Below, piece after piece: positions 1 through 64,000 of a DNA stretch of 64,000 nt (its first letter is position 1; each line of letters begins with the position of its first letter). Source of the DNA: a virus; IMG/VR virus record IMGVR_UViG_3300043411_001246, positions 7,458 through 71,457 of that record; one strand, given 5' to 3'. The position numbers and the translations under genes were made by a program. The notes beneath the pieces are model-generated. The model saw only the letters and a list, made by a program, of their open reading frames with translations, had not been told where the DNA came from and did no database searches.

Positions 1-9
1 GGGAGGCGC

Positions 10-339
10 TCACGACGCCACCGCCATCTCAGCGGCCGACCCGAGGCCGAGGGCGGCGTCGCAGGCGCCGAGCACGTCGGCGGCGGCGCGGAGGTTGCGC
101 AGGGCCCCGGCGAGGGCGCGGTCATCGTCGGCGCCGTCGCAGTCGAGGACGTGGTGGGCATCGGCGATGGCGTCCACGGCGGCGGCGCGGATCTCGCGGG
201 CGGTGCGCAGGGCGCCGAGGTCACCGGGGTGAGCAAGAACGTCGTCGGCGGCGTGGCCGTAGTGGTTGGCGCGGTCGAGGGCGTCACGGGCGGCGGCGCG
301 GATCTCGCGGAGGGTCGGGCGGGTCGTCGGCGTCTTCAT
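10..339 (-). CDS. hypothetical protein (leftward early gene)
   Basis: ORF from ATG 339 (MKTPTTRP...), Ala-rich helical; TTGCGC-N17-TAGATG promoter-like sequence upstream. Confidence 0.6.
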   Translation of the reverse strand: MKTPTTRPTLREIRAAARDALDRANHYGHAADDVLAHPGDLGALRTAREIRAAAVDAIADAHHVLDCDGADDDRALAGALRNLRAAADVLGACDAALGLGSAAEMAVAS

Positions 340-349
340 GTCCAAACAT

Positions 350-397
350 CTAACCCGGGTTAGCGAGGCGCGCAAGAGACTTGCTAACTTTGCTTAG
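350..397. promoter_or_regulatory. two CTAA-N6-TTAG operators at a leftward promoter
   Basis: CTAACCCGGGTTAG 350-363 and CTAACTTTGCTTAG 384-397; same dyad at 1508-1521. Confidence 0.65.
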
Positions 398-583
398 AGA
401 TTGGTGGGATCATGTAGGACAAGCCAGGGCAACGCCTGGCCTAACCACGGCAGCAGATCACCCCTCGCCACTGTGAATCACCGGGCAATATGCCGCGTCC
501 TGGGCCCATGCGTGGCCCGCGGCAGATCACCCCCCCCCCGCAACCCGCCGCCACGGCCCCCACAAGCCTCGCCGGGCAGGCTT

Positions 584-619
584 CCCGACCCCTCACCCGG
601 CCGGTGCCTACCCCTGCCC
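584..619 (+). repeat. 36-bp direct repeat, left copy flanking the TA module
   Basis: CCCGACCCCTCACCCGGCCGGTGCCTACCCCTGCCC; 35/36 identical to 1446-1481. Confidence 0.95.
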
Positions 620-651
620 TCACCGGGCCCGGACTCGGCTAAGCTATCCCC

Positions 652-1035
652 ATGGCCCAGACCTCCCCCGTCCGCGCACTAGCCTTTGACCGCATGATGC
701 CAGAGCTTCAGGGCGCCGACATGTCACTCGCCGACCGACTGACCGCCTACCGGGACGCGGTGCTGTCCCTGGAACTGACCTGCGCGCACCCCAACAACCG
801 GGACGTAAACCCCGCCCTCTTCCGCGCCTACCTGGCCCACGCACGGGTCATCCTCGAGACGCTGCGCGGGCTGACATCCATGACGGACACGGGAGCCAGC
901 GAGGCCACGAACGAGCAGCGCGAGGAGATTGCCGACCTGTGCGACCGCGCGGGCGAGCTGGTGGACAGCTTCGCCATGGCCTCCAATGCCCACGTCCTGC
1001 TGCCAGCTTTCGAGGCTGAACTCCAGGGCGCCTTA
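652..1035 (+). CDS. putative antitoxin; end placed at TTA 1033-1035 (standard code: 1137)
   Basis: Acidic helical ORF directly upstream of the RelE-like gene; leaderless start TAAGCT-N6-ATG; TTA lies 2 nt before the toxin GTG. Confidence 0.55.
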
Positions 1036-1037
1036 CC

Positions 1038-1445
1038 GTGGCCAACATCACGATCACGCCACCACGGCAGGGTGGCACGTTCGAGCGGGATACGCGACGG
1101 CTGGCCAAGTCGTTCCCGTCCGTCGGCGACGATGTGACCGCAGCCTACCAGGCCCTCTCCACCGTGAGAGACCGCGGGCCGTACAACCCGCCACAGGTCT
1201 CGCTCGTGCCCGGGTTCGGTCGGGAGCTGCTCAAGGTGCGCGTCGCCTCTTCGGACCAGAAGAAAGGCAAGAGCGGCGGCTTTCGCATGGTGCTCTTGCG
1301 CGTCGGGGCAGGCTGGCGCCCGGTGGCCATCTTCGCCAAGGTGCAGGCCGAAGACTTCGCCCACCACGACCTGCTACGGCGCCTTGCCGAGGAAGATGCC
1401 AGCGATGGCGAGCCCTCGCCCTTGCCACCAGCCGCGACCGAGTAG
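1038..1445 (+). CDS. RelE/HigB-2-family toxin
   Basis: FERDTRRL...KVRVASSDQKKGKSGGFRMV...IFAK motif typical of RelE/HigB-2 ribonucleases. Confidence 0.8.
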   Translation: MANITITPPRQGGTFERDTRRLAKSFPSVGDDVTAAYQALSTVRDRGPYNPPQVSLVPGFGRELLKVRVASSDQKKGKSGGFRMVLLRVGAGWRPVAIFAKVQAEDFAHHDLLRRLAEEDASDGEPSPLPPAATE

Positions 1446-1481
1446 CCCGACCCCTCGCCCGGCCGGTGCCTACCCCTGCCC
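1446..1481 (+). repeat. 36-bp direct repeat, right copy flanking the TA module
   Basis: CCCGACCCCTCGCCCGGCCGGTGCCTACCCCTGCCC directly after the toxin TAG. Confidence 0.95.
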
Positions 1482-1496
1482 CAAGATAGAAAGTGG

Positions 1497-1524
1497 TTGA
1501 CCTGTACCTAAGTTGAGTTAGCTT
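1497..1524 (+). promoter_or_regulatory. rightward sigma70-type promoter with overlapping operator
   Basis: TTGACC 1497-1502, 16-nt spacer, TAGCTT 1519-1524; operator CTAAGTTGAGTTAG 1508-1521. Confidence 0.7.
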
Positions 1525-1535
1525 CTGTGGCTAGC

Positions 1536-1841
1536 ATGGCCACCAAGCGACGAACGAAACAAGCCAAGCCCGCGGCACGCCGGGCCACCCTGACCGAGGG
1601 ACAACGCCTGTTCGAGGCGTTCGTTGCCCGGTGCGGGCTCACGCAACTCGCCATCGCCGCCGCCCTCGGCGTCAGCGATGTCACCATTTGGTTCTGGCGT
1701 ACCGGGGAGAAGCGCCCGGTGGACCACCAGCGCGCCAAGATCGAGGCGTGGACCGGGGGCAACGTGCCCTCGACCGCGTGGCGCACGGAAGCCGAGCGGG
1801 CCGAGGTCGAGGCCATGGCGCCGCTGGCGATGGGGGCTTGA
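1536..1841 (+). CDS. Cro-like XRE HTH regulator
   Basis: LTQLAIAAALGVSDVTIWFWRTGEKRP HTH; first gene after the operator-bearing promoter. Confidence 0.8.
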   Translation: MATKRRTKQAKPAARRATLTEGQRLFEAFVARCGLTQLAIAAALGVSDVTIWFWRTGEKRPVDHQRAKIEAWTGGNVPSTAWRTEAERAEVEAMAPLAMGA

Positions 1842-1844
1842 CCC

Positions 1845-2105
1845 GTGGCCAGCCTGCATCACCTGACCCCGGAGGATGCCGCCGCACTGGACGCCGACGA
1901 GCGCGTCCTGCTGCTGGCCCTCGACCGGCGCAACCAGCGCGCCGCCCGGGTCCGAGGCCGCGGCGCCCCGGTCGCTCTCTTCTTTCCCCTCACGGGCGCC
2001 GCCGTGGAGATCGACCCCGCCAGCGGTCGCTTGTCCTCTGGTGGTCCGGTGGGGCCGAACCCCGCGGCGACCAGCCACGGCAGCGGCGACGGGGAGGCAG
2101 TGTGA
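1845..2105 (+). CDS. hypothetical protein
   Basis: ORF filling the gap between flanking genes, TGATG coupling. Confidence 0.55.
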   Translation: MASLHHLTPEDAAALDADERVLLLALDRRNQRAARVRGRGAPVALFFPLTGAAVEIDPASGRLSSGGPVGPNPAATSHGSGDGEAV

Positions 2106-2626
2106 TGGGCGCGGCGTTGCGGGTTGCTCATGTGCCCCAGTCTGCCGACTCGGGGCCGGTGTCGTCAGGTGTGACCGACGAAAGTTTCACACCCCCGACC
2201 TCTCGGCTGCGGTCCAAGCGGCTCGTGGACGTGTCCCTCGCGGGCCGGTCACAGACCGAGGTGGGCGAGGCCGCCGGGGTGTCGCAACAGGTCGTGGCGC
2301 GGTGGCGTAGCCCGCAGAGCGATGCCCTGCCGAACGTCGGCCACCTCCTGACCGAGGGCGGGACGTGGGCGGTGACCTTCTCCCGGTTGCTGTTGGCCGA
2401 GGTCGAGGGCCGCCGGCCGGTGGCGCTGTCCGCGGTGCAGGCGGCCGAGCTGGCCTTGCAGGTGCTGGAGGCGTCGAACGCGCTGTTGCGTTTCGTCGCG
2501 GCCTCGACCCACGGGCGCCTGACCCCGGAACTGGCCCTCGACGCGGCCAAGGCGTCGCTCCAGATCCACCGCCTCACGGGCGACCTGCACCCCGGTCTCC
2601 TGACCCTCGCGCGGGAGGGCCGGTGA
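2105..2626 (+). CDS. HTH protein, CII-like position
   Basis: SQTEVGEAAGVSQQVVARWRSP HTH-like motif; TGATG overlaps at both ends. Confidence 0.6.
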   Translation: MGAALRVAHVPQSADSGPVSSGVTDESFTPPTSRLRSKRLVDVSLAGRSQTEVGEAAGVSQQVVARWRSPQSDALPNVGHLLTEGGTWAVTFSRLLLAEVEGRRPVALSAVQAAELALQVLEASNALLRFVAASTHGRLTPELALDAAKASLQIHRLTGDLHPGLLTLAREGR

Positions 2627-3006
2627 TGGCCAAGAACGGGAAGACCTACCGCGTCGGGCAACACCTGGCGGCCGTCCTGGAAATCTACCTGATCGACGGG
2701 CTGCGCGCCGACCTGGACGCATTCGAGGAAGACGCCCCCGCGTTCCAGCGCGCCCACGAGGTCGCCCTGACCTGGACCGGCGGCAAGAGCCTGTTCGTGC
2801 CGGACGCCGTGGCCGCCGACCTGTGCGACGCGGCGACGTGGGCGAGCAACAGCGCGGACGACGATGCGCGCGCCGAAGAGGTCGAGGTTCGGCATCGGCG
2901 TGGAGACGCGGCCCTGCTGAGCGCCACCCGGGCCCAGCGCGACGCGGCCGGGGATTTCGCCCTGCGTCTGTCGAGGCAGCACCACGCGAGCAAGGCGGTG
3001 GCGTGA
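2626..3006 (+). CDS. hypothetical protein
   Basis: MAKNGKTYRV..., translationally coupled. Confidence 0.6.
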   Translation: MAKNGKTYRVGQHLAAVLEIYLIDGLRADLDAFEEDAPAFQRAHEVALTWTGGKSLFVPDAVAADLCDAATWASNSADDDARAEEVEVRHRRGDAALLSATRAQRDAAGDFALRLSRQHHASKAVA

Positions 3007-3398
3007 TGGCGCGCGGGTCTGACAAGGTGCTGCCCGCCGAGACCGGCAAGGCCCTGCTGCGGGACGAACGCGCACGCCGGATCGACGGGCTGCGGCAGGC
3101 GATCCGCACCCACCGCGACGGCTTGCTGTCGGTGGCGTCGTGCTGCTGGGCCGACGACGACGATGCGCTGACCGATGCGGTCAAGCGGCTGTCCGATGCG
3201 TGCGAAAGCGAGCCCCGCGTCGTCCACGGCGACACGCCGGAGGTGACCCGGACGGCCCTGCACCTTGACGCCCTGGCGCGGGAGTACGGCTACGCGAGGC
3301 CGCGGCTGGTGGCCATCGCCGGACGCGAGGGCCAGCGCGACGAGGTGGCGTCGGCGCTGCTGCGCTTCGTCGCGGCGGCCGACCGGGAGGCGCCATGA
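3006..3398 (+). CDS. hypothetical protein
   Basis: MARGSDKV..., translationally coupled. Confidence 0.6.
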   Translation: MARGSDKVLPAETGKALLRDERARRIDGLRQAIRTHRDGLLSVASCCWADDDDALTDAVKRLSDACESEPRVVHGDTPEVTRTALHLDALAREYGYARPRLVAIAGREGQRDEVASALLRFVAAADREAP

Positions 3399-3850
3399 CC
3401 CCGCGCCCGCTACTGCTCGCCCACCTGGCCCACGCCCGCGCCGCCATCGCGGACGGCGCCAACGTCGGCGACGCCCTCGGCCGCGCCTGCGCCGGCCACC
3501 TGGACGCCGGCACCGCGTCCAGGGAGGCCCTGGCGCTGCTGCGGCGCGAGGCCAAGGAGCGCGGGCTGCGTGACCCGGTGGCGACCATCGACGCCATCTT
3601 GACCGAGGCGCTGGCCGACCCGGACGCGCAGACCGCGGCGCGGGTGCGGGCGGGGCTTCCAATGGCCTGCGGCGCCTGTGGAAAGAAGGTCGGCGACGCC
3701 TGCTCGGTCTGTCCGGGTGGGCGCTGCTGGTGGCCACAAAAGACTCAACCCGCCGAGGGTAACCGGCGGGTCGAGGACCGAGAACAGCCGGTTCTCAGTC
3801 TGCACGACAACGACGCGCCGGGCAAGTCCGCCCCGTCGCGCCTGACCTGA
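3395..3850 (+). CDS. hypothetical protein with CxxC..CxxC
   Basis: ATGA overlap; CGAC and CSVC motifs. Confidence 0.5.
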   Translation: MTPRPLLLAHLAHARAAIADGANVGDALGRACAGHLDAGTASREALALLRREAKERGLRDPVATIDAILTEALADPDAQTAARVRAGLPMACGACGKKVGDACSVCPGGRCWWPQKTQPAEGNRRVEDREQPVLSLHDNDAPGKSAPSRLT

Positions 3851-3871
3851 CTGCCGGACACGAGAAAAGCC

Positions 3872-6079
3872 ATGGATAACCAGAACAACAACGCCACCGT
3901 CTCCAAGTCGCTTCAGCCCCCCGCCGTCATCCCCGGCGCCGTCTATGTCGGACGCACGCAGAGCAAGGAGGGGCGCGTGGCCCGCGTCGAGTTCGTCAAC
4001 GACGACGGCACCATCATCCTCTCGCACTACGGGCACCGGAACAAATCGAAGACCACCTACCCGTCGCTGCACTCGTCTTACCGCCTGTTCGACCCCGCCA
4101 AGGACGCCCCGGTGGACTGGTCCAGCCCGGCGGCCCGGCCGTCCGGCGAGAAGACCGACGGCGCCGAGAGCCTGAACTCCGAGAGCACCGCCGGCCACCG
4201 CAGCAGCGTCCGCACCATGCGACAGCGCGCCAGCACGCCAGTCGATGCGCCGACCGTCGTGGAGATGCCAGCGACCGAAAACAAGCCGGATGCGCAGGCC
4301 GACCAAGACGCGCCAGGCGAGTCCTTGACGGAAGACCCGGCGCTGCCCGAAGGTCATCGCGAGTTCCGTTACGCCGGCATCTTGATGGCTCTGCCCGTTG
4401 CCGCTGGTGAGCCGCTGGTGTGGGGCGTGTCCATCGCCAACGGCGTCGGCTACACGAGGCCGCGGCAGATTCGCCGCACTGTCGCCCGCGCCGAGAGCAG
4501 CGGTCTATTCGGCAATGTCCTGTGGAACAAGACGATCTTCAAGTCCGTCATGCACAACGGCGGCGAGCGCACGGCCGTCGCCAATGACCCGTGGCTCACG
4601 GAGTTGCAGTCGGTGGCCCTCGTGGGCGGCCGCCAGACGGAGCTGGCCGAGGTCGGCGCCTTCCTGAACAAGCTCGCCGACGCCTTCAAGGCGGCTCGCG
4701 CGGCGATGGGAAATGCAAACGGCAACATGAGCCACTTCGGCCCCGACATGCTGCCGAAGCCCACGGAGACCGCCACTGTCTTCGGTCGTGAGGTTCCCTG
4801 CTACCGGAGCCGCAAGGACTTCTCGGTGTGGGTCGTGGGCAATGACACGGCCAAGGCGTTCGGCATCTCCCTCGGGTCGCTCTACAAGAAGTTTGCCAGC
4901 GACGGCCCGACTCGTTCCGGCAAGTTTCTCTGCGAGGGCAGCAGAGCGGGCGGTGAGCACAAGTGGCTTGCTCGCCTCGACCTCGTGGAAGAACTCATGG
5001 CGCCGCTGGTCGCCGCCACGGCAGCGCCCCCGCCGGCCGAGGTCGCGACGCCGCCTGCGCCCGCGCCGGCCCCGCCCGCCGATGACTCGACCATTGAGGA
5101 GGAACTGGGCGTTTCGATCCCGGACGGGATGATGCTGGCCAACATCAAGGGCGTCGCCCTGGCTGTGCCCGGCAAGGATGACGGCGAGGCGCTGCTCCGT
5201 GACGTGACCTTGGGCGAGCGGTTGGAACTGTCTCAGCCCCGCGACATCCGGAAGACCATCAAGGACATGGCTGCGGACGGGGTTTTGGGGGTGGTCGCGA
5301 TGCGCGTGCGGCAGGCGCGCATCGCGAAAACCGGCGCAGTTTCGGGTTTCGAGGAGCGCGAGGTCACCGAGTACTGGCTGACCGAGAAACAGGCGCTCAA
5401 GGTCATCATGCGCAGCAAGTCCTCGGTGGCTTACCGCATCGTGGACGAGGTGACCGACGTGTTCCTGGCCTGGCGCCACGGCCGTCTGCCGCCCGCCGCC
5501 CCGCCGACCGACCTGGCAGCCGTCATGCAGATGGTCCCGGTCATCATCGAAGCGGTGCTGGCGCGGCTCCCGTCGCAGCCGGCGAGCACCAGCCCGGACA
5601 GCGACAGGGTGCGCCAGGACGCCGAGACCCTGCGCCGGCAGCGCGCCAACGCGGCCAAGAAGGCCACGGCGACCAAGGATGTCAACGCCATGCTCGACGC
5701 GGTCACCGACGATCTGGCGCCGCTGGTCCACCGCTTCACCAGCGAGCGCATGACCCGCGCCGACCTGCGCGACGCCAGCGCCGTCAACCGCTGCCTGCGC
5801 CCGAGCGAGATGCTTCAGCAGTTCAACGCCTACCTGCGGGCCGCGTCGTCCAAGCTCTCGGCGGAAGAGCAAGAGGCGCTGACCGGGCTCGGGCCCGAGG
5901 GCGAGATGCGCAACCGCGTCCTCTACACGCTGTTCAACCGCATCTCGAACAACGTCAAAGCCGAGAAGGAAATCGAGGAGGACGGCGAGCCGCGCATGGT
6001 CCCGGTCCTTCCCTGGATTCCCAAGGTCGGCGCTGTGCCCAACCCGCGCCAGACCGCCATCCCCGGCACCGGCCGCTTA
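3872..6079 (+). CDS. multidomain antirepressor-like DNA-binding protein; end placed at TTA 6077-6079 (standard code: 6289)
   Basis: Two related domains (RPRQIRRTV..PWLTELQ and QPRDIRKTI..EYWLTEKQALKVIMRS) resembling phage antirepressor N-terminal domains. Confidence 0.6.
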
Positions 6080-6285
6080 CCGATTCCCCGCACCCCACTG
6101 CCGCCGGTCTTGCGATGGGCACCCGGCGGCAGTGGGGCCGCGCCTGCTGTCACAGGTGCGGTTGTCCCGGTGCCCATCGCCGAAGGACCGCAGATGCAAA
6201 GCCGCAGTGATTCAACGACGACGAACAAGGCCACCGTACCGCACCGCGGACGGGGGTTCAACCGCAGCAACCCGGATGTGAGCCA

Positions 6286-7629
6286 GTGAGCCGCCGCATC
6301 CGAAGCATCAAGCCCGAGATCCTGGACGACGAGCGCACCGCCGGCCTCTCTCATGTGGCGTGGCGCCTCTTCGTGTCCGCGCTGGTGTTGGCCGACGACC
6401 AGGGCAACCTGCGCGCGGGCGCCACCTACCTCGCCGGCCAGGTCTTCCACACCGTCGAGGCCACCCGCGCCGAGGTCCGCGCTGCCGTGGTCGAGCTGGT
6501 CTCGGCGGACCTCTGGCGGGTCTACGTGGTCCGGGGTCAGGAGTACGCCCACATCCGGGGGTGGACCAAGCACCAGCGGATCGACAACGCCGGCAAGCCG
6601 AAGGTGCCCGGCCCGTCCGAGGCGGACGGCTCCACGGCCCCCACATCGGCGCCGACATCCGACACCGCCAAGCCGTCTCGTAATGAGACCACAGCCGTTT
6701 CGCCCATTCGCCGCGAGTCGCCGCGAGTCGCCGCGAGTCGCCGCGGTTCGCCGCTGGAGGTGGAAGGGGAAGCGGAGGTGGAGAGGGAGTGGGAAAATAC
6801 AGCGGGCCCGCCCGCTGGTGCGTGTGTGCATGCGTACACGCACGAGAGCCCCGACGACACCCAGCCCCCCGAGACCTCCCGGTCGGGAGCGGTGGCGTCG
6901 GTCATGGTCCAGACCGCCCTGGCTGCCCCTGTGGCGCCGTTCGCCACCCCGGACGCCCCGGAGGTACCCCCAGCCCCCGCGGCGCCGCGTACGGCCCAAC
7001 CGGAGGCCGGCGCGGTGGGCCCTGCGCCCGGCGACCTGACCCTGACCCCGACCGGCACCCCGACGCCACCACCACCCCGGCGGCCGTCGAACCTCGCCCA
7101 CGTCCGGCCCGACGCCCCCGAGGCGGTGGTGTTTGCCCACTGGGCCCGGGTGCTCTGCCCGAAGGCCATCTTCACCAAGGACCGCGCCCGGCGCATCGCC
7201 GCCCGGCTGGCCGAGGGCTTCACCGCCGAGACCCTGTGCAAGGCCGTGGACGGGGTTGTCCACAGCGACTGGCACATGGGCCGCGACCCGGGCAGCCACG
7301 GCCGGGACTACCGCGGGCTGGAGACCATCTTCCGCGACGCCGGCCAGGTCGAGAAGTTCGTGGCGTTGGCCGAGCGCCACGACCCGCGCCACCGGCCCCA
7401 GGTGACCCGGCGCGTGGACGCTCGCCGCGCCCAGCTCGACGCCGAGGTGGCGGCCCTCATGGCCACCCCGATGGGCGACGCCGAGGCGCTGGCCCAGATC
7501 GCTTACTTCAACGAGACCGGCAAGATCCCGAACGCCGCCCAGATGGCCGCGCTGCTCGCCGGCCGCAGCGTGCGCGACGCCATCGCGATGCTCACGACCA
7601 CGACCGCCGCCGAGGAGGTGACCGCATGA
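6286..7629 (+). CDS. phage replication initiator / replisome organizer
   Basis: N-terminal RIRSIKPEI..RLF..L..ADDQG motif, internal iterons, directly upstream of DnaB. Confidence 0.8.
   Translation: MSRRIRSIKPEILDDERTAGLSHVAWRLFVSALVLADDQGNLRAGATYLAGQVFHTVEATRAEVRAAVVELVSADLWRVYVVRGQEYAHIRGWTKHQRIDNAGKPKVPGPSEADGSTAPTSAPTSDTAKPSRNETTAVSPIRRESPRVAASRRGSPLEVEGEAEVEREWENTAGPPAGACVHAYTHESPDDTQPPETSRSGAVASVMVQTALAAPVAPFATPDAPEVPPAPAAPRTAQPEAGAVGPAPGDLTLTPTGTPTPPPPRRPSNLAHVRPDAPEAVVFAHWARVLCPKAIFTKDRARRIAARLAEGFTAETLCKAVDGVVHSDWHMGRDPGSHGRDYRGLETIFRDAGQVEKFVALAERHDPRHRPQVTRRVDARRAQLDAEVAALMATPMGDAEALAQIAYFNETGKIPNAAQMAALLAGRSVRDAIAMLTTTTAAEEVTA
6708..6757 (+). repeat. 10-bp tandem repeats, probable origin iterons
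   Basis: TCGCCGCGAG x3 plus TCGCCGCGGT and TCGCCGCTGG inside the initiator gene, followed by a purine tract. Confidence 0.65.
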
Positions 7630-9002
7630 ACGCCCACGCCTACGCCCCGTTGCACAGCATCCCCGGAGGTCGCGCCACTGTGGACGCCACGCCCGCTCAG
7701 ACCCGGCCCGCGCTGCCACCACCCGCCCACGACCTGCGCGCCGAGGAGACCCTGCTCTGCGCCTTGCTCGACGGTACCTGCGTGGTGGACGACGTGATCG
7801 GCTACCTCAAGCCAGAACACTTCTACGCGCCTGCCAACCGCTACCTGTTCGAGGCCATCCTGGCCGCTGCCGCCGACGGCATGGTGGTGGACGAAACCAC
7901 CGTGTTCGCCAAGCTCCGCGCGTCGGGCCGCGTCGTGGACGTGGGCGGCGTCGCCGGCATCGCCCGGGTCATCGACAACAACCCGTCCGATGGTGCGGCG
8001 CTGAGCTACGTGCGGATCATCCTCGACTGCTGGGCGCTGCGCGAGGTCGGGAAGATTTGCCGCGACGTGCAGATCCAATCCCGGCAGCCGGTGGCCAGCG
8101 TCGAGGCGCTGCTGACCGACCTGCGGCGCCAGGTCGAGGCGCTGTCGGATACCTGCAAGGTCAACGCCGCCGCCACCGACCTGTGCGCGGGTCTGGTCGC
8201 CGATGCCCGCGAGGACGAGGCGCGGGCGGCGCGGGGCCCGGTGCTGTTCTGCCCGACCGGCTACCCGAGCCTGGACAACGCCCTCGGCGGCGGCTGGCCG
8301 CGCGAGTGGCTGGCGGTGGTCGGGGCGCAGTCCGAGACCGGCAAGACGGCCTTCGCCATCGAGGCGTGTGTGGCCTGCGCCAGCCACGCCGCGGGCGGTG
8401 GCGGTGGGGCGGCGCTCTACCTGTCGGCCGAGTTGACGCAGCGCCAGGCCCGGCAGCGGTTCACCTCGAACGTGTCCGGGCTGAGCAAGACCGAGGTGGA
8501 CAAGATGGCCCACCCGGGGCGGCTGGCGCAGGCACAGACCTACCTGGCCACCCTGCCGATCTACACCGAAGAGATCCGGAAGTTCAGCGAGGTGCGGCGA
8601 GAGGTACGCAAACACCACCGCCTCGCCGAGGCCGCCGGGCGGCCGCTCAAGCTCGTGGTGATCGACTTCCTGCAATACCTCGAACCGGACGCACCGGACC
8701 CGAAGGGCAATCGCGAGACCGAGCTGGCCGGGATGATGCAGGCCATGAAGAACCTGCGATCGGACTACCCGGAGACGGCGTTCGTGGTCCTGTCGCAGAT
8801 CAACGCGGCGGGGCAGATGCGCGGGTCCGGGGCCATCGCCCACCCGGCCGACCAGACGATCTACCTCAAGCGCCCGGACCCGAAGGACAAGAGCGTGGTC
8901 CACCTCGAACTGGACAAGGGCCGCGGCGTCTCGCCCATTGGCGGGCCCGTCGAGTTGTCCATGGACCCCGTCTCGGGTCGTCTGACCGAGGGGCAGCCAT
9001 GA
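7626..9002 (+). CDS. dnaB: DnaB-like replicative helicase
   Basis: N-terminal PPAHDLRAEETLL..LKPEHFY; PTGYPSLD; Walker A GAQSETGKT; VVIDFLQ; VLSQIN. Confidence 0.9.
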   Translation: MNAHAYAPLHSIPGGRATVDATPAQTRPALPPPAHDLRAEETLLCALLDGTCVVDDVIGYLKPEHFYAPANRYLFEAILAAAADGMVVDETTVFAKLRASGRVVDVGGVAGIARVIDNNPSDGAALSYVRIILDCWALREVGKICRDVQIQSRQPVASVEALLTDLRRQVEALSDTCKVNAAATDLCAGLVADAREDEARAARGPVLFCPTGYPSLDNALGGGWPREWLAVVGAQSETGKTAFAIEACVACASHAAGGGGGAALYLSAELTQRQARQRFTSNVSGLSKTEVDKMAHPGRLAQAQTYLATLPIYTEEIRKFSEVRREVRKHHRLAEAAGRPLKLVVIDFLQYLEPDAPDPKGNRETELAGMMQAMKNLRSDYPETAFVVLSQINAAGQMRGSGAIAHPADQTIYLKRPDPKDKSVVHLELDKGRGVSPIGGPVELSMDPVSGRLTEGQP

Positions 9003-9568
9003 GCGCCGCCCGTCACCTCGCCGCCGGCCACGCCGTGACCCTCGCCCCGACCCCGGGGCTGCCCGGCGGGACGCAACTCGGCCTCTTTCTCGACGTGGCC
9101 CCCGCGCCACCACCAGCCCGGCCGGGGCACTACATCCCCCGCGCCAAGGTGCCGCGTGGCCAGGCCCAGCGGGTGCTGCACCTCACGGTCCTGCCGGACG
9201 AGATTGCCGACGACCCGACCGACCCGGATGACCCGCGCCTCGACAAGGACGGCACCTTCGACGGCGACGCCATGACGCACGGCGCCTGCGTGCGCGACCA
9301 GCAAGCCGACTGCCCGGCGACCGGGTGCCGGCACCGGCTGGCCGGCGGGACCAAGGTGTTCAGGACGCGCCGCATCGGGTGCGCCCTGGCCGCCGTGCGG
9401 ATCTTCGGCGCCCTGCCCCCGCAGGATGTGGCCTACCTCGACAGCCTCACCGACAGCGAGGCGCAGCGGGTCGAGCACGAGGCCCGCGGGCGCATCCGAC
9501 TGGAGTGCGGGGACGACGAGGATCTGATCGAGGCGCTGGTGGACGCCGGTATCCTGCCTGACGACTGA
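8999..9568 (+). CDS. Cys-rich protein with C-terminal sigma-70 region-4-like HTH
   Basis: CPATGCRH, GCAL, then QDVAYLDSLTDSEAQRVEHEARGRIR. Confidence 0.5.
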   Translation: MSAARHLAAGHAVTLAPTPGLPGGTQLGLFLDVAPAPPPARPGHYIPRAKVPRGQAQRVLHLTVLPDEIADDPTDPDDPRLDKDGTFDGDAMTHGACVRDQQADCPATGCRHRLAGGTKVFRTRRIGCALAAVRIFGALPPQDVAYLDSLTDSEAQRVEHEARGRIRLECGDDEDLIEALVDAGILPDD

Positions 9569-9574
9569 CCCGCG

Positions 9575-9611
9575 CAGACCCCTCTCCGGGGTGTGAGATG
9601 GTCTCGGCATG
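9575..9611 (+). promoter_or_regulatory. GACCCCTC leaderless promoter element
   Basis: CAGACC-16-GATGGT-6-ATG(9609). Confidence 0.7.
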
Positions 9612-10223
9612 AGCGACGAGTTTCAGGCCGAGGCCAGGTACGAGCACGAGTCCACGGTGATGGTCTGGAGGGAGAGCGACGTGGCGCCGCCGTCACCCAT
9701 TCCGCCCAACGACGATGTGGGGTGGATGCTCTTGAGCACCATCGAGTCCAAGGTGCTGCGCGATGGCGTGCGTGCCGAGGTCTTGTGTACGTGGCGCCGT
9801 CGGCTGACCGCGCCGCGTCCCGGTGCCAAGCCGGTCAAACCGGCCAAGTCCAAGAGCAAAAAGAAGGCCGATGAACCTGTCGAGCCTGAAGACCCGTGGG
9901 CTCAAAGCGTCTGCCGCGGTGAGCCTCCGGTTCGAGAGCGTGGAACCCCTTGCCCGTCCAGTTCCAGAAGCAGCCTGACCATCGGCGGCCGAGAGGTCTC
10001 GGCGTATCTCGAACACATGGGCGGGATGGCAAGCGTTGTCGTCGCGCCGCCGGATTCGTCTGGCGTTGTCAGCAAGCCTCCCACGTTCAGCAACATGACG
10101 TTCGAGATGGACATGATCGTAAAAGGCGTGGAGCGCCTTGCCGATGGGGACATGGTGAAGGTGAGGCTCTACAACGAGAAGCCGACGGAGTGCGGCGTCA
10201 GAGGGGTCAACCGGATCTTCTGA
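9609..10223 (+). CDS. hypothetical protein
   Basis: Starts at the element ATG; its stop TGA is part of the next element. Confidence 0.65.
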   Translation: MSDEFQAEARYEHESTVMVWRESDVAPPSPIPPNDDVGWMLLSTIESKVLRDGVRAEVLCTWRRRLTAPRPGAKPVKPAKSKSKKKADEPVEPEDPWAQSVCRGEPPVRERGTPCPSSSRSSLTIGGREVSAYLEHMGGMASVVVAPPDSSGVVSKPPTFSNMTFEMDMIVKGVERLADGDMVKVRLYNEKPTECGVRGVNRIF

Positions 10224-10257
10224 CCCCTCGCCGGCCCGGCGTAAGGTCGGGCCCATG
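10220..10257 (+). promoter_or_regulatory. GACCCCTC leaderless promoter element
   Basis: CTGACC-16-TAAGGT-7-ATG(10255). Confidence 0.75.
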
Positions 10258-11148
10258 GGCGAGAACAGCGGAATCTCTTGGTGCCATCACACCCTGAACT
10301 GGTGGATGGGCTGCACGAAGGTCTCGGCGGGCTGCAAGCACTGCTACGCCGAGACGCTGGTAACCACCCGGATGCGGCTGCCGGTCTGGGGTGACAAGGC
10401 CGAACGGAAGGCCACGAGCGCATCGACGCGCAAGCAGGTCCACACCTGGAACCGCAAGGCCAGGGAGGCCGGCGAGCGGCATCGGGTCTTCTGCTCGTCC
10501 CTGTCGGACGTGTTCGAGGACCGGCCCGACCTGGCGCCGATGCGCGCCGAGTTGTTCGCGGCCATCGTCGCGTGTCCTGACCTGGACTTTCTGTTGCTCA
10601 CGAAGCGACCGGAAAACATGGTCCGGCTCGCGCGTGACGCCGGGTGGTCGGGCGCGTGGCCGTCGAACGTCTGGGCGGGTTGCACCGTCGAGAATCAGGC
10701 GATGTTCAGGGAGCGGGTGCCGCACTTGCTTGAGGTGCCGGCGTCGGTGCGGTTCCTGTCGTGTGAACCGCTGCTAGAGAGCATCGACCTGACGCTGGTG
10801 CAGGCCGGTGCCTACGGGGTCAATCCTCTGCACGACATCGGATGGGTGATCGTCGGTGGCGAGAGCGGGCCGGGGGCGCGCCCATTCGATCTGGAGTGGG
10901 CTCGCCAGATCCGGCACCAGTGCAACGCCGCGGGGACGGCGTTCTTTTTCAAGCAACTCGGGGCCCGCCCCACGACGCGACTGGAGAGGGACGAGGTTTG
11001 GCCGGGTCACTCGTTCGGTCAGGGGCCCGTGCAGTTTGATGGCGACGGCTTTGGCAACTATTCCGTGCGTGGCATCAAGGACCGCGCTGGTGCCGACCCC
11101 GCCGAGTGGCCGCTCGATCTGCGGGTGCAGGCGTTCCCCACGCGCTGA
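10255..11148 (+). CDS. phage Gp37/Gp68 (DUF5131) family protein
   Basis: ISWCHHTLNWWMGCTKVSAGCKHCYA, FCSSLSDVFE, LLTKRPE, RFLSCEPLL, WVIVGGESG. Confidence 0.92.
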   Translation: MGENSGISWCHHTLNWWMGCTKVSAGCKHCYAETLVTTRMRLPVWGDKAERKATSASTRKQVHTWNRKAREAGERHRVFCSSLSDVFEDRPDLAPMRAELFAAIVACPDLDFLLLTKRPENMVRLARDAGWSGAWPSNVWAGCTVENQAMFRERVPHLLEVPASVRFLSCEPLLESIDLTLVQAGAYGVNPLHDIGWVIVGGESGPGARPFDLEWARQIRHQCNAAGTAFFFKQLGARPTTRLERDEVWPGHSFGQGPVQFDGDGFGNYSVRGIKDRAGADPAEWPLDLRVQAFPTR

Positions 11149-11181
11149 CCCCTCGCCCGACTCTGGCAAGATCACACCATG
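11145..11181 (+). promoter_or_regulatory. GACCCCTC leaderless promoter element
   Basis: CTGACC-16-CAAGAT-6-ATG(11179). Confidence 0.75.
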
Positions 11182-11391
11182 ACCAAGCCAGAGCCCGCCC
11201 GCCTCATCCGGTCCGATGCGCGGTGGTGGTGCGCCCCCGCCCACGAGTGGACCCGCGAACAACGCCTCGCCACCCGCTACCCGACCCGGGACGCCGCCGA
11301 GAAGGCGCTGCTGTCGATGCTCAAGAGCAAGACTGCGGCGTTCGTCGGTAACGCGAGGATCGTCCGGCTGCGGGGCAAGGTGACCGCGTGA
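11179..11391 (+). CDS. hypothetical protein
   Basis: 70-aa ORF starting at the element ATG. Confidence 0.65.
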   Translation: MTKPEPARLIRSDARWWCAPAHEWTREQRLATRYPTRDAAEKALLSMLKSKTAAFVGNARIVRLRGKVTA

Positions 11392-11816
11392 GGCTCAACG
11401 TGCTGCAAGAGATGTTCGCCCGGGTGTCGGTGCCGCCGGGGTGCTGCGTGGACGTGCGCAAGAATATGGACAACGGCAACGCCTGGCATCGGTTCGAGGT
11501 GGGGTACTACTTCACCGACGAGGTGGCCCGGTGCCAGTTGTCGCCGCGGCAGAAACGCGCAGAGGAACACCGACGCCTCGGACAGTGCGAGCACTTCACC
11601 GACGCCTGGAAGTCGAGCGACCTGTGCGGCGGCACACCAAAGCCGCCGGGTGGTGACCCGGTGAACCGCCGCGTCCTCGCCAAGATCCGCGGCATGACCC
11701 CGGACGACGTGTTCGCCCTGTCGGTCCGGGTCGGCGTCCACAACCCGGACGGCACCCTGACCCCGGAGTACGGCGGCGCCGACCCCTCGCCAGACGGTGG
11801 CAAGGTGGGGCCATGA
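11388..11816 (+). CDS. hypothetical protein
   Basis: GTGA overlap; C-terminus reads through the next element (DPSPDGGKVGP). Confidence 0.55.
   Translation: MRLNVLQEMFARVSVPPGCCVDVRKNMDNGNAWHRFEVGYYFTDEVARCQLSPRQKRAEEHRRLGQCEHFTDAWKSSDLCGGTPKPPGGDPVNRRVLAKIRGMTPDDVFALSVRVGVHNPDGTLTPEYGGADPSPDGGKVGP
11779..11815 (+). promoter_or_regulatory. GACCCCTC leaderless promoter element
   Basis: CCGACC-16-CAAGGT-6-ATG(11813). Confidence 0.75.
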
Positions 11817-12106
11817 AAGTCTATCGCGTGGAGATCCGGTACGAGGTGTTCGTCTGCGCCCCGGACGAGTCCGACGCCGAGAAAGAGGTCCAGGACAACC
11901 GCCGGGAGATCGTGACCAGCGAGACGCCGCAGATCACGACCCTCGGCCCGCTCGAGCAGGTCGCCGCTGACGAGGGCCGGCAGATCCCGTGGGGCTGGCG
12001 TGACGAGGCCAACCCCGACCGCACCGTGGGCGAGTGGGTGGCGCTGGCGAAGGCCACCCCGCCCGCCGACTTGCGCCAGGTCACGCTGCCGGGGGTGGAG
12101 TCGTGA
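11813..12106 (+). CDS. hypothetical protein
   Basis: 97-aa ORF starting at the element ATG. Confidence 0.7.
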   Translation: MKVYRVEIRYEVFVCAPDESDAEKEVQDNRREIVTSETPQITTLGPLEQVAADEGRQIPWGWRDEANPDRTVGEWVALAKATPPADLRQVTLPGVES

Positions 12107-12852
12107 TCGGCGCCGTCCTGCACCTGTGGCAGCGCGCCGTGGACCGGCTGGGCGACGCCTTGGAGGGGCCCGAGATGGCGAGCCTCCGGGTCACGCTGGC
12201 GGCCCTGTCGGCCCGGGTGGCGGCGGCCGAGGGGGAGGCGGCGAGGCTGCTGGGCGAGTTGGCCAACGCCCACCGCGCGTGCGGCCATGCGCTCACAGTC
12301 GAGGCTGCGGCGACCGCGGAGGCGGTGATGGGGCGTGGTGCGGCGCAGGCCGAGGCCGAGAACCTGCGATGCGAGTGCGACGAGTTGCGGGCCGAGGTCG
12401 AGCGACTGCGCGCCGACGCAGAGGCGACGGCGGCCCAGTCGATTGCGGAATGGGGGCGACTCAAGGGGCGTGTGAACGAGGCCATGGATGCCTGCGATCA
12501 GATGGCCAAGGAGCGCGACGAGGCGCGGGCTGACGTTGCGACCGTCGTGGACGATTGCACCGAGGCTCTCAAGTTGCTGGCGGCGGTGCGCAAGGAGCGA
12601 GACGAGGCCCTGCAATGGCGCGGGGTGGCGGCCAGCGTCGAGCGAGAGGTGGCCGAGGACCGTGCGCGGTTGGAGGAGGCCATCCGGGAGCGGGACGACC
12701 TGCGCCGGCTGGTCCGCGCGTTCAAGGTGGCCGAGGACGCCTACTTCGAGGCCGAGGGGAACGTGGCGATTCTGGGCGCGGACAATGCCATGTGTATAGC
12801 CAAAGCCGACCTCTTCGCCGCTCTGCTTGCCGAGGGTGCCGGCGATGGCTGA
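12103..12852 (+). CDS. coiled-coil protein
   Basis: GTGA overlap; repeated KERDEA heptad pattern. Confidence 0.65.
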   Translation: MIGAVLHLWQRAVDRLGDALEGPEMASLRVTLAALSARVAAAEGEAARLLGELANAHRACGHALTVEAAATAEAVMGRGAAQAEAENLRCECDELRAEVERLRADAEATAAQSIAEWGRLKGRVNEAMDACDQMAKERDEARADVATVVDDCTEALKLLAAVRKERDEALQWRGVAASVEREVAEDRARLEEAIRERDDLRRLVRAFKVAEDAYFEAEGNVAILGADNAMCIAKADLFAALLAEGAGDG

Positions 12853-13024
12853 CTGCTTCGGCCTGCGCTTCGCCCGCTGCCGCCGCTTCCCGGCCGGGCT
12901 GTGCGAGGATTGGCGCTATCGTGCCGATGCCCATGCCTTCCGGCTGTCCGCGGACGGCTACCGCTGCCGGTGGGCCCGGGTGCGCCTGCGCGCGGTGGCG
13001 TGCGCTGACCCCTCGCCGCGGTGA
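12845..13024 (+). CDS. small hypothetical protein
   Basis: MADCFG...; ends inside the element (DPSPR). Confidence 0.45.
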   Translation: MADCFGLRFARCRRFPAGLCEDWRYRADAHAFRLSADGYRCRWARVRLRAVACADPSPR

Positions 13025-13042
13025 GGCAAGGTGGCGGGCATG
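13005..13042 (+). promoter_or_regulatory. GACCCCTC leaderless promoter element
   Basis: CTGACC-16-CAAGGT-7-ATG(13040). Confidence 0.75.
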
Positions 13043-13294
13043 GATCGACCACGCCGCCTGACCCACCACGAGCGACAGACGCTCATCAACGCCCGAGACG
13101 CCATGCGCCACGCCGCCGCCCAGCGCCGCCTCGACGGCCACGAGCTGCGCGCCCGGGACGCCGACCAGATCGCTGATGCCATCGACCGCGAGCTGGCCAC
13201 CGACCGTGAGGTACAGGAGCCGCCCGCGCCCCGCCCGAGCCCCAGCGGGGCCGAGGTGTGGATCGGTGACGACGACGATGGGGAGGTGGCGTGA
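13040..13294 (+). CDS. hypothetical protein
   Basis: Starts at the element ATG. Confidence 0.65.
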   Translation: MDRPRRLTHHERQTLINARDAMRHAAAQRRLDGHELRARDADQIADAIDRELATDREVQEPPAPRPSPSGAEVWIGDDDDGEVA

Positions 13295-13599
13295 TGGCGC
13301 GGGGGTTGGCGCTGTTGAACGACGTGGGCATATTCGCCGCGACGGCCCATGCCGTCCACACGAAGGACCGCGCCAGGCGAATCGGCATTGCCGCCGCCGG
13401 GCTTCGTGAATGCGCCGGTCGGATGCGGAACGGGCCGATCCTGTTGCCGGCGGTGTGGCAGCGCGAGGCCACGGCAGCGATGGGCCAATACGACCACGGC
13501 TCGCCGCTCTGGCGTCTGCTGGTGTGCATCGCGTCCGGCAAGGTCACCCGGGAGGACTTGCGGATCTTGGCCGAGGTCGTGGAGGCGCTGAATGGCTGA
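13294..13599 (+). CDS. hypothetical protein
   Basis: TGATG coupling. Confidence 0.55.
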   Translation: MARGLALLNDVGIFAATAHAVHTKDRARRIGIAAAGLRECAGRMRNGPILLPAVWQREATAAMGQYDHGSPLWRLLVCIASGKVTREDLRILAEVVEALNG

Positions 13600-13730
13600 C
13601 CTCTGCGTGACCCCCTCGCCTCGCCCTTGGGTCTACCGCTGGCGGGTGCTGCTGCTCGAAATCTGCTGCTTCCCGGGCCCCGTCATGTACGTCACGCTCC
13701 AGAGCGTCAGCGTCTCGCAGGTGCCGACAG

Positions 13731-14234
13731 ATGGCTAGCGCCCTGCTGGTCTGTGGCAGCCGCAGCCTCACCCGCGACCCGGAGGCGACCGCGTGGGCAA
13801 AGGGCGAGATCGAGGCGAGGGTGCGGGCCGAGGCGCCCGATCTGCTCATGCACGGCGCCGCCTACGGTCCTGACCAGTGGGCCGGTCAGTGCGCGAACGT
13901 GCTGGCCAACGAGGGGCGGCCGGTGCCGTTCGTCCACGCGGTCTACCCGCACGGGATCACGGTCGTGTGGGCCCGCGACCCGGACGGGCGCGGCCTGTGG
14001 TCCGGGCGGCACCCGTGGTCTGACCGCTTGCTCCAGTACGATACCGGCCCGTTTATCCGCAACGCCTACATGGTCAACGCCGTGGCCTACCTCGCCGCGC
14101 TCGGGTGCCGCGTGCTGGTCCTGGGCCTCGTGGACGCCACCAGCGCGACCCGAGGCACCGACCACACCCTGCGCCTCGCACGGGCCGCCGGGCTGACGGT
14201 GGAGCGGCTGGTGTGGGAGGGGCGGGCGCGCTGA
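13731..14234 (+). CDS. SLOG/YspA-like (DUF2493) protein
   Basis: LLVCGSRS..MHGAAYGPD..IRNAYMV..RGTDHT. Confidence 0.7.
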   Translation: MASALLVCGSRSLTRDPEATAWAKGEIEARVRAEAPDLLMHGAAYGPDQWAGQCANVLANEGRPVPFVHAVYPHGITVVWARDPDGRGLWSGRHPWSDRLLQYDTGPFIRNAYMVNAVAYLAALGCRVLVLGLVDATSATRGTDHTLRLARAAGLTVERLVWEGRAR

Positions 14235-14267
14235 CCCCTCTGCAGGTGGGCGCAGAGTGGCGGCATG
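14231..14267 (+). promoter_or_regulatory. GACCCCTC leaderless promoter element
   Basis: CTGACC-16-CAGAGT-6-ATG(14265). Confidence 0.75.
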
Positions 14268-14927
14268 GCTGAAGAGACATCCTTGCTGGACACCATCCGG
14301 GCGTTGAACACCATTGGCGTGTTTACCGAAAATGCCAGCCCCAAGGCGATGAAGGTGCGGGCTAGGACCATCGTGGAGCAACTCAAGCCCATTGCGCGGT
14401 GGGCCACGGATCAGGTGCATGGTTACTGGATAGATGGCGAAGATGACTCCGACTACTGTCGCAAGCACGCCATCGCTGAGCTGAACAAGCTGCGAAGGAT
14501 GGGGGGTCGCAACCTGCGCCTTGGCGGTGGCTACGGCGGTGGTGAGAGCGACTCGCCGCGATTCTGCGAGACGTGTGGCGCGCCTCTCACATGGAGCCCC
14601 ACAGACAGTGGCGTTGGGCAAGAGATGGAGCACTTTGCCAGTCGCCAGCCAAAGCTCCTGGACCCGGATAGCGCCCAAGAAATTGTCGATATTCTTGAAC
14701 TTGCTGCCGAGTGCGACGACGTAGAGCCCGAAGAGTTCGAGGCGGTCTGCATCTGGCTAGAACAGAGCCTGCGCGATGGGGCCATTGAGATGCCTCGGTC
14801 GCGCGGTCGGTGCCGGATGACCCTCGTGGTTGCGCGAGACCGCAAGCGCCGCTGTCGTCGCCGTCGCATCGTCCGTGTCACCTGCCCGGCCCCTGATGCA
14901 CGATGCGCTGACCCCTCTCCCGGCTGA
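14265..14927 (+). CDS. hypothetical protein (CxxH/CxxC zinc-binding-like, lower GC)
   Basis: DYCRKH and FCETCG; ends inside the next element (DPSPG). Confidence 0.65.
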   Translation: MAEETSLLDTIRALNTIGVFTENASPKAMKVRARTIVEQLKPIARWATDQVHGYWIDGEDDSDYCRKHAIAELNKLRRMGGRNLRLGGGYGGGESDSPRFCETCGAPLTWSPTDSGVGQEMEHFASRQPKLLDPDSAQEIVDILELAAECDDVEPEEFEAVCIWLEQSLRDGAIEMPRSRGRCRMTLVVARDRKRRCRRRRIVRVTCPAPDARCADPSPG

Positions 14928-14944
14928 GGCACTGTGCCGCCATG
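14908..14944 (+). promoter_or_regulatory. GACCCCTC leaderless promoter element
   Basis: CTGACC-16-CACTGT-6-ATG(14942). Confidence 0.75.
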
Positions 14945-15766
14945 GCCAAAGCCCCCGACCTCTCCCCGCGCGCCCTGTCCCTCGTGGACAAGCTCCTTGC
15001 CCGCCTGCCCGCCAGCGTGTCCGACCTGGAGACGTGGTGGGAGCGACAGGGTAAGGTGACCCGCCTCGAACTGCGCCGCCTGTTGCGCCAGCTCGACGGC
15101 GACCGCCTGCTGTACGACCGCGACGCCGGGACGGTGCGGCCGATGGGGGCCAAGTCCGCCGCGGTGCCGCCGACGACGATGCGCGACGTGGAGACCGCCG
15201 CCAAGGCTGTTCACACCATGAGGGCCCCGCCATTTGCCCCGCCACGATTCGTGCTCTCACCCAAGGCAAACCGGGCACCGTCCGCGCCTGCTACCACCGT
15301 GGCCGAGGCCCCGACCCCAGACCCGGCGGCCCCGGCGTCGGTGCCCGCGTTCACCATGCCGCCGATCCCCGCCCAGACGCTGCCGTCGTCGGTGCTGGAC
15401 GCCGGCATCCTCACCATCGGTCGCACGGACAAGCCAGCGGGCCCCGTCACGGCGATGGTCGGCGGCGTCACCATGTCCGGGTCGGCCGCCGCGGTGAAGG
15501 CCGCGACCGAAGCCTATCAGCGCGCCCTGCTGTCCCCACCCACGACACCGCGCCCGCCCGCCAAGCCTCGCCAGTCCAGGCCGGTCACCGGGTCCGTGTC
15601 CGAGCGGGTCAGAGCGTCGGTGTGCCGCAAGCCCGGCACCGTGGGCGAGGTGATCGCGCGCTTCCCCGACGTGAACGAGAACACCATTCGCGGCGCCCTC
15701 GGCACCCTCAAGGCCAAGGGGCTGGTCGGTCACACGGGCGGCAAGTACGGGGCGCCTCGTGGCTGA
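14942..15766 (+). CDS. protein with N- and C-terminal winged-helix-like domains
   Basis: TVGEVIARFPDVNENTIRGALGTLKAKGLV wHTH-like C-terminus; Pro/Ala linker. Confidence 0.6.
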   Translation: MAKAPDLSPRALSLVDKLLARLPASVSDLETWWERQGKVTRLELRRLLRQLDGDRLLYDRDAGTVRPMGAKSAAVPPTTMRDVETAAKAVHTMRAPPFAPPRFVLSPKANRAPSAPATTVAEAPTPDPAAPASVPAFTMPPIPAQTLPSSVLDAGILTIGRTDKPAGPVTAMVGGVTMSGSAAAVKAATEAYQRALLSPPTTPRPPAKPRQSRPVTGSVSERVRASVCRKPGTVGEVIARFPDVNENTIRGALGTLKAKGLVGHTGGKYGAPRG

Positions 15767-16250
15767 CCGCATCGTCCTTGGCGTGGACCCCGGCAGCAGC
15801 GACCCGCGCAAGGTCGGCCGCCACGGGTGGGCGTTGCTGCTGTGCCGCCCCGGTCGGCGCCCGGTCTTCCGAGGGTGCGGTCGCGACAAGGTGGAGCCGC
15901 TGGATCTGCTGCGGCAACATGGTTACCTGGACTTGCTCGCCGTCGAGGTGCCGCAGGTCGTCCACCGGATCGAGGCCGTGCGCGGCGTGCTGGATACGCG
16001 CGGATCGGCGGGGACATTCGCGGGCGCCGCATCGGGCATCGGCCTGCCTCTTGTCGAGATGTCGCCGGGGGATTGGCGCTACCGTGTCTGCAAGGCCCGC
16101 AGCCCGAGCGACGCCATGGTCAAAGAGGCAATCCTGGCCATGATCGAGGGGTGGCCGCAGATCAGCAACAACCACGAGCGCGACGCCGCCGGGGTGGCGC
16201 TGGCCGCGTCGATGGTCCCGCCGGTCTTGATCGGGATGGCGAAGCGATGA
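15759..16250 (+). CDS. RuvC-like Holliday junction resolvase
   Basis: IVLGVDPG, LAVE, MSPGDWR, NNHERDAAGVAL acidic catalytic pattern. Confidence 0.75.
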   Translation: MADRIVLGVDPGSSDPRKVGRHGWALLLCRPGRRPVFRGCGRDKVEPLDLLRQHGYLDLLAVEVPQVVHRIEAVRGVLDTRGSAGTFAGAASGIGLPLVEMSPGDWRYRVCKARSPSDAMVKEAILAMIEGWPQISNNHERDAAGVALAASMVPPVLIGMAKR

Positions 16251-16612
16251 CCTTGCAGGTCCACACCGCCCGGATGGGCCTGCGCGACCCGGACATCTTG
16301 CCGGTGACCCGCAAGATCGTCGTGGACCCGGCCGGCGTCCTCTTCGCCCCGTCGGCCGCCATCCTCGACCGCGCCCTTGCCGAACGCCGCGCCGGTCGGT
16401 TGGAGGCCCACTGGCCCGCCTACGTGGCCGCGTACGAGGCTGAGATGCGCGCCTGCTACCGGGCACACCGGGCCGCGTGGGATGCGCTGCTGGCGCGGTC
16501 CCGCGTGGTGCTGCTGTGCTTCTGCACCGACGCCACCCGCTGCCACCGCACCCTCCTCGCGGGGCTGCTGGCGAGGTGTGGCGCCGACAACCGCGGGGAG
16601 GTGACGCCGTGA
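16247..16612 (+). CDS. DUF488-like protein
   Basis: FAPSAAIL..YEAEMR..VVLLCFC..CHRTLLA. Confidence 0.7.
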   Translation: MTLQVHTARMGLRDPDILPVTRKIVVDPAGVLFAPSAAILDRALAERRAGRLEAHWPAYVAAYEAEMRACYRAHRAAWDALLARSRVVLLCFCTDATRCHRTLLAGLLARCGADNRGEVTP

Positions 16613-17115
16613 AGCCCGATCAATACTTTGCGCTGGTCGTGGGAGGATTCCAACCTTCCCCGCTGCTGATCGAGGTGAGCCGACCGGACGCGGACCCGGA
16701 GCGCCTGAGCGCCGTACTTCTCTCGTTCGAGACCGGCGACCTTGCCCGAGAGCGTGGCCAGGCCGAGGCCGAGCGCATCCGGTCGGCCGTCCTGCGCAAC
16801 CCGAACCTGCCGCGCGCCGAGTTCTGGGACTACATGGCCAGCGGCTCCCCGGACATCTGGGTCAACCCGGCCATGGACCTGTTTCTGCTGGAAAACCCGC
16901 GCCCGTTCGATGTGCTGTTGCCGTACCTGTGCCGCGCCGCCATGCGCCTGGTTGACCCACCAATGGCCCGGATGAGCGCGGACTGGTGGCCGAAGTTGGC
17001 CGCCGAGCACCTGCGCGCCCACCGCGTCGGCGGTCACCCGTTCTGGACCAAGTGGGAGGCGACGTTGCGGGACCGGATCGACGCGCCGACCCCCTCACTG
17101 GAGGCGTCAAGATGA
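16609..17115 (+). CDS. hypothetical protein
   Basis: GTGA overlap; ends inside the element. Confidence 0.6.
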   Translation: MKPDQYFALVVGGFQPSPLLIEVSRPDADPERLSAVLLSFETGDLARERGQAEAERIRSAVLRNPNLPRAEFWDYMASGSPDIWVNPAMDLFLLENPRPFDVLLPYLCRAAMRLVDPPMARMSADWWPKLAAEHLRAHRVGGHPFWTKWEATLRDRIDAPTPSLEASR

Positions 17116-17123
17116 GAGCCATG
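17086..17123 (+). promoter_or_regulatory. GACCCCTC-type leaderless promoter element
   Basis: CCGACC-16-CAAGAT-7-ATG(17121); core has one extra C. Confidence 0.65.
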
Positions 17124-17381
17124 AGCGACGACCCCGAACGCCCGCCCCTCACCCTGATCCGCGGTGGCAAGGCCGGCCCCGGCCCCGCCCGCGCCCGGCT
17201 GAACCTGGACGGCGCCCCGGTGCGGGTCCGCGTCGAGATCGCGCCCGACGGCCGCATGGGCGTCGTGGTGGGGTTCGACCACCCGCGCGCGTTCCTGACC
17301 TGGGCCCTGACCCCGGAGGGCGCGCACCAGATGGGCGAGCAGATGGTCAGCGCCGCCTACGCCGCCGGGTGGGAGCCATGA
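17121..17381 (+). CDS. hypothetical protein
   Basis: MSDDPERPPLTLIRGG... Confidence 0.65.
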   Translation: MSDDPERPPLTLIRGGKAGPGPARARLNLDGAPVRVRVEIAPDGRMGVVVGFDHPRAFLTWALTPEGAHQMGEQMVSAAYAAGWEP

Positions 17382-17782
17382 GGGCCGCCACCCTGTCGGC
17401 GGGCAGCCTCGCCCGGCTACGCCCGTCCGACCACCCGCACCACGTCCACTCGGCCGAGCACCTGGCCGCCCTCGTCGCCGTCAACGCCGCGGCCGTGGCG
17501 CTGACCGAGGTGTTCTGGCCAGAGCCCGGCCAGCCCAGTCCGGACCCGGCTGCGGCCATGGACCGGCTCATCGACGCCCTGGACACCCTGGACGACCCGG
17601 GAGCGTGCGCAGGGTGGCCCCTGCCGGCGCAGCCCGCCGACCGCGCCGCCTTGTGGGCCATCGTGACCGAGGCGCGCCGGCTGCGTGCGCAGGGGAAGGC
17701 CGCCCACGGCGCCGACCGAGCGGAGTGGACCGCGGAGATGTTCGCGACGATGGCGCGGCTGTTGGAGCTGGTGTCGCCATGA
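17378..17782 (+). CDS. hypothetical protein
   Basis: ATGA overlap. Confidence 0.6.
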   Translation: MRAATLSAGSLARLRPSDHPHHVHSAEHLAALVAVNAAAVALTEVFWPEPGQPSPDPAAAMDRLIDALDTLDDPGACAGWPLPAQPADRAALWAIVTEARRLRAQGKAAHGADRAEWTAEMFATMARLLELVSP

Positions 17783-18273
17783 CGGGGCCGACCCACCGCG
17801 ACCTGTGCATCCTCGCCGGCAGGTGGCTACGCCGCCGCGGGTGTTCGGTCGTGCTCGTGGACGTGCGGACCAACCGGACATCGGAGCAACCCGACGCCAT
17901 CGGCTGGCAGTACGGGTTTCATTCTCTGTTGGTCGAGGCCAAGACCTCGCGCGCCGACTTCTTCCACGACGCCAAGAAGTGGCACCGTGTCGAGGGTGGC
18001 CACATGGGGCAGCAGCGGTGGTTCCTGGCGCCGCGCGGCCTCGTCACCGCAGCCGAGGTGCCCGAGGGCTGGGGCCTGTTGGAGGTCCGTGGCTCCAAGG
18101 TGTTCGTGGCCAAGGACGCGCCAGAGCGGGACTTTGACCCGAGGCTGTTGCGCAACGAGATGCCGTTGATGGTGGCGCAGATCGAACGGGTACAGCAGGG
18201 GCGCCCCACCCACGTCCTGCCGCTGACCGGCGAGCCTGCCGACGTGGACGGTGTGCAAGAGGCGACGCCATGA
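17779..18273 (+). CDS. PD-(D/E)xK nuclease-like (MmcB-like) protein
   Basis: EQPDAIGW..LVEAKTSRADF..MGQQRWFL..EVPEGWGLL. Confidence 0.75.
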   Translation: MTGPTHRDLCILAGRWLRRRGCSVVLVDVRTNRTSEQPDAIGWQYGFHSLLVEAKTSRADFFHDAKKWHRVEGGHMGQQRWFLAPRGLVTAAEVPEGWGLLEVRGSKVFVAKDAPERDFDPRLLRNEMPLMVAQIERVQQGRPTHVLPLTGEPADVDGVQEATP

Positions 18274-18626
18274 CGGGCCGGGTCCACACCCCGAACGGTC
18301 TGCCGGTCACCTGCGTCCTGTTCGACGGCACCGAGCTGGAGTGCGAGCACGGCGACCACCCGGACTACCTGTTCCCGGTCACGGTCGAGTTCACCGGGTC
18401 ACGCGAGGGGCTGCATGATTTCGAGTGGCAACCGGAGACCCATGCGCTGATCTACACCGACGGGCGCATCGCGGTGACGATGCACGAGTGCTGCTATGCG
18501 ACGTGGTTGCTACCGGAGGGCGAAATGCGCGACGCCGACATACGCGGCGAGTGGCGCCTGTCCCTGGCGTCGGTGGCGGCGATAGCGGCGCATGTCGCCC
18601 GTCGGCCTGACCCCTCTCCCGGGTGA
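18270..18626 (+). CDS. hypothetical protein
   Basis: ATGA overlap; ends inside the element (DPSPG). Confidence 0.65.
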   Translation: MTGRVHTPNGLPVTCVLFDGTELECEHGDHPDYLFPVTVEFTGSREGLHDFEWQPETHALIYTDGRIAVTMHECCYATWLLPEGEMRDADIRGEWRLSLASVAAIAAHVARRPDPSPG

Positions 18627-18643
18627 GGCACCCTCTGGGCATG
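18607..18643 (+). promoter_or_regulatory. GACCCCTC leaderless promoter element
   Basis: CTGACC-16-CACCCT-6-ATG(18641). Confidence 0.7.
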
Positions 18644-19390
18644 ACCCCATCCCCCACCGCTACCCCGCCCGAGGTCTACGCCGTCTGGATTGACGTGGAG
18701 ACCGACGGCCTTGACGAACAGACCGGCAACCTGTTGGAGGTCGGCATCGTCCTGACCGACCGCCACCACGTCGAGATCGCCCGCCGGTCGTGGGTGCTGC
18801 ACTACGCCGGCACCCCGCCCGAGCCGGTCCTGGGCTGGCACACCCGCTCCGGTCTGCTGGCCGAGTGCCTGGCCTCACCCCTGACCCGCGAGGCGGCCGA
18901 GACCGAGATCGTCGCGTGGCTGTGGGCGCACGGCGGCAAGGAACGCGGCTTCGCCGGGCCGCTCCTCGGGGGCCGCAACGCCCACTTTGACCGGCGGTGG
19001 CTGCGTGCCCACCTGCCCCGGGTGGTGGCCCTCTTGAGCCACCGTGGCCTCGACGCCACCACGATGCGCGTGGAGATGCAGGAGGCGGGCATCACCGTGG
19101 CCAAGGGCGAGGCCCACCGCGCGCTGGCCGACCTCGACAACGACCTGGCCATCGCGCGCCGACACCGGCAGGCGTTGCGTGATGGCGTGGACGGGCTGGC
19201 ACTGGCGGCGAGCCTGCCGACCTGTGAGACGTGCGGGGCGGTGGCGACGCATTGGGACAGCGGGACGCTTCGCCTCGGCCGGCTCGTGTACGCCTGCCAG
19301 TCTCATCGGTGGGGCGAGTGCAACGACCCGGTGCCGTGGGACGCCGAGGCCGTCGCGCGCCTGACCCCTCGGCCGGGTAGGGCAGGGTGA
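18641..19390 (+). CDS. oligoribonuclease-like DEDDh 3'-5' exonuclease
   Basis: WIDVETDGLD, LLEVG, NAHFDRRWL, HRALAD; C-terminal CxxC. Confidence 0.85.
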   Translation: MTPSPTATPPEVYAVWIDVETDGLDEQTGNLLEVGIVLTDRHHVEIARRSWVLHYAGTPPEPVLGWHTRSGLLAECLASPLTREAAETEIVAWLWAHGGKERGFAGPLLGGRNAHFDRRWLRAHLPRVVALLSHRGLDATTMRVEMQEAGITVAKGEAHRALADLDNDLAIARRHRQALRDGVDGLALAASLPTCETCGAVATHWDSGTLRLGRLVYACQSHRWGECNDPVPWDAEAVARLTPRPGRAG

Positions 19391-19397
19391 GGCCATG
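19361..19397 (+). promoter_or_regulatory. GACCCCTC leaderless promoter element
   Basis: CTGACC-16-CAGGGT-6-ATG(19395). Confidence 0.75.
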
Positions 19398-19991
19398 AGC
19401 AACGACAAGATGCAAGCGTGGCGCACCGTCTCCGACGAGGTGATGTCCACGTACGCAGACTCGCCCATGGGCACGACCCACGCCGTCGAGATGGCCGCCG
19501 AGAAGGCGTACGACCTCGGCGCGCACCACGGCCGGAAAGAGGCCCTGGAATCGGGCGAGTCGTGGGCGAAGTTTCGCGCGGACATGGGGCCCGGTGTTGG
19601 GCCGGCGTGGCGGGTCAGCGAGATTGACCCGCGCGGCAACGGCGTGCGCCTCGTTCTCTGGGGTACGGGCGTGAGCGTTTCTTACGAGCGCGGCCTGCGA
19701 CAACTCTTGAACCAGAGCCTCCCCGTGGACGTGACCGCCTACCCGGCCGCCCCGTCGCGCCCCGTCGTGGACACCGCCCGCGCCGAGGGCTTCGCCGCCG
19801 GCCTCACCCGCGCCCGTGACCTCCTCGCCGCCCACGCCGACGAGTCCGAGGCCCTGGCGCGCGGGCAGGCCACCGAGGCCGAGCAAGCGCAGACGCGCGC
19901 CGCCGCCAGCGCCACCCGGGCCGCCGTGCAGCGGGGCGGGGTGGACCTGTTGAACCGGGAGATCGCCGACTTGAAAGGGGAGGGGAAGTGA
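19395..19991 (+). CDS. hypothetical protein
   Basis: Starts at the element ATG. Confidence 0.7.
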   Translation: MSNDKMQAWRTVSDEVMSTYADSPMGTTHAVEMAAEKAYDLGAHHGRKEALESGESWAKFRADMGPGVGPAWRVSEIDPRGNGVRLVLWGTGVSVSYERGLRQLLNQSLPVDVTAYPAAPSRPVVDTARAEGFAAGLTRARDLLAAHADESEALARGQATEAEQAQTRAAASATRAAVQRGGVDLLNREIADLKGEGK

Positions 19992-20305
19992 CCCGCACCG
20001 ACCTCGCCCTGACCGCCGCCACCGCCGCCCTGTTCCGCGGCAAGGCCGCCGAGTTGCGCGCCCTGGCCGAGACCCTGACCCCGGCCGACCACACCCGGGC
20101 CATCGCCCTCGCGATCCGCGCGGCCCGCCTCGCCTCCCGGGTGCAGACCGTGGCCGAGCAGGTCGCCGGCTTCCTGGTGATGGCGCCCGCCCGCGCCGGC
20201 CGCACCCCAGACGGACCCGGAGACGCGCCCCAGCCCGCCGGCTTCCCCGCGGTCGAGCGGTGTCCGGTGTGCCAGGCCCGCTACCCGCACCGGGAGGGGA
20301 TGTGA
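19988..20305 (+). CDS. hypothetical protein
   Basis: GTGA overlap. Confidence 0.55.
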   Translation: MTRTDLALTAATAALFRGKAAELRALAETLTPADHTRAIALAIRAARLASRVQTVAEQVAGFLVMAPARAGRTPDGPGDAPQPAGFPAVERCPVCQARYPHREGM

Positions 20306-20700
20306 TGGAATCCGGGGAACGCAAGGCACTCGCCGACGCGGCGCACTTCCGCCTCTTGGCCGCGACCACCTACGTCAAGGGGCACATCAAACACGCGGGT
20401 TGTCTGGCGGTAGCGGCGCGCCTTGAAGAGATCGCCGTCGAGTGCGCTCTCAAGGGCCTCGGCCTGTCCGACCTGTACGCGCCCACGCCCGGTGACGCGG
20501 TGGCGCTGCGGGGCGGGGCGCTGGCCGAGGCCGAGGCGTGGGATCTGCTGGCCTTCGATGAGGCCAAGTTCGATGCGGCCGAGCGGAACGCGCAGCGCAT
20601 CGCCATGCGTGACCCGACCCGCGCCGCGCGCATCCGTGACCTTGTGGGCCGGATGCGGGCCAAGACGGTGGCACACGTCGAGCGGGAGGCGGGGCTGTGA
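20305..20700 (+). CDS. hypothetical protein
   Basis: TGATG coupling. Confidence 0.55.
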   Translation: MESGERKALADAAHFRLLAATTYVKGHIKHAGCLAVAARLEEIAVECALKGLGLSDLYAPTPGDAVALRGGALAEAEAWDLLAFDEAKFDAAERNAQRIAMRDPTRAARIRDLVGRMRAKTVAHVEREAGL

Positions 20701-20930
20701 CCCCCACCGACCCCGACGCCCCGCCCGCGTCCGCGGTGGCCCTGACGCTGGCCGCGGTGCTGGACGCCGCCGCCATCGCCGAGAGGTGGGCGCGCGAGCA
20801 CGACGAGACCGCCAGGACCGACCCGAGCGTCCGGGCCCGCGTGGACGCCACCCGCCACGCCAGCGACCTGCGCCGGGCCGCGTCCACCCTGCGCGACGAG
20901 GCGACGCGGCGCCGCCGGGGGTCGCCGTGA
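20697..20930 (+). CDS. hypothetical protein
   Basis: GTGA overlap. Confidence 0.55.
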   Translation: MTPTDPDAPPASAVALTLAAVLDAAAIAERWAREHDETARTDPSVRARVDATRHASDLRRAASTLRDEATRRRRGSP

Positions 20931-21739
20931 GGCTCATCGTCACGCAGCACGCCCTCGCCCGGTTCGTCGAGCGGGTGGCGCCCGGCATGACCCTGGACGA
21001 GGCCCAGTCCTGGCTCGACGCCCACGCCCACCACGCCACCCCGCTGCCGGCCCGTACGCGCCGCGGACAGCGCCAGTGGTACCTGCCCACCCCGTACGGC
21101 CGCGACGCGGTCCTGGTGACCAAGGACGACCCCGGCGGGGTGCTCGTGGTGGTCACCGCCGGGTGGTTCGAGCACGAGGCCGACCCGGACCCGGACGAGG
21201 TGCCGCGCCCGACGGTGGCGCTGGTGCCGCCTCCGGTACCCACGCCCGCCAAGCCTGCGCCGACCCCGGCCAAGCCCGCCCCCGCGTGGGCCCGCCCGGC
21301 GTGGCTGCCGCCGCGCCCCGCCGACCTGCCGGCGCCGCCGGGTGCGCTGCGGGTGGGGCTCGACGCCGAGGACCAGACGCTTGCCCTCGGGCTGCTGTCT
21401 TACGACGACCTGATCGGCTGGCAGACCTACCTGAAAGCCTGCTTCAGCGCCTACACCCGGCGCGGGCTGCCGGTGCCTGCGGTGGCCGTCGAGGCACGTC
21501 GGGCCGTCAAGGAGGCCGCCAAGCAAGCCCTCGACGCCCGCATCGGGGCCCGGGAGGCGGCGACCCGGGCCACCGTGGACAGCCATGGTCGGCGGCTACG
21601 GTTCGATTTGGACCACCTCGTCGTGGCAGTCGGGGAGGTGCTGCGCGAACGGCTGGGCGAGCTGGAAAGCGCGGACATCTTCTCCGAGGCCAAGGCGCGC
21701 ATGGTGGCCGCCTCTGCTGCGAGGAAGGCCGCCGAATGA
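20927..21739 (+). CDS. hypothetical protein with possible RNase-fold N-terminal domain
   Basis: LIVTQHALARFVER..LVVVT motif; Pro-rich linker; stop is the element TGA. Confidence 0.6.
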   Translation: MRLIVTQHALARFVERVAPGMTLDEAQSWLDAHAHHATPLPARTRRGQRQWYLPTPYGRDAVLVTKDDPGGVLVVVTAGWFEHEADPDPDEVPRPTVALVPPPVPTPAKPAPTPAKPAPAWARPAWLPPRPADLPAPPGALRVGLDAEDQTLALGLLSYDDLIGWQTYLKACFSAYTRRGLPVPAVAVEARRAVKEAAKQALDARIGAREAATRATVDSHGRRLRFDLDHLVVAVGEVLRERLGELESADIFSEAKARMVAASAARKAAE

Positions 21740-21773
21740 CCCCTCGCCGCGGCCGGGTAGGGTGACGGGCATG
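21736..21773 (+). promoter_or_regulatory. GACCCCTC leaderless promoter element
   Basis: ATGACC-16-TAGGGT-7-ATG(21771). Confidence 0.75.
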
Positions 21774-22202
21774 GATGACCTGTTGCGCCTGACAGAAGCC
21801 CTGGACGACGCCGCCCGCGCCCGGGAGATCACGGCCCTGCCGAGCGGGTGGGTGCGGGTGGGGACCGGCCCGTTCCTGTTCGATGGCACGGGCGTGGATG
21901 TGTACGTGCGGTTCCTGCCGGACGGTCATGTACGGGTCTCAGACATCGGCGCCGCGGAGGACTGGATCGCCACCTGCAACGACGGCCGGATCACCCCGGA
22001 GATGCTGGCCGCGCTGGCCGCCGCCTACGGTCTGGCGCTGCCGGACACGGGCAGCGGCGCCCCGCCCGCCGTCGGCGCCGTCGTGGCGTATGGCGTCTCG
22101 GTGCCGTGGTCCGGGGTGGCCGCCGCCGTGGACCGGGTGGCGTCGTTCCAGGTGGCCGTCGGCGGGCTGGCGCACGGGGTGCCTGACCCCTCTGCGCGGT
22201 GA
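21771..22202 (+). CDS. DUF1828-like protein
   Basis: GPFLFDGTGVDVYV..VRVSDIG; ends inside the element (DPSAR). Confidence 0.55.
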   Translation: MDDLLRLTEALDDAARAREITALPSGWVRVGTGPFLFDGTGVDVYVRFLPDGHVRVSDIGAAEDWIATCNDGRITPEMLAALAAAYGLALPDTGSGAPPAVGAVVAYGVSVPWSGVAAAVDRVASFQVAVGGLAHGVPDPSAR

Positions 22203-22219
22203 GGCAGAGTGAGGGCATG
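22183..22219 (+). promoter_or_regulatory. GACCCCTC leaderless promoter element
   Basis: CTGACC-16-CAGAGT-6-ATG(22217). Confidence 0.75.
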
Positions 22220-22612
22220 GCTCTCCACCTGATTCAACAACCCGACGGGCTCTTCTGCACGTTCGACCCGGCCACCGCGTCGTTTCATGGCACCGGCATG
22301 GACCGGGACGACGTTGCCGACGCCGTGACCGAGGCCATGGATGGGAGCGACCGGGACAGCGTCGCCGCGCGGACGGAATACCTCATTGAAGGCGCCGAGA
22401 CCGACAGGCTTCGGTGGGCTGCCGCCCGCGAGCGCGTCCTCCAGGTCCACGGCCCGGACGCCGCCGAGTGGATGCGCGCCCTCGACCGGCAAGCCGCCAT
22501 CGATGCCTTCAACAACGCCACCCCGGCGCAGGTCGAGGCCGCCACCGCCACCCTGTCGCCCGAGGGACAGGCGTGGGCGCGGGCGTTCGAGGCCCAGGGG
22601 TCGCCCCGGTGA
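22217..22612 (+). CDS. hypothetical protein
   Basis: MALHLIQQPDGLFCTFD..., similar N-terminus to 59770 (FVAKQPNGLYALYD). Confidence 0.7.
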   Translation: MALHLIQQPDGLFCTFDPATASFHGTGMDRDDVADAVTEAMDGSDRDSVAARTEYLIEGAETDRLRWAAARERVLQVHGPDAAEWMRALDRQAAIDAFNNATPAQVEAATATLSPEGQAWARAFEAQGSPR

Positions 22613-23098
22613 CCGGCCCGCTTGCCCTCGCCGCCGCCTACCTCGATGCCGTGGATCAGTGGGTCTCGGTCGCCGCCCAGGTGGAACACCTGCGGATCAT
22701 GGGTCACCCGATCCCGCGCGGCCTCGCCCACCACATCAGCAACGCCACGGCCCGCCTGGACGCCGCCCGTGCCGCCCTGTGCGGGGTGCCGGCGTGAGGC
22801 CCCGCGGTGTGCCCCGGCTGGCGGTGTGGCGAGACATCCTGGCCAACAAGCGCCACCGTCGAATCGCCCGGGTCCAGCTCGCCGCCTGCCGTCGTCTGGT
22901 CCACAAGCGCCGCCGCCAGGCCGACCGCTGCGACCTCCGGGGGTGGGCGTGAGGCCCCGGGTAGGCCGCGCCCTGCGCGCCGTGGCGGTGTGGCTGGGCG
23001 AGCACGGTGGCCGGTGCGAGGCGGCGTCGGTGCGCCTGTGGTACCTGGCGCGGGCGTACGAGACCGGGGGCCTGCGCGGGGTGGTCCGGAGCGGGTGG

Positions 23099-23136
23099 GC
23101 GACCCCTCGGCGGGGCGGGGTAGGGTCGGGGGCATG
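23099..23136 (+). promoter_or_regulatory. GACCCCTC leaderless promoter element
   Basis: GCGACC-16-TAGGGT-7-ATG(23134). Confidence 0.7.
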
Positions 23137-23490
23137 ACCATCGAAGAACAGATCGCCGCCATGGTTGCCTTGCCCTTCATCGAAAGCGTCACCGTCTCCG
23201 GTGATCGGACCATGAGCGCGTCCGGCGGGGTGCGCTACGGTGCCAAGGTGACCTTTCTGCCCGCATCTCAGACGTGCTCGGCCGTGCGCGGGTACGGCGC
23301 CTCGGCCGGTGAGGCTCTGACCGAGGTACGCGACAAGATCGCCGAGCTGTTCACCAGCCGTGTCACCGCCATGTCCGAGGATGTCGTCGCGCTGAATCAG
23401 GTCGTGGCCAGCCTGTACGCCATGCCCGATGTGCGCGCCACGCTCGCCCCGGTGCCGCCCGTGGTCATGGACCCGGGCGAGGTCGGGTGA
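23134..23490 (+). CDS. hypothetical protein
   Basis: MTIEEQIAAM... starting at the element ATG. Confidence 0.7.
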   Translation: MTIEEQIAAMVALPFIESVTVSGDRTMSASGGVRYGAKVTFLPASQTCSAVRGYGASAGEALTEVRDKIAELFTSRVTAMSEDVVALNQVVASLYAMPDVRATLAPVPPVVMDPGEVG

Positions 23491-23494
23491 GACC

Positions 23495-23758
23495 GTGACC
23501 GACGCCAAGCCGGGTAGGGTCAGGGTCACGGTCGGGTGGGTGGTGGCCCGGGACTACCCAGCACGCGGTACCACCGTGCGCGAATACCTCACCCTGCGCC
23601 CCGCCGCCGACCTCCTTGACCTGCACGGGCTGTGGGGCGAGCGAGAAGAGGCGGTCCGGCTACCGCAGCACCAGGCCCGCGCCCTCGTCCGGGGGATGCG
23701 GCGCCAGGGGGAGGATGTGCGGGTGGTGAGGCTGTGGCGGTGGGTGGCGACCGGCTGA
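23495..23758 (+). CDS. hypothetical protein
   Basis: ORF ending at the element TGA; start uncertain. Confidence 0.5.
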   Translation: MTDAKPGRVRVTVGWVVARDYPARGTTVREYLTLRPAADLLDLHGLWGEREEAVRLPQHQARALVRGMRRQGEDVRVVRLWRWVATG

Positions 23759-23791
23759 CCCCTCTCCCGGGTGTGAGACGGTCGGGCCATG
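23755..23791 (+). promoter_or_regulatory. GACCCCTC leaderless promoter element
   Basis: CTGACC-16-GACGGT-6-ATG(23789). Confidence 0.75.
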
Positions 23792-24163
23792 ATCGACACG
23801 ACCAGCGCCGCCTTCCTCAATGCCAAGGATGAGCGGTTCACCACCGAGCAGAACATCGCCCTGATGACCTTCCTGACCCCGATGCAGCGCGGCACCGGGT
23901 GGATGGCCACGCTGACGCCCAACAGAAAGAACGGTGACGTGGTGGATGCCCTGCTGCGCGCCGAGGGCTATGGCCTCGTCCGGGTGACCCGCAGCGGCAA
24001 GGACACCCTGTTCGAGATCACCGACAAGGGCAAAGCCTACGTCGAGCGGTACCGCCGGCACTGGCGCGGCCTCGGGCTCAAGGAGTCGGGCAAGGGTGGC
24101 AAACTTGTCCCGATGCCGTGGCCCGGTCTGCCGCAGCCGTACCAGCCCGACCCGCAACGCTGA
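23789..24163 (+). CDS. winged-helix-like protein
   Basis: AEGYGLV..LFEITDKGKAY wHTH wing motif; bounded by two elements. Confidence 0.65.
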   Translation: MIDTTSAAFLNAKDERFTTEQNIALMTFLTPMQRGTGWMATLTPNRKNGDVVDALLRAEGYGLVRVTRSGKDTLFEITDKGKAYVERYRRHWRGLGLKESGKGGKLVPMPWPGLPQPYQPDPQR

Positions 24164-24196
24164 CCCCTCTCCGGGGTCTGGCAGGGTGGGGCCATG
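24160..24196 (+). promoter_or_regulatory. GACCCCTC leaderless promoter element
   Basis: CTGACC-16-CAGGGT-6-ATG(24194). Confidence 0.75.
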
Positions 24197-24472
24197 CCGA
24201 ACTACCCCGTTGATGCCATCGATGAACTGCGGGACGAGCTGGCCCGGACCCGCCGCGCCTTGGCCCTGGCCCTGCCCGCGGTGGGCACATGCTCGGCCGG
24301 GCAGTGTACGGGCATGGTCACCAACACCGCCAACCTCGGCCCCATCACCGTGGACCTGTGCGATGCCTGCCGGCGCCCGGAGTCCGTGGACCGAGACGAC
24401 GCCGCCGAGTCCCGCGAACTGGACGCCTTGCTCGACGGGCTCGGGCTGACCCCTCTCCGCACGGGCGCATGA
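24194..24472 (+). CDS. hypothetical protein with Cys motifs
   Basis: CSAGQC..LCDAC; bounded by elements. Confidence 0.65.
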   Translation: MPNYPVDAIDELRDELARTRRALALALPAVGTCSAGQCTGMVTNTANLGPITVDLCDACRRPESVDRDDAAESRELDALLDGLGLTPLRTGA

Positions 24473-24482
24473 TTCGGCCATG
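24446..24482 (+). promoter_or_regulatory. GACCCCTC leaderless promoter element
   Basis: CTGACC-16-CATGAT-6-ATG(24480). Confidence 0.75.
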
Positions 24483-25142
24483 CCACCACCTGCCTTTACC
24501 CCCGCGCACGCGAGCGCGCTCCGCTGGCGCTACGGGACCGGCGCCTCGGTCGTCCTCCCGAGCGGGTCGTCCGTGCCCGAGTCCGGCGTCGTCGGCACCG
24601 GCAACAGCGCCCATGCCCCCCACGAGCCCGACCCGAATGCCATGGTCCGGCTTGGCGCCGTCGAGCGCGCCCTGCACGCCTGTGGCGAGGCCCATGCGTC
24701 CCTGCTCGCCGTGGTCTACGGCGCCCCCGGGGACTTCGCCACCACCGCCGGCATGTACCCCAGCCGGCTCTGGCGGGCCGCCGCCCCGTTCACCGCCGCC
24801 GCTCGAGATGGGGCCGCCGCCCATGAGCGCCGCCGGGCCCGCAAGGACAAGCCCGCCACCCCGGCCGAGCCCGCGTCTCAGGTGGCCTACGAGCACGACA
24901 CCCGCCACGACACCCCGGCCGACCCCCTGTGGAAAGGCGACGCCGGGCCGGTCGTGCTGCGGTGGCTGTCGGCCCTGTTCGACCCGGACGCCGCCAAGAA
25001 AGACATGGTCGGGGCAGGGGACCGGGCCTACCTGGCGCAGATCGAGGAGCAGGCCAGGGCGCAGATCGAGGCGGCCGAGGAAGCCTTTGCCTCGGTCTAC
25101 CTGACGCCGCCGGACTGGTGTACCCGCCGGGAGGATCGGTGA
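24480..25142 (+). CDS. hypothetical protein (late-regulator position)
   Basis: 220-aa ORF just before the packaging genes. Confidence 0.6.
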   Translation: MPPPAFTPAHASALRWRYGTGASVVLPSGSSVPESGVVGTGNSAHAPHEPDPNAMVRLGAVERALHACGEAHASLLAVVYGAPGDFATTAGMYPSRLWRAAAPFTAAARDGAAAHERRRARKDKPATPAEPASQVAYEHDTRHDTPADPLWKGDAGPVVLRWLSALFDPDAAKKDMVGAGDRAYLAQIEEQARAQIEAAEEAFASVYLTPPDWCTRREDR

Positions 25143-25363
25143 TGCGCCAGATCCCCGATGACATGAGCGTGGCCGACATGGCCGTGTTGACCAGCATCCC
25201 GGAGAGGACGCTTCAGGAGTGGTGCCAGTTGGGCAAGATCCCGGCGAGGCGCATCGGCCTGATGTGGAGGATCAAGGTGGCGCTGCTGCGCGAGCGCAAC
25301 GCCGACCTGTTCGAGGAGCTGGCCGAGAAGTGGGCCAAGAAATACGGCGGCGCCGACGAGTGA
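25142..25363 (+). CDS. HTH_17 / excisionase-like DNA-binding protein
   Basis: MSVADMAVLTSIPERTLQEWCQLGKIPARRIGLMWRI. Confidence 0.85.
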   Translation: MRQIPDDMSVADMAVLTSIPERTLQEWCQLGKIPARRIGLMWRIKVALLRERNADLFEELAEKWAKKYGGADE

Positions 25364-25575
25364 GACCCCGGGAAAACGAGGTATCCGCGGACTGCGCGGA
25401 CGCCGCAACCTGCGCGATCTGCGCGACTTGCGCGGCCAAACGCACCTGATAGGTAGGTGAACGCGCGCACGCTGGGCAGCCTTGACGGGGCCTTGACGGA
25501 TGCCGCGACGCCCTGACGACCGCTGCGATTTGCCGGATAACACGGCCTGACGGTCGCTTTGACAGGACCAAGCCG

Positions 25576-26139
25576 ATGTCCACGGCCCCATTCGTTCAGT
25601 GCCGCGCCTGCAAGAGCGAGCACCGCGAGGGTATCGACAGCCGACTGCTCGCCGGGGAATCCCCCCGCCGGGTCAGTGCATGGCTGGAAGAGACCCACGG
25701 CGAGCGCATCGCCTTTCAGTCGCTCCACAACCACCGCAACACCCACCTGCGCCCAGTCGTCGCTGACGAGGTCAAGCGCCGGGTGGCCGAGTCGGTGCCC
25801 GAGCCCGAGAGCCCGCCGCAGATGACCGCCGCCATGGGCGCCGTGGTCTCGCAGCGTATGCACCACCTCGACATGCTGGCGTGGGTAGCCAACCAGGCGC
25901 AGACGGTGGCCGAGTCGGTCAACCTGAACCTGGAAAACAAGCCCAGCATGGGCGCCGTCACCCTGTACCTCGGATGCCTGCGCGAGGTGCGCGAGGTGGC
26001 TGGCGCCATTCACGACATCCTTGAGGGCGACCGCCCGGTCGAGGTCAACGCGCACATCGACTCACTGGGCGACCTGCTCGGCCTGGCGCTGTCCCCGCAG
26101 CCGCAACCACCGCCCGCGGACAAGCCGACCGACCCATGA
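25576..26139 (+). CDS. terminase small subunit (putative)
   Basis: CRAC plus HTH N-terminus, immediately upstream of the large terminase. Confidence 0.65.
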   Translation: MSTAPFVQCRACKSEHREGIDSRLLAGESPRRVSAWLEETHGERIAFQSLHNHRNTHLRPVVADEVKRRVAESVPEPESPPQMTAAMGAVVSQRMHHLDMLAWVANQAQTVAESVNLNLENKPSMGAVTLYLGCLREVREVAGAIHDILEGDRPVEVNAHIDSLGDLLGLALSPQPQPPPADKPTDP

Positions 26140-27635
26140 CCCTCCCCGGCCTGTACCCGAGCCGACCGCGCAAGCCGCGGCCCTCGGGCAAGGCCAAGGG
26201 CGGCGCCACCCCCGCCCCGACCCCGGAGCGCGTGGCCCTCGCCCAGAAGCTCCTCGACCGCTGGCGCGATGACCCGGTGGCCTTCGCCCGCGAGGCGCTG
26301 GGTACCGAGCCGTGGGACCGGCAGGCCGACATCCTGCGCGCCGTGCCCGAGTCGCCCCGCGTGGCGGTCCGGTCCGGCCACAAGATCGGCAAGAGCCGCG
26401 CCGCCGCCATCCTCGCCCACTGGTGGGTGGCCACCCGTCCGGGTGCGTGGGTGGTGATGACCTCGTCGTCCGCACGGCAGGTCAAGGCGATCCTCTGGCA
26501 CGAGTTCCGCCTGCTCTACACCAAGAGCCGGGTACGCATCGGACCCGAGCCCGCCCTCGACCCCTCGACCGGCTACGCGCTGGCCGACGGTCGCCGGGTG
26601 CAGGGGTTCAGCACCGACAAGCCCGAGCGCATGGCCGGCATCTCCGGCCAGAACGTCCTGTTCATCCTGGACGAGGCGAGCGGCATCCCCGAGCCGATCT
26701 TCGAGGCCATCGAAGGCAACCGGGCCGGCGGCGCCCGCATCGTGATGTTCAGCAACCCGACGCAGACCGTCGGGACGTTCTACGACGCCTTCCACGCCAA
26801 GCGTGAGTTCTGGCGCACCTTCAAACTTTCGAGCGAGGACACCCCGAACGCACGCGCCGGCCGGGTCATCATCCCCGGGCTGGCGACGGCCGAGTGGGTG
26901 GACGAGAAGCGGCGCGAGTGGGGCACTGAGTCCCCGATCTACGCCGTCCGCGTCAAGGGCGACTTCCCGGCACAGGGGTCCGACGTGGTCGTGGCCCTGG
27001 CCTGGCTCACTCAGGCGCAGGACATCTGGCCCACCACCCCGGCCGAGGGTGACCTGGCCTTCGGGGTGGACCCGGCTCGGTATGGCGACGACGACAGCGT
27101 GATTGCCGCCCGTCGCGGCAAGAAGATCCTACCGCTGCAAGCCTTCACCGGCCTGGACGGCATCCAACTCGCCGGCCGGGTGGTCGAGGCCGTGCGCTCC
27201 CTGCGTCGCACGGGGGAGCCCAAGCCGCAGGTGAAGATCGACGTGATCGGCGTGGGCGCGTCCTGCGCCGACCAGCTCAAGCAGCACCGGGACATCCTCG
27301 ACGTGATCGAGGTCAACGTGTCCGAGGCTGCTACGAGCGAGAACTACCACCGGCTGCGCGATCAACTCTGGTTCTCTGCCGCCGACTGGCTCAAGGAAGG
27401 CGGCGCCCTGCCGCCAGACGACAAGCTGGCCGGCGAGCTGGTGGCCCCGCACTACGGCTTCGATGCGCAGGGCCGCTATCAGGTTGAGTCCAAGGACGAG
27501 ACCAAGAAGCGGCTGAAGCGCAGCCCCAACCACGCCGACGCCGTGTGTCTGGCGATCTTTCGTGGCCATGGCCCCGCTGTCCCGCCCCCGCCCCTGGCAC
27601 TGTTCCACCCGGACGATGCCTCGCTCGGCTTCTGA
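26136..27635 (+). CDS. terL: terminase large subunit
   Basis: Walker A RSGHKIGKS, Walker B FILDEASG, SNPT; nuclease GVDPARYGDD, SPNHADA. Confidence 0.95.
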   Translation: MTLPGLYPSRPRKPRPSGKAKGGATPAPTPERVALAQKLLDRWRDDPVAFAREALGTEPWDRQADILRAVPESPRVAVRSGHKIGKSRAAAILAHWWVATRPGAWVVMTSSSARQVKAILWHEFRLLYTKSRVRIGPEPALDPSTGYALADGRRVQGFSTDKPERMAGISGQNVLFILDEASGIPEPIFEAIEGNRAGGARIVMFSNPTQTVGTFYDAFHAKREFWRTFKLSSEDTPNARAGRVIIPGLATAEWVDEKRREWGTESPIYAVRVKGDFPAQGSDVVVALAWLTQAQDIWPTTPAEGDLAFGVDPARYGDDDSVIAARRGKKILPLQAFTGLDGIQLAGRVVEAVRSLRRTGEPKPQVKIDVIGVGASCADQLKQHRDILDVIEVNVSEAATSENYHRLRDQLWFSAADWLKEGGALPPDDKLAGELVAPHYGFDAQGRYQVESKDETKKRLKRSPNHADAVCLAIFRGHGPAVPPPPLALFHPDDASLGF

Positions 27636-27657
27636 CCTCTGACCGACACCCACCCCC

Positions 27658-29241
27658 ATGGCACGCAAGAAAGGCCGAGGCGCCGCAACCACCGCGCCAC
27701 CGGCCGCGCCCGCGCTCGCCATGGCGCCGACGCCCACGCCGGACCTGCTGGCGCCCGCGCCCCTGATCGACCGCTACCCGGTCGTCCTCGGGTCGGGCCT
27801 CACGCTCCAGTACGTGAGCAATGCCCTGCGCATCTGCACCACGGGCTACCGCCAGAACTACGTTGACCTGTTCAACGAGTTGATCGAGCGGGACGCCCAC
27901 GCGCAGGCCATGGTGGTCAAGCGGGTGCAGACCATCGCCGGGGCCCGGCTGAGCATCGGCCCGCCGGACCTGCCGCCGGACCACCCGGAGGCCGACCTCG
28001 CCCGCGAGATCGCCGAGACGGTGAGCCAGCGCATCCTCGGCCTGCCGGACCTGACGCAGCGCCTCGCCAGCCTGGCCCGCGCCGACATCCTCGGCGTCGC
28101 GGCGAGCGAGGTGGTGTGGGGCGACGTGGACGGGGGCTTCTGGCCTCGCCGCCTCACGTTCGTCCACAGCCGCCGCCTGGCCTACCCGGACGCCGGCTCG
28201 TGGGATCTGCACCTGTGGGATCAGGGGTCGGTCACCGGCTACGGCTGGGACGCCCCGACCAACCGCCCCGGGTTCGGCCTGAACATCACCCGGGACATGC
28301 CGCCCGGCAAGTTCGTCGTCCACACCCCGCAGTTCCGCGACGACTACCCGACCCGCGAGGGATTGGGCCGCGCGCTGGTGTGGTTGATGGCCTTCAAGAT
28401 CATCGGGATGCGGCAGGGCGCTTCGTTTATCGAGCGCTACACCAAGATCCTCACCTGGGCCTCGTACGCCACGACCAGCACGGACGTGCCGCGCGCGGCC
28501 TCGCCGGACGACATCGCGCAGGCGGACGCCACGGTGAAGGCGCTCGGCATCGGCACCCTGACCGCGGCGACGCTGGCCGACGCCATCAAGATTCACATGG
28601 ATGGCCCCGCCCTCAAGGGCAGCGCGTCCACGATGACCGTGCCCGAGTGGATCGCCATCTGCGACGAGCAGACGACGCGGCTCTTGCTCGGCAACACGTT
28701 CACCACCAGCGCCGGCAAGTTCGGGAGCAAGGGCACGAGCGAGACCGGCAAGGAGGGCGAGTTGGAGGGCGCACGGCTGTCGGCCGGGATGCTCTGCCAG
28801 ACGCTCGACCGTGACCTGCTGGTGCCGTGCGTGGACCGCAACTGGCCCGGCCGGACGCACCTGGCGCCGCGCGCCACACTGCACCTCGACAAGCCCAGCC
28901 CCCACGCCGTCCTCGACCTGAACACCAAGGCGGCGGCCAGCGGCATCCCCGTGGACGCCGACGCCGTGGCCCGCCAGTGCGGCGTGCCGACGCTGGCCCC
29001 GGACAACGTGGCCGGACGCCGCATGGTGCCGGTCAGCGCCGGGGCCCCGCCCCCGCTCGACCCGTCCAGGAAGCCGGACCCCGCGCCCGTCAAGGACGCG
29101 CCGCCGACCGAGGTGGCGCCCGAGAAGGACGCGCCGACCCCGGACGACATCGACCGCCCGCGCGGTGGTCGTGAGGACGACCCCGACACCGCCGAGGGCG
29201 GCGTCACCGATCAGGCCGGCGGCGACGCTGGCGACGACTGA
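27658..29241 (+). CDS. portal protein (Mu gp29 / DUF935-like)
   Basis: ELIERDAH..KR, KFVVH, GLGR..W..AFK, FIERY, LLGNTFTT; follows terL. Confidence 0.85.
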   Translation: MARKKGRGAATTAPPAAPALAMAPTPTPDLLAPAPLIDRYPVVLGSGLTLQYVSNALRICTTGYRQNYVDLFNELIERDAHAQAMVVKRVQTIAGARLSIGPPDLPPDHPEADLAREIAETVSQRILGLPDLTQRLASLARADILGVAASEVVWGDVDGGFWPRRLTFVHSRRLAYPDAGSWDLHLWDQGSVTGYGWDAPTNRPGFGLNITRDMPPGKFVVHTPQFRDDYPTREGLGRALVWLMAFKIIGMRQGASFIERYTKILTWASYATTSTDVPRAASPDDIAQADATVKALGIGTLTAATLADAIKIHMDGPALKGSASTMTVPEWIAICDEQTTRLLLGNTFTTSAGKFGSKGTSETGKEGELEGARLSAGMLCQTLDRDLLVPCVDRNWPGRTHLAPRATLHLDKPSPHAVLDLNTKAAASGIPVDADAVARQCGVPTLAPDNVAGRRMVPVSAGAPPPLDPSRKPDPAPVKDAPPTEVAPEKDAPTPDDIDRPRGGREDDPDTAEGGVTDQAGGDAGDD

Positions 29242-29263
29242 CTTACCCCGGAGACCCACCGCC

Positions 29264-29986
29264 ATGCCCAGCACCATCACCGTCCCCACCAAGCCCCAGA
29301 TGGGCGGCAGCGCGTTTGCCGTCGCCGATGCCCTCGTGACCGTCGCCACCGCGGCCAAGGCCGACCTGGACAAGGCGCCGAGCCTGGTCCGCGGCGTGGT
29401 GTTCGCCAACGTGGCCGACCTCACGGCCTTCACCGTGGCCTCCAACGACGGCCTCACCTACGTGGCCGGGGAGCGCGTGCTTCTGGCCAACCAGACCACC
29501 GCCGCCCAGTGCGGCATTTACGTCGTGGGCACGGTCGGCGGCGGCACCGCTGCCCTGACCCGCGCCGACGACTTCGCCACCGCCGCCGCCATCAACAACG
29601 GCTGCGTCGTGGAGGTCTCCGAGGGCACCCTCTGGGCCGGCTCCTCGTGGAAGGCCATGTGCACCGGCAGCAAGGTCGTCGGCACGGACGACCCGCTGTT
29701 CTATCCCCGCGTGGTCAAGGGCACCCTGACGCTGGTGGCCGGCACCATCACCCTCGGCGCGACGCAGGGGCTCTACCTCTTCAGCACCACCCGCAGTTCC
29801 GTCGTGGTCACCCGCAACACCGCCGGCACCTCGACCGCCACGACCGGCGGCTACGCGGCCCCGGTCGCGTCCCGCACCGCCGGCAAGTCCGGCACCGCGG
29901 CGGTCCTGATCCGGGCCGAGGTGGCCGCCGGCACTATCAACAACGCCGACGTGAGCACGCTGGACTTCTGCATCACCAACTGGTGA
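29264..29986 (+). CDS. virion structural protein (head decoration / fibre-like)
   Basis: DGLTYVAGERVLLANQTTAAQCGIYVV motif seen in phage fibres; Thr/Ala/Gly-rich; located in the head module. Confidence 0.6.
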   Translation: MPSTITVPTKPQMGGSAFAVADALVTVATAAKADLDKAPSLVRGVVFANVADLTAFTVASNDGLTYVAGERVLLANQTTAAQCGIYVVGTVGGGTAALTRADDFATAAAINNGCVVEVSEGTLWAGSSWKAMCTGSKVVGTDDPLFYPRVVKGTLTLVAGTITLGATQGLYLFSTTRSSVVVTRNTAGTSTATTGGYAAPVASRTAGKSGTAAVLIRAEVAAGTINNADVSTLDFCITNW

Positions 29987-29990
29987 CCCG

Positions 29991-31739
29991 GTGAGCACCA
30001 ACGCCCGCCTGGATCTGGGCGTGGGCGATGTCCACCAGCCCGGCGCCGTACGCGCCGCCCGCCCCGCCAAAACCAACAAGACCATGGCCGCCCTCGACAC
30101 CCCGGAGCGCGTCGCGCAAGCCCGCGCGCGCCTCGACAAGAGCAAGGCCACCCTCACGCCGGAAGCCTACGCCAAGGCCCGCGCCGACCTCGACCGGGCT
30201 ACACGGGCGCTGAGCCCGGACAAGCCCCGGCGCCGCAAGATGCACCTGTCGATCAAGCACCCGGTGCATGGTCGGCTGGAACTGCACCTCGCGGACACCG
30301 AGCGCACGGTGCAGGCGCCCAGCCTGTTGCTGGCCGCAGGTGGCGGCGACGACGGCCCGCGCTGGCAGCAGATCGCCAAGGTCGGGGAGTTCCGCGGCCA
30401 CCCGGCCGGACCCTTCGCCCTGACCCCGGTGGTGTTCTCGGACATCTGCCGCAACTTCACCGAGGTGGACGGCGGCCAGGTCGCGTTTGATTTTGAGCAC
30501 GCCTCGGAACTCGAACCGACCGAGGGCAGCATTCCGGCCGAAGGCGCCCCCGCGCAGGGCTGGATCCGCCAGCTCGACAACCGCGGGATCAGCGGCCTGT
30601 GGGCGCTGGTGGAGTGGTTGGAGCCGGCCCGGACCTACATCCGGCAGGGCAAATACCGCCACGTCAGCCCGGCCATCCGGTTCAACGCCAAGCACCCGGA
30701 GACCGGCAAGCCCATCGGGGCCCGGCTCACCAGCGTGGCCCTCACCAACAAGCCCTTTTTGCGAGGAATGGTACCCGTCATGGCGACCGACACCACCCCG
30801 GCCGGCGACGGGCAGACCGTCACGATGTCGGCCTATTCGAGCCACGAGTTCATGCCGCGCCTGCGCGCCTGCCTGAAGCTCGGGGAGCTGGCCTCGCCGG
30901 CCGAGTGCAACGACGCCCTCTCGCGCGTCTGCGACCTGTACGAGGCAGCCGGCGGCAACCCGGGCGCCCTCGTCCACGGCGTCGACCTCGGGACGTACAC
31001 GCGCCCGATGCGCGACCTCGCCAACCTGCCCACCCACCACACCTGGGAACAGGTGTTCGAGGCCATGCGCGCGCTGATCCAGGCCGCCATCGCCGAACAC
31101 GAGGTCGAGCACCACTCGGCCGAAGACGAAGACGAACCGCCGTCCAGCCGGACAGGCGCGGAGACCCCCGCCATGAGCGACAAGAACCACGCCGAAGAGA
31201 ATGCCCGGCTGCTGCGCGACAACGCCGAGCAAGCCACCAAGCTGACCGCCACCGAGACCCGCGCCCTCAAGGCCGAGGCCGACCTGAACGCGGCCACCCT
31301 CACCCTGCGCGCCCGCGACGCCGAGGTGGTCACGCTCAACGAGCAGGCCGCCAAGGTGCAGGCCGAACTCGACGCCCTGCGCGCCGAGCAGGCCACCCGC
31401 CTGGCCGCCGACCGCGAGGCCGAGGTGGCCGAAGCCATCGCCGCGCACGGCAAGGCCAAGGGCATCGCTGCCGGCGACAAGGACGCGCTGCTGGCGCTCC
31501 TGACCGCCTCGCCAGACGCCTTCCGCAAGCTCTATCCGAAGGTGGACCCGGCCAAGCGCCTGCTGTCCATCGAGGTCGTCCCGCCGCGCGCGCCGGACGC
31601 GCCGGCCGCCGTGCTCGGCGCCGACGACCCGGCCGCCGTCGTCACCGATGTCCGCGGCGCGATCCGCGCGCTCTCCGAGGCCAGGGGCATTTCGCTCGAG
31701 GCCGCCCAGAACATCTTCTTCAACCGCAAGGGGGCCTGA
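29991..31739 (+). CDS. Mu-like prohead protease I with scaffold C-terminus
   Basis: FDFEH, PAQGWI, LWALVEW, YRHVSP, VALTNKPFL; coiled-coil C-terminus. Confidence 0.9.
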   Translation: MSTNARLDLGVGDVHQPGAVRAARPAKTNKTMAALDTPERVAQARARLDKSKATLTPEAYAKARADLDRATRALSPDKPRRRKMHLSIKHPVHGRLELHLADTERTVQAPSLLLAAGGGDDGPRWQQIAKVGEFRGHPAGPFALTPVVFSDICRNFTEVDGGQVAFDFEHASELEPTEGSIPAEGAPAQGWIRQLDNRGISGLWALVEWLEPARTYIRQGKYRHVSPAIRFNAKHPETGKPIGARLTSVALTNKPFLRGMVPVMATDTTPAGDGQTVTMSAYSSHEFMPRLRACLKLGELASPAECNDALSRVCDLYEAAGGNPGALVHGVDLGTYTRPMRDLANLPTHHTWEQVFEAMRALIQAAIAEHEVEHHSAEDEDEPPSSRTGAETPAMSDKNHAEENARLLRDNAEQATKLTATETRALKAEADLNAATLTLRARDAEVVTLNEQAAKVQAELDALRAEQATRLAADREAEVAEAIAAHGKAKGIAAGDKDALLALLTASPDAFRKLYPKVDPAKRLLSIEVVPPRAPDAPAAVLGADDPAAVVTDVRGAIRALSEARGISLEAAQNIFFNRKGA

Positions 31740-31742
31740 GCC

Positions 31743-32171
31743 ATGGCCGTCTACGAGCAGATCTCTTCCACGCCGTCCCTGGGGGATTTCCCCTTCAAGA
31801 ACTACGGCGGCTCGACCGTCGCGGCCAACCTGGCCGTGATCATCGACACCTCCAACGTCGTCTCGCCCACCGGCACCAACAACGCCGCTGGCATCGCCCT
31901 GCCCGGCTCGGCCGGCGTCTCCGTCGTCGGCGTGACCACGGCCGACATCGCCGCTGGCGCCACCGGCATCGTCCGCACCAGCGGCATCGCGCTGATCAAG
32001 TGCGAGGGCACCATCACCGCCGGCACCATGGTGCAGGCCAGCGCCACCGCCCTCAAGGTCGGCTGGGCCAAGGCCCACTCGGCCGCCGCCGCCCAGATCG
32101 GCATGGCCATCACCTCCTCGACCGAGGGCGAGCTGATCGCCGTCCTCCTCCAGCCCGCCAAGAACGCCTGA
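31743..32171 (+). CDS. capsid cement / decoration protein (DUF2190-like)
   Basis: VVGV..DIAAG..SGIA..IGMA..GELIAVLL, between protease and capsid. Confidence 0.7.
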   Translation: MAVYEQISSTPSLGDFPFKNYGGSTVAANLAVIIDTSNVVSPTGTNNAAGIALPGSAGVSVVGVTTADIAAGATGIVRTSGIALIKCEGTITAGTMVQASATALKVGWAKAHSAAAAQIGMAITSSTEGELIAVLLQPAKNA

Positions 32172-32188
32172 GCCCGGAGCCCCCTACC

Positions 32189-33433
32189 ATGGCGAAATCT
32201 CACGTCATCGATTACAAGGACGGCTCGGGCCGCGCCTTCAAACTCGACATCAACAACGGCCACGTCTACGACGCCAGCGGCGCCGAGGTCACCAAGCTGT
32301 CGGTCATGGACCGCACGCAGGACCAGACCCGCGCGGCCATCCTCGCCGACTACTGCGCCGAGTTCTCCGCCGCCAACCTGGCCCTGGCCAGCAGCAACGG
32401 CGACCGCGAGCAGGCCAAGGCCATCTTCTCGTCGGCGCGCGAGTCCAGCATCCGCATGGACCTCGGGACCGGCGACGTTCACCAGGCCGCCTCCCTGCCG
32501 AACTACGCGGCCGGCTACGCCAACGCGCCCCCCATGGCCGACGTGGTGAGCCCCGCCCTGCTGGTGCCGAAGCCCAGCGACAAGTTCTACACGTTCGCCA
32601 AGGAGGACGCCTTCCAGACGGCCAACCCGTCGGTCGGCGCCCCTGGCGGGCAGGTGGCCGAGATCAGCCCCCGGCTGAGCAACGCGACCTTCACCACCGT
32701 CGAGTACGCGCTCGGCGGCTTCGTGTCCTCGCAGATCGAGGCGGCGGCCGACGCCCCCCTCAAGATCCGGCAGGCGACCGCGCGCCGCATCATGCAGGCG
32801 CTCATGCTCAACCGCGAGCTGCGCGTCTCCACCATGCTGACCACCTCGGCCAACTGGGCCAGCGCCAACGTCGGCGACCTGACCGCGGCCGGCGCGGCCT
32901 ACAAGTGGAACGCGGGCGCGTCGTCCGATCCGGTCAAGGATCTGATGGACCGCATGGAGGCCTCGTGGGGCGAGTGCAGCGGCATCCTCATGCCGTTCCC
33001 CGTCTACAACGCCTTCGTACGCAACAACGCGGTGCGGGCGTTCTACGCCTACAAGAACAACGCCTCGCCCATCCCGAGCCCCGCCGAGATCTCGGCGCTG
33101 CTTCAGCTCCCGCCCATCTACGTCGCCAAGATGCAGGCCATGTCGTCCTCGACGGCCAAGTCCTACATCTGGGGCAACGACGTGGTGCTGTTCCGGCAGC
33201 CCCCGCAGATGCCCCCGGCGTCGCAGGACGACGTGGCCACCAGCTACACCTTCCGGTGGAGCCAGAGCGGCAGCCAGGACGCGAGCCAGTCGTCCGGCGG
33301 GTTCATCGTGCGCGAGTTCTTCAACCAGAACCGCGGCTCGCAGGGCGGCAACATGATGGTGGTCATCCACCAGGACGTGGAGACCATGACCTCCACCTAC
33401 GTCGGCGGCGTCATCAAGGGCGCGTACCAGTGA
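32189..33433 (+). CDS. major capsid protein
   Basis: 414 aa; GDVH..NYAAGYAN..ADVVSP..V..SDKFY; KWN..SSDPVKD; position and codon bias. Confidence 0.85.
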   Translation: MAKSHVIDYKDGSGRAFKLDINNGHVYDASGAEVTKLSVMDRTQDQTRAAILADYCAEFSAANLALASSNGDREQAKAIFSSARESSIRMDLGTGDVHQAASLPNYAAGYANAPPMADVVSPALLVPKPSDKFYTFAKEDAFQTANPSVGAPGGQVAEISPRLSNATFTTVEYALGGFVSSQIEAAADAPLKIRQATARRIMQALMLNRELRVSTMLTTSANWASANVGDLTAAGAAYKWNAGASSDPVKDLMDRMEASWGECSGILMPFPVYNAFVRNNAVRAFYAYKNNASPIPSPAEISALLQLPPIYVAKMQAMSSSTAKSYIWGNDVVLFRQPPQMPPASQDDVATSYTFRWSQSGSQDASQSSGGFIVREFFNQNRGSQGGNMMVVIHQDVETMTSTYVGGVIKGAYQ

Positions 33434-33442
33434 GCGTGACCG

Positions 33443-33709
33443 ATGGCCGACAAATTTGACGGGCAGAGTCCCGGCTGGATCGGTCATTGTCGTTACACGG
33501 TCGCCGTCACCGCCGCGGACGCCACGACCTACGACCCGCCCCTGCGCATCCTGCGGTGCGTGACGGCGGGTACCGTGGTCGTGGTGCTGGACGGTGACGA
33601 CGCCGCCACCACGCACTCCCGGGCGATGGCCGCGGACGACGAGATCACCAACCTCGCCGTCAAGATCGTCAAGACCGCCTCGACGGGCACTTACGTCGGG
33701 TTTCGTTGA
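33443..33709 (+). CDS. head spike base protein (Rcc01079-like)
   Basis: 88 aa; AVTAADATTY..LRILRC..AGTVVV..VKIVKT. Confidence 0.6.
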   Translation: MADKFDGQSPGWIGHCRYTVAVTAADATTYDPPLRILRCVTAGTVVVVLDGDDAATTHSRAMAADDEITNLAVKIVKTASTGTYVGFR

Positions 33710-34170
33710 TGGCCTACCTGACGCAGACCGACCTGGAAAACAGGCTCGGTGTCCCTCGCGTCCTGGCCCTCTACGACGACGACAACACCGGGACCATCAA
33801 CGCGGCGGCCATGACGGCCCTGCTGCAAACGGCCTCGGACCTCGTGGACGGCACCATCGCGCGCAGCTACACCGGCACCTTCCCGATGGCCTCGCCGCCC
33901 CCGGCGCTGGCCAAGGAAGCCGCGGTCCTGTACGCGATGGCGCTGTCGTTCGAGCGCAAGCCTGAGTTCGCGCTGCGTCTCGAGGACAGCTACCTGACGC
34001 GGCTGCGCACGCAAGCCGACAAGCTCTGTGAGCGCATCGCGACCGGGCTGGCCAAGATGGTCGATGCGCCGCCCCCGGTGGCGTCGTCGGTCGTCACGGG
34101 CGGTGTCGTGCAGACCTCCACCACGATGTTCACCGTCGTGGACGGCTCCTCTTCGTTCGGCGACTTCTTA
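33709..34170 (+). CDS. head-tail adaptor (Mu gp36 / DUF1320-like); end placed at TTA 34168-34170 (standard code runs to 35556)
   Basis: MAYLTQTDLENRLG..L.DDD..ASDLVDG.I..Y..P; TTA overlaps the next ATG as TTATG. Confidence 0.75.
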
Positions 34171-34688
34171 TGTTCACCGTCGAGATCGACCTCTCCGACC
34201 TGCCGCCCCGCGGCAAGGAGATGGCGGAAGACCTGCGCCGCCGGGCGTCGGATGCCGCCATGGATGAGGCCACCGAGACGATGCGCCGCATCCTGTCCGG
34301 GAACTACTGGCAGGACCGCACCGGCAAGACCAAGGCGTCGTTCAAGGTCACCCCCCTGGGCGAGGACGGCGGCACGGGCGCCCGGGTGTCGTCGGGCCGG
34401 GCCATTGCCCGGTTCATCAACGACGGGACCAAGGCGCACGTCATCATGCCGCGGCTGCGCGGCGGCGCGTCCGGCCCCGTCCAGCAAGGGCAGGGCAGGG
34501 GAGGCAAGGGCCGCAGTCTCCTCCGGTTCGTCGTCAACGGCGCCAAGGTGTTCGCGCGTCGCGTGCGCCACCCGGGCACCAAGGCCCGCAACTTCATCAC
34601 CATCGAGTCCTCGGCCGCCGAGCCGCGCTTCCTGGCAACGGGTGAGCGCGCGGCGCAAGAGGCCATCTTCTCGGCAGGGCTCGGATAA
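34170..34688 (+). CDS. neck / tail completion protein (HK97 gp10-like)
   Basis: DRTGKT, FINDGTKAH, VRHPGTKARNF. Confidence 0.75.
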   Translation: MFTVEIDLSDLPPRGKEMAEDLRRRASDAAMDEATETMRRILSGNYWQDRTGKTKASFKVTPLGEDGGTGARVSSGRAIARFINDGTKAHVIMPRLRGGASGPVQQGQGRGGKGRSLLRFVVNGAKVFARRVRHPGTKARNFITIESSAAEPRFLATGERAAQEAIFSAGLG

Positions 34689-35128
34689 TGGCCACCTCGA
34701 TCCTCACCAACGCCGGCCGCCTGGCCCTGTCCAAGACGGCGACGGCGTGGGACGCCGCCACGTTCAAGGTGCTGCTGGCCAGGCCGACGTACACGCCGTC
34801 GGTCACCGACGCCACCATCGCCGCGGCCAGCGCCTACGAGATCAGCGGCACCGGCTACACGGGCGGCTACGGCGGCAGCGGTCGCAAGACCCTGGCGTCC
34901 AAGACCGTCGCCCTGGACGCACAGGGCCGCGTGGTGTTCGACGCCGCGGACCTGACCTGGACGGCGCTCGACGCCGGGGCCGTCGGGTGGGTGTGCGTCG
35001 TGGTCGAGACCGGCGGCACCGATGCTACCGGCCTGCTGGTCGCTGCCCTGTCCTACCCGGTGACCGACCCGGCCGGCGGCGACCTCGCCGTGATCTGGCC
35101 CTCCACCGGCCTCTTCTACCTCGCCTGA
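34688..35128 (+). CDS. virion structural protein
   Basis: FKVLL..EISGTGYTGG..FDAADLTW motif typical of phage structural proteins. Confidence 0.65.
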   Translation: MATSILTNAGRLALSKTATAWDAATFKVLLARPTYTPSVTDATIAAASAYEISGTGYTGGYGGSGRKTLASKTVALDAQGRVVFDAADLTWTALDAGAVGWVCVVVETGGTDATGLLVAALSYPVTDPAGGDLAVIWPSTGLFYLA

Positions 35129-35131
35129 CCC

Positions 35132-35911
35132 ATGACCCAACCCGCCAGCGCCACCGCGTCGTTTGCGACGCAGGGACCGAGCGCGACCGAGGCCGGCGAG
35201 CAACGCCTGCGCATGGGCGGCGCCTTGATCGCGCCCCTGGCGCCGGTTGCCCAATCCGCCTCCCTGCTGCGCCCCTGCGACCCGTTCGTGGCCGAGGCGC
35301 TGCCCTACTTCAAGCACGTCCTCAACCACTACCTCGGCAAACCGTACGCGGCGGCCCTGGCGTGGGGCGGGGCGCCCGCCGGGACACAGGCGTGCATCGA
35401 CACGATGACCGTCGACCCGGCGCCGTACCTCGGCAACATCACCCGGCGTTACCCGCTGCTGGCCCTGTACGCCGTCAACGGCCGGGGTGGCGAGCGCACC
35501 CTGTCCCGGTCGATGACCGCGGCCAAGTACCGCCTCGTCTACATCCTGCGCGGTGACCTGAACCTCGACCAGCACGAGCGCGTGGCGCCGATGCTGCGCG
35601 CCGCGGTGGACCTGCTGACGCTGGCCACCGACCTCGGCGGCCTCGACCACTACGAGAGCGGCCGGCGCGTCTGGGCTGAGGGTGGCGCCGACCGCGTGGC
35701 CCTGACCTCGTGGGAAATCGGGGCGTTTGCGCCGGGCGACGACGTGGGCGGGATGTTCCCCGCGCTGCAAGCCGACATCGAGGCTGAACTCTACTCGCGA
35801 CTCGACAGCGAGGCCGCCCTGCCGCTGTGGAGCCACGACCTGACCGTGGCGCTGGGCACCGATGGCGACGCCATCGATGTCGTCACCGCCTACTCGGAAA
35901 ACGAACCATGA
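35132..35911 (+). CDS. tail terminator-like protein (putative)
   Basis: Position before the sheath; YPLLALY. Confidence 0.5.
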   Translation: MTQPASATASFATQGPSATEAGEQRLRMGGALIAPLAPVAQSASLLRPCDPFVAEALPYFKHVLNHYLGKPYAAALAWGGAPAGTQACIDTMTVDPAPYLGNITRRYPLLALYAVNGRGGERTLSRSMTAAKYRLVYILRGDLNLDQHERVAPMLRAAVDLLTLATDLGGLDHYESGRRVWAEGGADRVALTSWEIGAFAPGDDVGGMFPALQADIEAELYSRLDSEAALPLWSHDLTVALGTDGDAIDVVTAYSENEP

Positions 35912-36186
35912 CCCTACCCCTCGTCCGCTGGTCGTTTGCCGGCGTCGATGGCGTCAACGTCCAGTGCCCGCGCGCCCTGGACAACGGCGTCGCCCGCATC
36001 CTCGGCAAGCGGTTCGTCGATGGCGCCTACGCGCTGTCCGAGCCGACCGCCTACACCCTCAGCAAACGCGAGGCCGCCATGCTGCGCGGCCACTTCGCCA
36101 AGTGCCTGCGCGCGGGCGAGCTGCTGCCCGCCGACGCCGCCACCGCCGCCGCCTTCGGTCTGACCTTCAAGGAGCCCGCACAATGA
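35908..36186 (+). CDS. small protein preceding the sheath
   Basis: ATGA overlaps at both ends; CLRAGEL. Confidence 0.55.
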   Translation: MTLPLVRWSFAGVDGVNVQCPRALDNGVARILGKRFVDGAYALSEPTAYTLSKREAAMLRGHFAKCLRAGELLPADAATAAAFGLTFKEPAQ

Positions 36187-37724
36187 GCACCCTCAGCATG
36201 GCCCTGACCGGGCTTGACACCAGCAACCCCGTCCCCGGCATCTATGCGGAGGTGCGGTTTGCGCAAGGCCAGACCGCGGGCGACCTCGGGCCCAAGCGCG
36301 TCCTGATCCTCGCGCCCAAGACCAGCGCCGGCAGCATCACCGTGGACACGCAGATCGTCGGGCCCCTGTCCGACGAGGCGGACTTCATCACCTACGCCGG
36401 CCCCGGCTCGGTCGCGCACCGCATGGCCCGCGCCTTCCTGGCGTCGTGCAAGTCCGTCGAGGTCTACCTGCTGTGCCCGACCGCGGCCACCGGGTCGGCC
36501 GCCGTGGACCTCATCACCCTGACCACGACCGCCACCGCCAACGGCGTGCTGACGATCACCTTCGCGGGCGAGGACATCGACGTGCCGATCACCACCGGGG
36601 ACACCCCGACGGTCATCGGTGACGCCGCGGTGATTGCCTTCAACAACCGGACCTGGCTGCCGGCGACGGCGGCCAATGCCTCGGGCGTCGTGACCTTCAC
36701 CGGCAAGGTGGCCGGGGTGGATCTGAACAGCATCCGGTTCCGCGCCAAGATCACCGGCACGGGCGTCGGCACCACCGTGGCCCCGACCGCGGACACCGCC
36801 TTCGGTGCGTCGGCCGTCGGCGCAGCGGCCATCGGCGTCGGCACCATCTCCTACACCGCCGCGCTGGCCACCATGCTGGCGCGGAGCTTCGATTACATCC
36901 TGGCCGGCGTGCAGCTCGCCGCCCCCATCGACGCGCTGCTCGATCAGGTGTCGATCCAGGCCGAGCCCTCGACCGGGTTCCGGCAGAAGTGCATCTTCGG
37001 CGCGGCGCTTACCCCGTCGGCCGCCGTCACCCTCGCCAGCGGCACCTCGATGAACCGGCCGCGTGCGCGGCTGGTCAACGCCGAGGAGTGCCCGGTCGAG
37101 CACTACGTGCTGTGCGCCACGGTCGGCGCCAGCATGATCAAGGAAGAGACCGTGGACCCGTCGTTCAACTTCGATAGCTACGGCGCCAAGCCCGGCCAGA
37201 CGCTCATCCTCTCGGCGCCGTACAACGACAGCGCCCGGCCGACGATGACCGAGTTGAAGACCATGCTCAACGGCGGCGTGACCCCCATCGCCTACACCGA
37301 CGGCGGGCAGCCCTACGTGGTCCGGTCGATCACCACGTACTGCAAGAACGGTAGCAACTTCGATTACCGCGTCCGCGATTCGCATGTCGTGTGCATTGCC
37401 GACAAGTTCGCCAGCGATCAGGTGGCCAAGTTCGCCGCCTCGCCGTGGACCAAGGTGACCAGCGATCCGGTTGCAGGTGCCCGCGAGCCGGCCCCGGAGT
37501 TCGCCACCCCGCGGCGCATCAAGGCCAGCGTCGAGCAGCTCGTCTCGGACTACGTGGACGCCGGCTGGCTCGACCCGGCCAAACGGCAGGCGACCATCGA
37601 TGGCATCCAGGTCGGCCAGGATCCGAGCCTGCCCAGCCGGATCAACATCAGCGTGCCGCTCTACAGCGCCATCCTGCTGCACCAGCACGCGCTGCTGGTC
37701 AAAGAGTCCAGCGCCGCCACCTGA
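36183..37724 (+). CDS. contractile tail sheath protein (Mu gpL-like)
   Basis: VPGIYAEV, GPGSVAHRM, LNGGVTPI, VVRSITTY, PSRINISVP. Confidence 0.9.
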   Translation: MSTLSMALTGLDTSNPVPGIYAEVRFAQGQTAGDLGPKRVLILAPKTSAGSITVDTQIVGPLSDEADFITYAGPGSVAHRMARAFLASCKSVEVYLLCPTAATGSAAVDLITLTTTATANGVLTITFAGEDIDVPITTGDTPTVIGDAAVIAFNNRTWLPATAANASGVVTFTGKVAGVDLNSIRFRAKITGTGVGTTVAPTADTAFGASAVGAAAIGVGTISYTAALATMLARSFDYILAGVQLAAPIDALLDQVSIQAEPSTGFRQKCIFGAALTPSAAVTLASGTSMNRPRARLVNAEECPVEHYVLCATVGASMIKEETVDPSFNFDSYGAKPGQTLILSAPYNDSARPTMTELKTMLNGGVTPIAYTDGGQPYVVRSITTYCKNGSNFDYRVRDSHVVCIADKFASDQVAKFAASPWTKVTSDPVAGAREPAPEFATPRRIKASVEQLVSDYVDAGWLDPAKRQATIDGIQVGQDPSLPSRINISVPLYSAILLHQHALLVKESSAAT

Positions 37725-37855
37725 GACCCGGCCCGCCCGCTGTAGCCCGCCTCCCACATCCCGGCGCCTGACCGCGCCACCCGACCCCGTGACCACGGCC
37801 CGACCACGCACAGACACGCGCGTGCGTCGGGCCATTGCCGTTTGAGGTACCTCCC

Positions 37856-38236
37856 ATGGCCTCCTTGCAGATTTACGACCGTGGCGCCGTCTTCTTCGAC
37901 GGCAAGCTTCTGGTCGAGTGCGTCAGCTTCACCGTCAAATCGGATCCGAAGCTCAACCCCATCAACACCATGCAAAAAGGCTTTGCCGGCGTCAGCCCTG
38001 GCGCCGAGCAGACCGACATCGAGGTGACCGAGGCTCTGCCCCGCGCCGGCTTCGATTACGACGCGCTGACGGCCTTGCAGGGCGTCGAGGTCGTGGAGTT
38101 CGTCTGCTACCTCGGCAGCAAGAAGCTCAAGTGCAAGGGCTTCATCTCGGGCCTCGACATGGCCACGGGCGTGGACAAGGGGGCCGAGGTGAAGTTCAAC
38201 TTCATGGGCTCGCCCCTTGAAGCGTCGGCCTTCTGA
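37856..38236 (+). CDS. tail tube protein
   Basis: 126-aa beta-rich ORF directly after the sheath. Confidence 0.75.
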   Translation: MASLQIYDRGAVFFDGKLLVECVSFTVKSDPKLNPINTMQKGFAGVSPGAEQTDIEVTEALPRAGFDYDALTALQGVEVVEFVCYLGSKKLKCKGFISGLDMATGVDKGAEVKFNFMGSPLEASAF

Positions 38237-38868
38237 TGCCGCTGCCCGAGAACAAGCCGAGCAAGATCCCGGCCGACATCGACCCGCGCCACGTCGCGCC
38301 GGGCGTGCTGGTCCAGCGCCTCATCTCGCGCGGCAAGCTGCGGCACGCCGTGGCCGACTATCCGCGCTTCGATGACGCCGGCCTGCCGGTGGCCAAGGTC
38401 TACGTACGGTTGCTCACCGTGGCCGAGCAAGACCTCGCCCTGGCCAACGCGCGGCTCTACGTCGAGCGGCTGCTGGCCAGCAGCAAGAAGGACCAGGCCC
38501 TCGACTGGCGGCCAGAAGAACTGGAGCACAACGCCCGCATCACGGAGATCCTGGCCGTGGCGTGCCGCGAGCCGGACGACCCGGACAAGGCGTTCTTCCC
38601 GCACGGCGTCCACGAGATGCGCGAGCACTGCACCCCGGAAGAACTCGGGGGCCTCGCCAACGTCTACGCCAAGATCGCCGCCCAGCACCCGCGCCTCGGT
38701 GACCTGACCGATGGTGAGATCGAAGCCTTCTTGCGTGCCGTCAAGGAGGGCACGCTCGAACACCCTTTCTCCTTTTGCTCGCGAGAGCAACTGGAGACCC
38801 TGCTCGATTTTTGCGTGAGGCGGTTGGACGAGACGGGTGCCCTCTCGACTGGCCTCCCACCGACCTGA
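38236..38868 (+). CDS. tail assembly chaperone (G); -1 frameshift product ends at 38918
   Basis: Between tube and tape measure; slippery C CCT TTC at 38763-38769. Confidence 0.75.
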   Translation: MPLPENKPSKIPADIDPRHVAPGVLVQRLISRGKLRHAVADYPRFDDAGLPVAKVYVRLLTVAEQDLALANARLYVERLLASSKKDQALDWRPEELEHNARITEILAVACREPDDPDKAFFPHGVHEMREHCTPEELGGLANVYAKIAAQHPRLGDLTDGEIEAFLRAVKEGTLEHPFSFCSREQLETLLDFCVRRLDETGALSTGLPPT

Positions 38869-38921
38869 TCCTCGCCCTCGGCGTCATGCGCGCCGTGGAC
38901 GAGTTCAACAAGAAATAAACC

Positions 38922-41288
38922 ATGGCCGGCGTCGTCAAAATAGACTTCAAGATCGGCGGCGCCGACGCCGTGGCACGGGCCATCTCGACCGTCCTGAAGT
39001 CGTCGGAACGCGCCATCCGGCAATCGACGCAGAACGAGCAGAAGGCCAACCGTGAGCGCGTGTCCGGCGCGGCCGGCGCGTCTCGTTCGGTCATCGCCGA
39101 ACAGCGCAAGGTCGCCGCCGAACAGCGCCGCATGGAGCGCGAGGCGGTCGCCGTCGTCCGTCAGGCCAACCGCGAGAAGGTCCAGGAAGAACGCCGCGCC
39201 TCGGCCGAGGTGGTGGCCGTCGTCCGTCAGGCCAATCGCGAGAAGATGGCCGAGGAGCGCAAGCTCGAAAACGAGAAGCGCCGCGCCGAAAACCAGGCCA
39301 AGAACCGCGCTGAGCAGAACGCCAAGGAGCGCAACCGGCTGCTGGGCGGCATGGTCGGCGGCGGCGTCTCGGGCGCCGCGCACGGCGTGGCCACCCTGGG
39401 TCGCGGTGCCGGTGCCCTGGTCCGTGGCGGCATGGACTTGGCTGGCTCACTCATGTCCGGGGCCGGAGTCGAGTTCGGACTCAGCCGTTCCATTCAAGTT
39501 CGGGCCGAACTTGAAAAGCGCGCCGTCGACCTGAGCAACAGCGGTTATCAGGAGAACGGCAAGGGTATCCAAACGCAGCGTGTCGATCCTAGGACGCTCA
39601 TGAAGGAGGCCAGCGCAGTAGGCATGGCTTCGGCCATTGACCCGAGCCAGGCAATCGAGGGCGTGGCCGGGTTTACCAAGGTGACTGGCGACCTTGCGAC
39701 CGCTCGCGCGCTCTTGCCTGACATATCCAAGTTTGCCCGCGCCACTGGCACCGACCTGGCGCAGGCCGTCGCCGCCGCGGGTGAGATGGGCAAGGCCATG
39801 GGCGACGCAGCTACGAATGAGGAAGAGGCCAGGCAGAAGGCCGCCGCCATCATGCAGGTGATGAAGGGCGTTGCCGGACAGGGCAAACTCGGGTCCATCG
39901 AGATGAGCGACTGGGCCAAGGGCGGCGCCCGGTACGCTGCCGCGGCCCAGCAGTTTGAAGGCAACGCCGGGTCCAATATGTTGAAGGTCGGTATGCTCGG
40001 TCAGGAGGCGCGCGGCGGCGGTGGCGCGTGGAACCCTGCGACCGCGGCGGCCGCCGTCTCTGGCCTCGTGACGACGTTCACCACGCCGTCTCGTAAGAAG
40101 GCTTTCGACAGCATGGGTATCAGCCTCAAAGGCGAGGGTGGCAAGTTGCGCGACCCGGTGGCCATCATCTCGGAGGCCATCGACAAGACCGGCGGCGACA
40201 TCAACAAGTTGCAGCCGATGTTCGCCAACGTCGTCGGCGCGCGTGCCATGCGCGGCCTGTCCAACAAGTACCTGGAAGGCAGCGGCGGCGGGACCGATGA
40301 GGCGAGCAAGGGCAAGGGGCGCGCGAAGCTACAGGAAGAGATCGACCGCATGACGAAGGGCGCGGTCATGTCCGACAAGGACATCAACGATAGCAACGCA
40401 GCCTCGATGAACAGTCTGGAAGCGAAGGCCCAAATCTTTCAACAGCGGCTCGACCAGATCGCCGGGGACATGGCTGACAAGCTCATTCCGGCGATGCTCA
40501 AGTTCGCCCCGGTGGCCGAGCAAGGCGCCGCCATCCTGACGAAGTTCATCGAGGCAGTGGCGCCCAATGCTGACCAACTCGCCAAGGCCCTCGGTCAACT
40601 GGCACCTGCCGCTGCACAGGCCGCCACCATGCTGGCCAAACTTATCGGCGGAGCGGTGGAGAGTCCCAAGGCCGCCGCGGCGCTGCTCGTCGGCGGCATG
40701 GCGGCCAAGGGCGCGCTGGGCGTGGCCGCAGGTAGCAGCCTGGTCCAGGGGGCCATCGGCTCGGGTGTCGGCGCGCTGGCTGGAAGTGCCAAGGCAGCCG
40801 GTGCCGGGCTACTGGCCAAGGGCGGTGGCGCTCTGGCCGCGGGTGGCACGGTGGCGGCCGTCGTCGGCGCCGCGGTGGCCGGCGGGATGCTGGGCACCAT
40901 GGTAACCGACTCACAAGACCAGCAATACAAGGACCGCACCAAGACCCGCCAGGCTCTCGGGAACGAATCGACGGTACTGCAACAGAAGATGTTTCAGGGC
41001 ACCGCGTCCGAGAGCGACATCAAGCGCGCCCGCGAACTTACCGGGCAACTGCGCGCCACCGCCAACGACGGCTCGTTCAGCGGCAAGGTGGACAAGATGC
41101 TGGGCGACGACTCGGCCGCACGCGCAGGCGAACAGGCTGCCGCGTTGGAGGCGGCGCTGTCCAAGGCGATACCCAAGCAAGACCCGGCCGCCATGGGCGC
41201 GGCGATGGCCGGACCGATTGCCGAGGCTGTCGGTGCCGCGGTCGGTGCCGCCAACGCGCAGAACCCCAAGATCCAGCCCCCAGGCTGA
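38922..41288 (+). CDS. tail tape measure protein
   Basis: 788 aa, helical, Ala/Gly-rich; QGKLGSIEMSD, GKLRDP motifs. Confidence 0.88.
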   Translation: MAGVVKIDFKIGGADAVARAISTVLKSSERAIRQSTQNEQKANRERVSGAAGASRSVIAEQRKVAAEQRRMEREAVAVVRQANREKVQEERRASAEVVAVVRQANREKMAEERKLENEKRRAENQAKNRAEQNAKERNRLLGGMVGGGVSGAAHGVATLGRGAGALVRGGMDLAGSLMSGAGVEFGLSRSIQVRAELEKRAVDLSNSGYQENGKGIQTQRVDPRTLMKEASAVGMASAIDPSQAIEGVAGFTKVTGDLATARALLPDISKFARATGTDLAQAVAAAGEMGKAMGDAATNEEEARQKAAAIMQVMKGVAGQGKLGSIEMSDWAKGGARYAAAAQQFEGNAGSNMLKVGMLGQEARGGGGAWNPATAAAAVSGLVTTFTTPSRKKAFDSMGISLKGEGGKLRDPVAIISEAIDKTGGDINKLQPMFANVVGARAMRGLSNKYLEGSGGGTDEASKGKGRAKLQEEIDRMTKGAVMSDKDINDSNAASMNSLEAKAQIFQQRLDQIAGDMADKLIPAMLKFAPVAEQGAAILTKFIEAVAPNADQLAKALGQLAPAAAQAATMLAKLIGGAVESPKAAAALLVGGMAAKGALGVAAGSSLVQGAIGSGVGALAGSAKAAGAGLLAKGGGALAAGGTVAAVVGAAVAGGMLGTMVTDSQDQQYKDRTKTRQALGNESTVLQQKMFQGTASESDIKRARELTGQLRATANDGSFSGKVDKMLGDDSAARAGEQAAALEAALSKAIPKQDPAAMGAAMAGPIAEAVGAAVGAANAQNPKIQPPG

Positions 41289-41294
41289 ACTACC

Positions 41295-42224
41295 ATGCCC
41301 ATCGACCCCGTCACCAAGCGTAGCGACCTCGATGCGTTTGCCAAGATGCCCAAGGCGTCGTGGCGGGACATCGAGTTCGTGTGCGGGCCGATGGATTGGG
41401 GGTTCACCCACGCCCACGCGGCCCACCTCTACCCGGATCGAGATGCCGGCTACATCGAGAGCACCGGGCGCAACCCGGCGACGTTCTCGTTCCTGGCCAT
41501 CTTCCGCAACGGCGTCGTGGGCGAGCGGTTGCAGTTCCCGACGCTCTACCAGGCGTTCACCCGGGCGTGCATGGACCGCACGGCGGGCGACCTGCTGCAC
41601 CCGGTCCTCGGGGTCATCAAGGTCAAGTGCCAGTCCTACAAGGCGTCGTTTGACGTGATGCGCCGGGACGGTGCCGATGTGCAGGTTGAGTTCATCGAAT
41701 CGACCGACGAGGCCGACGAACTTGACGCGCTGCTCGGGCAGAACAGCCCGATGGGCAACTGCATCACGGCGGCCCGCAACCTCGACGACGCGCTCGGCAA
41801 CGTGAGCCCGGCGCCGCCCCCGCTGCCGCAGTCGCTCAAGCCGTCGCTGCTGGACAGCATCAAGCAACTCAACGGCGCGGTGCAGCAGTACAAGCTCGGC
41901 ATCGGCAACATCGCCGGGCAGATCGATAGCTACGCCAGCGCCATCGACGACCTGACCAACACGCTGCAAGACCTCGACGACCCGAAGAACTACCGGGCGC
42001 TGGACGCCTGCGAGCGCATGTTCGCGTCGCTGCTGGCCCTGTCGGTCGAGGTCACCAAGAAGGCCAAGCCGACCATCCCGGCCATCGTCCCGTTCACCAC
42101 GTCGCTGGCCGGCGCGGCCGGGTACTTCGGCATGACCGTCGGCGCCTTCGCCAAACTGAACCCCATCCTCGCCGGGCAGACCACCCTCCTCGTGGGCACG
42201 CCCGTCATGATCGCCGCGGTATGA
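41295..42224 (+). CDS. DNA circularization protein (Mu gpN-like)
   Basis: ASWRDIEF..HLYPDRD..ESTGR..GDLLHPVLG..VEFIE. Confidence 0.85.
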   Translation: MPIDPVTKRSDLDAFAKMPKASWRDIEFVCGPMDWGFTHAHAAHLYPDRDAGYIESTGRNPATFSFLAIFRNGVVGERLQFPTLYQAFTRACMDRTAGDLLHPVLGVIKVKCQSYKASFDVMRRDGADVQVEFIESTDEADELDALLGQNSPMGNCITAARNLDDALGNVSPAPPPLPQSLKPSLLDSIKQLNGAVQQYKLGIGNIAGQIDSYASAIDDLTNTLQDLDDPKNYRALDACERMFASLLALSVEVTKKAKPTIPAIVPFTTSLAGAAGYFGMTVGAFAKLNPILAGQTTLLVGTPVMIAAV

Positions 42225-43507
42225 CCTCCCCCGACCTCGACCGCCTCACGCTGACCATCGAGGACGGGACGCAGTACGACCTGTGGACCGAGTGCGTCAT
42301 CACCGACTCGTTCCTGGATCCGTGCCAGACGATGCAACTTTCCGTGGCCGCGGACGAGACGCGGTTCGGCCTGCTCGGTCGGCTGCGCAAGGGCGCCCAG
42401 TTTCTTCTGGAGATCAACGGCAACCCGGTGCTGGGCGGCTTCCTGGACAAGGTCGGGATGCGGTCGAGCCGGGCCGGGCGGCTGGTCACCATCACCGGGC
42501 GGGACGTGCTCTCCCCTGTGGTGGATTCCAACGTCGATCCGCGGCTGCCGGTCAAGAAGGGCATGTCCTTGATGGACCTGGCCAAGCTCCTGTTTGAAGA
42601 GCACTTCCTGCTGCCGGTGAAGGTGTCCGACTCGGACGCCGTGGTCATCGACGGCCGCAACCGCGCGGTCGGCAAGCCGGTCAAGGCCAAGCCCAAGAAG
42701 GGCCGGCGCAAGACGACCGACACGTTGAAAGAGATCTACCCGAAGGCGAACGAGGGCGGGTTTCAATACTTCACCCGCTTTGCCCACCGCGTCGGCTACC
42801 ACGCCTGGGCGCTGCCGGACGGGCAGGGGATCGTGATCGGCACCCCGACCTACGAGCAAGAACCGGCCGGGGAGATCCGGCTGGTGCGCGGCGCCGCCGG
42901 CCTGTCGAACACCATCGAAGAGAGCAGCATCGACAGCGACAACACCCGGGTGCCGTCTCACGTCTTCGTGCGCGGCAAGGGCAGCAAGCCCGGCGACAAG
43001 TCCAACCCCATCGGCTGCGCCATCAACCCGGACGCGCCCTTCTTCAAGCCGTTTTACCTGACGGACGAGGAGAGCGCGACCAAGGACCACGCCGACGCGG
43101 TGGCGCGGTTCGTCATGGGCAAGGCCCTGCGCGAGGCGCTGCGCTACACGGTCAAGGTGCGCGGGTTCACTGACCCGACATCGGGCCGCGTCTGGACCGT
43201 GGACACCGTGGTCAACGTCAAGGACGAGGACTGTGGCGTCGAGGGCTTGATGTGGGTGGAGCAGCGGACCTTTCGCAAGTCGCGGTCCGGCACCTTCACC
43301 GAGATGACGCTGATCCCGGCGGATAGCCTCTTGCTCGATTACTACGCCAGCGACAGCCCGCCGCCGCCGCCTGAAAACTACAAGGCCGCCGCCGGGCAAC
43401 TGCCCAAGAAGCCCGTGACCGAGCGGCAGCCGGACGCCACGCAGCGCACCTACCTCGGGTGGTTCCCCATCGTCGTGGACAACGAGACCAACAAGGACCG
43501 CCCATGA
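42221..43507 (+). CDS. baseplate hub protein (Mu gpP-like)
   Basis: VLGGFLD..ITGRD..VVDS; WTVDTVVNVKDE. Confidence 0.85.
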   Translation: MTSPDLDRLTLTIEDGTQYDLWTECVITDSFLDPCQTMQLSVAADETRFGLLGRLRKGAQFLLEINGNPVLGGFLDKVGMRSSRAGRLVTITGRDVLSPVVDSNVDPRLPVKKGMSLMDLAKLLFEEHFLLPVKVSDSDAVVIDGRNRAVGKPVKAKPKKGRRKTTDTLKEIYPKANEGGFQYFTRFAHRVGYHAWALPDGQGIVIGTPTYEQEPAGEIRLVRGAAGLSNTIEESSIDSDNTRVPSHVFVRGKGSKPGDKSNPIGCAINPDAPFFKPFYLTDEESATKDHADAVARFVMGKALREALRYTVKVRGFTDPTSGRVWTVDTVVNVKDEDCGVEGLMWVEQRTFRKSRSGTFTEMTLIPADSLLLDYYASDSPPPPPENYKAAAGQLPKKPVTERQPDATQRTYLGWFPIVVDNETNKDRP

Positions 43508-44145
43508 GCACCTGGATCGATTGGGTGGACGTGACCGAGTCCACATTTTCCAAGGACGCCAGTGGTGGCGAGGCCCAGGTGGTCACCTGCGCCGTGCGCG
43601 ACGCCGGGCAAGAGGACGGGCAGACGGGCCGAGATGTCGAGGTCTGGGGCCTCGGGTGCATTGTCTACCGCCCGGCCCCGCCGGACGATAAGGGCAAGTG
43701 CCAGGCGGCCGTCGCCACCGTCGGCGGCTCGCGCGTCATCGTCGCCACCCGGGACACCCGGGCCGCCACCGCGGTCGGTGACCTCGGGGAAGGGGACGCG
43801 GCCTTCTGCGCCCCGACCAGCCCCACCGCACTCATCGGCAAGGTCGACGGCAGCATGGCTATGCTGCAACAGGGGGCCGACGCCGACGCCATGATCGCGA
43901 TGGAAAAGGACGGCGCCATCATCCTGCGCAACAAGTGGGGCCAGATTCAGCTCGATGAAAACGGGTTCGCCGTGGTGCTGACCTCGGGCGAGTCGTTTGA
44001 GCTGGCGCCGGCCAGCGCGCAGATCACCGCCGACGTGGTGAAGATCGCAGGCGGTGTGGTCTCCCTCGGCGCCGCCGCTGCCGTGCCGCTGACCTTCGCG
44101 CCCACGTCCGGCGTGGTGAAGCCCGCGCCCAACATCCTCGTGTGA
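43504..44145 (+). CDS. baseplate central spike (Mu gp45 / gpV-like)
   Basis: RDTR..LGEGDAA; beta-helix-like C-terminus; position. Confidence 0.75.
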   Translation: MSTWIDWVDVTESTFSKDASGGEAQVVTCAVRDAGQEDGQTGRDVEVWGLGCIVYRPAPPDDKGKCQAAVATVGGSRVIVATRDTRAATAVGDLGEGDAAFCAPTSPTALIGKVDGSMAMLQQGADADAMIAMEKDGAIILRNKWGQIQLDENGFAVVLTSGESFELAPASAQITADVVKIAGGVVSLGAAAAVPLTFAPTSGVVKPAPNILV

Positions 44146-44152
44146 CCTCGCC

Positions 44153-44482
44153 ATGACGCGCTGCAAGCTCCCCGGCTTTGACCTGAAACTGCCGGGGCTG
44201 CCCAGCCTGCCGCCTGCCATCCCGTTCCCGCGCATCCCGATTCCGCGGCTGCCGACGTTCGGGCTGCGGCTGCCGGGCTTTGCGCTGAAGCTCCCCGGGT
44301 TGCCGTCGCTGCCGCCGCCGATTCCGTTCCCTCGGCTGCCCATCCCGCGGTTGCCGACCTTCGGCCTGCGCCTGCCCGGCTTCAACCTGAAGTTGCCCGG
44401 GTTGCCCTCGCTGCCGCCGCCGATTCCCCTGCCGCGCATCCCGATTCCGCGGCTGCCTGCCTGCCCCCTGGACGCCCTCTGA
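44153..44482 (+). CDS. Pro/Leu-rich tandem-repeat protein
   Basis: About 3 x 34-aa repeat LKLPGLPSLPPPIPFPRIPIPRLPTFGLRLPGF; TGATG coupled to the next gene. Confidence 0.65.
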   Translation: MTRCKLPGFDLKLPGLPSLPPAIPFPRIPIPRLPTFGLRLPGFALKLPGLPSLPPPIPFPRLPIPRLPTFGLRLPGFNLKLPGLPSLPPPIPLPRIPIPRLPACPLDAL

Positions 44483-44955
44483 TGCCCGGATTTGGACTCA
44501 CCTCGTTTGGCCTGACCGCCTCGGGTTTTGGCTCGACCGCGGGCCAGCCGTCGCCCGGGTCCGGCTACGCGCCGACCGTGGACAACGTGCTGGGCCGCAA
44601 GGTGGACTTCCCGACCAAGGACTACGTCGTGGACTACGACGCCACCGGCTGCCCGCACGAGTCGCAAGACCCGGTGGCGCAGCAGGTGGCGTTCCGTCTG
44701 ACCACCCGCAAGGGCCGGCTGCCGTACGACCTGGCATTTGGCAACGACTGGTTGAACCTCGACAAGATGCCGGCCGACCTCGCCGGCTTTGGCCTGCGCG
44801 CGGCCAACCTGGCCCTGCAAGACCTCATCAACGCGGGCGCCGTCCGCATCGTCTCGGTCGAGGTCGAGCGCGACGGCGGCACCGCGATCCAGGCCGTGAC
44901 CTGGCTTGACCTGCGCACCCGGCGCGAGCGCACCACCCGGACCCGGAGAGCCTGA
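44482..44955 (+). CDS. baseplate wedge protein (gp46 / gp25-like)
   Basis: LTTRKG..FGNDW..ALQDLI..IVSVEVE. Confidence 0.7.
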   Translation: MPGFGLTSFGLTASGFGSTAGQPSPGSGYAPTVDNVLGRKVDFPTKDYVVDYDATGCPHESQDPVAQQVAFRLTTRKGRLPYDLAFGNDWLNLDKMPADLAGFGLRAANLALQDLINAGAVRIVSVEVERDGGTAIQAVTWLDLRTRRERTTRTRRA

Positions 44956-44958
44956 CCC

Positions 44959-46479
44959 ATGGCCCAGACCGCCAACGACGTGCCGACCCGCGAGCAAGCG
45001 GTCGAGCGCGCTCTCCAGTTTTACCAGCGCGGCCTTGTCCGGCAGGCTGGCGTCTCCGCGTCCTCGGCCCGCGCCGCCACCGCCAAGGGCACCGAGCGAT
45101 GGCTCACCGTGCAGGCGTGGGCGCAGGGGTTGGAGGTGGTGTTTGCCAACGCCATCGCGCTCGAGGACGCCGCCCTGCCCGACACCGCCATCGGCGACGA
45201 CCTCGTGCGGATCTGCGCCATCTACGGCGTCAGCCCGAGCGGGGGCGCAGGCGCGCAGGGCCCGGTCACCGTGACCTGCACCGGCAGCGTCACCTACCCG
45301 GAGAGCCGGGAACTCACCAGCAACACCACCGGCAAGCGCTACCGGGTCGTGGCCTCGACCGTGGCCAGCGACGGCGACAGCGTCAACATCGTCGGCATCG
45401 ACGTGGGCGTGGCGTCCAACCTCGCCGCGGGGGAGGTGCTGACCTGGACCTCGCCCCCCATCGGCAGCGGGTCCACCTGCGTGGTCGCCTCCGGGGGACT
45501 GGTCGATGGCAAGGACGCCGACAACGACGGGCGGCTGCGCGAGCGACTGCTGAAGCTCCTGCGCGAGCCCCAGAACGGCGGCTCGTGGGCGCACTACCGG
45601 CAATGGGCGGAAGACGCCTCCGCGTCGGTCGAGGCGGCCTACGTGTACCCGGCGGCACAGGGGCCCGGCACGGTCCACCTGGCCTACACGGTCGAGGGCA
45701 CCGCGGACAACGCCTACGCCCGCACCGGCACCACCGCCCTGACGACGCTGGTGGCGCAGGCGGTCGTGGACGAACAACCCGAGTTTGCCGACGTGACCGT
45801 GACGACCGTGGCCCACCAGGACATCGGGCTGGCGTTCAAGCTGTCGCTGCCCGAGCCGCTGATCGGCGGCGGGGCCGGCGGGGGCTGGATCGATGAGGTC
45901 GGGGACCGCTGGGCGATTGCCAAGATCGGCGCCGGCAACGTCGACGGGACCGTCAAGGTCACCGTGGCCTCGTCGTCGCTGACGTTCACCACCAACGCCT
46001 ACAACGAGCCGGTGGATGACTCGTGGGTCTATCTCTTCTCCGTCGCTGACCGCGTGCCGTACCTGGCGCAGGTGGCCAGCCACAGCGGCAGCGCCGGGGC
46101 GTGGGCGGTGACCCTGGACCGCAGCCTGCCGACCGTCGCCGTGGGCGATTACGTCTGGCCGGCGTGTGAGCAGGGCGAGGACTACTGCGCCACGATCCAG
46201 GCCGAGGTGGCCAAGCTCGCCCCGGGTGAGAAGACCGCCGACGCCGACGTGCTGCCCCGCGCCTACCGCCACCCGCGCGCCATCGATGGCAGCCCGTCGG
46301 ACCTCACCACCACGCAGCTCGTCGCCTTGCAGGTGGCGCATCGCGAGGTGACCAACGCCGCGTATTTCGAGGCCGACGAGTCCACGGTGACGCTGCCGCT
46401 GGCGCCGGACGCGCCGGGTGCGGTGACCGACCCGCCGAACGTGTTCCGCGTCGCCACCCTGGCCTTCTACCCCACCTGA
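44959..46479 (+). CDS. baseplate J / Mu gp47-like protein
   Basis: ALPDTA.GD.L, GGLVDGKDAD..LRERLL, GGS..HY.QWA, GPGTV. Confidence 0.9.
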   Translation: MAQTANDVPTREQAVERALQFYQRGLVRQAGVSASSARAATAKGTERWLTVQAWAQGLEVVFANAIALEDAALPDTAIGDDLVRICAIYGVSPSGGAGAQGPVTVTCTGSVTYPESRELTSNTTGKRYRVVASTVASDGDSVNIVGIDVGVASNLAAGEVLTWTSPPIGSGSTCVVASGGLVDGKDADNDGRLRERLLKLLREPQNGGSWAHYRQWAEDASASVEAAYVYPAAQGPGTVHLAYTVEGTADNAYARTGTTALTTLVAQAVVDEQPEFADVTVTTVAHQDIGLAFKLSLPEPLIGGGAGGGWIDEVGDRWAIAKIGAGNVDGTVKVTVASSSLTFTTNAYNEPVDDSWVYLFSVADRVPYLAQVASHSGSAGAWAVTLDRSLPTVAVGDYVWPACEQGEDYCATIQAEVAKLAPGEKTADADVLPRAYRHPRAIDGSPSDLTTTQLVALQVAHREVTNAAYFEADESTVTLPLAPDAPGAVTDPPNVFRVATLAFYPT

Positions 46480-46489
46480 GACCGCCACG

Positions 46490-46978
46490 ATGTCGACCCC
46501 TATTGCCCCCGAGACCCCGGACCTCAGCACCTTCGGTGCGCCCTACCTGGACGCGGACGCCGTGGTGGACCCCGAGACCGAGATGGCCGCTGCGGCCATG
46601 AACTTGCTGGCCACGCAGGTCGTGGCCACCGGCCACACCGCGCCGCGTGCCTGGGCCCTCTGCACCATCTCCGGCGGGGTCATCACCCTGGCCGACCATG
46701 ACGCCGTGTGGGGCTCGGGCGCGGGCGTGGCGCCTGTCGCGGCCCGGTCCGGCGCCGGGGTCTACACGGTGACGTGGGCCTCCGCGTACGACGACCTGCA
46801 AGATGTGCCCGAGTCGCACTCCACCATCCTGCGCGCCGCGGTCGCCTCCGGGTACGCCGCCGCTGCCGCCCGCATCGTCAACGGCTACCTGTCCTCGGCC
46901 ATCGTCGCCACGGTCAAGGCGTACGACGCGGCCGGCGTCGCCGCCGACGTGGACACCTTCACCGTGACGGTGTGGTGA
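46490..46978 (+). CDS. tail / baseplate structural protein
   Basis: RSGAGVYTVTW motif; position in the baseplate module. Confidence 0.55.
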   Translation: MSTPIAPETPDLSTFGAPYLDADAVVDPETEMAAAAMNLLATQVVATGHTAPRAWALCTISGGVITLADHDAVWGSGAGVAPVAARSGAGVYTVTWASAYDDLQDVPESHSTILRAAVASGYAAAAARIVNGYLSSAIVATVKAYDAAGVAADVDTFTVTVW

Positions 46979-47790
46979 TGGGGGCCTTTGGCGACTGGCG
47001 GGCCCCGTTCCCGCTGCGCTTCGGGGGCCGCCCTCACGCGGTGGCCGACATGCTCTACCAGACCGTCAAGGGCGCCCGCCCGGACGCACTGGCCGGCGGG
47101 GCAGGCACCGAGGTGGACCTGGAAAACAAGGTGATGGCCCGGCTCCTGTGGATGGGCTGGCGGGCGACGGCGCGGCGCGTGGCGCAGCGCGACCCGGCCA
47201 AGCTCACCGCGGACGTGCGGCCGGTCACCCTACCGGACACCGGCACCACCAAGACGACCTCGACCCTGGCCCGGTGGGAGGCGCTGCTCTACCTGACGCC
47301 GGCCCCCGGTGCCTCGGCCCGGACCCGGCGCGCGGCGGTCAAGGCGGCGCTGGTCTCTACCTCGTCGGCGCGGCGTGTGGCCGTCGAGGACGCCATGCGC
47401 GCCATCTTCGGGTCGTGGCTGGTGGGCCTGGCCGAGAACCGCGCGACCGACGTGGACTACCCGGGCCGGGCCACCGTGGGCGATGTCCACGCCTACTGGC
47501 CGACCACGCAGACACCGCCCACCCCGGACGCCTTTCACGACGCAGACAAGCCGGGCGAGTTTTCGGCCACCTACCCGTGGCGGTCGGCGCTCTGCCTCGT
47601 GTGCGTGCAGATCCAGCCGCCGGCCTCGACCTCGCAAGACGAGATCGACGCCAAGGTGGGCAAGGCCGTCGCGCAGCTCGACGACATGCTTCCGGCGTGG
47701 ATGAGCGCCACCCTTTCGCAGTTCCCCCCAGACCAGACCGTCGGCGGCTTTTACGCCGGGGTGTCTCTGGTCGGCCTGACGGCGGTGTAA
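46978..47790 (+). CDS. baseplate wedge protein (Mu gp48 / P2 gpI-like)
   Basis: LARWEALL..RRAAV..DMLPAW. Confidence 0.65.
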   Translation: MGAFGDWRAPFPLRFGGRPHAVADMLYQTVKGARPDALAGGAGTEVDLENKVMARLLWMGWRATARRVAQRDPAKLTADVRPVTLPDTGTTKTTSTLARWEALLYLTPAPGASARTRRAAVKAALVSTSSARRVAVEDAMRAIFGSWLVGLAENRATDVDYPGRATVGDVHAYWPTTQTPPTPDAFHDADKPGEFSATYPWRSALCLVCVQIQPPASTSQDEIDAKVGKAVAQLDDMLPAWMSATLSQFPPDQTVGGFYAGVSLVGLTAV

Positions 47791-47793
47791 CCC

Positions 47794-48519
47794 ATGTCCT
47801 CCACCAAAGTGTTCATCCCGGCCATCTCCACCGGGGAGCGGCTGACCGCGGCCAAGATCAACGGGCTCGACACCGCGCAGTACAACAGCCTGACGCGCAA
47901 TGAAAACGTGGCGCTGCTGGACGACGCGGGGTTTGACCTCGGCGCATTCGACTTCCTGATCCTCGGCAGCGGGGCAGGGAAGTTCAAGCCGGACGGGGCT
48001 TACACCGAGTTCCAGGGGTACCCAACGGTGGACTCGTCCTCGCGGGCGGTCACCGGCTACGCGCCGCCGTCGGTGCCGATCTACGACAAGGTCAGCGCCG
48101 TCGGGTTCTCCGAAGGCATCCAGCGCATCCAGCAAGTCGTCGTCTCAAGCACGCTGAACTTCTGGATCACGCTGCCCATCGGCACGGTCATCTCCACCAT
48201 CTCGGTCGGGCTCAAGAAGGCCGCCGGCACCGTCGGGTTGCCGGGCGTCATGCCGACGGTGGCCCTGTACTACTACGACATGACGACCGACAGCACGGCC
48301 ACCGCGGTCGGCTCGGCCGCCGCGGACACGTCGGCCAACATCGCCGCGTACCGGACATTTCACCTCGTCACCACCGCCAGCCTGAACCACACCGTCGCCG
48401 CCAGCCGTAACTACATCGTCTCGGTCACTGGCGACGATGACTCGTCCAGCAGCGGCACCGGCCTGAACATCTACCGCCCTTACATGACCGTGACCGCCTC
48501 GACGATCCGGGCGATGTTA
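47794..48519 (+). CDS. tail fibre-like protein; end placed at TTA 48517-48519 (standard code: 49335)
   Basis: GERLTAAKIN N-terminus, beta-rich body; + strand coding character ends at the TTA, which is also the antisense gene's TAA. Confidence 0.7.
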
Positions 48520-49449
48520 CGGGCACACGCCGGGCGCATCGGTCGGCGCGCACGAGCCGGACAGTACGGCGGCCATGTAGCGGCGCATGGCGTCGGCCGC
48601 ACCGCTCACCAACCGCGCCTTGACGCTGGCCAGAATGGGCTCGGGCAACAGGGCGCAGTCGGTGTCGCAGGTCACGCACGCCCGGACCTTCTCGGCCGGG
48701 ATGGTGGGGCAGCCCACCACGGCCGGACCCGTGGGCAGGCACCCGACGGCGGCGCCCCACGAGTAGCCCGCCACGCTGGCCGGCATCTCCACGACCATGC
48801 CGCTGGACAGGTGGCAGCCCTGCGGGTCGAGGGCTTCGCCCGTCGGCTCCCCAATGGTCGCCTCGACGTGGGCCTTCACGCCCTTGTAATAAACGATGTC
48901 AGCGGTCAGCTTGTTGGCCAGAAACTTCATGCCGGTGAACGAGGTCAAGCAGTCCGCGTGCCGGTGGTAGGACAGCGGGCCGGCGAGCCGGACGCCGCAG
49001 GCATAGTCGTCGGCGCCGTCGCAGTAGGTGACCTCATACTCAAGCCCGAGGCTCTCTTCGTGGGTGCCCGGCACAACGGCATGGGTCAGCGCGGTGTCGT
49101 CGCAGGCGTCGCAGATGTGCGCCCCGCCGCCGCCCTCGCCACAGACCGGGACGCCGCCGCCCTCGCCCCCTTGCCCGGCCTGCCCACCCGGGCCGGCCCC
49201 GCCCTGACCCGCACCCCCGGCGAGCTGGCCACCCGCGCCAGCCACCCCGGCAGCGCCCGCCCCGCCGGACCCGGCCACCATGCCGCCGGCACCTGCGCCG
49301 CCTTGCCCAGCCCCACCCGAGGCCACCCCGCCTGACCCACCGCCACCGGCCGCAGCGGCCCCGCCCGCGCCCGCAACGGCTGGCGCCGGGCTCTCCCCGG
49401 GGTCGGAGCACGCGAGCAGAGCCAGGGGCAACAGGAGCCAGGGACGCAT
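48517..49449 (-). CDS. Cys-rich lipoprotein with Gly/Ala linker (moron)
   Basis: MRPWLLLPLALLAC lipobox; GAGG repeats; leaderless TATCCT-6-ATG. Confidence 0.8.
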   Translation of the reverse strand: MRPWLLLPLALLACSDPGESPAPAVAGAGGAAAAGGGGSGGVASGGAGQGGAGAGGMVAGSGGAGAAGVAGAGGQLAGGAGQGGAGPGGQAGQGGEGGGVPVCGEGGGGAHICDACDDTALTHAVVPGTHEESLGLEYEVTYCDGADDYACGVRLAGPLSYHRHADCLTSFTGMKFLANKLTADIVYYKGVKAHVEATIGEPTGEALDPQGCHLSSGMVVEMPASVAGYSWGAAVGCLPTGPAVVGCPTIPAEKVRACVTCDTDCALLPEPILASVKARLVSGAADAMRRYMAAVLSGSCAPTDAPGVCP

Positions 49450-49490
49450 GGGGACAGGATACGCCGGCCCAGCCCGGGTGCTACCCAGGG

Positions 49491-50225
49491 TCAAAGCGCC
49501 CACTCCTTGCCGCCCATGCACTTGACGTGGGTGAAGCCGATGGTTCGCAGGCTCTCCGCGGTCTCACCCTTGGACCACTGGCTACCCCAGACCATGCAAG
49601 AAACCGGGTCGTGAGAGGGGATAAGAACTTCGTCCTGGTCTCCCCAAGTCTTGCTCTGCCGGTTGAATGTCCTGGCGATGTTGCGGCGCCCGGCGCGCAG
49701 GGCCACCGCGGCGACGTGCTGCCGCCTCTCTCCCTCGGGCACGGCCATGGTGATGACTGTCACCTTGTCGAGCACCTTCCTGAACTCGGCGCCTGTCTGT
49801 AGCCCATCCGGTAGCGACTCGTAGGACTTCCACAGGTCGAGAATCTTGTCTTCCGGCTCGGGCTCTTTCACGACGGTCGCCGCGGGTCTTGGGTTGGCCT
49901 TGCTCATGTCGGCCGCGGTCACGATCTCGGCCGGCTTGGTAATGGAGTAGATGGCCACGGCAATCGCGCCGAGGCCGATGGCGACAACGGCAAGGGCTCC
50001 CGCTGCACCCGACGACTGCGGCGCCTTGGTCGGCTGCGGCGCCAGGCCAAGCACGGCCGCGCCAAACTCAGGCACCCTGGTCAGCGGGTACCACTCGTTT
50101 GATCCGGCCGCACATACCGTCGCGCCGGGCGGCACCTTGCCGGCCTGAATACCTCTCACGATCAGATCCGTGGACAGCGGGCCGATGGGCGCATCTGCGC
50201 CGGGTGCGTGAACGTACCATTCCAT
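49491..50225 (-). CDS. GYF_2 (DUF4339) domain membrane protein (moron)
   Basis: WYV..IGPLS..I..G..V..G.NEWYPL..VPEF, followed by one TM helix. Confidence 0.8.
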   Translation of the reverse strand: MEWYVHAPGADAPIGPLSTDLIVRGIQAGKVPPGATVCAAGSNEWYPLTRVPEFGAAVLGLAPQPTKAPQSSGAAGALAVVAIGLGAIAVAIYSITKPAEIVTAADMSKANPRPAATVVKEPEPEDKILDLWKSYESLPDGLQTGAEFRKVLDKVTVITMAVPEGERRQHVAAVALRAGRRNIARTFNRQSKTWGDQDEVLIPSHDPVSCMVWGSQWSKGETAESLRTIGFTHVKCMGGKEWAL

Positions 50226-50333
50226 CCGGCCATGCTCGCTCCATGACGCGCCGTGGCGCTAGCGCCCTGACCTCACCAGCGCCCTGCCACCGTGGGGCGT
50301 TGTCGTTTTGTCCTCCCGACCTGCCCGAGACCC

Positions 50334-51980
50334 ATGGCTATCACCTCGATTCGATTCACCCCGGAGACGCCGGGCCCCGGGCAGAGGGTGACGTGCATCC
50401 ACGTCGGCACCACCACCGGCAACGAGACGCGGTACTACCTGCTGTCCGCGCCGCCCTCGTCCGCGCTGGTCACGATGGCGACCTACGCCGACCTGGGCAA
50501 AACCCTGGCCGACACGCGCATCACCCTCGACGGCAGCGGCCACGGGGTCTTCACGCCGGACGTGCCGGGCGATTACGCCGTGGTGGCCCGGGACATCACG
50601 ACCTACCGCTTTCAGCCGCACTACCAGGGTGACGTGCCAGACGGCACCGACCCGATGGCGGCCGACAACGAAGAGGCAAGCTTCACCGTCCTCGGCGTGG
50701 TGACGCCGGCCGCCACCGACCAGCCCTCGTCCAGCGGCGTGACCCTGGCCGTCTGGCAGCAGGTGACCCGGACCATCGGCTTCGGGCCGGACACCGCGAG
50801 CCTCCAGATCAAGGCGGCCAACGCCTTCGTGTCGGACCCGGACTTCATCACCGATGCGACGCTGTTGAAGAACGGCAGCACCGCGCCGGCCAAACTCGCC
50901 ATCTACGATCCGCAGGTTCTACAGGTCCTCGACCTCATCCGGACCACGGGCAACTCCAGCAACCTGCCCACGAGTCAGGATCTGCTGGCATACCTCGTGG
51001 ACGGGTTCAACGAACACATCGCGCTCCAGTCGCACAAGGTCCACACCGCGGCCGACGTGACCAACACCCTGACCAGCACGGCCAGCGTGACCGGCACGGC
51101 GCCGAGCATCAAGACGCGCCTCGACGACATCGTTGCCAAGTACAACGCGCACCGCATCCTGACCGCCGGCTCGGTCCACGCCGCCGCCGACGTGACCAAC
51201 GTGATGACGGCCATGGCGTGTACCGACACCGACACGGCCATCGCCTACTTCGAGCACGTCTACGAGGAGCTTCTGTCCCACGCGACGGACACCGCGCCGC
51301 ACGATGTCAGCACGCCGAACGAGGTTGTCGACGGCTACTTCGGGTGGTTGGCCGAGCCGCCGACCACGCTGGCCGAGGTGGCGCAGGCCATCAACGGGAC
51401 CGCGGGCAGCCGGTGGGAAAACTACGGGCTCACCAGCCTGTACGAGCAGCACCGGCAGCGCGTGTTGGTCTACGCCCACGCCGGCACCGGCCTCGGCCCG
51501 GACGCGGTCAACGGCGTGCTCTACCTCGGCGGCAGCCTGACCAACCTGATCGTCACCGCCAACGCCCTGGCCGCGGCGCTGCGGCGCCACATCTCCAACC
51601 AGGACGCGGCCGGCGCCGACGCCGCCACGCCGTACCACTACACCGACGGCAACAAGTCGCGGCTGCCTCGCACCAGCGCCAGCGATATCCGCACGCTGGC
51701 CATCCTGATTGAAGAGCTGTGGATCTGCCTCGAATCGCACATGTGGTCAGCCGGGCCCCCGAGCGGCTACGTCACCGTGTCCACGGCGGGCGCCCGAGGT
51801 CAGCACGGTGACCGCGGGTGGGGTCGCATTGCCTTCCAGGGCACCTCGGACGGGGTGCGCCCGACGCAGTTGATCCGCCTGCAAAAGGCATTCGACCGGG
51901 CCCTGTCCCCCTCCGTCGATCCGCCCCTGGACGTGGGAATCCTCGCCGCGATTCTGATCCTCCGGTCCGGCTTCTCCTTA
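50334..51980 (+). CDS. fibre-like structural protein with His repeats; end placed at TTA 51978-51980 (standard code: 52172)
   Basis: Repeats FNEH..VHTAADVTN and YNAH..VHAAADVTN. Confidence 0.7.
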
Positions 51981-52054
51981 CCCGCCTCGTCTCCGTCTCC
52001 CCCTCGCCCGCGGCCCTGTCGCGCGGGTGCCCCTGCACGCCCTGAGGTTCCCCC

Positions 52055-53467
52055 ATGGCTTCGGCCCTGTTCAAGCTCTCTTCCAACGGCGGCTCGTCCT
52101 ACCTCGCGGCCGGCACCGCCATGGCCGACGCCGATGCGCTGGCCTACGTGTCCAGCGGCACCTATTCGATGAAGGCCGCCCTCGACTCGACGGCCGGCGT
52201 CGGGTCGGTGACGTGGTCGATCACCAGCGCCGACGATACCCACGTCGACAGCCTGCCGACGGTCACCCCCAACAGCGGCGACAAGACCTGCACGTTCTCG
52301 GTCCCCAAGACGGGCGGGGCGTGGCTGCTGCAATGCCGCGTGAACGGCGGCGTCAACCAGGCGACCGGCGAGACGGACACCGCGCTGGTCAAGGCGCTTG
52401 CGGTCAAGGTGCTGAACTCGGCGGGTCAGCAAGAGGTGGCCGTCGGTGAGGTTGACGAGGCCGGGACGCACGGGTGGACCAAGGCGTTCAACGACGTGGC
52501 GCGCGCCGTCGGCGGCGGTGGCGCCCCGACCGGCGCGGCCGGCGGCGACCTCGGCAGCACCTACCCGAACCCCACGGTGGTCAAGCTGCGAGGGCTCGCC
52601 CTCGACGCCTCCCTGGCCAGCCTCACCAACCCCGGGGAAATGCTCACGTTTGACGGCGCCAAGTGGGTCTCCACCGGGGCCGCCACCAACCCGACGCAGC
52701 TCATGTTCTGGCGCGACTCGGCCGGGTACGCGTCCTGGGGTGACCCGTCGTTCGAGACCGGCGTGGACGCCTCGGCCTACTGGGGCCAGACGACGGGCGG
52801 CGGCTTTGCCCTGTCGGCCGCGTCCTACTCGGTCGCCGGGTCCGGGGCGCTGGCGATGGCGTCGGCGCAGCTCACCGCCCACACCGTGCGCCTGACCGGC
52901 GCGCTGACCGGCAACCGGGTCTGCACCCTGCCGGCGGGCACCGGGCAGGAGCACCTGTTCATCAACGCCACCACGGGCACCTACACCCTCCAGATCGCCG
53001 GGCCCTCGGGTGGATCCTGCTACCTGGCACCCGGGCAGAGCAAGCGCCTCTCGGTCGATGACGCCGGGGTGCTGCGCGGCGAGGGGCTGCGGGTCTGGGA
53101 GTACGAGACCACGATCACCAACGTCCGCGGGTCGGCCGGCTCGGACGACACCACCCTGTGCGCGGTCCCGCTCGGGCTGCGGCTGTCCTGCACCCCGCGG
53201 GTCTATCAGGTGGTGGGGGCGACCATCGGCGGCGGCGCCCCGACGATCACCATCGGCACCAGCACAGGCGGCACGGACGTGATGGACACGACCGGCGCCG
53301 ACGGGTCTTCCGATGTCATCATCGCACCGACGGCCGGCAGCGGCATCGACGCCGACGGCGGCTACCCGATGGCGGCGGCGGCCACCCTGTCGCTGCGCAA
53401 CACGACGCCCGGGACCGTGACCGTGGGGACCATGCGGATCATCATCGTCGGGCTGGTGCTGGCGTGA
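52055..53467 (+). CDS. tail fibre protein
   Basis: [16 protein letters not shown] and [18 protein letters not shown] fibre motifs. Confidence 0.8.
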
Positions 53468-54234
53468 GCGCGGGGTTGCTCGCCGCGATGCCGTGGCGGC
53501 GCCCGTCGTCCGCGCCTCCCCCGGTGCCGCCGGGTAGCCTGTCGGCGCGCTGGCAGTTCAACGACATCGGCGCCCTGTGGACCAACACCGCGCGCACCAC
53601 GCCGGTCAGCGCCGACGGCGACGAGATCAAAGGGGTCACCGACGCCAGCGGCAACGGTCACCACCTGCAACTGACCACCCTGAGCGGCCCGCTCTACAAG
53701 ACCAACCTGGGCCCGGGTGGCGCGCTGGGCGGTGCGCACTTCGTCACCACGACGCGGGAGCGCACGTTGCAGACGGTCGACAAGATCAGCAACGGCACCG
53801 CCACCACGTACTACTTCATCGGCAAGATCGTCGCCGGCAACGACACGGTGTTTCTCGGCCGCACCACGCTGCTCGGCGGGGCGGCGACCGAGTACGCCTT
53901 CTACCACCCGACGCCACAGGCGGACGCGCTGGTGGCCCGCGGCATCTCGTCCGCTGGCGTCGCCGGGCAGTTCCCGACGGCTTACGGCGTGTTCTGCCTG
54001 GTGGTCAACGGCACGTCCGTCACCTCGTACCTGGACAACGTTCTGAAAAAGACCGGCTCGTGCAGCAGCGCGGCGCTCAATGCCTACCTGATGCTCAACA
54101 CCTACGTCTCCAACTCGCTCGTCATCTCGGGCGAGCTGGAGGTGCTGGAAGTGCTTGTTTACGACGTGGCCCACACGACCGAGCGGGCCGACGTGCAGAC
54201 CTACGCCGCATCCGTCTACGGCACCCCGGCCTGA
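53464..54234 (+). CDS. LamG / ConA-like fibre protein
   Basis: [21 protein letters not shown]; [14 protein letters not shown]. Confidence 0.7.
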
Positions 54235-54278
54235 CCTTACCGCCGCGCGCCCCTGCCGCGGCCCCTGTGGAGAGCGAT

Positions 54279-55046
54279 ATGCCTCGAATCGGAATCGGCC
54301 TCGGCCTGGGTGTCGGCGGCCGGCGTGTGTGGACCCCGGCCCGCCTGGCCTCGCTGGCCCTGCAACTTCAGCCAACGGGCAGCGTGTTCACCGACGCCGC
54401 GCGCACCACGCCCGCCACCTCCGGTGACCCGGTGGGCGGGTGGGCCGACCGCAGCACCGCGGTCCATCACCTCAGCCAGGGCACCAGCGCACGGCGGCCC
54501 ATCTACTACTCGTCCGGCCTCGGCGGCGGGGCACGGCCGCGCGTGTTCTTTGACGGCACCGACGACGGGTTGCTGATGTCGGGCTGGGGCCTCGGCTCGG
54601 GGGCGCAGACCATCGCGCTCGAATTTGTCAGGCGCAGCAATGTTCCGACCGCCCAGCGGCTCTTTTCGGTGAGGCAGGCCGGGCCGATCTTCAGCGCGAT
54701 CAGCCTCGTCAACTACGGCGGCTACAACGAGATCACCGTGCTGTGCGGCTCGGCCGGCGGCACCAGCGTCGGATGCAACCCGACCTTGGGCACCACGAGG
54801 CACACGCTGGTGGTCTGCTACAACGGGTCGGGGTCCACGACCCCGGCCAATTACGTCATCTACGTCGATGGCGTCTCACAGTCCGTCGTGGCCGGCGGGG
54901 CCTTCCCGGACAGCGCCGTCATGGGCGCGCTTGGCTCCTACTCGGACGCCAGCGTGCCGTCATTTGTCGACGTGGGGAGGGTCGCGGCATGGTCCGCGGA
55001 CCATCGCGCGTCGCGTCTCCTGATCGAGGGGTGGCTCAATGCCTAG
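54279..55046 (+). CDS. LamG / ConA-like head-spike fibre candidate
   Basis: N-terminal MPRIGIGLGLG; DAARTTPATSGDPVGGWADRS; FDGTDD. Confidence 0.7.
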   Translation: MPRIGIGLGLGVGGRRVWTPARLASLALQLQPTGSVFTDAARTTPATSGDPVGGWADRSTAVHHLSQGTSARRPIYYSSGLGGGARPRVFFDGTDDGLLMSGWGLGSGAQTIALEFVRRSNVPTAQRLFSVRQAGPIFSAISLVNYGGYNEITVLCGSAGGTSVGCNPTLGTTRHTLVVCYNGSGSTTPANYVIYVDGVSQSVVAGGAFPDSAVMGALGSYSDASVPSFVDVGRVAAWSADHRASRLLIEGWLNA

Positions 55047-55440
55047 TGCGTATGGTTTCATCTTGGCGGTCGTCGCCGCTGAGGCCCGCGAGACGGTTGA
55101 GGCAGCGCTCAACGCGCTTCTGCAACCGCTTCACCCGGGGTTGCAATTTGTCGGTACGTTCGTCCTCGGTCTGTCCGCGGACGGCAGCGCGCCGGCCACG
55201 CACTTCGGGGCCTCGTCGGTGATCCTGGACGAGGATCTGCCCGCCCTGCTTGCGGCAGCGCCTGCGTTCGGGTCGGCGCTTCAGGTGTGGCTGGGCAGCA
55301 AGCCGGACCACGACCCGCCGGGCGCCATCATCATCACCGACCCAGAGCAGAGCACCGGAGACCCGCTCGAGCGCTGGGCCGACCTGGACACGGCGGCGGC
55401 CAGCGCGGGGCTGGTGCGCGTCGTGATCTCGCCGTTCTGA
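55039..55440 (+). CDS. hypothetical protein (fibre-associated)
   Basis: LSADGSAPATHF motif; follows the fibre gene. Confidence 0.6.
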   Translation: MPSAYGFILAVVAAEARETVEAALNALLQPLHPGLQFVGTFVLGLSADGSAPATHFGASSVILDEDLPALLAAAPAFGSALQVWLGSKPDHDPPGAIIITDPEQSTGDPLERWADLDTAAASAGLVRVVISPF

Positions 55441-55445
55441 CCGCC

Positions 55446-56060
55446 ATGGACGCCGACCTCCCCACCCTCACCCCGAGCGAGACCATGACCGACGACCTAC
55501 CGCCCGATTCTCCCTCGCCCAACTCGATCATGGGTGGCGACGAGTCCACCCCGGTGCGGGAGTTCGACCGGAAGATGACCGCGCCGCGCACCCATGACGG
55601 CCGGATGCGGGTGATGACGGAGCACCTGCGCGCCCTGACCGAGCAGCAGATCCGCACCCGCAACGAGGTCGGCATGGAACTGCGCCGACAGGCCGGATTG
55701 TTCAGCAACTTCGTCCACGAGAGCGTCGGCTTCGCGGTGGAAAACGGCAAGCGCCACGACCACAACGACGCCGCGATCAAGGCCCTCACCGCGTCGGTCG
55801 GCGCCCTGGCCGAGCAGAACGGGCAGATTGCGCGCGAGCTGGCCAGCGTCCGCACCGAGGCCGCCGCCGAGCGCACCGCCCGCGTGCAGCAGGACAGCGT
55901 GCATGAGGCCGAGATCACGGGCGTCCAGCGCGCCATGACCGCCACCGCCTCCGAGGTCGCCATCGTCCGTGCCAAGGCCGTCGGCGCCAAGGGGCTCGGC
56001 TGGGCGCTCGGTCTCGGCGCCATCGAAGCCCTCAAGTACCTCCTCTCCCACCTCGGGTGA
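55446..56060 (+). CDS. coiled-coil protein with C-terminal TM (lysis region)
   Basis: Heptads followed by GLGWALGLGAIEALKYL. Confidence 0.6.
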   Translation: MDADLPTLTPSETMTDDLPPDSPSPNSIMGGDESTPVREFDRKMTAPRTHDGRMRVMTEHLRALTEQQIRTRNEVGMELRRQAGLFSNFVHESVGFAVENGKRHDHNDAAIKALTASVGALAEQNGQIARELASVRTEAAAERTARVQQDSVHEAEITGVQRAMTATASEVAIVRAKAVGAKGLGWALGLGAIEALKYLLSHLG

Positions 56061-56064
56061 CCCC

Positions 56065-56439
56065 ATGGACGACCTCTCGCTGATCCTGACCCTGGCCGAG
56101 CGCCACCCCTACCTCGCCGCGGGTGCCGCCCTCGCCGTGGCCCTGTGCGCCGCCGTGGTGGCGCTGGCGCAGGTGTACCCGGGCGAGGACTGGTGCCGCG
56201 CCCACCCGCGCCTCTTTGCGGTGCTGCGGCTCTGCCGGGCCGTGGCGCCGTGGTTGCTGAAGGCGGCCGACCGGCTGCGCGAGGCCCGCAGTACACCGCT
56301 CGCGCAGGCCGCCATCGCGCGGGCGTTCGACAAGGCCGCGCCGACGCCGCCCGCGGTGGACCGCCCGACCGAGCCGCCGACCGGGCCGGACACCGACCCG
56401 AGCCCGCCCAGCCTCGGCGGCAACGCGCGCCGGGTCTGA
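56065..56439 (+). CDS. holin-like membrane protein (putative)
   Basis: Hydrophobic N-terminal helices, small size, start of the lysis region. Confidence 0.45.
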   Translation: MDDLSLILTLAERHPYLAAGAALAVALCAAVVALAQVYPGEDWCRAHPRLFAVLRLCRAVAPWLLKAADRLREARSTPLAQAAIARAFDKAAPTPPAVDRPTEPPTGPDTDPSPPSLGGNARRV

Positions 56440-56472
56440 CCCCTCTCCCGCGTGGCGCATCCTCGCACCATG
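56436..56472 (+). promoter_or_regulatory. GACCCCTC leaderless promoter element
   Basis: CTGACC-16-CATCCT-6-ATG(56470). Confidence 0.75.
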
Positions 56473-57226
56473 AACCTGACCGCGCCCTTCCCCTACTTCG
56501 GCGGCAAGCGCCGCATTGCCGCCGAGGTCTGGGCTGCACTTGGCGACGTACGCACCTACGTCGAGCCGTTTGCCGGGTCGGCGGCGGTGCTGCTGGCGAG
56601 GCCCATGGACCACGCCCGGCGGTGCGAGACCATCAACGACGCCGACGGGTTCGTCTGCAACTTCTGGCGCGCGGTAGCCGCCGATCCTGCCGGGGTCGAG
56701 CGCGAGTGCGATTGGCCCGTCAACGAACTCGACCTCCACGCCCGCCACGCCTGGCTGATCGGGCAGCGCGAGGACATCACCGAGAAGCTACGCGCTGACC
56801 CGGCCTTTTGCGATGTCCGCGCCGCGGGCTGGTGGGTGTGGGGCATAAGCCTCTGGATTGGCACCGGGTGGTGCGAGTCATCCTCTCAGCAACTGCCGCA
56901 CCTTGGCAACGAGGGCCGCGGCGTACATCGCCCGTCTAGAAAGTTGCCAAGGCTCTGTGACGAAGGATGCGGCGTGCATCGCCCCGACGCAGGCCGAGGA
57001 ACCGCCTTTGGCGAGTCATTCTCAGGCAGCAACCGTGAGTGGCTGGTTGCCCTGTGTGACCGTCTACGCCGCGTGCGCGTGACGTGCGGCAACTGGGACC
57101 GCGTCATGGGAGACAGCGTTTTGAACCCGCTCAGGTCCAACGAGCCAATCGGGATCTTTTTTGATCCGCCCTATGCCGAGGGGAACGGTCGCTACGCCGT
57201 CGATTCGCGCTCCGTCTCGGCCGCCG
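56470..57226 (+). pseudogene. Dam-like (alpha-class) DNA adenine methyltransferase, C-terminally truncated
   Basis: PFPYFGGK, YVEPFAGS, ETIND, FFDPPY; coherent sequence ends about 15 codons after DPPY with no stop. Confidence 0.7.
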
Positions 57227-57347
57227 CTTCCTCGGCGCGGAGCAGGACGCCACCCACTACGCCACAGCGTGCGAACGCCTCGCCGCCGAGGAGCGAGGGC
57301 AGACGCTCGCGCAAGCCCGCACCGGGCAGTTGCCCCTTCTTGGCTGA
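57219..57347 (+). pseudogene. C-terminal remnant of a beta-class N4/N6 methyltransferase
   Basis: Alternate frame reads GRRFLGAEQDATHYATACERL...QLPLLG-stop. Confidence 0.65.
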
Positions 57348-57366
57348 ACCCCACCCGGAGCCCACC

Positions 57367-57711
57367 ATGCGCCGTCTCCTCGCCCTCGTCCTCGTCGCCT
57401 GCCACCCGTCCACCCCGGAGCCCTCGGCCGTGACCGAGGCTCGCGTGCTGGTGGCCGCTGCCGGGCCCGTGCTCGCGTCCGCGCGCCCGGCCTGCGCGGC
57501 GCTACCTCCCGACCGGGTGGAGGCGTGTGGGGCCGCCGTGGACGCCCTGGCGGCGGTCGTGGCGACGATGGGGCCGCTGCTCGACCCGTGCCCCGGCGAC
57601 CCGGCCGACGAGGAACGGCAGGCGTGCGAGGTCGAGCGGGTAGACCGCGTGCGCGCCACCCTGCCCGAGCTGCGCCAGCGGGTGACCGCGGCGGCTGCGG
57701 TGGTGCGGTGA
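57367..57711 (+). CDS. lipoprotein (possible spanin component)
   Basis: MRRLLALVLVAC lipobox in the lysis region. Confidence 0.65.
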   Translation: MRRLLALVLVACHPSTPEPSAVTEARVLVAAAGPVLASARPACAALPPDRVEACGAAVDALAAVVATMGPLLDPCPGDPADEERQACEVERVDRVRATLPELRQRVTAAAAVVR

Positions 57712-57744
57712 CCCCTCTCCCGCGTCAGGCAGGATGGTGGCATG
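57708..57744 (+). promoter_or_regulatory. GACCCCTC leaderless promoter element
   Basis: GTGACC-16-CAGGAT-6-ATG(57742). Confidence 0.75.
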
Positions 57745-58230
57745 GCATCACTCAACCCGTGCATCTTCCACGTCAGCGCAGAGCGCCGGCTTTGCCTGCC
57801 CGCCGAGATCGTCTTCCGGCTCGACGCTCACGCACAGCGCGCGCCGGACGCCGCCGAGTCCGGCGGGCTCCTATTCGGGCGCCTGAGCGACGACAACACC
57901 TGCCTGACTCTCTGCGATCTGACCGAGCCATTCCCCGGCGACGTGCGCAACGCGCGTGGTTTTGACCGGGAAGACCCCGGACACCAGGCAACGGCAACGC
58001 GCCTCTGGCAAGAGAGCGACGGCGAAGTGGCTTGCTGGGGCGACTGGCACACACACGCCGAACCTCACCCGGAGCCGTCCGCGCTCGACCTGGAATCGTG
58101 GCGCGCCGACGCGAAGTCGCTGGGTGACCGATTCGCCGCCATCGTCGGCACCGAGACCATCGGCGTCTGGGAGGTCACCCGGACCGGCGATGTGCGCGCA
58201 CTGGCCAACCTCAGCGCCGGCCTGCCATGA
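57742..58230 (+). CDS. JAB/MPN (Mov34) metallo-isopeptidase, CBASS Cap3-like
   Basis: ESGGLLFG..HQ..W.ESDG..GDWHTHAE..PSALD (E..HxH..S..D JAMM motif). Confidence 0.85.
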   Translation: MASLNPCIFHVSAERRLCLPAEIVFRLDAHAQRAPDAAESGGLLFGRLSDDNTCLTLCDLTEPFPGDVRNARGFDREDPGHQATATRLWQESDGEVACWGDWHTHAEPHPEPSALDLESWRADAKSLGDRFAAIVGTETIGVWEVTRTGDVRALANLSAGLP

Positions 58231-58391
58231 GCAAGGGCACCCGCGACGGGCTCGCCCTCGTCGGCATGGTGGCCCTGGTCTACGTCCTGACCGTCGGCGC
58301 CGTGCTGTGGCTGCTGTCCATGTGCGGCGAGGGCGGCGAGACCGATGGACCCGTGGACCACGCACGCAAGCATGTCGAGGCGACCCGATGA
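58227..58391 (+). CDS. small TM protein
   Basis: ATGA overlap; LALVGMVALVYVLTVGAVLWLL. Confidence 0.5.
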   Translation: MSKGTRDGLALVGMVALVYVLTVGAVLWLLSMCGEGGETDGPVDHARKHVEATR

Positions 58392-58645
58392 CCCAAGATG
58401 ATTTCACCGCCCGTGCCCTGGCCGCGTTCGAGTCCGTCGTGCCGGTGACCGACCGGATGCGCGAGGCCCTGGCTGCCGCCCTGCGCGCCTCGTGGGCGGC
58501 CACCCCGGCGCCCGTGTGGGGACCGGAGGCGCCGACGCTGCCGGCCAAGGGGGACCGATGGCGGGCCCTGTCCGACCGGGTGGACACCTTGCCCGATGTC
58601 GAGGTGTCCGCGCTGGCGTGTGGGCCCGGCGAGGGCGAGTCGTGA
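58388..58645 (+). CDS. hypothetical protein
   Basis: MTQDDF..., ATGA overlap. Confidence 0.5.
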   Translation: MTQDDFTARALAAFESVVPVTDRMREALAAALRASWAATPAPVWGPEAPTLPAKGDRWRALSDRVDTLPDVEVSALACGPGEGES

Positions 58646-58826
58646 AGCACATGATCGCCAGCCTCGTCTGCTTCGTGCTGCTGGGCCTCGCCGTCTACTT
58701 CACCCCGGACCCGAAGCCGCGACGGAGACGCAAGCCGTGACCCTCGAACACCGCGCCGCCGACGCGCTGGTGTGGCTCGTGATCGTCGCCGCGCTGTTCC
58801 TCGGCGGCACCTGCCTGCGCCCCGCG

Positions 58827-58867
58827 CCGACCCCCTCACCTGCACCCGTACCCTCCCGGACACCATG
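58827..58867 (+). promoter_or_regulatory. GACCCCTC-type promoter element
   Basis: CCGACC-16-TACCCT-10-ATG(58865); core has one extra C. Confidence 0.55.
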
Positions 58868-59080
58868 ACCCACGGCATACGACGCCACGACCTGCCCGCG
58901 CTCTGGCTCACCCGCACCCCGACCGGCCCGGAGTGGGCGCCGTGGGGCCCGGCCGCCTACGCCTTCCCGACCGAGGCCGACGCCGCGCGCAAGGCCAGCG
59001 ACCTCGGCGTACTCCACGCCAGCATCGCACCGTGCCCCTCGCCGGCTGCGGCGTCCGTGCCGCCGGGGGTGCCGTCGTGA
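58865..59080 (+). CDS. hypothetical protein
   Basis: MTHGIRRHD..AYAFPTEADA. Confidence 0.55.
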   Translation: MTHGIRRHDLPALWLTRTPTGPEWAPWGPAAYAFPTEADAARKASDLGVLHASIAPCPSPAAASVPPGVPS

Positions 59081-59739
59081 CGTGGGGCGCACACGTTGTG
59101 GACAGCGTGCTCGCCGGGGCGTTCTGCGACGCCGCGCGCAGCCTCGCCGGGCTGTCGTGGGGCAACCCGGCCACCCGCGCGGAGATGGCCCAGCGGCTCG
59201 CCCCCAAGGACCGCCCGGACGATGCGCTGGCGATGAGCGCGGCGCAGAGCAACTGCGCCATCGCGACCTGCGCGGCCCTGTACGAGACCGGGGTGGACGG
59301 GCTGGTGCGGGGCTTCAGGAACAAGCCGGCGTGTGACCCCCTGCGCGAGCCGCGGGTCAGGCGGTACGACGCCGTGATCTACCTCGGTGTCCTGGCCGAC
59401 CAGACCGGCACCCGGCGGCCCCCGTGCGCGGGCGCCGACCTGTTGCCCGGGTCGTGGCTGCTGATCGGCGGCGGCCCGGCCTACGGTGGCGGGGCGCATG
59501 TCGTGATGGTCGTCGGGGTGCGCGACGACGGCACCATCGACACCGTGGAGGGCGGCAAGCTCGACCCCGGCAACCCGCGCACGGGGGCCGAGAAATGCAC
59601 CGCCATCCTGGCCGACCACCGGGAAGTCTATCGCGAGCGTGACGGGTCCTTCTGGATGCGTGACGCAGGCACCACGAGGCCGGGCCGGCGCGTCATCTAC
59701 TGGTGCTGGGTGGGCGACCTGCCGACCCTGCCGGGCTGA
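59077..59739 (+). CDS. CHAP-like peptidoglycan hydrolase (putative)
   Basis: SNCAIA (Cys) and AHVVMVVG..TIDTVEGG (His/Glu) arrangement. Confidence 0.55.
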   Translation: MTWGAHVVDSVLAGAFCDAARSLAGLSWGNPATRAEMAQRLAPKDRPDDALAMSAAQSNCAIATCAALYETGVDGLVRGFRNKPACDPLREPRVRRYDAVIYLGVLADQTGTRRPPCAGADLLPGSWLLIGGGPAYGGGAHVVMVVGVRDDGTIDTVEGGKLDPGNPRTGAEKCTAILADHREVYRERDGSFWMRDAGTTRPGRRVIYWCWVGDLPTLPG

Positions 59740-59772
59740 CCCCTCACCGGGCGGGCGCAGAGTGTGGCCATG
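59736..59772 (+). promoter_or_regulatory. GACCCCTC leaderless promoter element
   Basis: CTGACC-16-CAGAGT-6-ATG(59770). Confidence 0.75.
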
Positions 59773-60252
59773 CCGCTCCTGTTCGTTGCCAAACAACCCA
59801 ACGGGCTCTATGCCCTCTATGACGCCGAGCGTTCCGACGTGACCGAGACCAACCTGTCTCGGGCCGAGGTCGAACGCGCCAAACTCCACACCGGAGACGC
59901 CGACCGCGAGACCCGGAACTACAACTATCTGGGCATCGGCGACGGCGACCCGCCCACCATGACCCGGTGGGAGGCCATCCTGCGCATGATGCGGGGGCGT
60001 GACGCAGCCCGCGCGGAACACCTGACCCTCTGCGGCGAGGCCGCCGTGCCGGGCGCGCACCCGCCTTTCGCGCCGCTGCGCATGATGTCCGACGGCGAGG
60101 CGCGGCAAGAGTTGGAGACGCTGCGCCGGGCCGTGCTCGCCATCTACGCCCGCGTGGAGGACTACTCCACGCCAAGCCACCCGCTCAAGTACGAGGCGCG
60201 CGACATTCTCGAATCGGTGTTGTGGAAGTGGTCTCTCTCGGACAAGGGCTGA
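59770..60252 (+). CDS. hypothetical protein
   Basis: Starts at the element ATG; KQPNGLY motif. Confidence 0.7.
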   Translation: MPLLFVAKQPNGLYALYDAERSDVTETNLSRAEVERAKLHTGDADRETRNYNYLGIGDGDPPTMTRWEAILRMMRGRDAARAEHLTLCGEAAVPGAHPPFAPLRMMSDGEARQELETLRRAVLAIYARVEDYSTPSHPLKYEARDILESVLWKWSLSDKG

Positions 60253-60256
60253 CCCA

Positions 60257-60733
60257 ATGCCAACCCCAGCCGACATCGCCCACGAGGCGATCTGTGCTTA
60301 CCTCTCGGGCCGCGCCTCGCTCTTCTACCTGCGCACCAAGTTGCTTGATGCGTCCGTGGCCTTGGCCGACCAATGCGCCGACGCGGAGCAGGCCCGCGCC
60401 GTGTCCGACCCGATCATCTGGGTGAGTGAAGTGGACCGCGGGCACCACACCGAGGACGAACTGCGCGCCCTACTGTCCGACCTCGTAACCCCGGTGAAGT
60501 TCGCCGCGTGGGTCATGCTGGATCAAACGTGGGGATACGTGCCGCTAGACCCGGAAGAAAGTGCCACGACGCAGCACGGCAGGGCCGGTCTGTGGAACAC
60601 GCGCGAAGAGGCACAGGCGGCCCACGATGCCTACCTGACCGACATCAAGGAAGAGTACCGGGACCGGGTGAGCGGCGGCGTCGAGATCGTGTTTGACGTG
60701 GCCGAGTTTCAGGCCCGCATGGACACGTGGTGA
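60257..60733 (+). CDS. hypothetical protein
   Basis: 158-aa ORF with typical codon bias. Confidence 0.65.
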   Translation: MPTPADIAHEAICAYLSGRASLFYLRTKLLDASVALADQCADAEQARAVSDPIIWVSEVDRGHHTEDELRALLSDLVTPVKFAAWVMLDQTWGYVPLDPEESATTQHGRAGLWNTREEAQAAHDAYLTDIKEEYRDRVSGGVEIVFDVAEFQARMDTW

Positions 60734-60884
60734 CGTGCGCCGAGCCCGGCCCGTGGTGCGAGGGCACCGCCTACGGGTGGCGGCCTGACCTCGCCACCGG
60801 GGCGCTGGCCTACGCGGGTCGGCCGCTGTCGGTGTGCCGCATCCTACTCGGCGGCCTGGTGCCGCCCGTCTGCGAGGTGACCCG

Positions 60885-61622
60885 ATGACCAGCCCGCTAC
60901 GTGCCAGCGTCCGCTCTGCGTTCTTCGGCTTCAACGTCGGCAACGAGGGCTTGATCCTTTTTCTCTACGCCGACTCGAAAAATCTGATCACAGCCGGCGT
61001 GGGCAATTTGGCAGACACCATCCCGCGCGCCCTGACCCTGCCACTGCGCCGGCCTGACGGCACTCTTGCCTCACCGGCCGAGATCGAGGCCGACTGGTGG
61101 GCCGTCCGCAACCACCCGGACGCGGCCCGACTCGGCGCCCCGTTGGCCGCGAAGCTCACCCGCCTCCGCATGACCCGCGAGGATGTCGTGGCGCTGGTGG
61201 CCACACGGCGCGACCAGAACGCGGCCGAACTGGCCCGGCGCTTCCCGGGCTTCCCGTCCTGGCCGGCGTCGGCGCAGATGGCCGCCATGTCGCTCGCATG
61301 GGCGGCGGGCACCGGCTTCCGCTTCCCGAAGTGCGCCGCCGCTCTGGCCGCCGGGGACTTCGCCACCGCGGCCGACGAGTGCAAGATCGACGAGACCATG
61401 ACGAAGGGCGTCGTCCACCGCAACGCCAGCAACCGCCTGCTGTTCCTGGCCGCCGCGTGGGTGGCCGACACGGGCGCCGACCCGGAGCCGCTGCGGTGGG
61501 CGCCGCCGGCTGACGAGGCCCCGACCCCGGAGCCGGGCCCCACCCTGCGCGACGAGGCCATGCGAGCGTGGGGGATGCAGATCCCGGTGGAGAACGAGCC
61601 GCCGCCGAGCGGGCGGGGTTGA
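60885..61622 (+). CDS. endolysin, lysozyme-fold (GH24-like)
   Basis: NEGLILFLYADSKNLITAGVGNL (E-x7-D-x5-T), FPKC..A..GDF..AADEC, RN. Confidence 0.75.
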   Translation: MTSPLRASVRSAFFGFNVGNEGLILFLYADSKNLITAGVGNLADTIPRALTLPLRRPDGTLASPAEIEADWWAVRNHPDAARLGAPLAAKLTRLRMTREDVVALVATRRDQNAAELARRFPGFPSWPASAQMAAMSLAWAAGTGFRFPKCAAALAAGDFATAADECKIDETMTKGVVHRNASNRLLFLAAAWVADTGADPEPLRWAPPADEAPTPEPGPTLRDEAMRAWGMQIPVENEPPPSGRG

Positions 61623-61734
61623 CGACACCTCGCCCGGGTGCGATCCTTGGACCTCACGCCGGGCAACCGGCACCAGCCGTCAGGGAGTGGCGGACCCTCG
61701 TTAGCCCTCACGGGCGCCGCGTTCTCTCACCGAT

Positions 61735-61767
61735 GCCCCTGGACCCTCACCCGGTCCGGGGGCTTTC
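61735..61767 (+). terminator. rho-independent terminator between convergent gene blocks
   Basis: GCCCCTGGACC-loop-GGTCCGGGGGC followed by TTTC. Confidence 0.65.
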
Positions 61768-61768
61768 G

Positions 61769-62185
61769 TCATTTTGTGGCGCCGAGCTTGGCCAGCGCCC
61801 ACTCTCGCGGGTGCAGGTCGCTGGCCTCCAACTCGGCCTGCATGGCGTCCTCCTCCGGGGTGCCCTGCATCACCTCGCGGGACCGCTCGGCCACGCCCTC
61901 GCTCAGGATGAACCGGGCCCCGGTGATGCCGACCCGCACCGTGATCCAGTCGCCGTAATCCAGCAGAGCTGCCGGCAGGCCGGGCGACCCGTAGGGCGGC
62001 ACGTCCGGGCAAGTCGCGGCGACCAGCGCCCGAGCGCGACGCTCGGCAATCTGCTGCGCCGTGTGCCCGGTCTGGGCGTGCCCCGGGTAGCGAGAATCGC
62101 CGTACACGTTGGAGCCAGGGAGAGGGCGGCGACCCTCTAGCCGGGCGTCGATCTCTCCGAAAACTGCGTCGCTGAATGAACCCAT
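61769..62185 (-). CDS. hypothetical protein
   Basis: 138-aa ORF with AGGAG Shine-Dalgarno. Confidence 0.65.
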   Translation of the reverse strand: MGSFSDAVFGEIDARLEGRRPLPGSNVYGDSRYPGHAQTGHTAQQIAERRARALVAATCPDVPPYGSPGLPAALLDYGDWITVRVGITGARFILSEGVAERSREVMQGTPEEDAMQAELEASDLHPREWALAKLGATK

Positions 62186-62266
62186 GATGTCGGTCTCCTG
62201 TTGCTGCCGCTGGGCGTTTGCGTCGCCCGTCGTGGTGAGTCTTGTTACTGTCCCGGTCTGACCGAG

Positions 62267-62294
62267 AATCTACGCCGGCCAGGGGAGGGGTCGC
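62267..62294 (-). promoter_or_regulatory. GACCCCTC promoter element (minus strand, leadered)
   Basis: GCGACC-16-TAGATT upstream of the 62185 gene. Confidence 0.6.
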
Positions 62295-62295
62295 G

Positions 62296-62883
62296 CTACT
62301 TGCCCCAGCGCATCGCCAGCCACCGCCGGGCGTCCACGGCGCCGACGCGCATGGGCCTCTCCTCGCTCGCCGCCACCAGCTCGCCGTCGCGTACCAGCCG
62401 CCGCACCGCGTCCGGGCTGGTGCCGCCGAGGGCCGCCAACTGGGCCACCGTCAGGGGCGACCCGCCGGCCAGCGCCTCTCGCCCGAGGGCGGCGGTGATG
62501 ACCAGGGCGAGGCGGTCCTCCAAGCTCTCGGGGTCCAGGTCGTCCACATCGACCTCGCCCGACAGCCACCTGGCCAGCACGGGCGGGAAGGCTCCCGTGC
62601 CCGATGCCAGCGGGCTGCACAGGAGCGGCATCAACTCGACGGCGTAGGACTCCACCGCGTCCTCTAGCTCGCCCTCGCCCCGCGCGTACCGGGCAAGGTC
62701 GGCCACCGTGAAGGCCAGGCCGGTGTCGCCGTTCGGGCCGCTGACGTGGACGGTGTACCCGGGCGAGAGGGGCAGGGACAGCCTGCCGACGTGGGCGGCG
62801 ATCGCTTCGGCGCAGGCGCGGCCGAGGTCAGCGGGGTCGATCTGTTGGAGACGTAGGGACGTGGGGTTGGTAGGGCGTGCCAT
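62296..62883 (-). CDS. protein with C-terminal HTH
   Basis: LTVAQLAALGGTSPDAVRRLVRDGEL..ARRWL. Confidence 0.7.
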   Translation of the reverse strand: MARPTNPTSLRLQQIDPADLGRACAEAIAAHVGRLSLPLSPGYTVHVSGPNGDTGLAFTVADLARYARGEGELEDAVESYAVELMPLLCSPLASGTGAFPPVLARWLSGEVDVDDLDPESLEDRLALVITAALGREALAGGSPLTVAQLAALGGTSPDAVRRLVRDGELVAASEERPMRVGAVDARRWLAMRWGK

Positions 62884-62943
62884 CAACACCGCAAGCCCGG
62901 CCCCCGCGAGAGGGTCAGGCGAGGGTGGCGGGCGGGGTGCGTC

Positions 62944-63594
62944 TCACTCGTCGGCGTAGGACTCGAACAGGTTGTCCTGCGCGAAGTCTTCGTTTTCCTG
63001 AAGCTCGCTCGGCTGCCCGTCGTCCTCGTCCTCCGCGTCGTCGGCCATCAACTCGACCACGTAGGCCACGGCGGCCCGGCACGACGCGCTGACGAGGCTG
63101 CGCCAGTCATCACGCTCGGTCGGGTCGGCGTAGCCGGCGTCGCGCAGTTCGTCGTGCAGCACGTCAAAGTTGCAGTTTTCCAGGCCGCGCGCAGCCTCGT
63201 CCTCGTCGTCAATGCCGTCCGGGTAGCAGCGCTGGCCCACCATCTCCTCGCCCCACTCGCGGCCCACGCGGTCGGCGATGGTCTCCGGGGTCTCGCGGTC
63301 GGTGGCGCAGTAGGTGACTTCCAGCAGGTCGTCGCCGTCGCCGTACGCGCCCAGCACCACGTCACGGCCGGTGATGCGCTTGACCTCGGCCACGATCTCC
63401 TCGTCCGTGGGCCAGTCGGCGTTACCGTGGTCGCGCTCCTCCTCGCCCTCGTCGTTCAGGACCAGCGGGGCGGCGGTCTCGGGGATGCGCACCGACAGGG
63501 ACAGGAAGGCGGTCTCGTTGCCGCTGGCGTTGAGCACGGTGACGGTGAAGGCGGGGGTGGTCTCGGTGGCGGGGGTCGTGGTAGAGAGGGTCAT
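62944..63594 (-). CDS. acidic hypothetical protein
   Basis: Very D/E-rich 216-aa ORF with GGAG upstream. Confidence 0.65.
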   Translation of the reverse strand: MTLSTTTPATETTPAFTVTVLNASGNETAFLSLSVRIPETAAPLVLNDEGEEERDHGNADWPTDEEIVAEVKRITGRDVVLGAYGDGDDLLEVTYCATDRETPETIADRVGREWGEEMVGQRCYPDGIDDEDEAARGLENCNFDVLHDELRDAGYADPTERDDWRSLVSASCRAAVAYVVELMADDAEDEDDGQPSELQENEDFAQDNLFESYADE

Positions 63595-63678
63595 GGTCTT
63601 GCTCCAGTCGGTTGGGGTGGGACATAGGGCCCGGGTGGTGTTTGCGTCACCGTCCGGGCCTCGCCGTTTGATGTTCAG

Positions 63679-63714
63679 AGTATGTGCCCAGTTGTCTCTT
63701 AGCGCAAGAGACAA
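63679..63714 (-). promoter_or_regulatory. leftward promoter with overlapping inverted repeat
   Basis: gtctcTTGCGC-17-CATACT; IR TTGTCTCTT-agcgc-AAGAGACAA 63692-63714; same gtctcTTGCGC as at 370-380. Confidence 0.55.
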
Positions 63715-63727
63715 TCGACAGGGCCTG

Positions 63728-64000
63728 TTACTTTTCTTTCTTCGCAGCCGTTTTCGGCTTCCTCCCGACCTTGGCCACCAGCGCGGGCGCCCCGTCCAGG
63801 GCCACCCGGGCTCCGCTCGCGTCGCCGGCCAGGGTCGCCAGCGCGGCTCGACAGGCGGCCACCACGGCGGCGCCGCGGTCCACGGCGAGGGCGGCGGCCA
63901 GCTCGTCCACGGCGGCCAGCCCGTCCACGGCGAGCCACAGCTTGACTTGGGCCCGTGTGCGGCTGGCCTCCTCGGCGGCGAAGTCTCGGCGGGGGCGTGT
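63728..64000 (-). CDS. hypothetical protein (start possibly outside the window)
   Basis: Open frame ending in a Lys-rich C-terminus. Confidence 0.45.
   Translation of the reverse strand, partial: TRPRRDFAAEEASRTRAQVKLWLAVDGLAAVDELAAALAVDRGAAVVAACRAALATLAGDASGARVALDGAPALVAKVGRKPKTAAKKEK

Follow-up and report, generated by a model that had tools for sequence, protein, structure and literature searches.

Does TTA end protein-coding genes in this phage and, if so, what reads it? The window analysed here, a stretch of 64,000 nucleotides, is part of a 71-kb contig (70.6% GC) from a Mu-like myophage. A preliminary description had proposed that TTA acts either as a stop, as in the mitochondrial code of Thraustochytrium (NCBI table 23), or as a stalling terminator. 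That genes end at TTA is upheld by homologues, stop-codon swaps and separate assemblies. Taking these lines of evidence together, we consider it very probable that TTA marks real protein ends in this phage lineage.

In-frame TTA codons in the phage genome

TTA occurs 88 times in the contig, counting the two strands together. Counting as in-frame those that follow 40 open codons whose coding score reaches 8 or more, we found only five in coding sequence, and none of the five was internal (table 1). This count agrees with the preliminary description: all five lie at the coordinates given there, in frame with an upstream coding stretch. At 5/5 of them the downstream coding score was −4 or lower. 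The same collapse was seen for 20 other rare codons pooled in 150/866 cases, and at that rate the chance of five out of five is (150/866)^5 = 1.6e-4. A blind change-point scan, which retrieved ORFs whose best coding segment ends at least 20 codons short of the stop, returned 11 ORFs, six of them with tails scoring −8.9 or lower. Five of these six were the TTA sites, the best segment stopping 0 to 11 codons ahead of the TTA; the sixth involved ATA, 28 codons ahead of a normal stop.

Table 1. Genes, TTA codons and neighbouring features of the window (positions counted from its first letter).
Feature	Position	Strand	Remark
Gene 1, 127 aa, placed like an antitoxin gene ahead of a RelE-like gene	652..1032	+	stops before TTA 1033-1035
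TTA site 1	1033..1035	+	in frame with 652-1032; GTG 1038 lies 2 nt further
Gene 2, 735 aa, without Pfam family	3872..6076	+	stops before TTA 6077-6079
TTA site 2	6077..6079	+	homologue ends; coding potential fading at 6077
Strong hairpin between site 2 and next gene (GTG 6286)	6089..6142	+	from minimum free energy
Gene 3, Mu gp36-like head-tail adaptor, 153 aa	33709..34167	+	PF07030 E 2.1e-8; phrog_195 E 1.8e-13
TTA site 3	34168..34170	+	forms TTATG with the ATG (34170) of the following gene
Gene with TAA end at 47788-47790	46972..47790	+	two relatives have TTA at that codon
Gene 4, 241 aa, downstream of baseplate genes	47794..48516	+	stops before TTA 48517-48519
TTA site 4	48517..48519	+	read on the minus strand, this triplet is the TAA that ends the convergent gene
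Convergent gene	48517..49449	−	TAA stop; minus-strand coding potential begins at 48517
Gene 5, 548 aa, without Pfam family	50334..51977	+	stops before TTA 51978-51980
TTA site 5	51978..51980	+	homologue ends; intact in X1 contig

Standard stops are used too, as the preliminary description had stated: 87 confident genes end in TGA (80), TAA (4) or TAG (3). The base that follows is C for four of the window's TTA codons and T for the fifth, and C for 41 of the 80 TGA stops. In relatives, C likewise follows the L013 TTA and three of those in G769. The share of genes with a TTA end is about 5%, so that the statistical base within the genome is small.

Homologues end at the TTA codons

Alignment of homologues, which the preliminary description had named as a check, placed their ends at the exact TTA residue at sites 2, 3, 4 and 5 (4/5 sites). 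For gene 2, all four homologues with C-terminal cover ended at or near the codon: the last residue of P0028, P0030 and P0038 is the one before the TTA, and P0029 ends two residues short of it. Read-through would end in a GTGA overlap at 6286, as noted earlier. From 6077 to 6257 a coding signal was absent in every frame, and the hairpin in this interval (table 1) has a minimum free energy of −43.9 kcal/mol (z −3.38), with 0/200 shuffles as stable. The tail downstream of site 2 looks like an intergenic element, because the relative P0032 joins a different, RHH-like gene via L to the same tail.

At site 3, coding potential passes to the next gene exactly at the TTA. The adaptors of L001 and L002 end in ..GDF and ..GDL, followed by TGATG at the matching codon (2/2). 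Reading through the TTA would give the ORF 33706-35556, which at 616 aa spans three genes, in line with the about 615 aa estimated before. At site 4, four of the five homologues end at the codon: P0024-P0027, 42-48% identical to gene 4, finish at exactly the residue before it, while P0023 (93%) has L there and unrelated sequence beyond. Among the 12 aligned homologues of gene 5, nine end in ..GFS, GFT, GFG or GWT and three have L, then unrelated sequence. The codon at site 5 was TGA or TAA in 7/7 IMG/VR loci (four distinct sequences). The read-through ORF 50334-52172 overlaps the ATG at 52055 by 118 nt, confirming the earlier figure.

The triplet at site 4 is, as previously described, the reverse complement of the convergent gene's TAA, by which this TTA is additionally constrained. 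The product of the convergent gene has a lipoprotein-like signal (MRPWLLLPLALLAC...) with a putative lipobox, recognised by eye.

Site 1 is the weakest of the five, because no distant homologue of gene 1 was found. Its sole homologue, P0022, is 92% identical, of equal length and retains the L at the TTA. Coding potential and GC3 pass from the frame of gene 1 to that of GTG 1038 at this site, GC3 from 1033 onward being 0.83 in the toxin frame versus 0.57 in the upstream frame. The preliminary description was right that the read-through ORF (652-1137) overlaps GTG 1038 by 100 nt, but overlooked a standard-code alternative, in which a GTGA overlap at 1134-1137 would give a 161-aa upstream protein and a 103-aa toxin.

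TTA exchanges with standard stops among relatives

In the relatives, TTA holds a stop position and interchanges with TGA or TAA, without internal use. Such swaps affect the TTA codons of sites 3 and 5, and the reverse was seen at 47788, where the window and G001:C61 read GTG TAA CCC ATG, and L013 and L014 read GTG TTA CCC ATG. The distant relative G769, with a portal 43% identical, has four genes ending in TTA, three of which match the end of the window orthologue exactly or within one residue. No internal in-frame TTA was found in the window contig, L009, L013, L014 or G769; L129 and G770 have one in-frame TTA each, 16 and 17 codons ahead of a standard stop. In all, ten distinct TTA end sites were collected from two diverged phage groups. 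The sense codon at a stop position was TTA in every case in which the DNA was seen, and at the further, protein-only sites the residue was L. TGA has eight one-step sense neighbours, and by chance TTA would be drawn six times out of six with a probability of 4e-6.

These counts bear on the reading that TTA is simply leucine and the phage tolerates lost stops, carrying junk C-terminal tails of 34 to 462 residues whose starting points reflect coincidence or mutation bias. The extensions past the five TTAs (34, 70, 462, 272 and 64 codons) resemble the null obtained by mutating normal stops (median 53, 95th percentile 304), and since they do, we see no selection for or against them. Read-through at 47788 in L013 and L014 would, moreover, yield an in-frame fusion of two neighbouring proteins. 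We nevertheless regard this reading as very improbable: lost stops are replaced by TTA alone, with L and no other residue at the protein-only sites; the 462-residue out-of-frame adaptor tail is hard to tolerate, yet kept in two strains; and the ten sites in two diverged groups all lie at exact ends, none internally.

A trivial origin, with TGA or TAA rendered wrongly as TTA during sequencing or assembly, needs a single base change per case, and the preliminary description had raised this concern. Other assemblies and a 98.3%-identical strain, however, keep the TTAs. The X1 contig, from a separate assembly of the possible source run and covering 33900-52100, retains all three TTAs in its range and differs by 2 letters in 18.2 kb, one of them 37010 T>C, with no T>G and no T>A. 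The TTATG of site 3 is kept in L009, a separate record 98.3% identical over 9.6 kb, and site 4 is TTA also in L007 (93% amino acid identity). Other genomes have TTA at further gene ends. If random G>T errors were frequent enough to strike 5 of about 85 TGA stops, many GAG and GAA codons should likewise have become in-frame stops, against which the long open genes appear to argue. We give an artefact next to no chance.

Host lead and reading of the signal

On the 71-kb contig we found no tRNA gene and no RF-1 domain, and none of the 38 window proteins scanned had a translation-related function; 25 of the 38 had no Pfam match. The sole host lead is G001, an actinobacterial MAG (69% GC) binned with at least six fragments of the phage. 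Co-binning is weak host evidence, and no phage fragment joined to host DNA was found in G001. This genome carries tRNA-Leu(UAA) and reads TTA as a sense codon, since 11 of its 12 ORFs with an in-frame TTA have it inside or upstream of a Pfam domain. In its RF2 the SPF motif, whose serine we assume to correspond to Ser204 of organelle RF2, is intact. When patterns of RF2 carrying Ala or Gly instead of this serine were sought in 401 genomes sampled from G001's class, a single chance match resulted; the SPF control matched only 28/61 genomes, so that this search is weak. Either G001 is not the host, or the TTA signal acts only in infected cells. The tRNA and the sense TTAs argue against the four-stop code that the preliminary description had considered for G001 itself, but not for the true host.

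If a host, possibly G001-like, reads UUA as leucine, the phage might alter decoding, for instance through an unrecognised factor that inactivates tRNA-Leu(UAA), so that UUA would terminate only during infection. The binning of phage fragments with a genome in which TTA is sense would fit this, as would the many phage proteins without a known family and the RelE-like protein adjoining site 1, a weak match (E 0.0051) below the Pfam cut-off. Against it, a candidate factor was not found among the features searched above, and the link to G001 is the co-binning of unjoined fragments. Such a switch seems improbable to us.

Little or no charged tRNA-Leu(UAA) in the host would instead leave UUA hungry or unassigned: ribosomes would stall there and the chain be freed by rescue, by an ArfB-type factor, by drop-off of peptidyl-tRNA or by a release factor acting slowly. 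A comparable case is bldA in vegetative Streptomyces. On this view TTA would terminate conditionally without having been reassigned. This reading agrees with the positional evidence as well as termination by a release factor does, and G001 encodes an ArfB-like GGQ protein. PMC10732093 describes UUA in Streptomyces as a site of pausing or recoding, with a tRNA that does not yet function early in growth. According to the same source, stall-and-rescue usually leads to tmRNA tagging and degradation. This would be a poor route to structural proteins, the head-tail adaptor among them. Were G001 the host, its tRNA-Leu(UAA) would moreover have to work during growth, because TTA lies in genes of the class I cysteinyl-tRNA-synthetase, GHMP kinase and LysX types. 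Starved decoding is, in our estimate, possible but rather unlikely.

We give about an even chance to UUA being a true fourth stop, read by a release factor in a high-GC bacterial host lineage and its Mu-like myophages. GC pressure would have cost the true host its efficient decoding of UUA, and translation would be terminated there by a class I release factor, probably of RF2 type. The phage, whose contig carries neither tRNA nor release-factor domain, would follow the code of its host. Organelles with a UUA stop offer a model for this release-factor route.

Comparison with known systems

Base composition may empty a codon until its reader is lost and translation halts there, as for AGA and AUA in Micrococcus luteus and CGG in Mycoplasma capricolum. 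The phage TTA resembles these unassigned codons; they are, however, simply avoided and not known to be used at gene ends, whereas here working genes have TTA as their last codon. In crAss-like and Lak phages TAG or TGA is read as an amino acid, often with suppressor tRNAs or release factors. As in those phages, the gene map is correct only under a non-standard code, but the change runs in the opposite direction, from sense to stop, on a contig without tRNA or release factor.

Parallels also come from organelles. According to PMC12574857, labyrinthulean (Thraustochytrium) mitochondria and peDinoflagellate plastids use UUA as a stop and have a changed RF2 Ser204, UUA and UUG are stops in mitochondria of Marsupiomonadales and Pseudoscourfieldia, and organelle UUA-stop codes are tied to changes in RF2 Ser204 or mtRF1a. 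As in the codes described there, TTA in the phage takes the place of standard stops of homologues, does not occur inside genes and serves alongside the standard stops. The difference is that this is a phage of a bacterium, with only about 5% of genes using TTA.

In the Streptomyces phage phiHau3 and two prophages, UUA leads translational bypassing in the large terminase, thought to depend on a missing cognate tRNA (Antonov et al. 2023, PMC10732093). There too a rare UUA in a high-GC phage is a signal and not an ordinary leucine codon, but a gap of 7 or 10 nt comes after the UUA and the same protein then resumes. We rejected bypassing of this type for the present phage, where homologues stop at the TTA and the frames beyond it belong to distinct genes that have start codons of their own. 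Regulatory genes of Streptomyces such as adpA contain bldA-dependent TTA codons (PMC10732093, PMC2000904). The bldA system shares with the phage a very rare TTA in a high-GC genome, and in it the availability of the single tRNA that reads the codon can gate expression; its targets have the TTA inside the gene, read as Leu, whereas the phage has none inside genes. A regulatory leucine TTA of this kind was rejected for the phage, with no internal case, and is encountered in G001 (11/12 ORFs). For the adpA uORF, PMC10732093 presents the idea of a +1 push that turns UUA and the next base into a stop. This was rejected as well: it needs G or A after UUA, and a slip at the phage sites yields no stop because the next base is C or T.

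Implications

In the literature searched, we found no sense-to-stop code change outside organelles; such changes are reported only for mitochondria and plastids. UUA termination in a bacterium-phage system would, if true, extend free-living genetic codes in a new direction. Distinctive here are the swaps of TGA, TAA and TTA between close strains and a small genome without its own tRNA or release factor; the co-binned MAG with sense TTA makes it a more pointed question where the signal is read. A UUA stop is overlooked by gene callers and code-inference tools because they ask only which amino acid a codon encodes. Standard annotation of such phages produces false fusions such as the 616-aa 'adaptor' and spurious overlaps, and it misses or displaces genes, as did the gene caller used here; artefactually extended proteins are already in databases (P0001, P0002, P0013, P0023 and P0032). 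The code would also be a host marker, as only hosts without efficient UUA reading should support such phages. If true, the finding would fit a testable codon capture model, in which GC pressure empties a codon that is then reused as a stop.

Coding signal at in-frame TTA codons

The preliminary description had counted five in-frame TTA codons, each at a gene end and none internal. Genes were called with a simple codon-usage model for which long ORFs of high GC3 from the contig itself served as the training set. The contig contains 88 TTA trinucleotides on both strands, most of them in the register xxT-TAx, i.e. a T-ending codon followed by Tyr. When at least 40 open codons upstream and a coding score of at least 8 were demanded, five TTAs were in frame (table), so the contig-wide count bore out the earlier one. 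The coding score over the next 40 codons was clearly negative after all five, compared with 150/866 for 20 other rare codons pooled; the chance probability of five out of five at the pooled rate is 1.6e-4. Sliding profiles revealed a collapse of the frame's coding signal and GC3 at each TTA, with another frame or strand taking over at four of them (table). The fading of coding-like composition proposed for site 2 was also seen, no frame taking over for ~200 nt after 6077. Recomputation reproduced the read-through overlaps of 100 nt (site 1) and 118 nt (site 5), the adaptor of about 615 aa and the GTGA overlap at 6286, and the base 3' of TTA is C or T, as previously stated.

We also scanned for change points without regard to codon identity and looked for ORFs whose coding segment stops at least 20 codons before the stop. 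The scan listed 11 ORFs, six with tails of -8.9 or lower, and five of these six were the TTA sites. The best-scoring segment in such a scan tends to stop directly before a rare codon, a bias of which strongly negative tails are independent. The sixth strong-tail ORF breaks at an ATA 28 codons upstream of its normal stop. ATA as a second odd codon was rejected: three of the four in-frame ATAs sit 18-39 codons before normal stops, and the fourth has an N-terminal D12 methyltransferase match upstream and a DPPY motif downstream in the same frame. The ORF around this fourth ATA starts as a D12 class N6-adenine DNA methyltransferase, has weak coding signal at ~56785-57330 and, with no intervening stop, continues in frame into sequence whose beginning resembles that of an independent lipoprotein gene (MRRLLALVLVAC..); gene breakage or fusion may lie behind this ORF. 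The 87 confident genes with normal stops end in TGA (80), TAA (4) or TAG (3), and TTA would therefore close about 5% of genes.

Coordinates of TTA codons and other features (window positions unless a relative is named)
Feature	Position	Observation
TTA site 1, gene 1 (antitoxin-like position)	1033	read-through tail 34 codons; frame of next gene takes over at 1038
TTA site 2, gene 2	6077	read-through tail 70 codons
TTA site 3, gp36-like adaptor	34168	read-through tail 462 codons; frame of next gene takes over at 34170
TTA site 4, gene 4	48517	read-through tail 272 codons; minus strand takes over at 48517
TTA site 5, gene 5	51978	read-through tail 64 codons; frame of next gene takes over at 52055
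TTA sites of relative G769	14257, 19646, 29116 (L134/L135)	
TTA site of G769, minus strand	L130 5588	
In-frame TTA of relative G770	55358 (L139 region)	
Hairpin downstream of site 2	6089-6142	15-bp stem; -43.9 kcal/mol; z -3.4
D12 methyltransferase-like ORF	56470-57711	PF02086 at residues 9-72; DPPY near residue 230
In-frame ATA in this ORF	56845	
DUF5131 protein	10255-11148	PF07505, E 4.9e-71
Prok-JAB domain protein, stand-alone	57742-58230	PF14464, E 1.1e-9
GACCCCTC elements	587-59738	21 copies on +, 2 on -
Portal_Mu		E 2.4e-40
Mu-like_Pro		
gp36-like adaptor		PF07030
GpP-like and Baseplate_J proteins		
DnaB-type helicase		

Retention of the TTA codons in other assemblies

Other assemblies uphold the TTAs as genuine. 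In a separate assembly of X1, a possible source run, a single 54-kb contig covers 33900-52100 with two differing letters (one of them 37010 T>C) and no T>G or T>A change. The contig of another record (L009) retains the TTATG of site 3; over 9.6 kb it shows 152 mismatches (98.3% identity). Both observations argue against an artefact of sequencing or assembly, to which we assign a negligible probability.

At 37010, the window has a T, within an out-of-frame TTA at 37009, and all four runs compared (X1 included) have C; this T is likely a consensus difference or an error in the record. In runs X3 and X4, the end of gene 4 together with the convergent lipoprotein-like gene (48070-49192) is replaced by a diverged stretch of equal length, and 49458-50324 by shorter or longer inserts. 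This region looks like a swap zone adjoining the tail-fibre-like genes.

Ends of homologous proteins

The claim that the proteins end at TTA was supported by homolog alignment at sites 2, 3, 4 and 5; at site 1, the evidence is coding potential. In two IMG/VR relatives of the adaptor at site 3 (66% and 64% identical), the protein closes with ..GDF or ..GDL and TGATG comes next, where the window reads ..GDF and TTATG. For site 5, we aligned 12 of 21 homolog matches. Nine (36-57% identity to the window protein) end ..GFS/GFT/GFG/GWT, at the residue preceding TTA; the other three (P0001, 98%; P0002, 83%; P0013, 55%) continue with L and then unrelated sequence. The DNA at seven IMG/VR loci reads GGC TTC TCC/ACC TGA or TGG ACG TAA, four of the seven being mutually near-identical, which leaves four distinct sequences. 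These loci were found with the protein alignment as query; a single site-5 protein found none in viral contigs. At site 4, four of five matches (42-48% identical) stop at the residue preceding TTA and the fifth (93%) continues with L plus a different tail. The related locus L007 (93% amino acid identity) has the same TTA.

At site 2, the three best full-length representatives and one fragment end ..IPGTGR/SGR/TSR or two residues sooner, just upstream of TTA. In P0032, the same 72-residue 'tail' follows another small gene via L, so the TTA and the stretch downstream behave as an intergenic element. A hairpin lies in the ~200 nt without coding signal; no U-run follows 3' of it, and a role as a terminator-like or regulatory RNA element is conceivable. 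Site 1 has one close homolog only (P0022), of equal length and with L retained, and a standard-code alternative exists via a GTGA overlap at 1134-1137. We infer that the L at the ends in P0001, P0002, P0013, P0022, P0023 and P0032, known as protein only, is a TTA codon. A metagenome scan with the baseplate protein gave three loci, none covering a TTA site.

Exchange with standard stops among relatives

The gene at 46972-47790 ends GTG TAA CCC ATG in the window and in fragment C61 of the actinobacterial MAG G001, and GTG TTA CCC ATG at two loci of different metagenome records (L013, L014). Site 3 reads TGA and site 4 TTA in the contig of L013. Two close genomes thus each have several TTA-ended genes, partly at different genes, as expected if TTA and standard stops were interchangeable.

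In G769, a 36.6-kb virus record with a 43% identical portal, four TTAs are in frame, each at a gene end, and the share of TTA-ended genes is higher than in the window. One follows ..LLQIAKNA, where the window ortholog has ..LLQPAKNA and a stop; another follows 126 residues, the length of the window ortholog; a third lies one residue beyond the end of the 46490-46978 ortholog, followed by the cATG of the next gene. The minus-strand TTA ends a Cys-rich, lipoprotein-like gene and, read on the opposite strand, is the TAA at which the convergent site-5 homolog stops, a second case of a single triplet closing two convergent genes. The TTA at 14257 scored as internal because the downstream gene shares its frame; with an RBS and an ATG behind it and the ortholog stopping at the same point, we rejected the internal reading. 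Among complete relatives, G771 has no in-frame TTA and G770 has one, 17 codons before a standard stop. In G770 (86.7 kb, 74% G+C), coding signal drops at this single TTA, which may be a further TTA end.

The observation holds and now covers ten distinct TTA-ended sites in two diverged phage groups, eight of them with homolog support, and we are highly confident that these proteins truly end at TTA. Tolerated stop loss, with TTA read as Leu and the tails carried, appears very improbable. Mutated normal stops give tails similar to those at the TTA sites (median 53 codons), so tail lengths are uninformative on this reading either way. Against it, TTA is the sole sense codon at stop positions wherever DNA was seen, and the protein-only sites show L; a single substitution can turn TGA into eight sense codons, mostly of higher G+C, and the chance probability of six out of six is 4e-6. 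A 462-residue out-of-frame tail on the adaptor, retained in two strains, is likewise implausible.

Genome content and a host lead

The record is a single 71,457-bp virus contig with a given CheckV completeness of 82%; the window is its bases 7458-71457, with a G+C of 70.6%. Profile matches identified a Mu-like head and contractile-tail module (table). ARAGORN found no tRNA or tmRNA in the contig, a six-frame search found no RF-1 (release-factor family) domain, and no translation-related Pfam family occurred among the 38 window proteins scanned. No close cultured phage was found: megablast of 20 kb against a cultured-phage collection gave no match, and tblastn of the portal and DnaB reached just 25-27% identity (portal at most 25%) to Pseudomonas, Ralstonia and Mycobacterium phages, too little for a host call. 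DnaB fell into viral clusters only in the Protein Atlas. According to the index, the stretch or part of it is present in 20 runs from 12 studies of freshwater, groundwater, wastewater and activated sludge. The Prok-JAB and DUF5131 proteins lie amid accessory genes. The + copies of GACCCCTC mostly lie directly upstream of early or accessory genes; a tie to the TTA sites was rejected, with no element at any of them.

The sole host lead is G001 (2.6 Mb, ~69% G+C), titled Candidatus Nanopelagicales bacterium. It contains at least six short phage fragments, 93-100% identical (C22, C37, C61, C76, C211 and the contig of L009), with no phage-host DNA junction among them. Composition and coverage probably placed them in this bin, and for a phage of 70% G+C and a genome of 69% a shared bin is weak evidence of a host. 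The site-5 protein was found in 2/390 genomes of the order of G001, namely in G001's own phage fragment and as one weak match.

TTA is clearly a sense codon in G001. Of 17 in-frame TTA candidates in 60 sampled contigs (544 kb), 11 are followed by continued coding signal; TTA lies within or upstream of a Pfam domain in 11/12 ORFs tested, the TTA-bearing ORFs including EAL, acyl-CoA dehydrogenase, class I tRNA synthetase, GHMP kinase and LysX-type genes. No case examined had TTA at a gene end with no stop close by. Comparison of G001 with the phage (no internal, five terminal) gave a Fisher p of 2e-4 with the six unclear G001 cases dropped and 0.035 with these counted as non-internal. G001 also has tRNA-Leu(taa), an ArfB-like protein and an RF2 with SPF, the codon-reading motif. 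A search for Ala/Gly at the SPF serine matched 1/401 genomes of G001's class, with the SPF control found in only 28/61, so that the negative carries little weight; the matching genome, G266, was rejected as an altered-RF2 host, the match having arisen by chance in a non-RF2 frame. Since G001 reads TTA as sense, either it is not the host or the signal acts only in infected cells. The latter would correspond to a phage-induced switch of decoding, which we regard as improbable.

Possible decoding of UUA

In organelles, a UUA stop accompanies a Ser204 change in RF2 (PMC12574857), and within the open-access papers and bioRxiv preprints searched, UUA as a stop was found in organelles only. The same literature yielded no report of phage or bacterial genes that end in TTA. 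In Streptomyces and its phages, UUA is described as a pause or bypass codon (PMC10732093). Bypass of the phiHau3 type (section 3.4 of that paper) does not fit here, because the window proteins do not continue past TTA. A +1 or -1 frameshift at TTA was likewise rejected: the next base is C or T, so a +1 shift gives no stop, and there is no slippery pattern.

Stalling at an unreadable UUA codon followed by ribosome rescue is a possible but rather unlikely account of the same ends. We see about an even chance that UUA is a fourth stop, read by a release factor in the true host. The UUA reader would probably come from the host or be an unrecognised protein of the phage.

Follow-up and report, generated by a model that had tools for sequence, protein, structure and literature searches.

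The short, GC-rich repeat that recurs at gene borders in this phage is, judged from its sequence, most likely a promoter of the bacterial -35/-10 type whose message begins at the start codon, and in related phages genes are swapped at this repeat, yet gene borders elsewhere are involved just as often. Taken as a whole, the observations are probably best explained by a leaderless promoter, by stop codons and protein tails that arise as by-products, and by mosaic exchange at nearly every gene border. The phage is an uncultured myovirus of 70% GC with Mu-like head and baseplate genes, represented by a 71.5-kb record that is estimated to be 82% complete; "the window" refers to the whole stretch of 64,000 nucleotides of this record that was analysed.

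The repeat has the form cTGACCCCTC-N12-YAnnnT-N6/7-ATG and is about 33 nt long. GACCCCTC occurs 23 times in the 64-kb window (21 on the plus strand and 2 on the minus strand) against 4.9 expected, a count reached in 0 of 100 shuffles, and the full form, with the ATG 32–33 nt past the G, is present in 18 plus-strand copies. A weight matrix applied with a score of at least 12 found 21 sites in the 71.5-kb record and 0 in shuffles. When 35 copies from two phages were compared, the ten bases of the box (cTGACCCCTC) were nearly invariant, the distance from box to hexamer was 12 nt in all 35, the A at position 2 and the T at position 6 of the hexamer were invariant, as was a G two bases 5′ of it, and the gap between hexamer and ATG was 6 nt in 25 copies and 7 nt in 10, with C more frequent than T as the first hexamer base. 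All 19 copies that have an ATG at the fixed distance are oriented like the gene behind them. Fifteen copies lie between 9.5 and 24.5 kb and three between 56 and 60 kb, and the weight matrix scan of the record found none in the structural-gene stretch 24448-56438. The copies and their flanking genes are listed here by position in the window.

9575..9611, plus strand: element with a variant hexamer region (GAGATGGT); leads gene 9609-10223; stop of the upstream ORF at 9568.
10220..10257, plus strand: element; its TGA (10221-10223) ends gene 9609-10223; leads DUF5131 gene 10255-11148.
11145..11181, plus strand: element; its TGA ends the DUF5131 gene; leads 11179-11391; similarity to L254 and L251 begins here.
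11779..11815, plus strand: element CCGACCCCTC, lacking the TGA; the upstream gene is read through to the ATGA, with the tail DPSPDGGKVGP.
13005..13042, plus strand: element; upstream stop 13024 inside it, tail DPSPR; border kept in L251, L231 and L255.
14231..14267, plus strand: element; its TGA ends gene 13731-14234; leads the low-GC gene 14265-14927.
14265..14927, plus strand: accessory gene with an element copy on either side; L255 and L253 lack it.
14908..14944, plus strand: element; upstream stop 14927 inside it, tail DPSPG.
18607..18643, plus strand: element; upstream stop 18626 inside it, tail DPSPG; leads exonuclease-like gene 18641-19390.
19361..19397, plus strand: element; the upstream gene reads LTPRPGRAG, stop 19390.
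21736..21773, plus strand: element ATGACCCCTC; its TGA ends gene 20927-21739.
22183..22219, plus strand: element; upstream stop 22202 inside it, tail DPSAR; leads gene 22217-22612.
23099..23136, plus strand: element GCGACCCCTC; the upstream gene stops at the ATGA (23137); identical in G6 and G8 and one base off in G7, with a different downstream gene.
23755..23791, plus strand: element with a variant hexamer region (GAGACGGT); its TGA ends gene 23495-23758; chimeric copy in G6, G8 and L232.
24160..24196, plus strand: element; its TGA ends gene 23789-24163; leads 24194-24472.
24446..24482, plus strand: element; the upstream gene reads LTPLRTGA, stop 24472; this variant of the promoter heads a different gene in G7.
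56436..56472, plus strand: element in the right arm; its TGA ends gene 55969-56439; leads a DNA methyltransferase-like gene.
57708..57744, plus strand: element GTGACCCCTC; its TGA ends the methyltransferase-like gene; leads a JAB-domain gene; similarity to L236 begins at 57705.
59736..59772, plus strand: element; its TGA ends gene 58933-59739.
62257..62294, minus strand: element GCGACCCCTC ... CGTAGATT, with no ATG at the fixed distance.

The last of these, having no ATG at the fixed distance, would be a form with a leader. The box also lies within a 36-nt two-copy repeat at 584-619 and 1446-1481, near a divergent region.

The promoter reading rests on this anatomy and on the genes behind it. 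Leaderless promoters of the sigma-70 type were defined here by a -10 of the TAnnnT kind ending 6–7 nt before the start codon, with a -35 some 16–17 nt upstream, and all 35 copies show the arrangement of box, 12 nt, YAnnnT, 6 or 7 nt and ATG. A leaderless message is further characterised by an AUG start and the lack of a Shine-Dalgarno sequence; ATG starts all 18 element-led genes as against 12 of 29 other genes (p = 2e-5), GGAGG precedes the start in 0 of 18 as against 9 of 29 (p = 0.008), and none of the 18 has a well-placed ribosome site. Transcription would start at the A of the ATG, giving a leaderless mRNA, and about twenty short operons of the early region and right arm would begin with the element. 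Against this reading, a scan for E. coli-type promoters between 9000 and 27000 returned 0 sites, and a C as the first base of the -10 hexamer is unusual for a housekeeping sigma factor.

The initial annotation had described the element as supplying stop codons and similar tails to the genes upstream, and this description is borne out. Upstream ORFs with high third-position GC end at the TGA of cTGACC in 9 of the 18 copies, and these are the nine stops that it had cited (10223, 11148, 14234, 21739, 23758, 24163, 56439, 57711 and 59739). Eight further ORFs, where it had counted at least eight, enter the element and end within the repeat or at the ATGA: the box is read as D-P-S in 5 of 18 copies, four of them ending at a TGA that lies 15 nt inside the element (13024, 14927, 18626 and 22202) and the fifth extending to the ATGA (11816), and as (L)TP in 3 of 18 (19390, 24472 and 23137, the last at the ATGA). 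At the one remaining copy (9577) the upstream ORF ends 11 nt 5′ of the box. Because the box is translated in the upstream frames, otherwise unrelated proteins acquire the similar tails DPS(P/A) and (L)TP(R/L). In all 42 sequences a clear upstream ORF was found at 96 of 124 elements, ending at the box TGA in 58 cases, inside the element in 17, at the ATGA in 16 and 5′ of the element in 5, although these counts include many homologous copies and are thus not independent.

Both stops and tails are most likely by-products of tight packing, with no function of their own. With genes packed free of spacers, the 33 nt of promoter would overlap the end of the upstream gene, such that the -35 box, when read in one frame, terminates it with its T-G-A, and in the other two GAC CCC TCN gives D-P-S and CTG ACC CCT gives L-T-P, running on to a stop in the free spacer or to the ATGA. 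Consistent with this, the 9:5:3 split between frames shows no departure from even use (chi-square p = 0.19), and the tails are a literal translation of box and hexamer (e.g., DPSPxxGKVxP). That the tails depend on the element, as had been proposed, is seen where contigs of two other runs skip the element at 22183..22219 together with gene 22217-22612: the sequence passes from 22179 to 22610 with 8 other letters between, so that in this variant the upstream gene can have no DPSAR tail.

The same repeat is present in other uncultured phages and in metagenome contigs. G1, whose tail proteins are 40–75% identical to those of this phage, contains 23 exact boxes, of which 21 have a start codon spaced as usual behind them, and G6-G10 have 3–8 element copies each. 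Comparison with the relatives, which are metagenome assemblies in which chimeric assembly at shared repeats is possible, revealed four clean events with both joints inside element copies. L255 equals the window minus 14265-14927, its joint lying within the shared gcgCTGACCCCTCt; L254 has two additional element-led genes at 11781, its joint lying in the shared GGCAAGGTG; gene 24194-24472 is absent in L226; and 9609-11148 is replaced in L251. Against chimeric assembly, several of the joints are found again in other data sets (in L255 and L253; in G6, G8 and L232; in L238 and L248). The lower GC that had been noted for 14265-14800 was confirmed, gene 14265-14927 having the lowest value among the 47 genes tabulated (0.621 overall and 0.70 at third positions), followed by gene 9609-10223 (0.631), and for the former no protein database relative was found outside its own cluster. 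Chimeric element copies are present in G6/G8/L232 and in L226, and two upstream genes are paired with two downstream units in all four combinations (G0/L226, L229, G6/G8/L232 and G7). Measured from the ATG, the crossovers span -37 to +5, and the identity between copies amounts to 9–18 nt.

The suggestion that the element is a recombination joint therefore stands insofar as whole genes are gained, lost or replaced with both joints inside its copies, chimeric copies included; what does not stand is a privileged role, since borders lacking the element are broken as often. The unit of movement needs a similar qualification: some events do involve a promoter together with its gene, but in three cases the identical promoter stays with the upstream gene and the downstream gene differs from the ATG on (22185 in G6; 23101 in G6/G7/G8; 23757 in L226/L229). 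On the preferred reading, the early region is a dense mosaic in which gene-sized pieces are swapped at nearly every gene border. At element borders the short identity between copies would serve as the crossover, as in the promoter-early stem-loops (PeSLs) discussed below; at other borders this part would fall to filler letters or to other short repeats where stop and start overlap, and no site-specific recombinase would be involved.

G0, G1 and G9 have the element in common but share few early genes otherwise, and it is conceivable, though we propose it tentatively, that the leaderless 33-nt promoter is a joint common to several phage lineages that are otherwise only distantly related and belong to one high-GC host group, and that it amounts to a stem-loop-free counterpart of PeSLs outside the T4-like phages. 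Exchange at either edge of the element, or inside it, would then move single genes between phages.

A stronger proposal would make the element a hot spot of the PeSL type, homologous exchange between its copies being the main route by which genes enter, leave and move, also between distant phages that share it. The four clean events, the chimeric copies, the four-way pairing, the sharing of the element by G0, G1 and G9, and the same pattern as described for PeSLs (PMC2839356) all speak for it, whereas the comparison of borders does not. Counting a border as broken if disrupted in at least one relative, the check on related contigs that the initial annotation had called for found 14 of 15 informative element borders broken and 20 of 21 others. 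Non-redundant similarity ends numbered 12 at 15 element borders and 13 at 24 others (0.8 versus 0.54 per border; binomial p = 0.22), a test of low power (15 versus 24 borders) in which the starts of coupled genes were inferred. Among 19 events listed by hand, element borders held 13 of the 38 joint ends, with 38% expected, and gene 17779-18273 was excised exactly between two borders without the element, where 10 letters fit either side. Given also that only 9–18 nt are identical between copies, the hot spot is doubtful.

It has also to be considered that the box primarily binds a regulator encoded by the phage, whether an activator whose site overlaps the -35 or a repressor as at stoperators, and that its spread across borders serves regulation. 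The conserved 10-nt box exceeds the needs of a -35 hexamer, and a phage regulator may bind there too or instead; the mostly C-initial hexamer suggests a weak -10 in need of help, and the two-copy 36-nt repeat and a helix-turn-helix protein encoded at 62296-62889 on the minus strand, common to G1 (64%) and G9 (43%), point the same way. However, constant spacing of the box from both a -10-like hexamer and the ATG, exclusive use of ATG as start and the absence of ribosome sites characterise a promoter rather than an operator alone, and the regulator is so far hypothetical. Regulator binding as the primary role of the box is unlikely, although this reading is compatible with that of a promoter.

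Finally, the array had been likened to an integron, in which a site-specific recombinase would use the element as an attachment site to capture promoter-plus-gene cassettes; the many single-gene units, bordered by copies of a single repeat that point the same way, and an accessory gene of odd composition between two copies recall such arrays. This is highly improbable, because there is no integrase (as had been noted, none is recognisable in the window: 95 translations compared with Pfam contained no integrase, resolvase or transposase domain, tyrosine recombinase-family integrases beside the array included, the record being about 82% complete, and 56 compared with PHROGs contained none either), no consistent attC-like hairpin (mean folding-energy z -0.39; 4 of 18 copies below -2) and no fixed crossover, the joints lying anywhere from the 5′ edge to the ATG; moreover, indels are equally common without the element.

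Set beside known systems, the putative leaderless promoter array resembles integron arrays in its row of mostly one- or few-gene units with one repeat, one orientation and accessory genes of odd composition, but integrons have an integrase, a folded attC and a fixed crossover, and their promoterless cassettes depend on one common promoter, whereas here each unit brings its own promoter-like element and the array sits in a phage early region. Cluster A mycobacteriophages carry stoperators, numerous asymmetric sites that recur at gene borders with a common orientation and are bound by the phage repressor; the orientation and placement of the element fit, as a candidate resemblance. Lambdoid phages have morons as well as short conserved boundary sequences at gene borders. 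Element 22185 with gene 22217-22612, and gene 14265-14927, act like morons, as own-promoter insertions between the genes of a relative, and short shared sequences at gene borders act as joints in both; unlike in morons, no terminator closes the unit (6 terminator-like sites were found against 4.5 expected, none at an element) and one promoter is reused about twenty times.

Short conserved repeats just 5′ of start codons, at many borders and in relatives too, are described for halovirus HF2, where intergenic repeats carry promoters (Russ et al. 2021, PMC8707807), and as start-associated sequences in Cluster K and EF actinophages (PMC7302621). The former are AT-rich archaeal promoters and the latter lie at the ribosome site, unlike this element, and the descriptions of the repeats in these reports do not mention that they supply stops or tails or mark indels.

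Related in design are the PeSLs of T4-type phages (Arbiol et al. 2010, PMC2839356; Comeau et al. 2014, PMC4122927). As described there, plastic regions contain small accessory genes bordered by a repeated promoter motif, the motif starts at the stop codon of the upstream gene, and where one phage has genes between two copies, a relative has just one copy, a chimeric one, in their place. Here the element, a putative early promoter, likewise lies at accessory-gene borders, and four events are bounded by its copies, with two chimeric copies. In those accounts PeSLs are about 100 bp long, AT-rich and form a stable stem-loop with a terminator or attenuator role, whereas this element is GC-rich, about 33 nt long and, in the 18 copies folded, without a consistent stem-loop of this kind; it lacks a ribosome site, being directly followed by the ATG of what would be a leaderless mRNA, its phage is not T4-like, and its joints are no commoner at the motif than at borders without it. 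As a joint, the repeat does no better in these data than a simple overlap of stop and start codons, a caution that not every row of genes bounded by a repeat is a capture system. If its role in exchange is true, the idea drawn from PeSLs that conserved regulatory motifs help phages to trade genes (PMC2839356, PMC4122927) would extend from AT-rich T4-type phages to high-GC phages with a different promoter design, and the array would offer, in little space, a natural series of some twenty leaderless promoters, graded and suited to a high-GC host.

A number of gene borders in the early region of this phage carry a repeat of about 33 nt, the element, made up of a box (cTGACCCCTC), a spacer, a -10-like hexamer and an ATG, copies being named here by their position. 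The string GACCCCTC was observed 23 times in the window versus 4.9 expected, and the full form, present in 18 plus-strand copies, reads cTGACCCCTC, 10 free bases, G-G/C-Y-A-n-n-n-T, 6 or 7 bases and ATG. When the copies of this phage were combined with those of a second IMG/VR record, G1, the distance from box to hexamer was identical in all 35, and the sole variable distance was that from hexamer to ATG (6 or 7 nt). The hexamer keeps an A at position 2 and a T at position 6, the most important bases of -10 elements, its first base is a C in most copies, and cTGACC sits at the place expected for a -35 hexamer with a 16-nt spacer. Initiation 6–7 nt past the hexamer would give a transcript whose first base is the A of the ATG. 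All 18 genes headed by an element (element-led genes) start with ATG and none has GGAGG ahead of the start, versus GTG or TTG starts in 17 and GGAGG in 9 of the 29 other genes, which mostly overlap the previous stop by 4 or 8 nt. On the strength of the fixed spacing, the ATG-only starts and the missing GGAGG, the stretch from 9.6 to 27.6 kb reads as 15 short operons, each with a putative leaderless promoter at its head, and 24 translationally coupled inner borders at which the gene starts are predicted ones. No copy lies within the structural-gene stretch, 24448–56438.

We infer from these sequence features that the element acts as a leaderless promoter, although a scan with an E. coli-type model gave no site and most hexamers begin with C; folding tests found no consistent hairpin at the element, no terminator signal was found there (terminator-like sites were at chance level), and 9000–27000 held no Rfam family. 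The box shows more conservation than a -35 hexamer would call for, and a regulator may bind it. Related sites were seen elsewhere on the record:

584–619 and 1446–1481: two copies, 97% alike, of a 36-nt direct repeat near the switch from leftward to rightward genes, which starts with the same box (CCCGACCCCTC), then differs (CCCGGCCGGTGCCTACCCCTGCCC) and has no ATG at the fixed distance of the element; it may act as a regulator site
10201–10229: inverted box copy (GAGGGGTC) at the end of gene 9609–10223, 13 nt ahead of the box of copy 10222, with which it could pair as an 8-bp stem
62257–62294 (-): box copy with hexamer, no ATG at 6–7 nt
record base 5762 (-): box copy with hexamer, no ATG at 6–7 nt, followed by GAGGA and by an ATG 12 nt past the hexamer
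record base 2510 (-): box copy with hexamer, no ATG at 6–7 nt

The minus-strand copies suggest that the same promoter type also occurs with a leader. One gene on the reverse strand of another IMG/VR record, G6, is preceded at about 1701–1733 (locus L208) by a degraded form of the element (CACCCCTG ... GGTAGGCT ... ATG), which indicates that exact-box counts miss weaker copies.

The leaderless-promoter reading would also account for the way in which upstream genes end. Where spacer DNA is absent, the promoter would be forced onto the 3' end of the gene before it; one frame would be terminated by the T-G-A of the -35 box, and the other two would translate the box and then, unless stopped, the hexamer (GGC AAG GTN, or G-K-V), up to ATGA. 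The initial annotation had named nine upstream genes that stop at the TGA of the element, all of them correctly, and its claim that others read into the element holds for eight further ORFs, five in the frame GAC-CCC-TCN (DPS tails) and three in CTG-ACC-CCT (LTP or TP tails), ending at ATGA or at a TGA that lies in the spacer, within the hexamer or past it; one upstream ORF ends 11 nt ahead of the box. The 9:5:3 split of frames fits chance (p = 0.19). Across all sequences compared, whose copies are not independent, the upstream ORF ends in the element in 91 of the 96 elements that have a clear one, and the tails DPSPDGGKVGP, DPSPEGGKVGA, DPSAGGGKVTG and similar recur in other records through translation of box and hexamer up to ATGA. 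Contigs of two other runs join 22179 to 22610 via eight different letters; they lack both element 22185 and gene 22217–22612, and their upstream gene has no DPSAR tail: the tails track the element. For gene 14265–14924, a protein search found no distant homologs beyond its own cluster, leaving no tails to compare. Stops in three frames as a designed feature were dropped as an idea, all three being present in just 2 of 18 copies.

The IMG/VR record (71,457 bases, of which the window covers 7458–71457, class linear, estimated completeness 82%; GC of the window about 70%) encodes Pfam domains of a Mu-type portal, a Mu-like prohead protease, baseplate proteins gpP and J, a DUF5131 protein, a D12-class methyltransferase and a JAB domain, and PHROGs assigned a large terminase and a replication initiator. 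The majority of the early proteins have no Pfam or PHROGs family; two large ones, 3872–6289 (805 residues) and 8057–9568 (503 residues), lack a Pfam match even when E is relaxed to 0.01, and the former has a 109-residue stretch (39% identity) in common with G1. No isolated phage close to the window was found by megablast, in which 9000–27000 gave no match to 50,697 phage records, or by a tail sheath search, in which the best identities to isolated phages were all below 30%, too low for the host to be read from them. G1 itself (86.7 kb, terminal repeats, 74% GC) resembles this phage in its tail genes, whose proteins are 40–75% identical, and shares with it seven early genes that are ordered differently; pattern scans found 23 exact boxes in it, 21 of them with a start codon behind at the usual spacing, and 3–8 element copies in each of the records G6, G7, G8, G9 and G10. 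The element also occurs at 40 metagenome loci, about 20 of which resemble the early region (67–98% identity), and is absent from closer terminase relatives (83%). Genome contigs gave single matches to the pattern in unrelated taxa, among the matches listed, with no bearing on host or prophage. Literature searches on repeated leaderless phage promoters yielded no description of this element. Parts of the stretch 13000–22900 occur in 20 listed runs, which belong to 10 freshwater, groundwater, wastewater and aquatic studies, in many with a share of 0.43–0.44, as expected if a common core were combined with differing accessory genes; freshwater and wastewater sites contained 43–80% of the sampled words, and contigs of four runs were aligned to the window.

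Comparison of these relatives, which are metagenome assemblies in which several joints recur in contigs from different data sets, revealed exchanges inside element copies. Locus L255 equals the window minus 14265–14927: it has 30 nt from upstream of copy 14233 and one box, and from the spacer on, through the hexamer and into the gene behind, it follows copy 14910, the joint lying within the shared gcgCTGACCCCTCt; the more divergent L253 has the same order. The missing gene has the lowest GC of 47 genes (0.621), in line with the low-GC cassette of the initial annotation. Two additional element-led genes lie in L254 between the gene ending at 11816 and that starting at 11813, and an exchange in the shared GGCAAGGTG would turn L254 into an arrangement like that of the window. 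The stretch 24194–24472 is present in L229 and missing in L226, whose copy resembles 24162 at its start and 24448 at its end, and L251 has two other element-led genes in place of 9609–11148. Two upstream genes, A (ending at 23758) and B (in G7 and L229), are each found with two downstream units, copy X with a relative of 23789–24163 and copy Y with another gene, in all four combinations, and a chimeric X/Y copy occurs in G6, G8 and L232. Three joints fall exactly at the ATG: the element copy is unchanged (22185 and 23101 in G6, 23757 in L226 and L229), and the gene that follows is different or only 35% identical. The promoter thus does not always move with its gene, contrary to what the proposal of promoter-plus-gene units had implied. 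In G6 (L208, reverse strand, 141–368), promoter 22185 and the 22217–22612 homolog are separated by an inserted gene, a relative of gene 23495–23758 at 40% identity, which indicates that paralogs move inside the early region.

Other events took place without the element. The segment 17779–18273 was excised exactly, with 10 letters fitting either side of the joint; L225 carries insertions of 700 and 240 nt at coupled borders, that is, gene borders without an element; 21006–22634 is missing in L238 and L248 with neither joint at an element; and genes 13592–13738, 16609–17115, 20302–20700 and 22794–22952 are missing or replaced in relatives. An insert of about 970 nt, with an element of its own mid-way, lies at border 15759 in L249 and L241. 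In contigs of two other runs, 84 nt of gene 12103–12852 (window 12506–12591) are skipped in frame, with 9 letters fitting either side, a variation in length that has nothing to do with the element.

Homologs of the 40 genes in 8057–27635 were mapped in all relatives, and for each border it was recorded whether the neighbour was kept. At least one relative broke 14 of 15 informative element borders versus 20 of 21 non-element borders (Fisher p = 1.0, with low power), three more of the latter being left out for want of an informative relative; breaks are overstated in both classes, since length differences of more than 60 nt inside divergent genes (e.g., border 11388) were counted. Similarity ends (at least 80% over at least 100 nt, contig ends avoided, non-redundant, n = 49) fell at element borders in 12 cases (-37 to +5 relative to the ATG), at other borders in 13 and within genes in 24, being much denser at both classes of border than in gene interiors; the lead of element borders, 0.8 per border versus 0.54, is not significant (p = 0.22). 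Of the 38 joint ends in 19 events listed by hand, 13 were at element borders versus 38% expected; joints 9607 to 10219 and 10252 to 11143 were not counted, each resting on a 34-letter side that consists of an element copy. Of the proposed role as a recombination joint, what stands is that genes are gained, lost and swapped at joints inside copies; a preference over other borders does not. The early region is thus mosaic, almost every border between genes being a joint in one relative or another, and the element joins in the exchange via short stretches of identity, about as often as its share among the borders would predict.

Nothing points to the integron-like array that had been suggested. 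The window indeed lacks a recognisable integrase, with no recombinase domain in the 95 translations scanned against Pfam, and unlike an integron it has no folded site and no fixed crossover, and each unit brings its own promoter. From the promoter-early stem-loop (PeSL) cassettes of T4-type phages the element differs in having neither a stem-loop nor a ribosome site and in showing no preference as a joint in the measurements made; in kind, element-mediated exchange matches the PeSL mechanism (PMC2839356).
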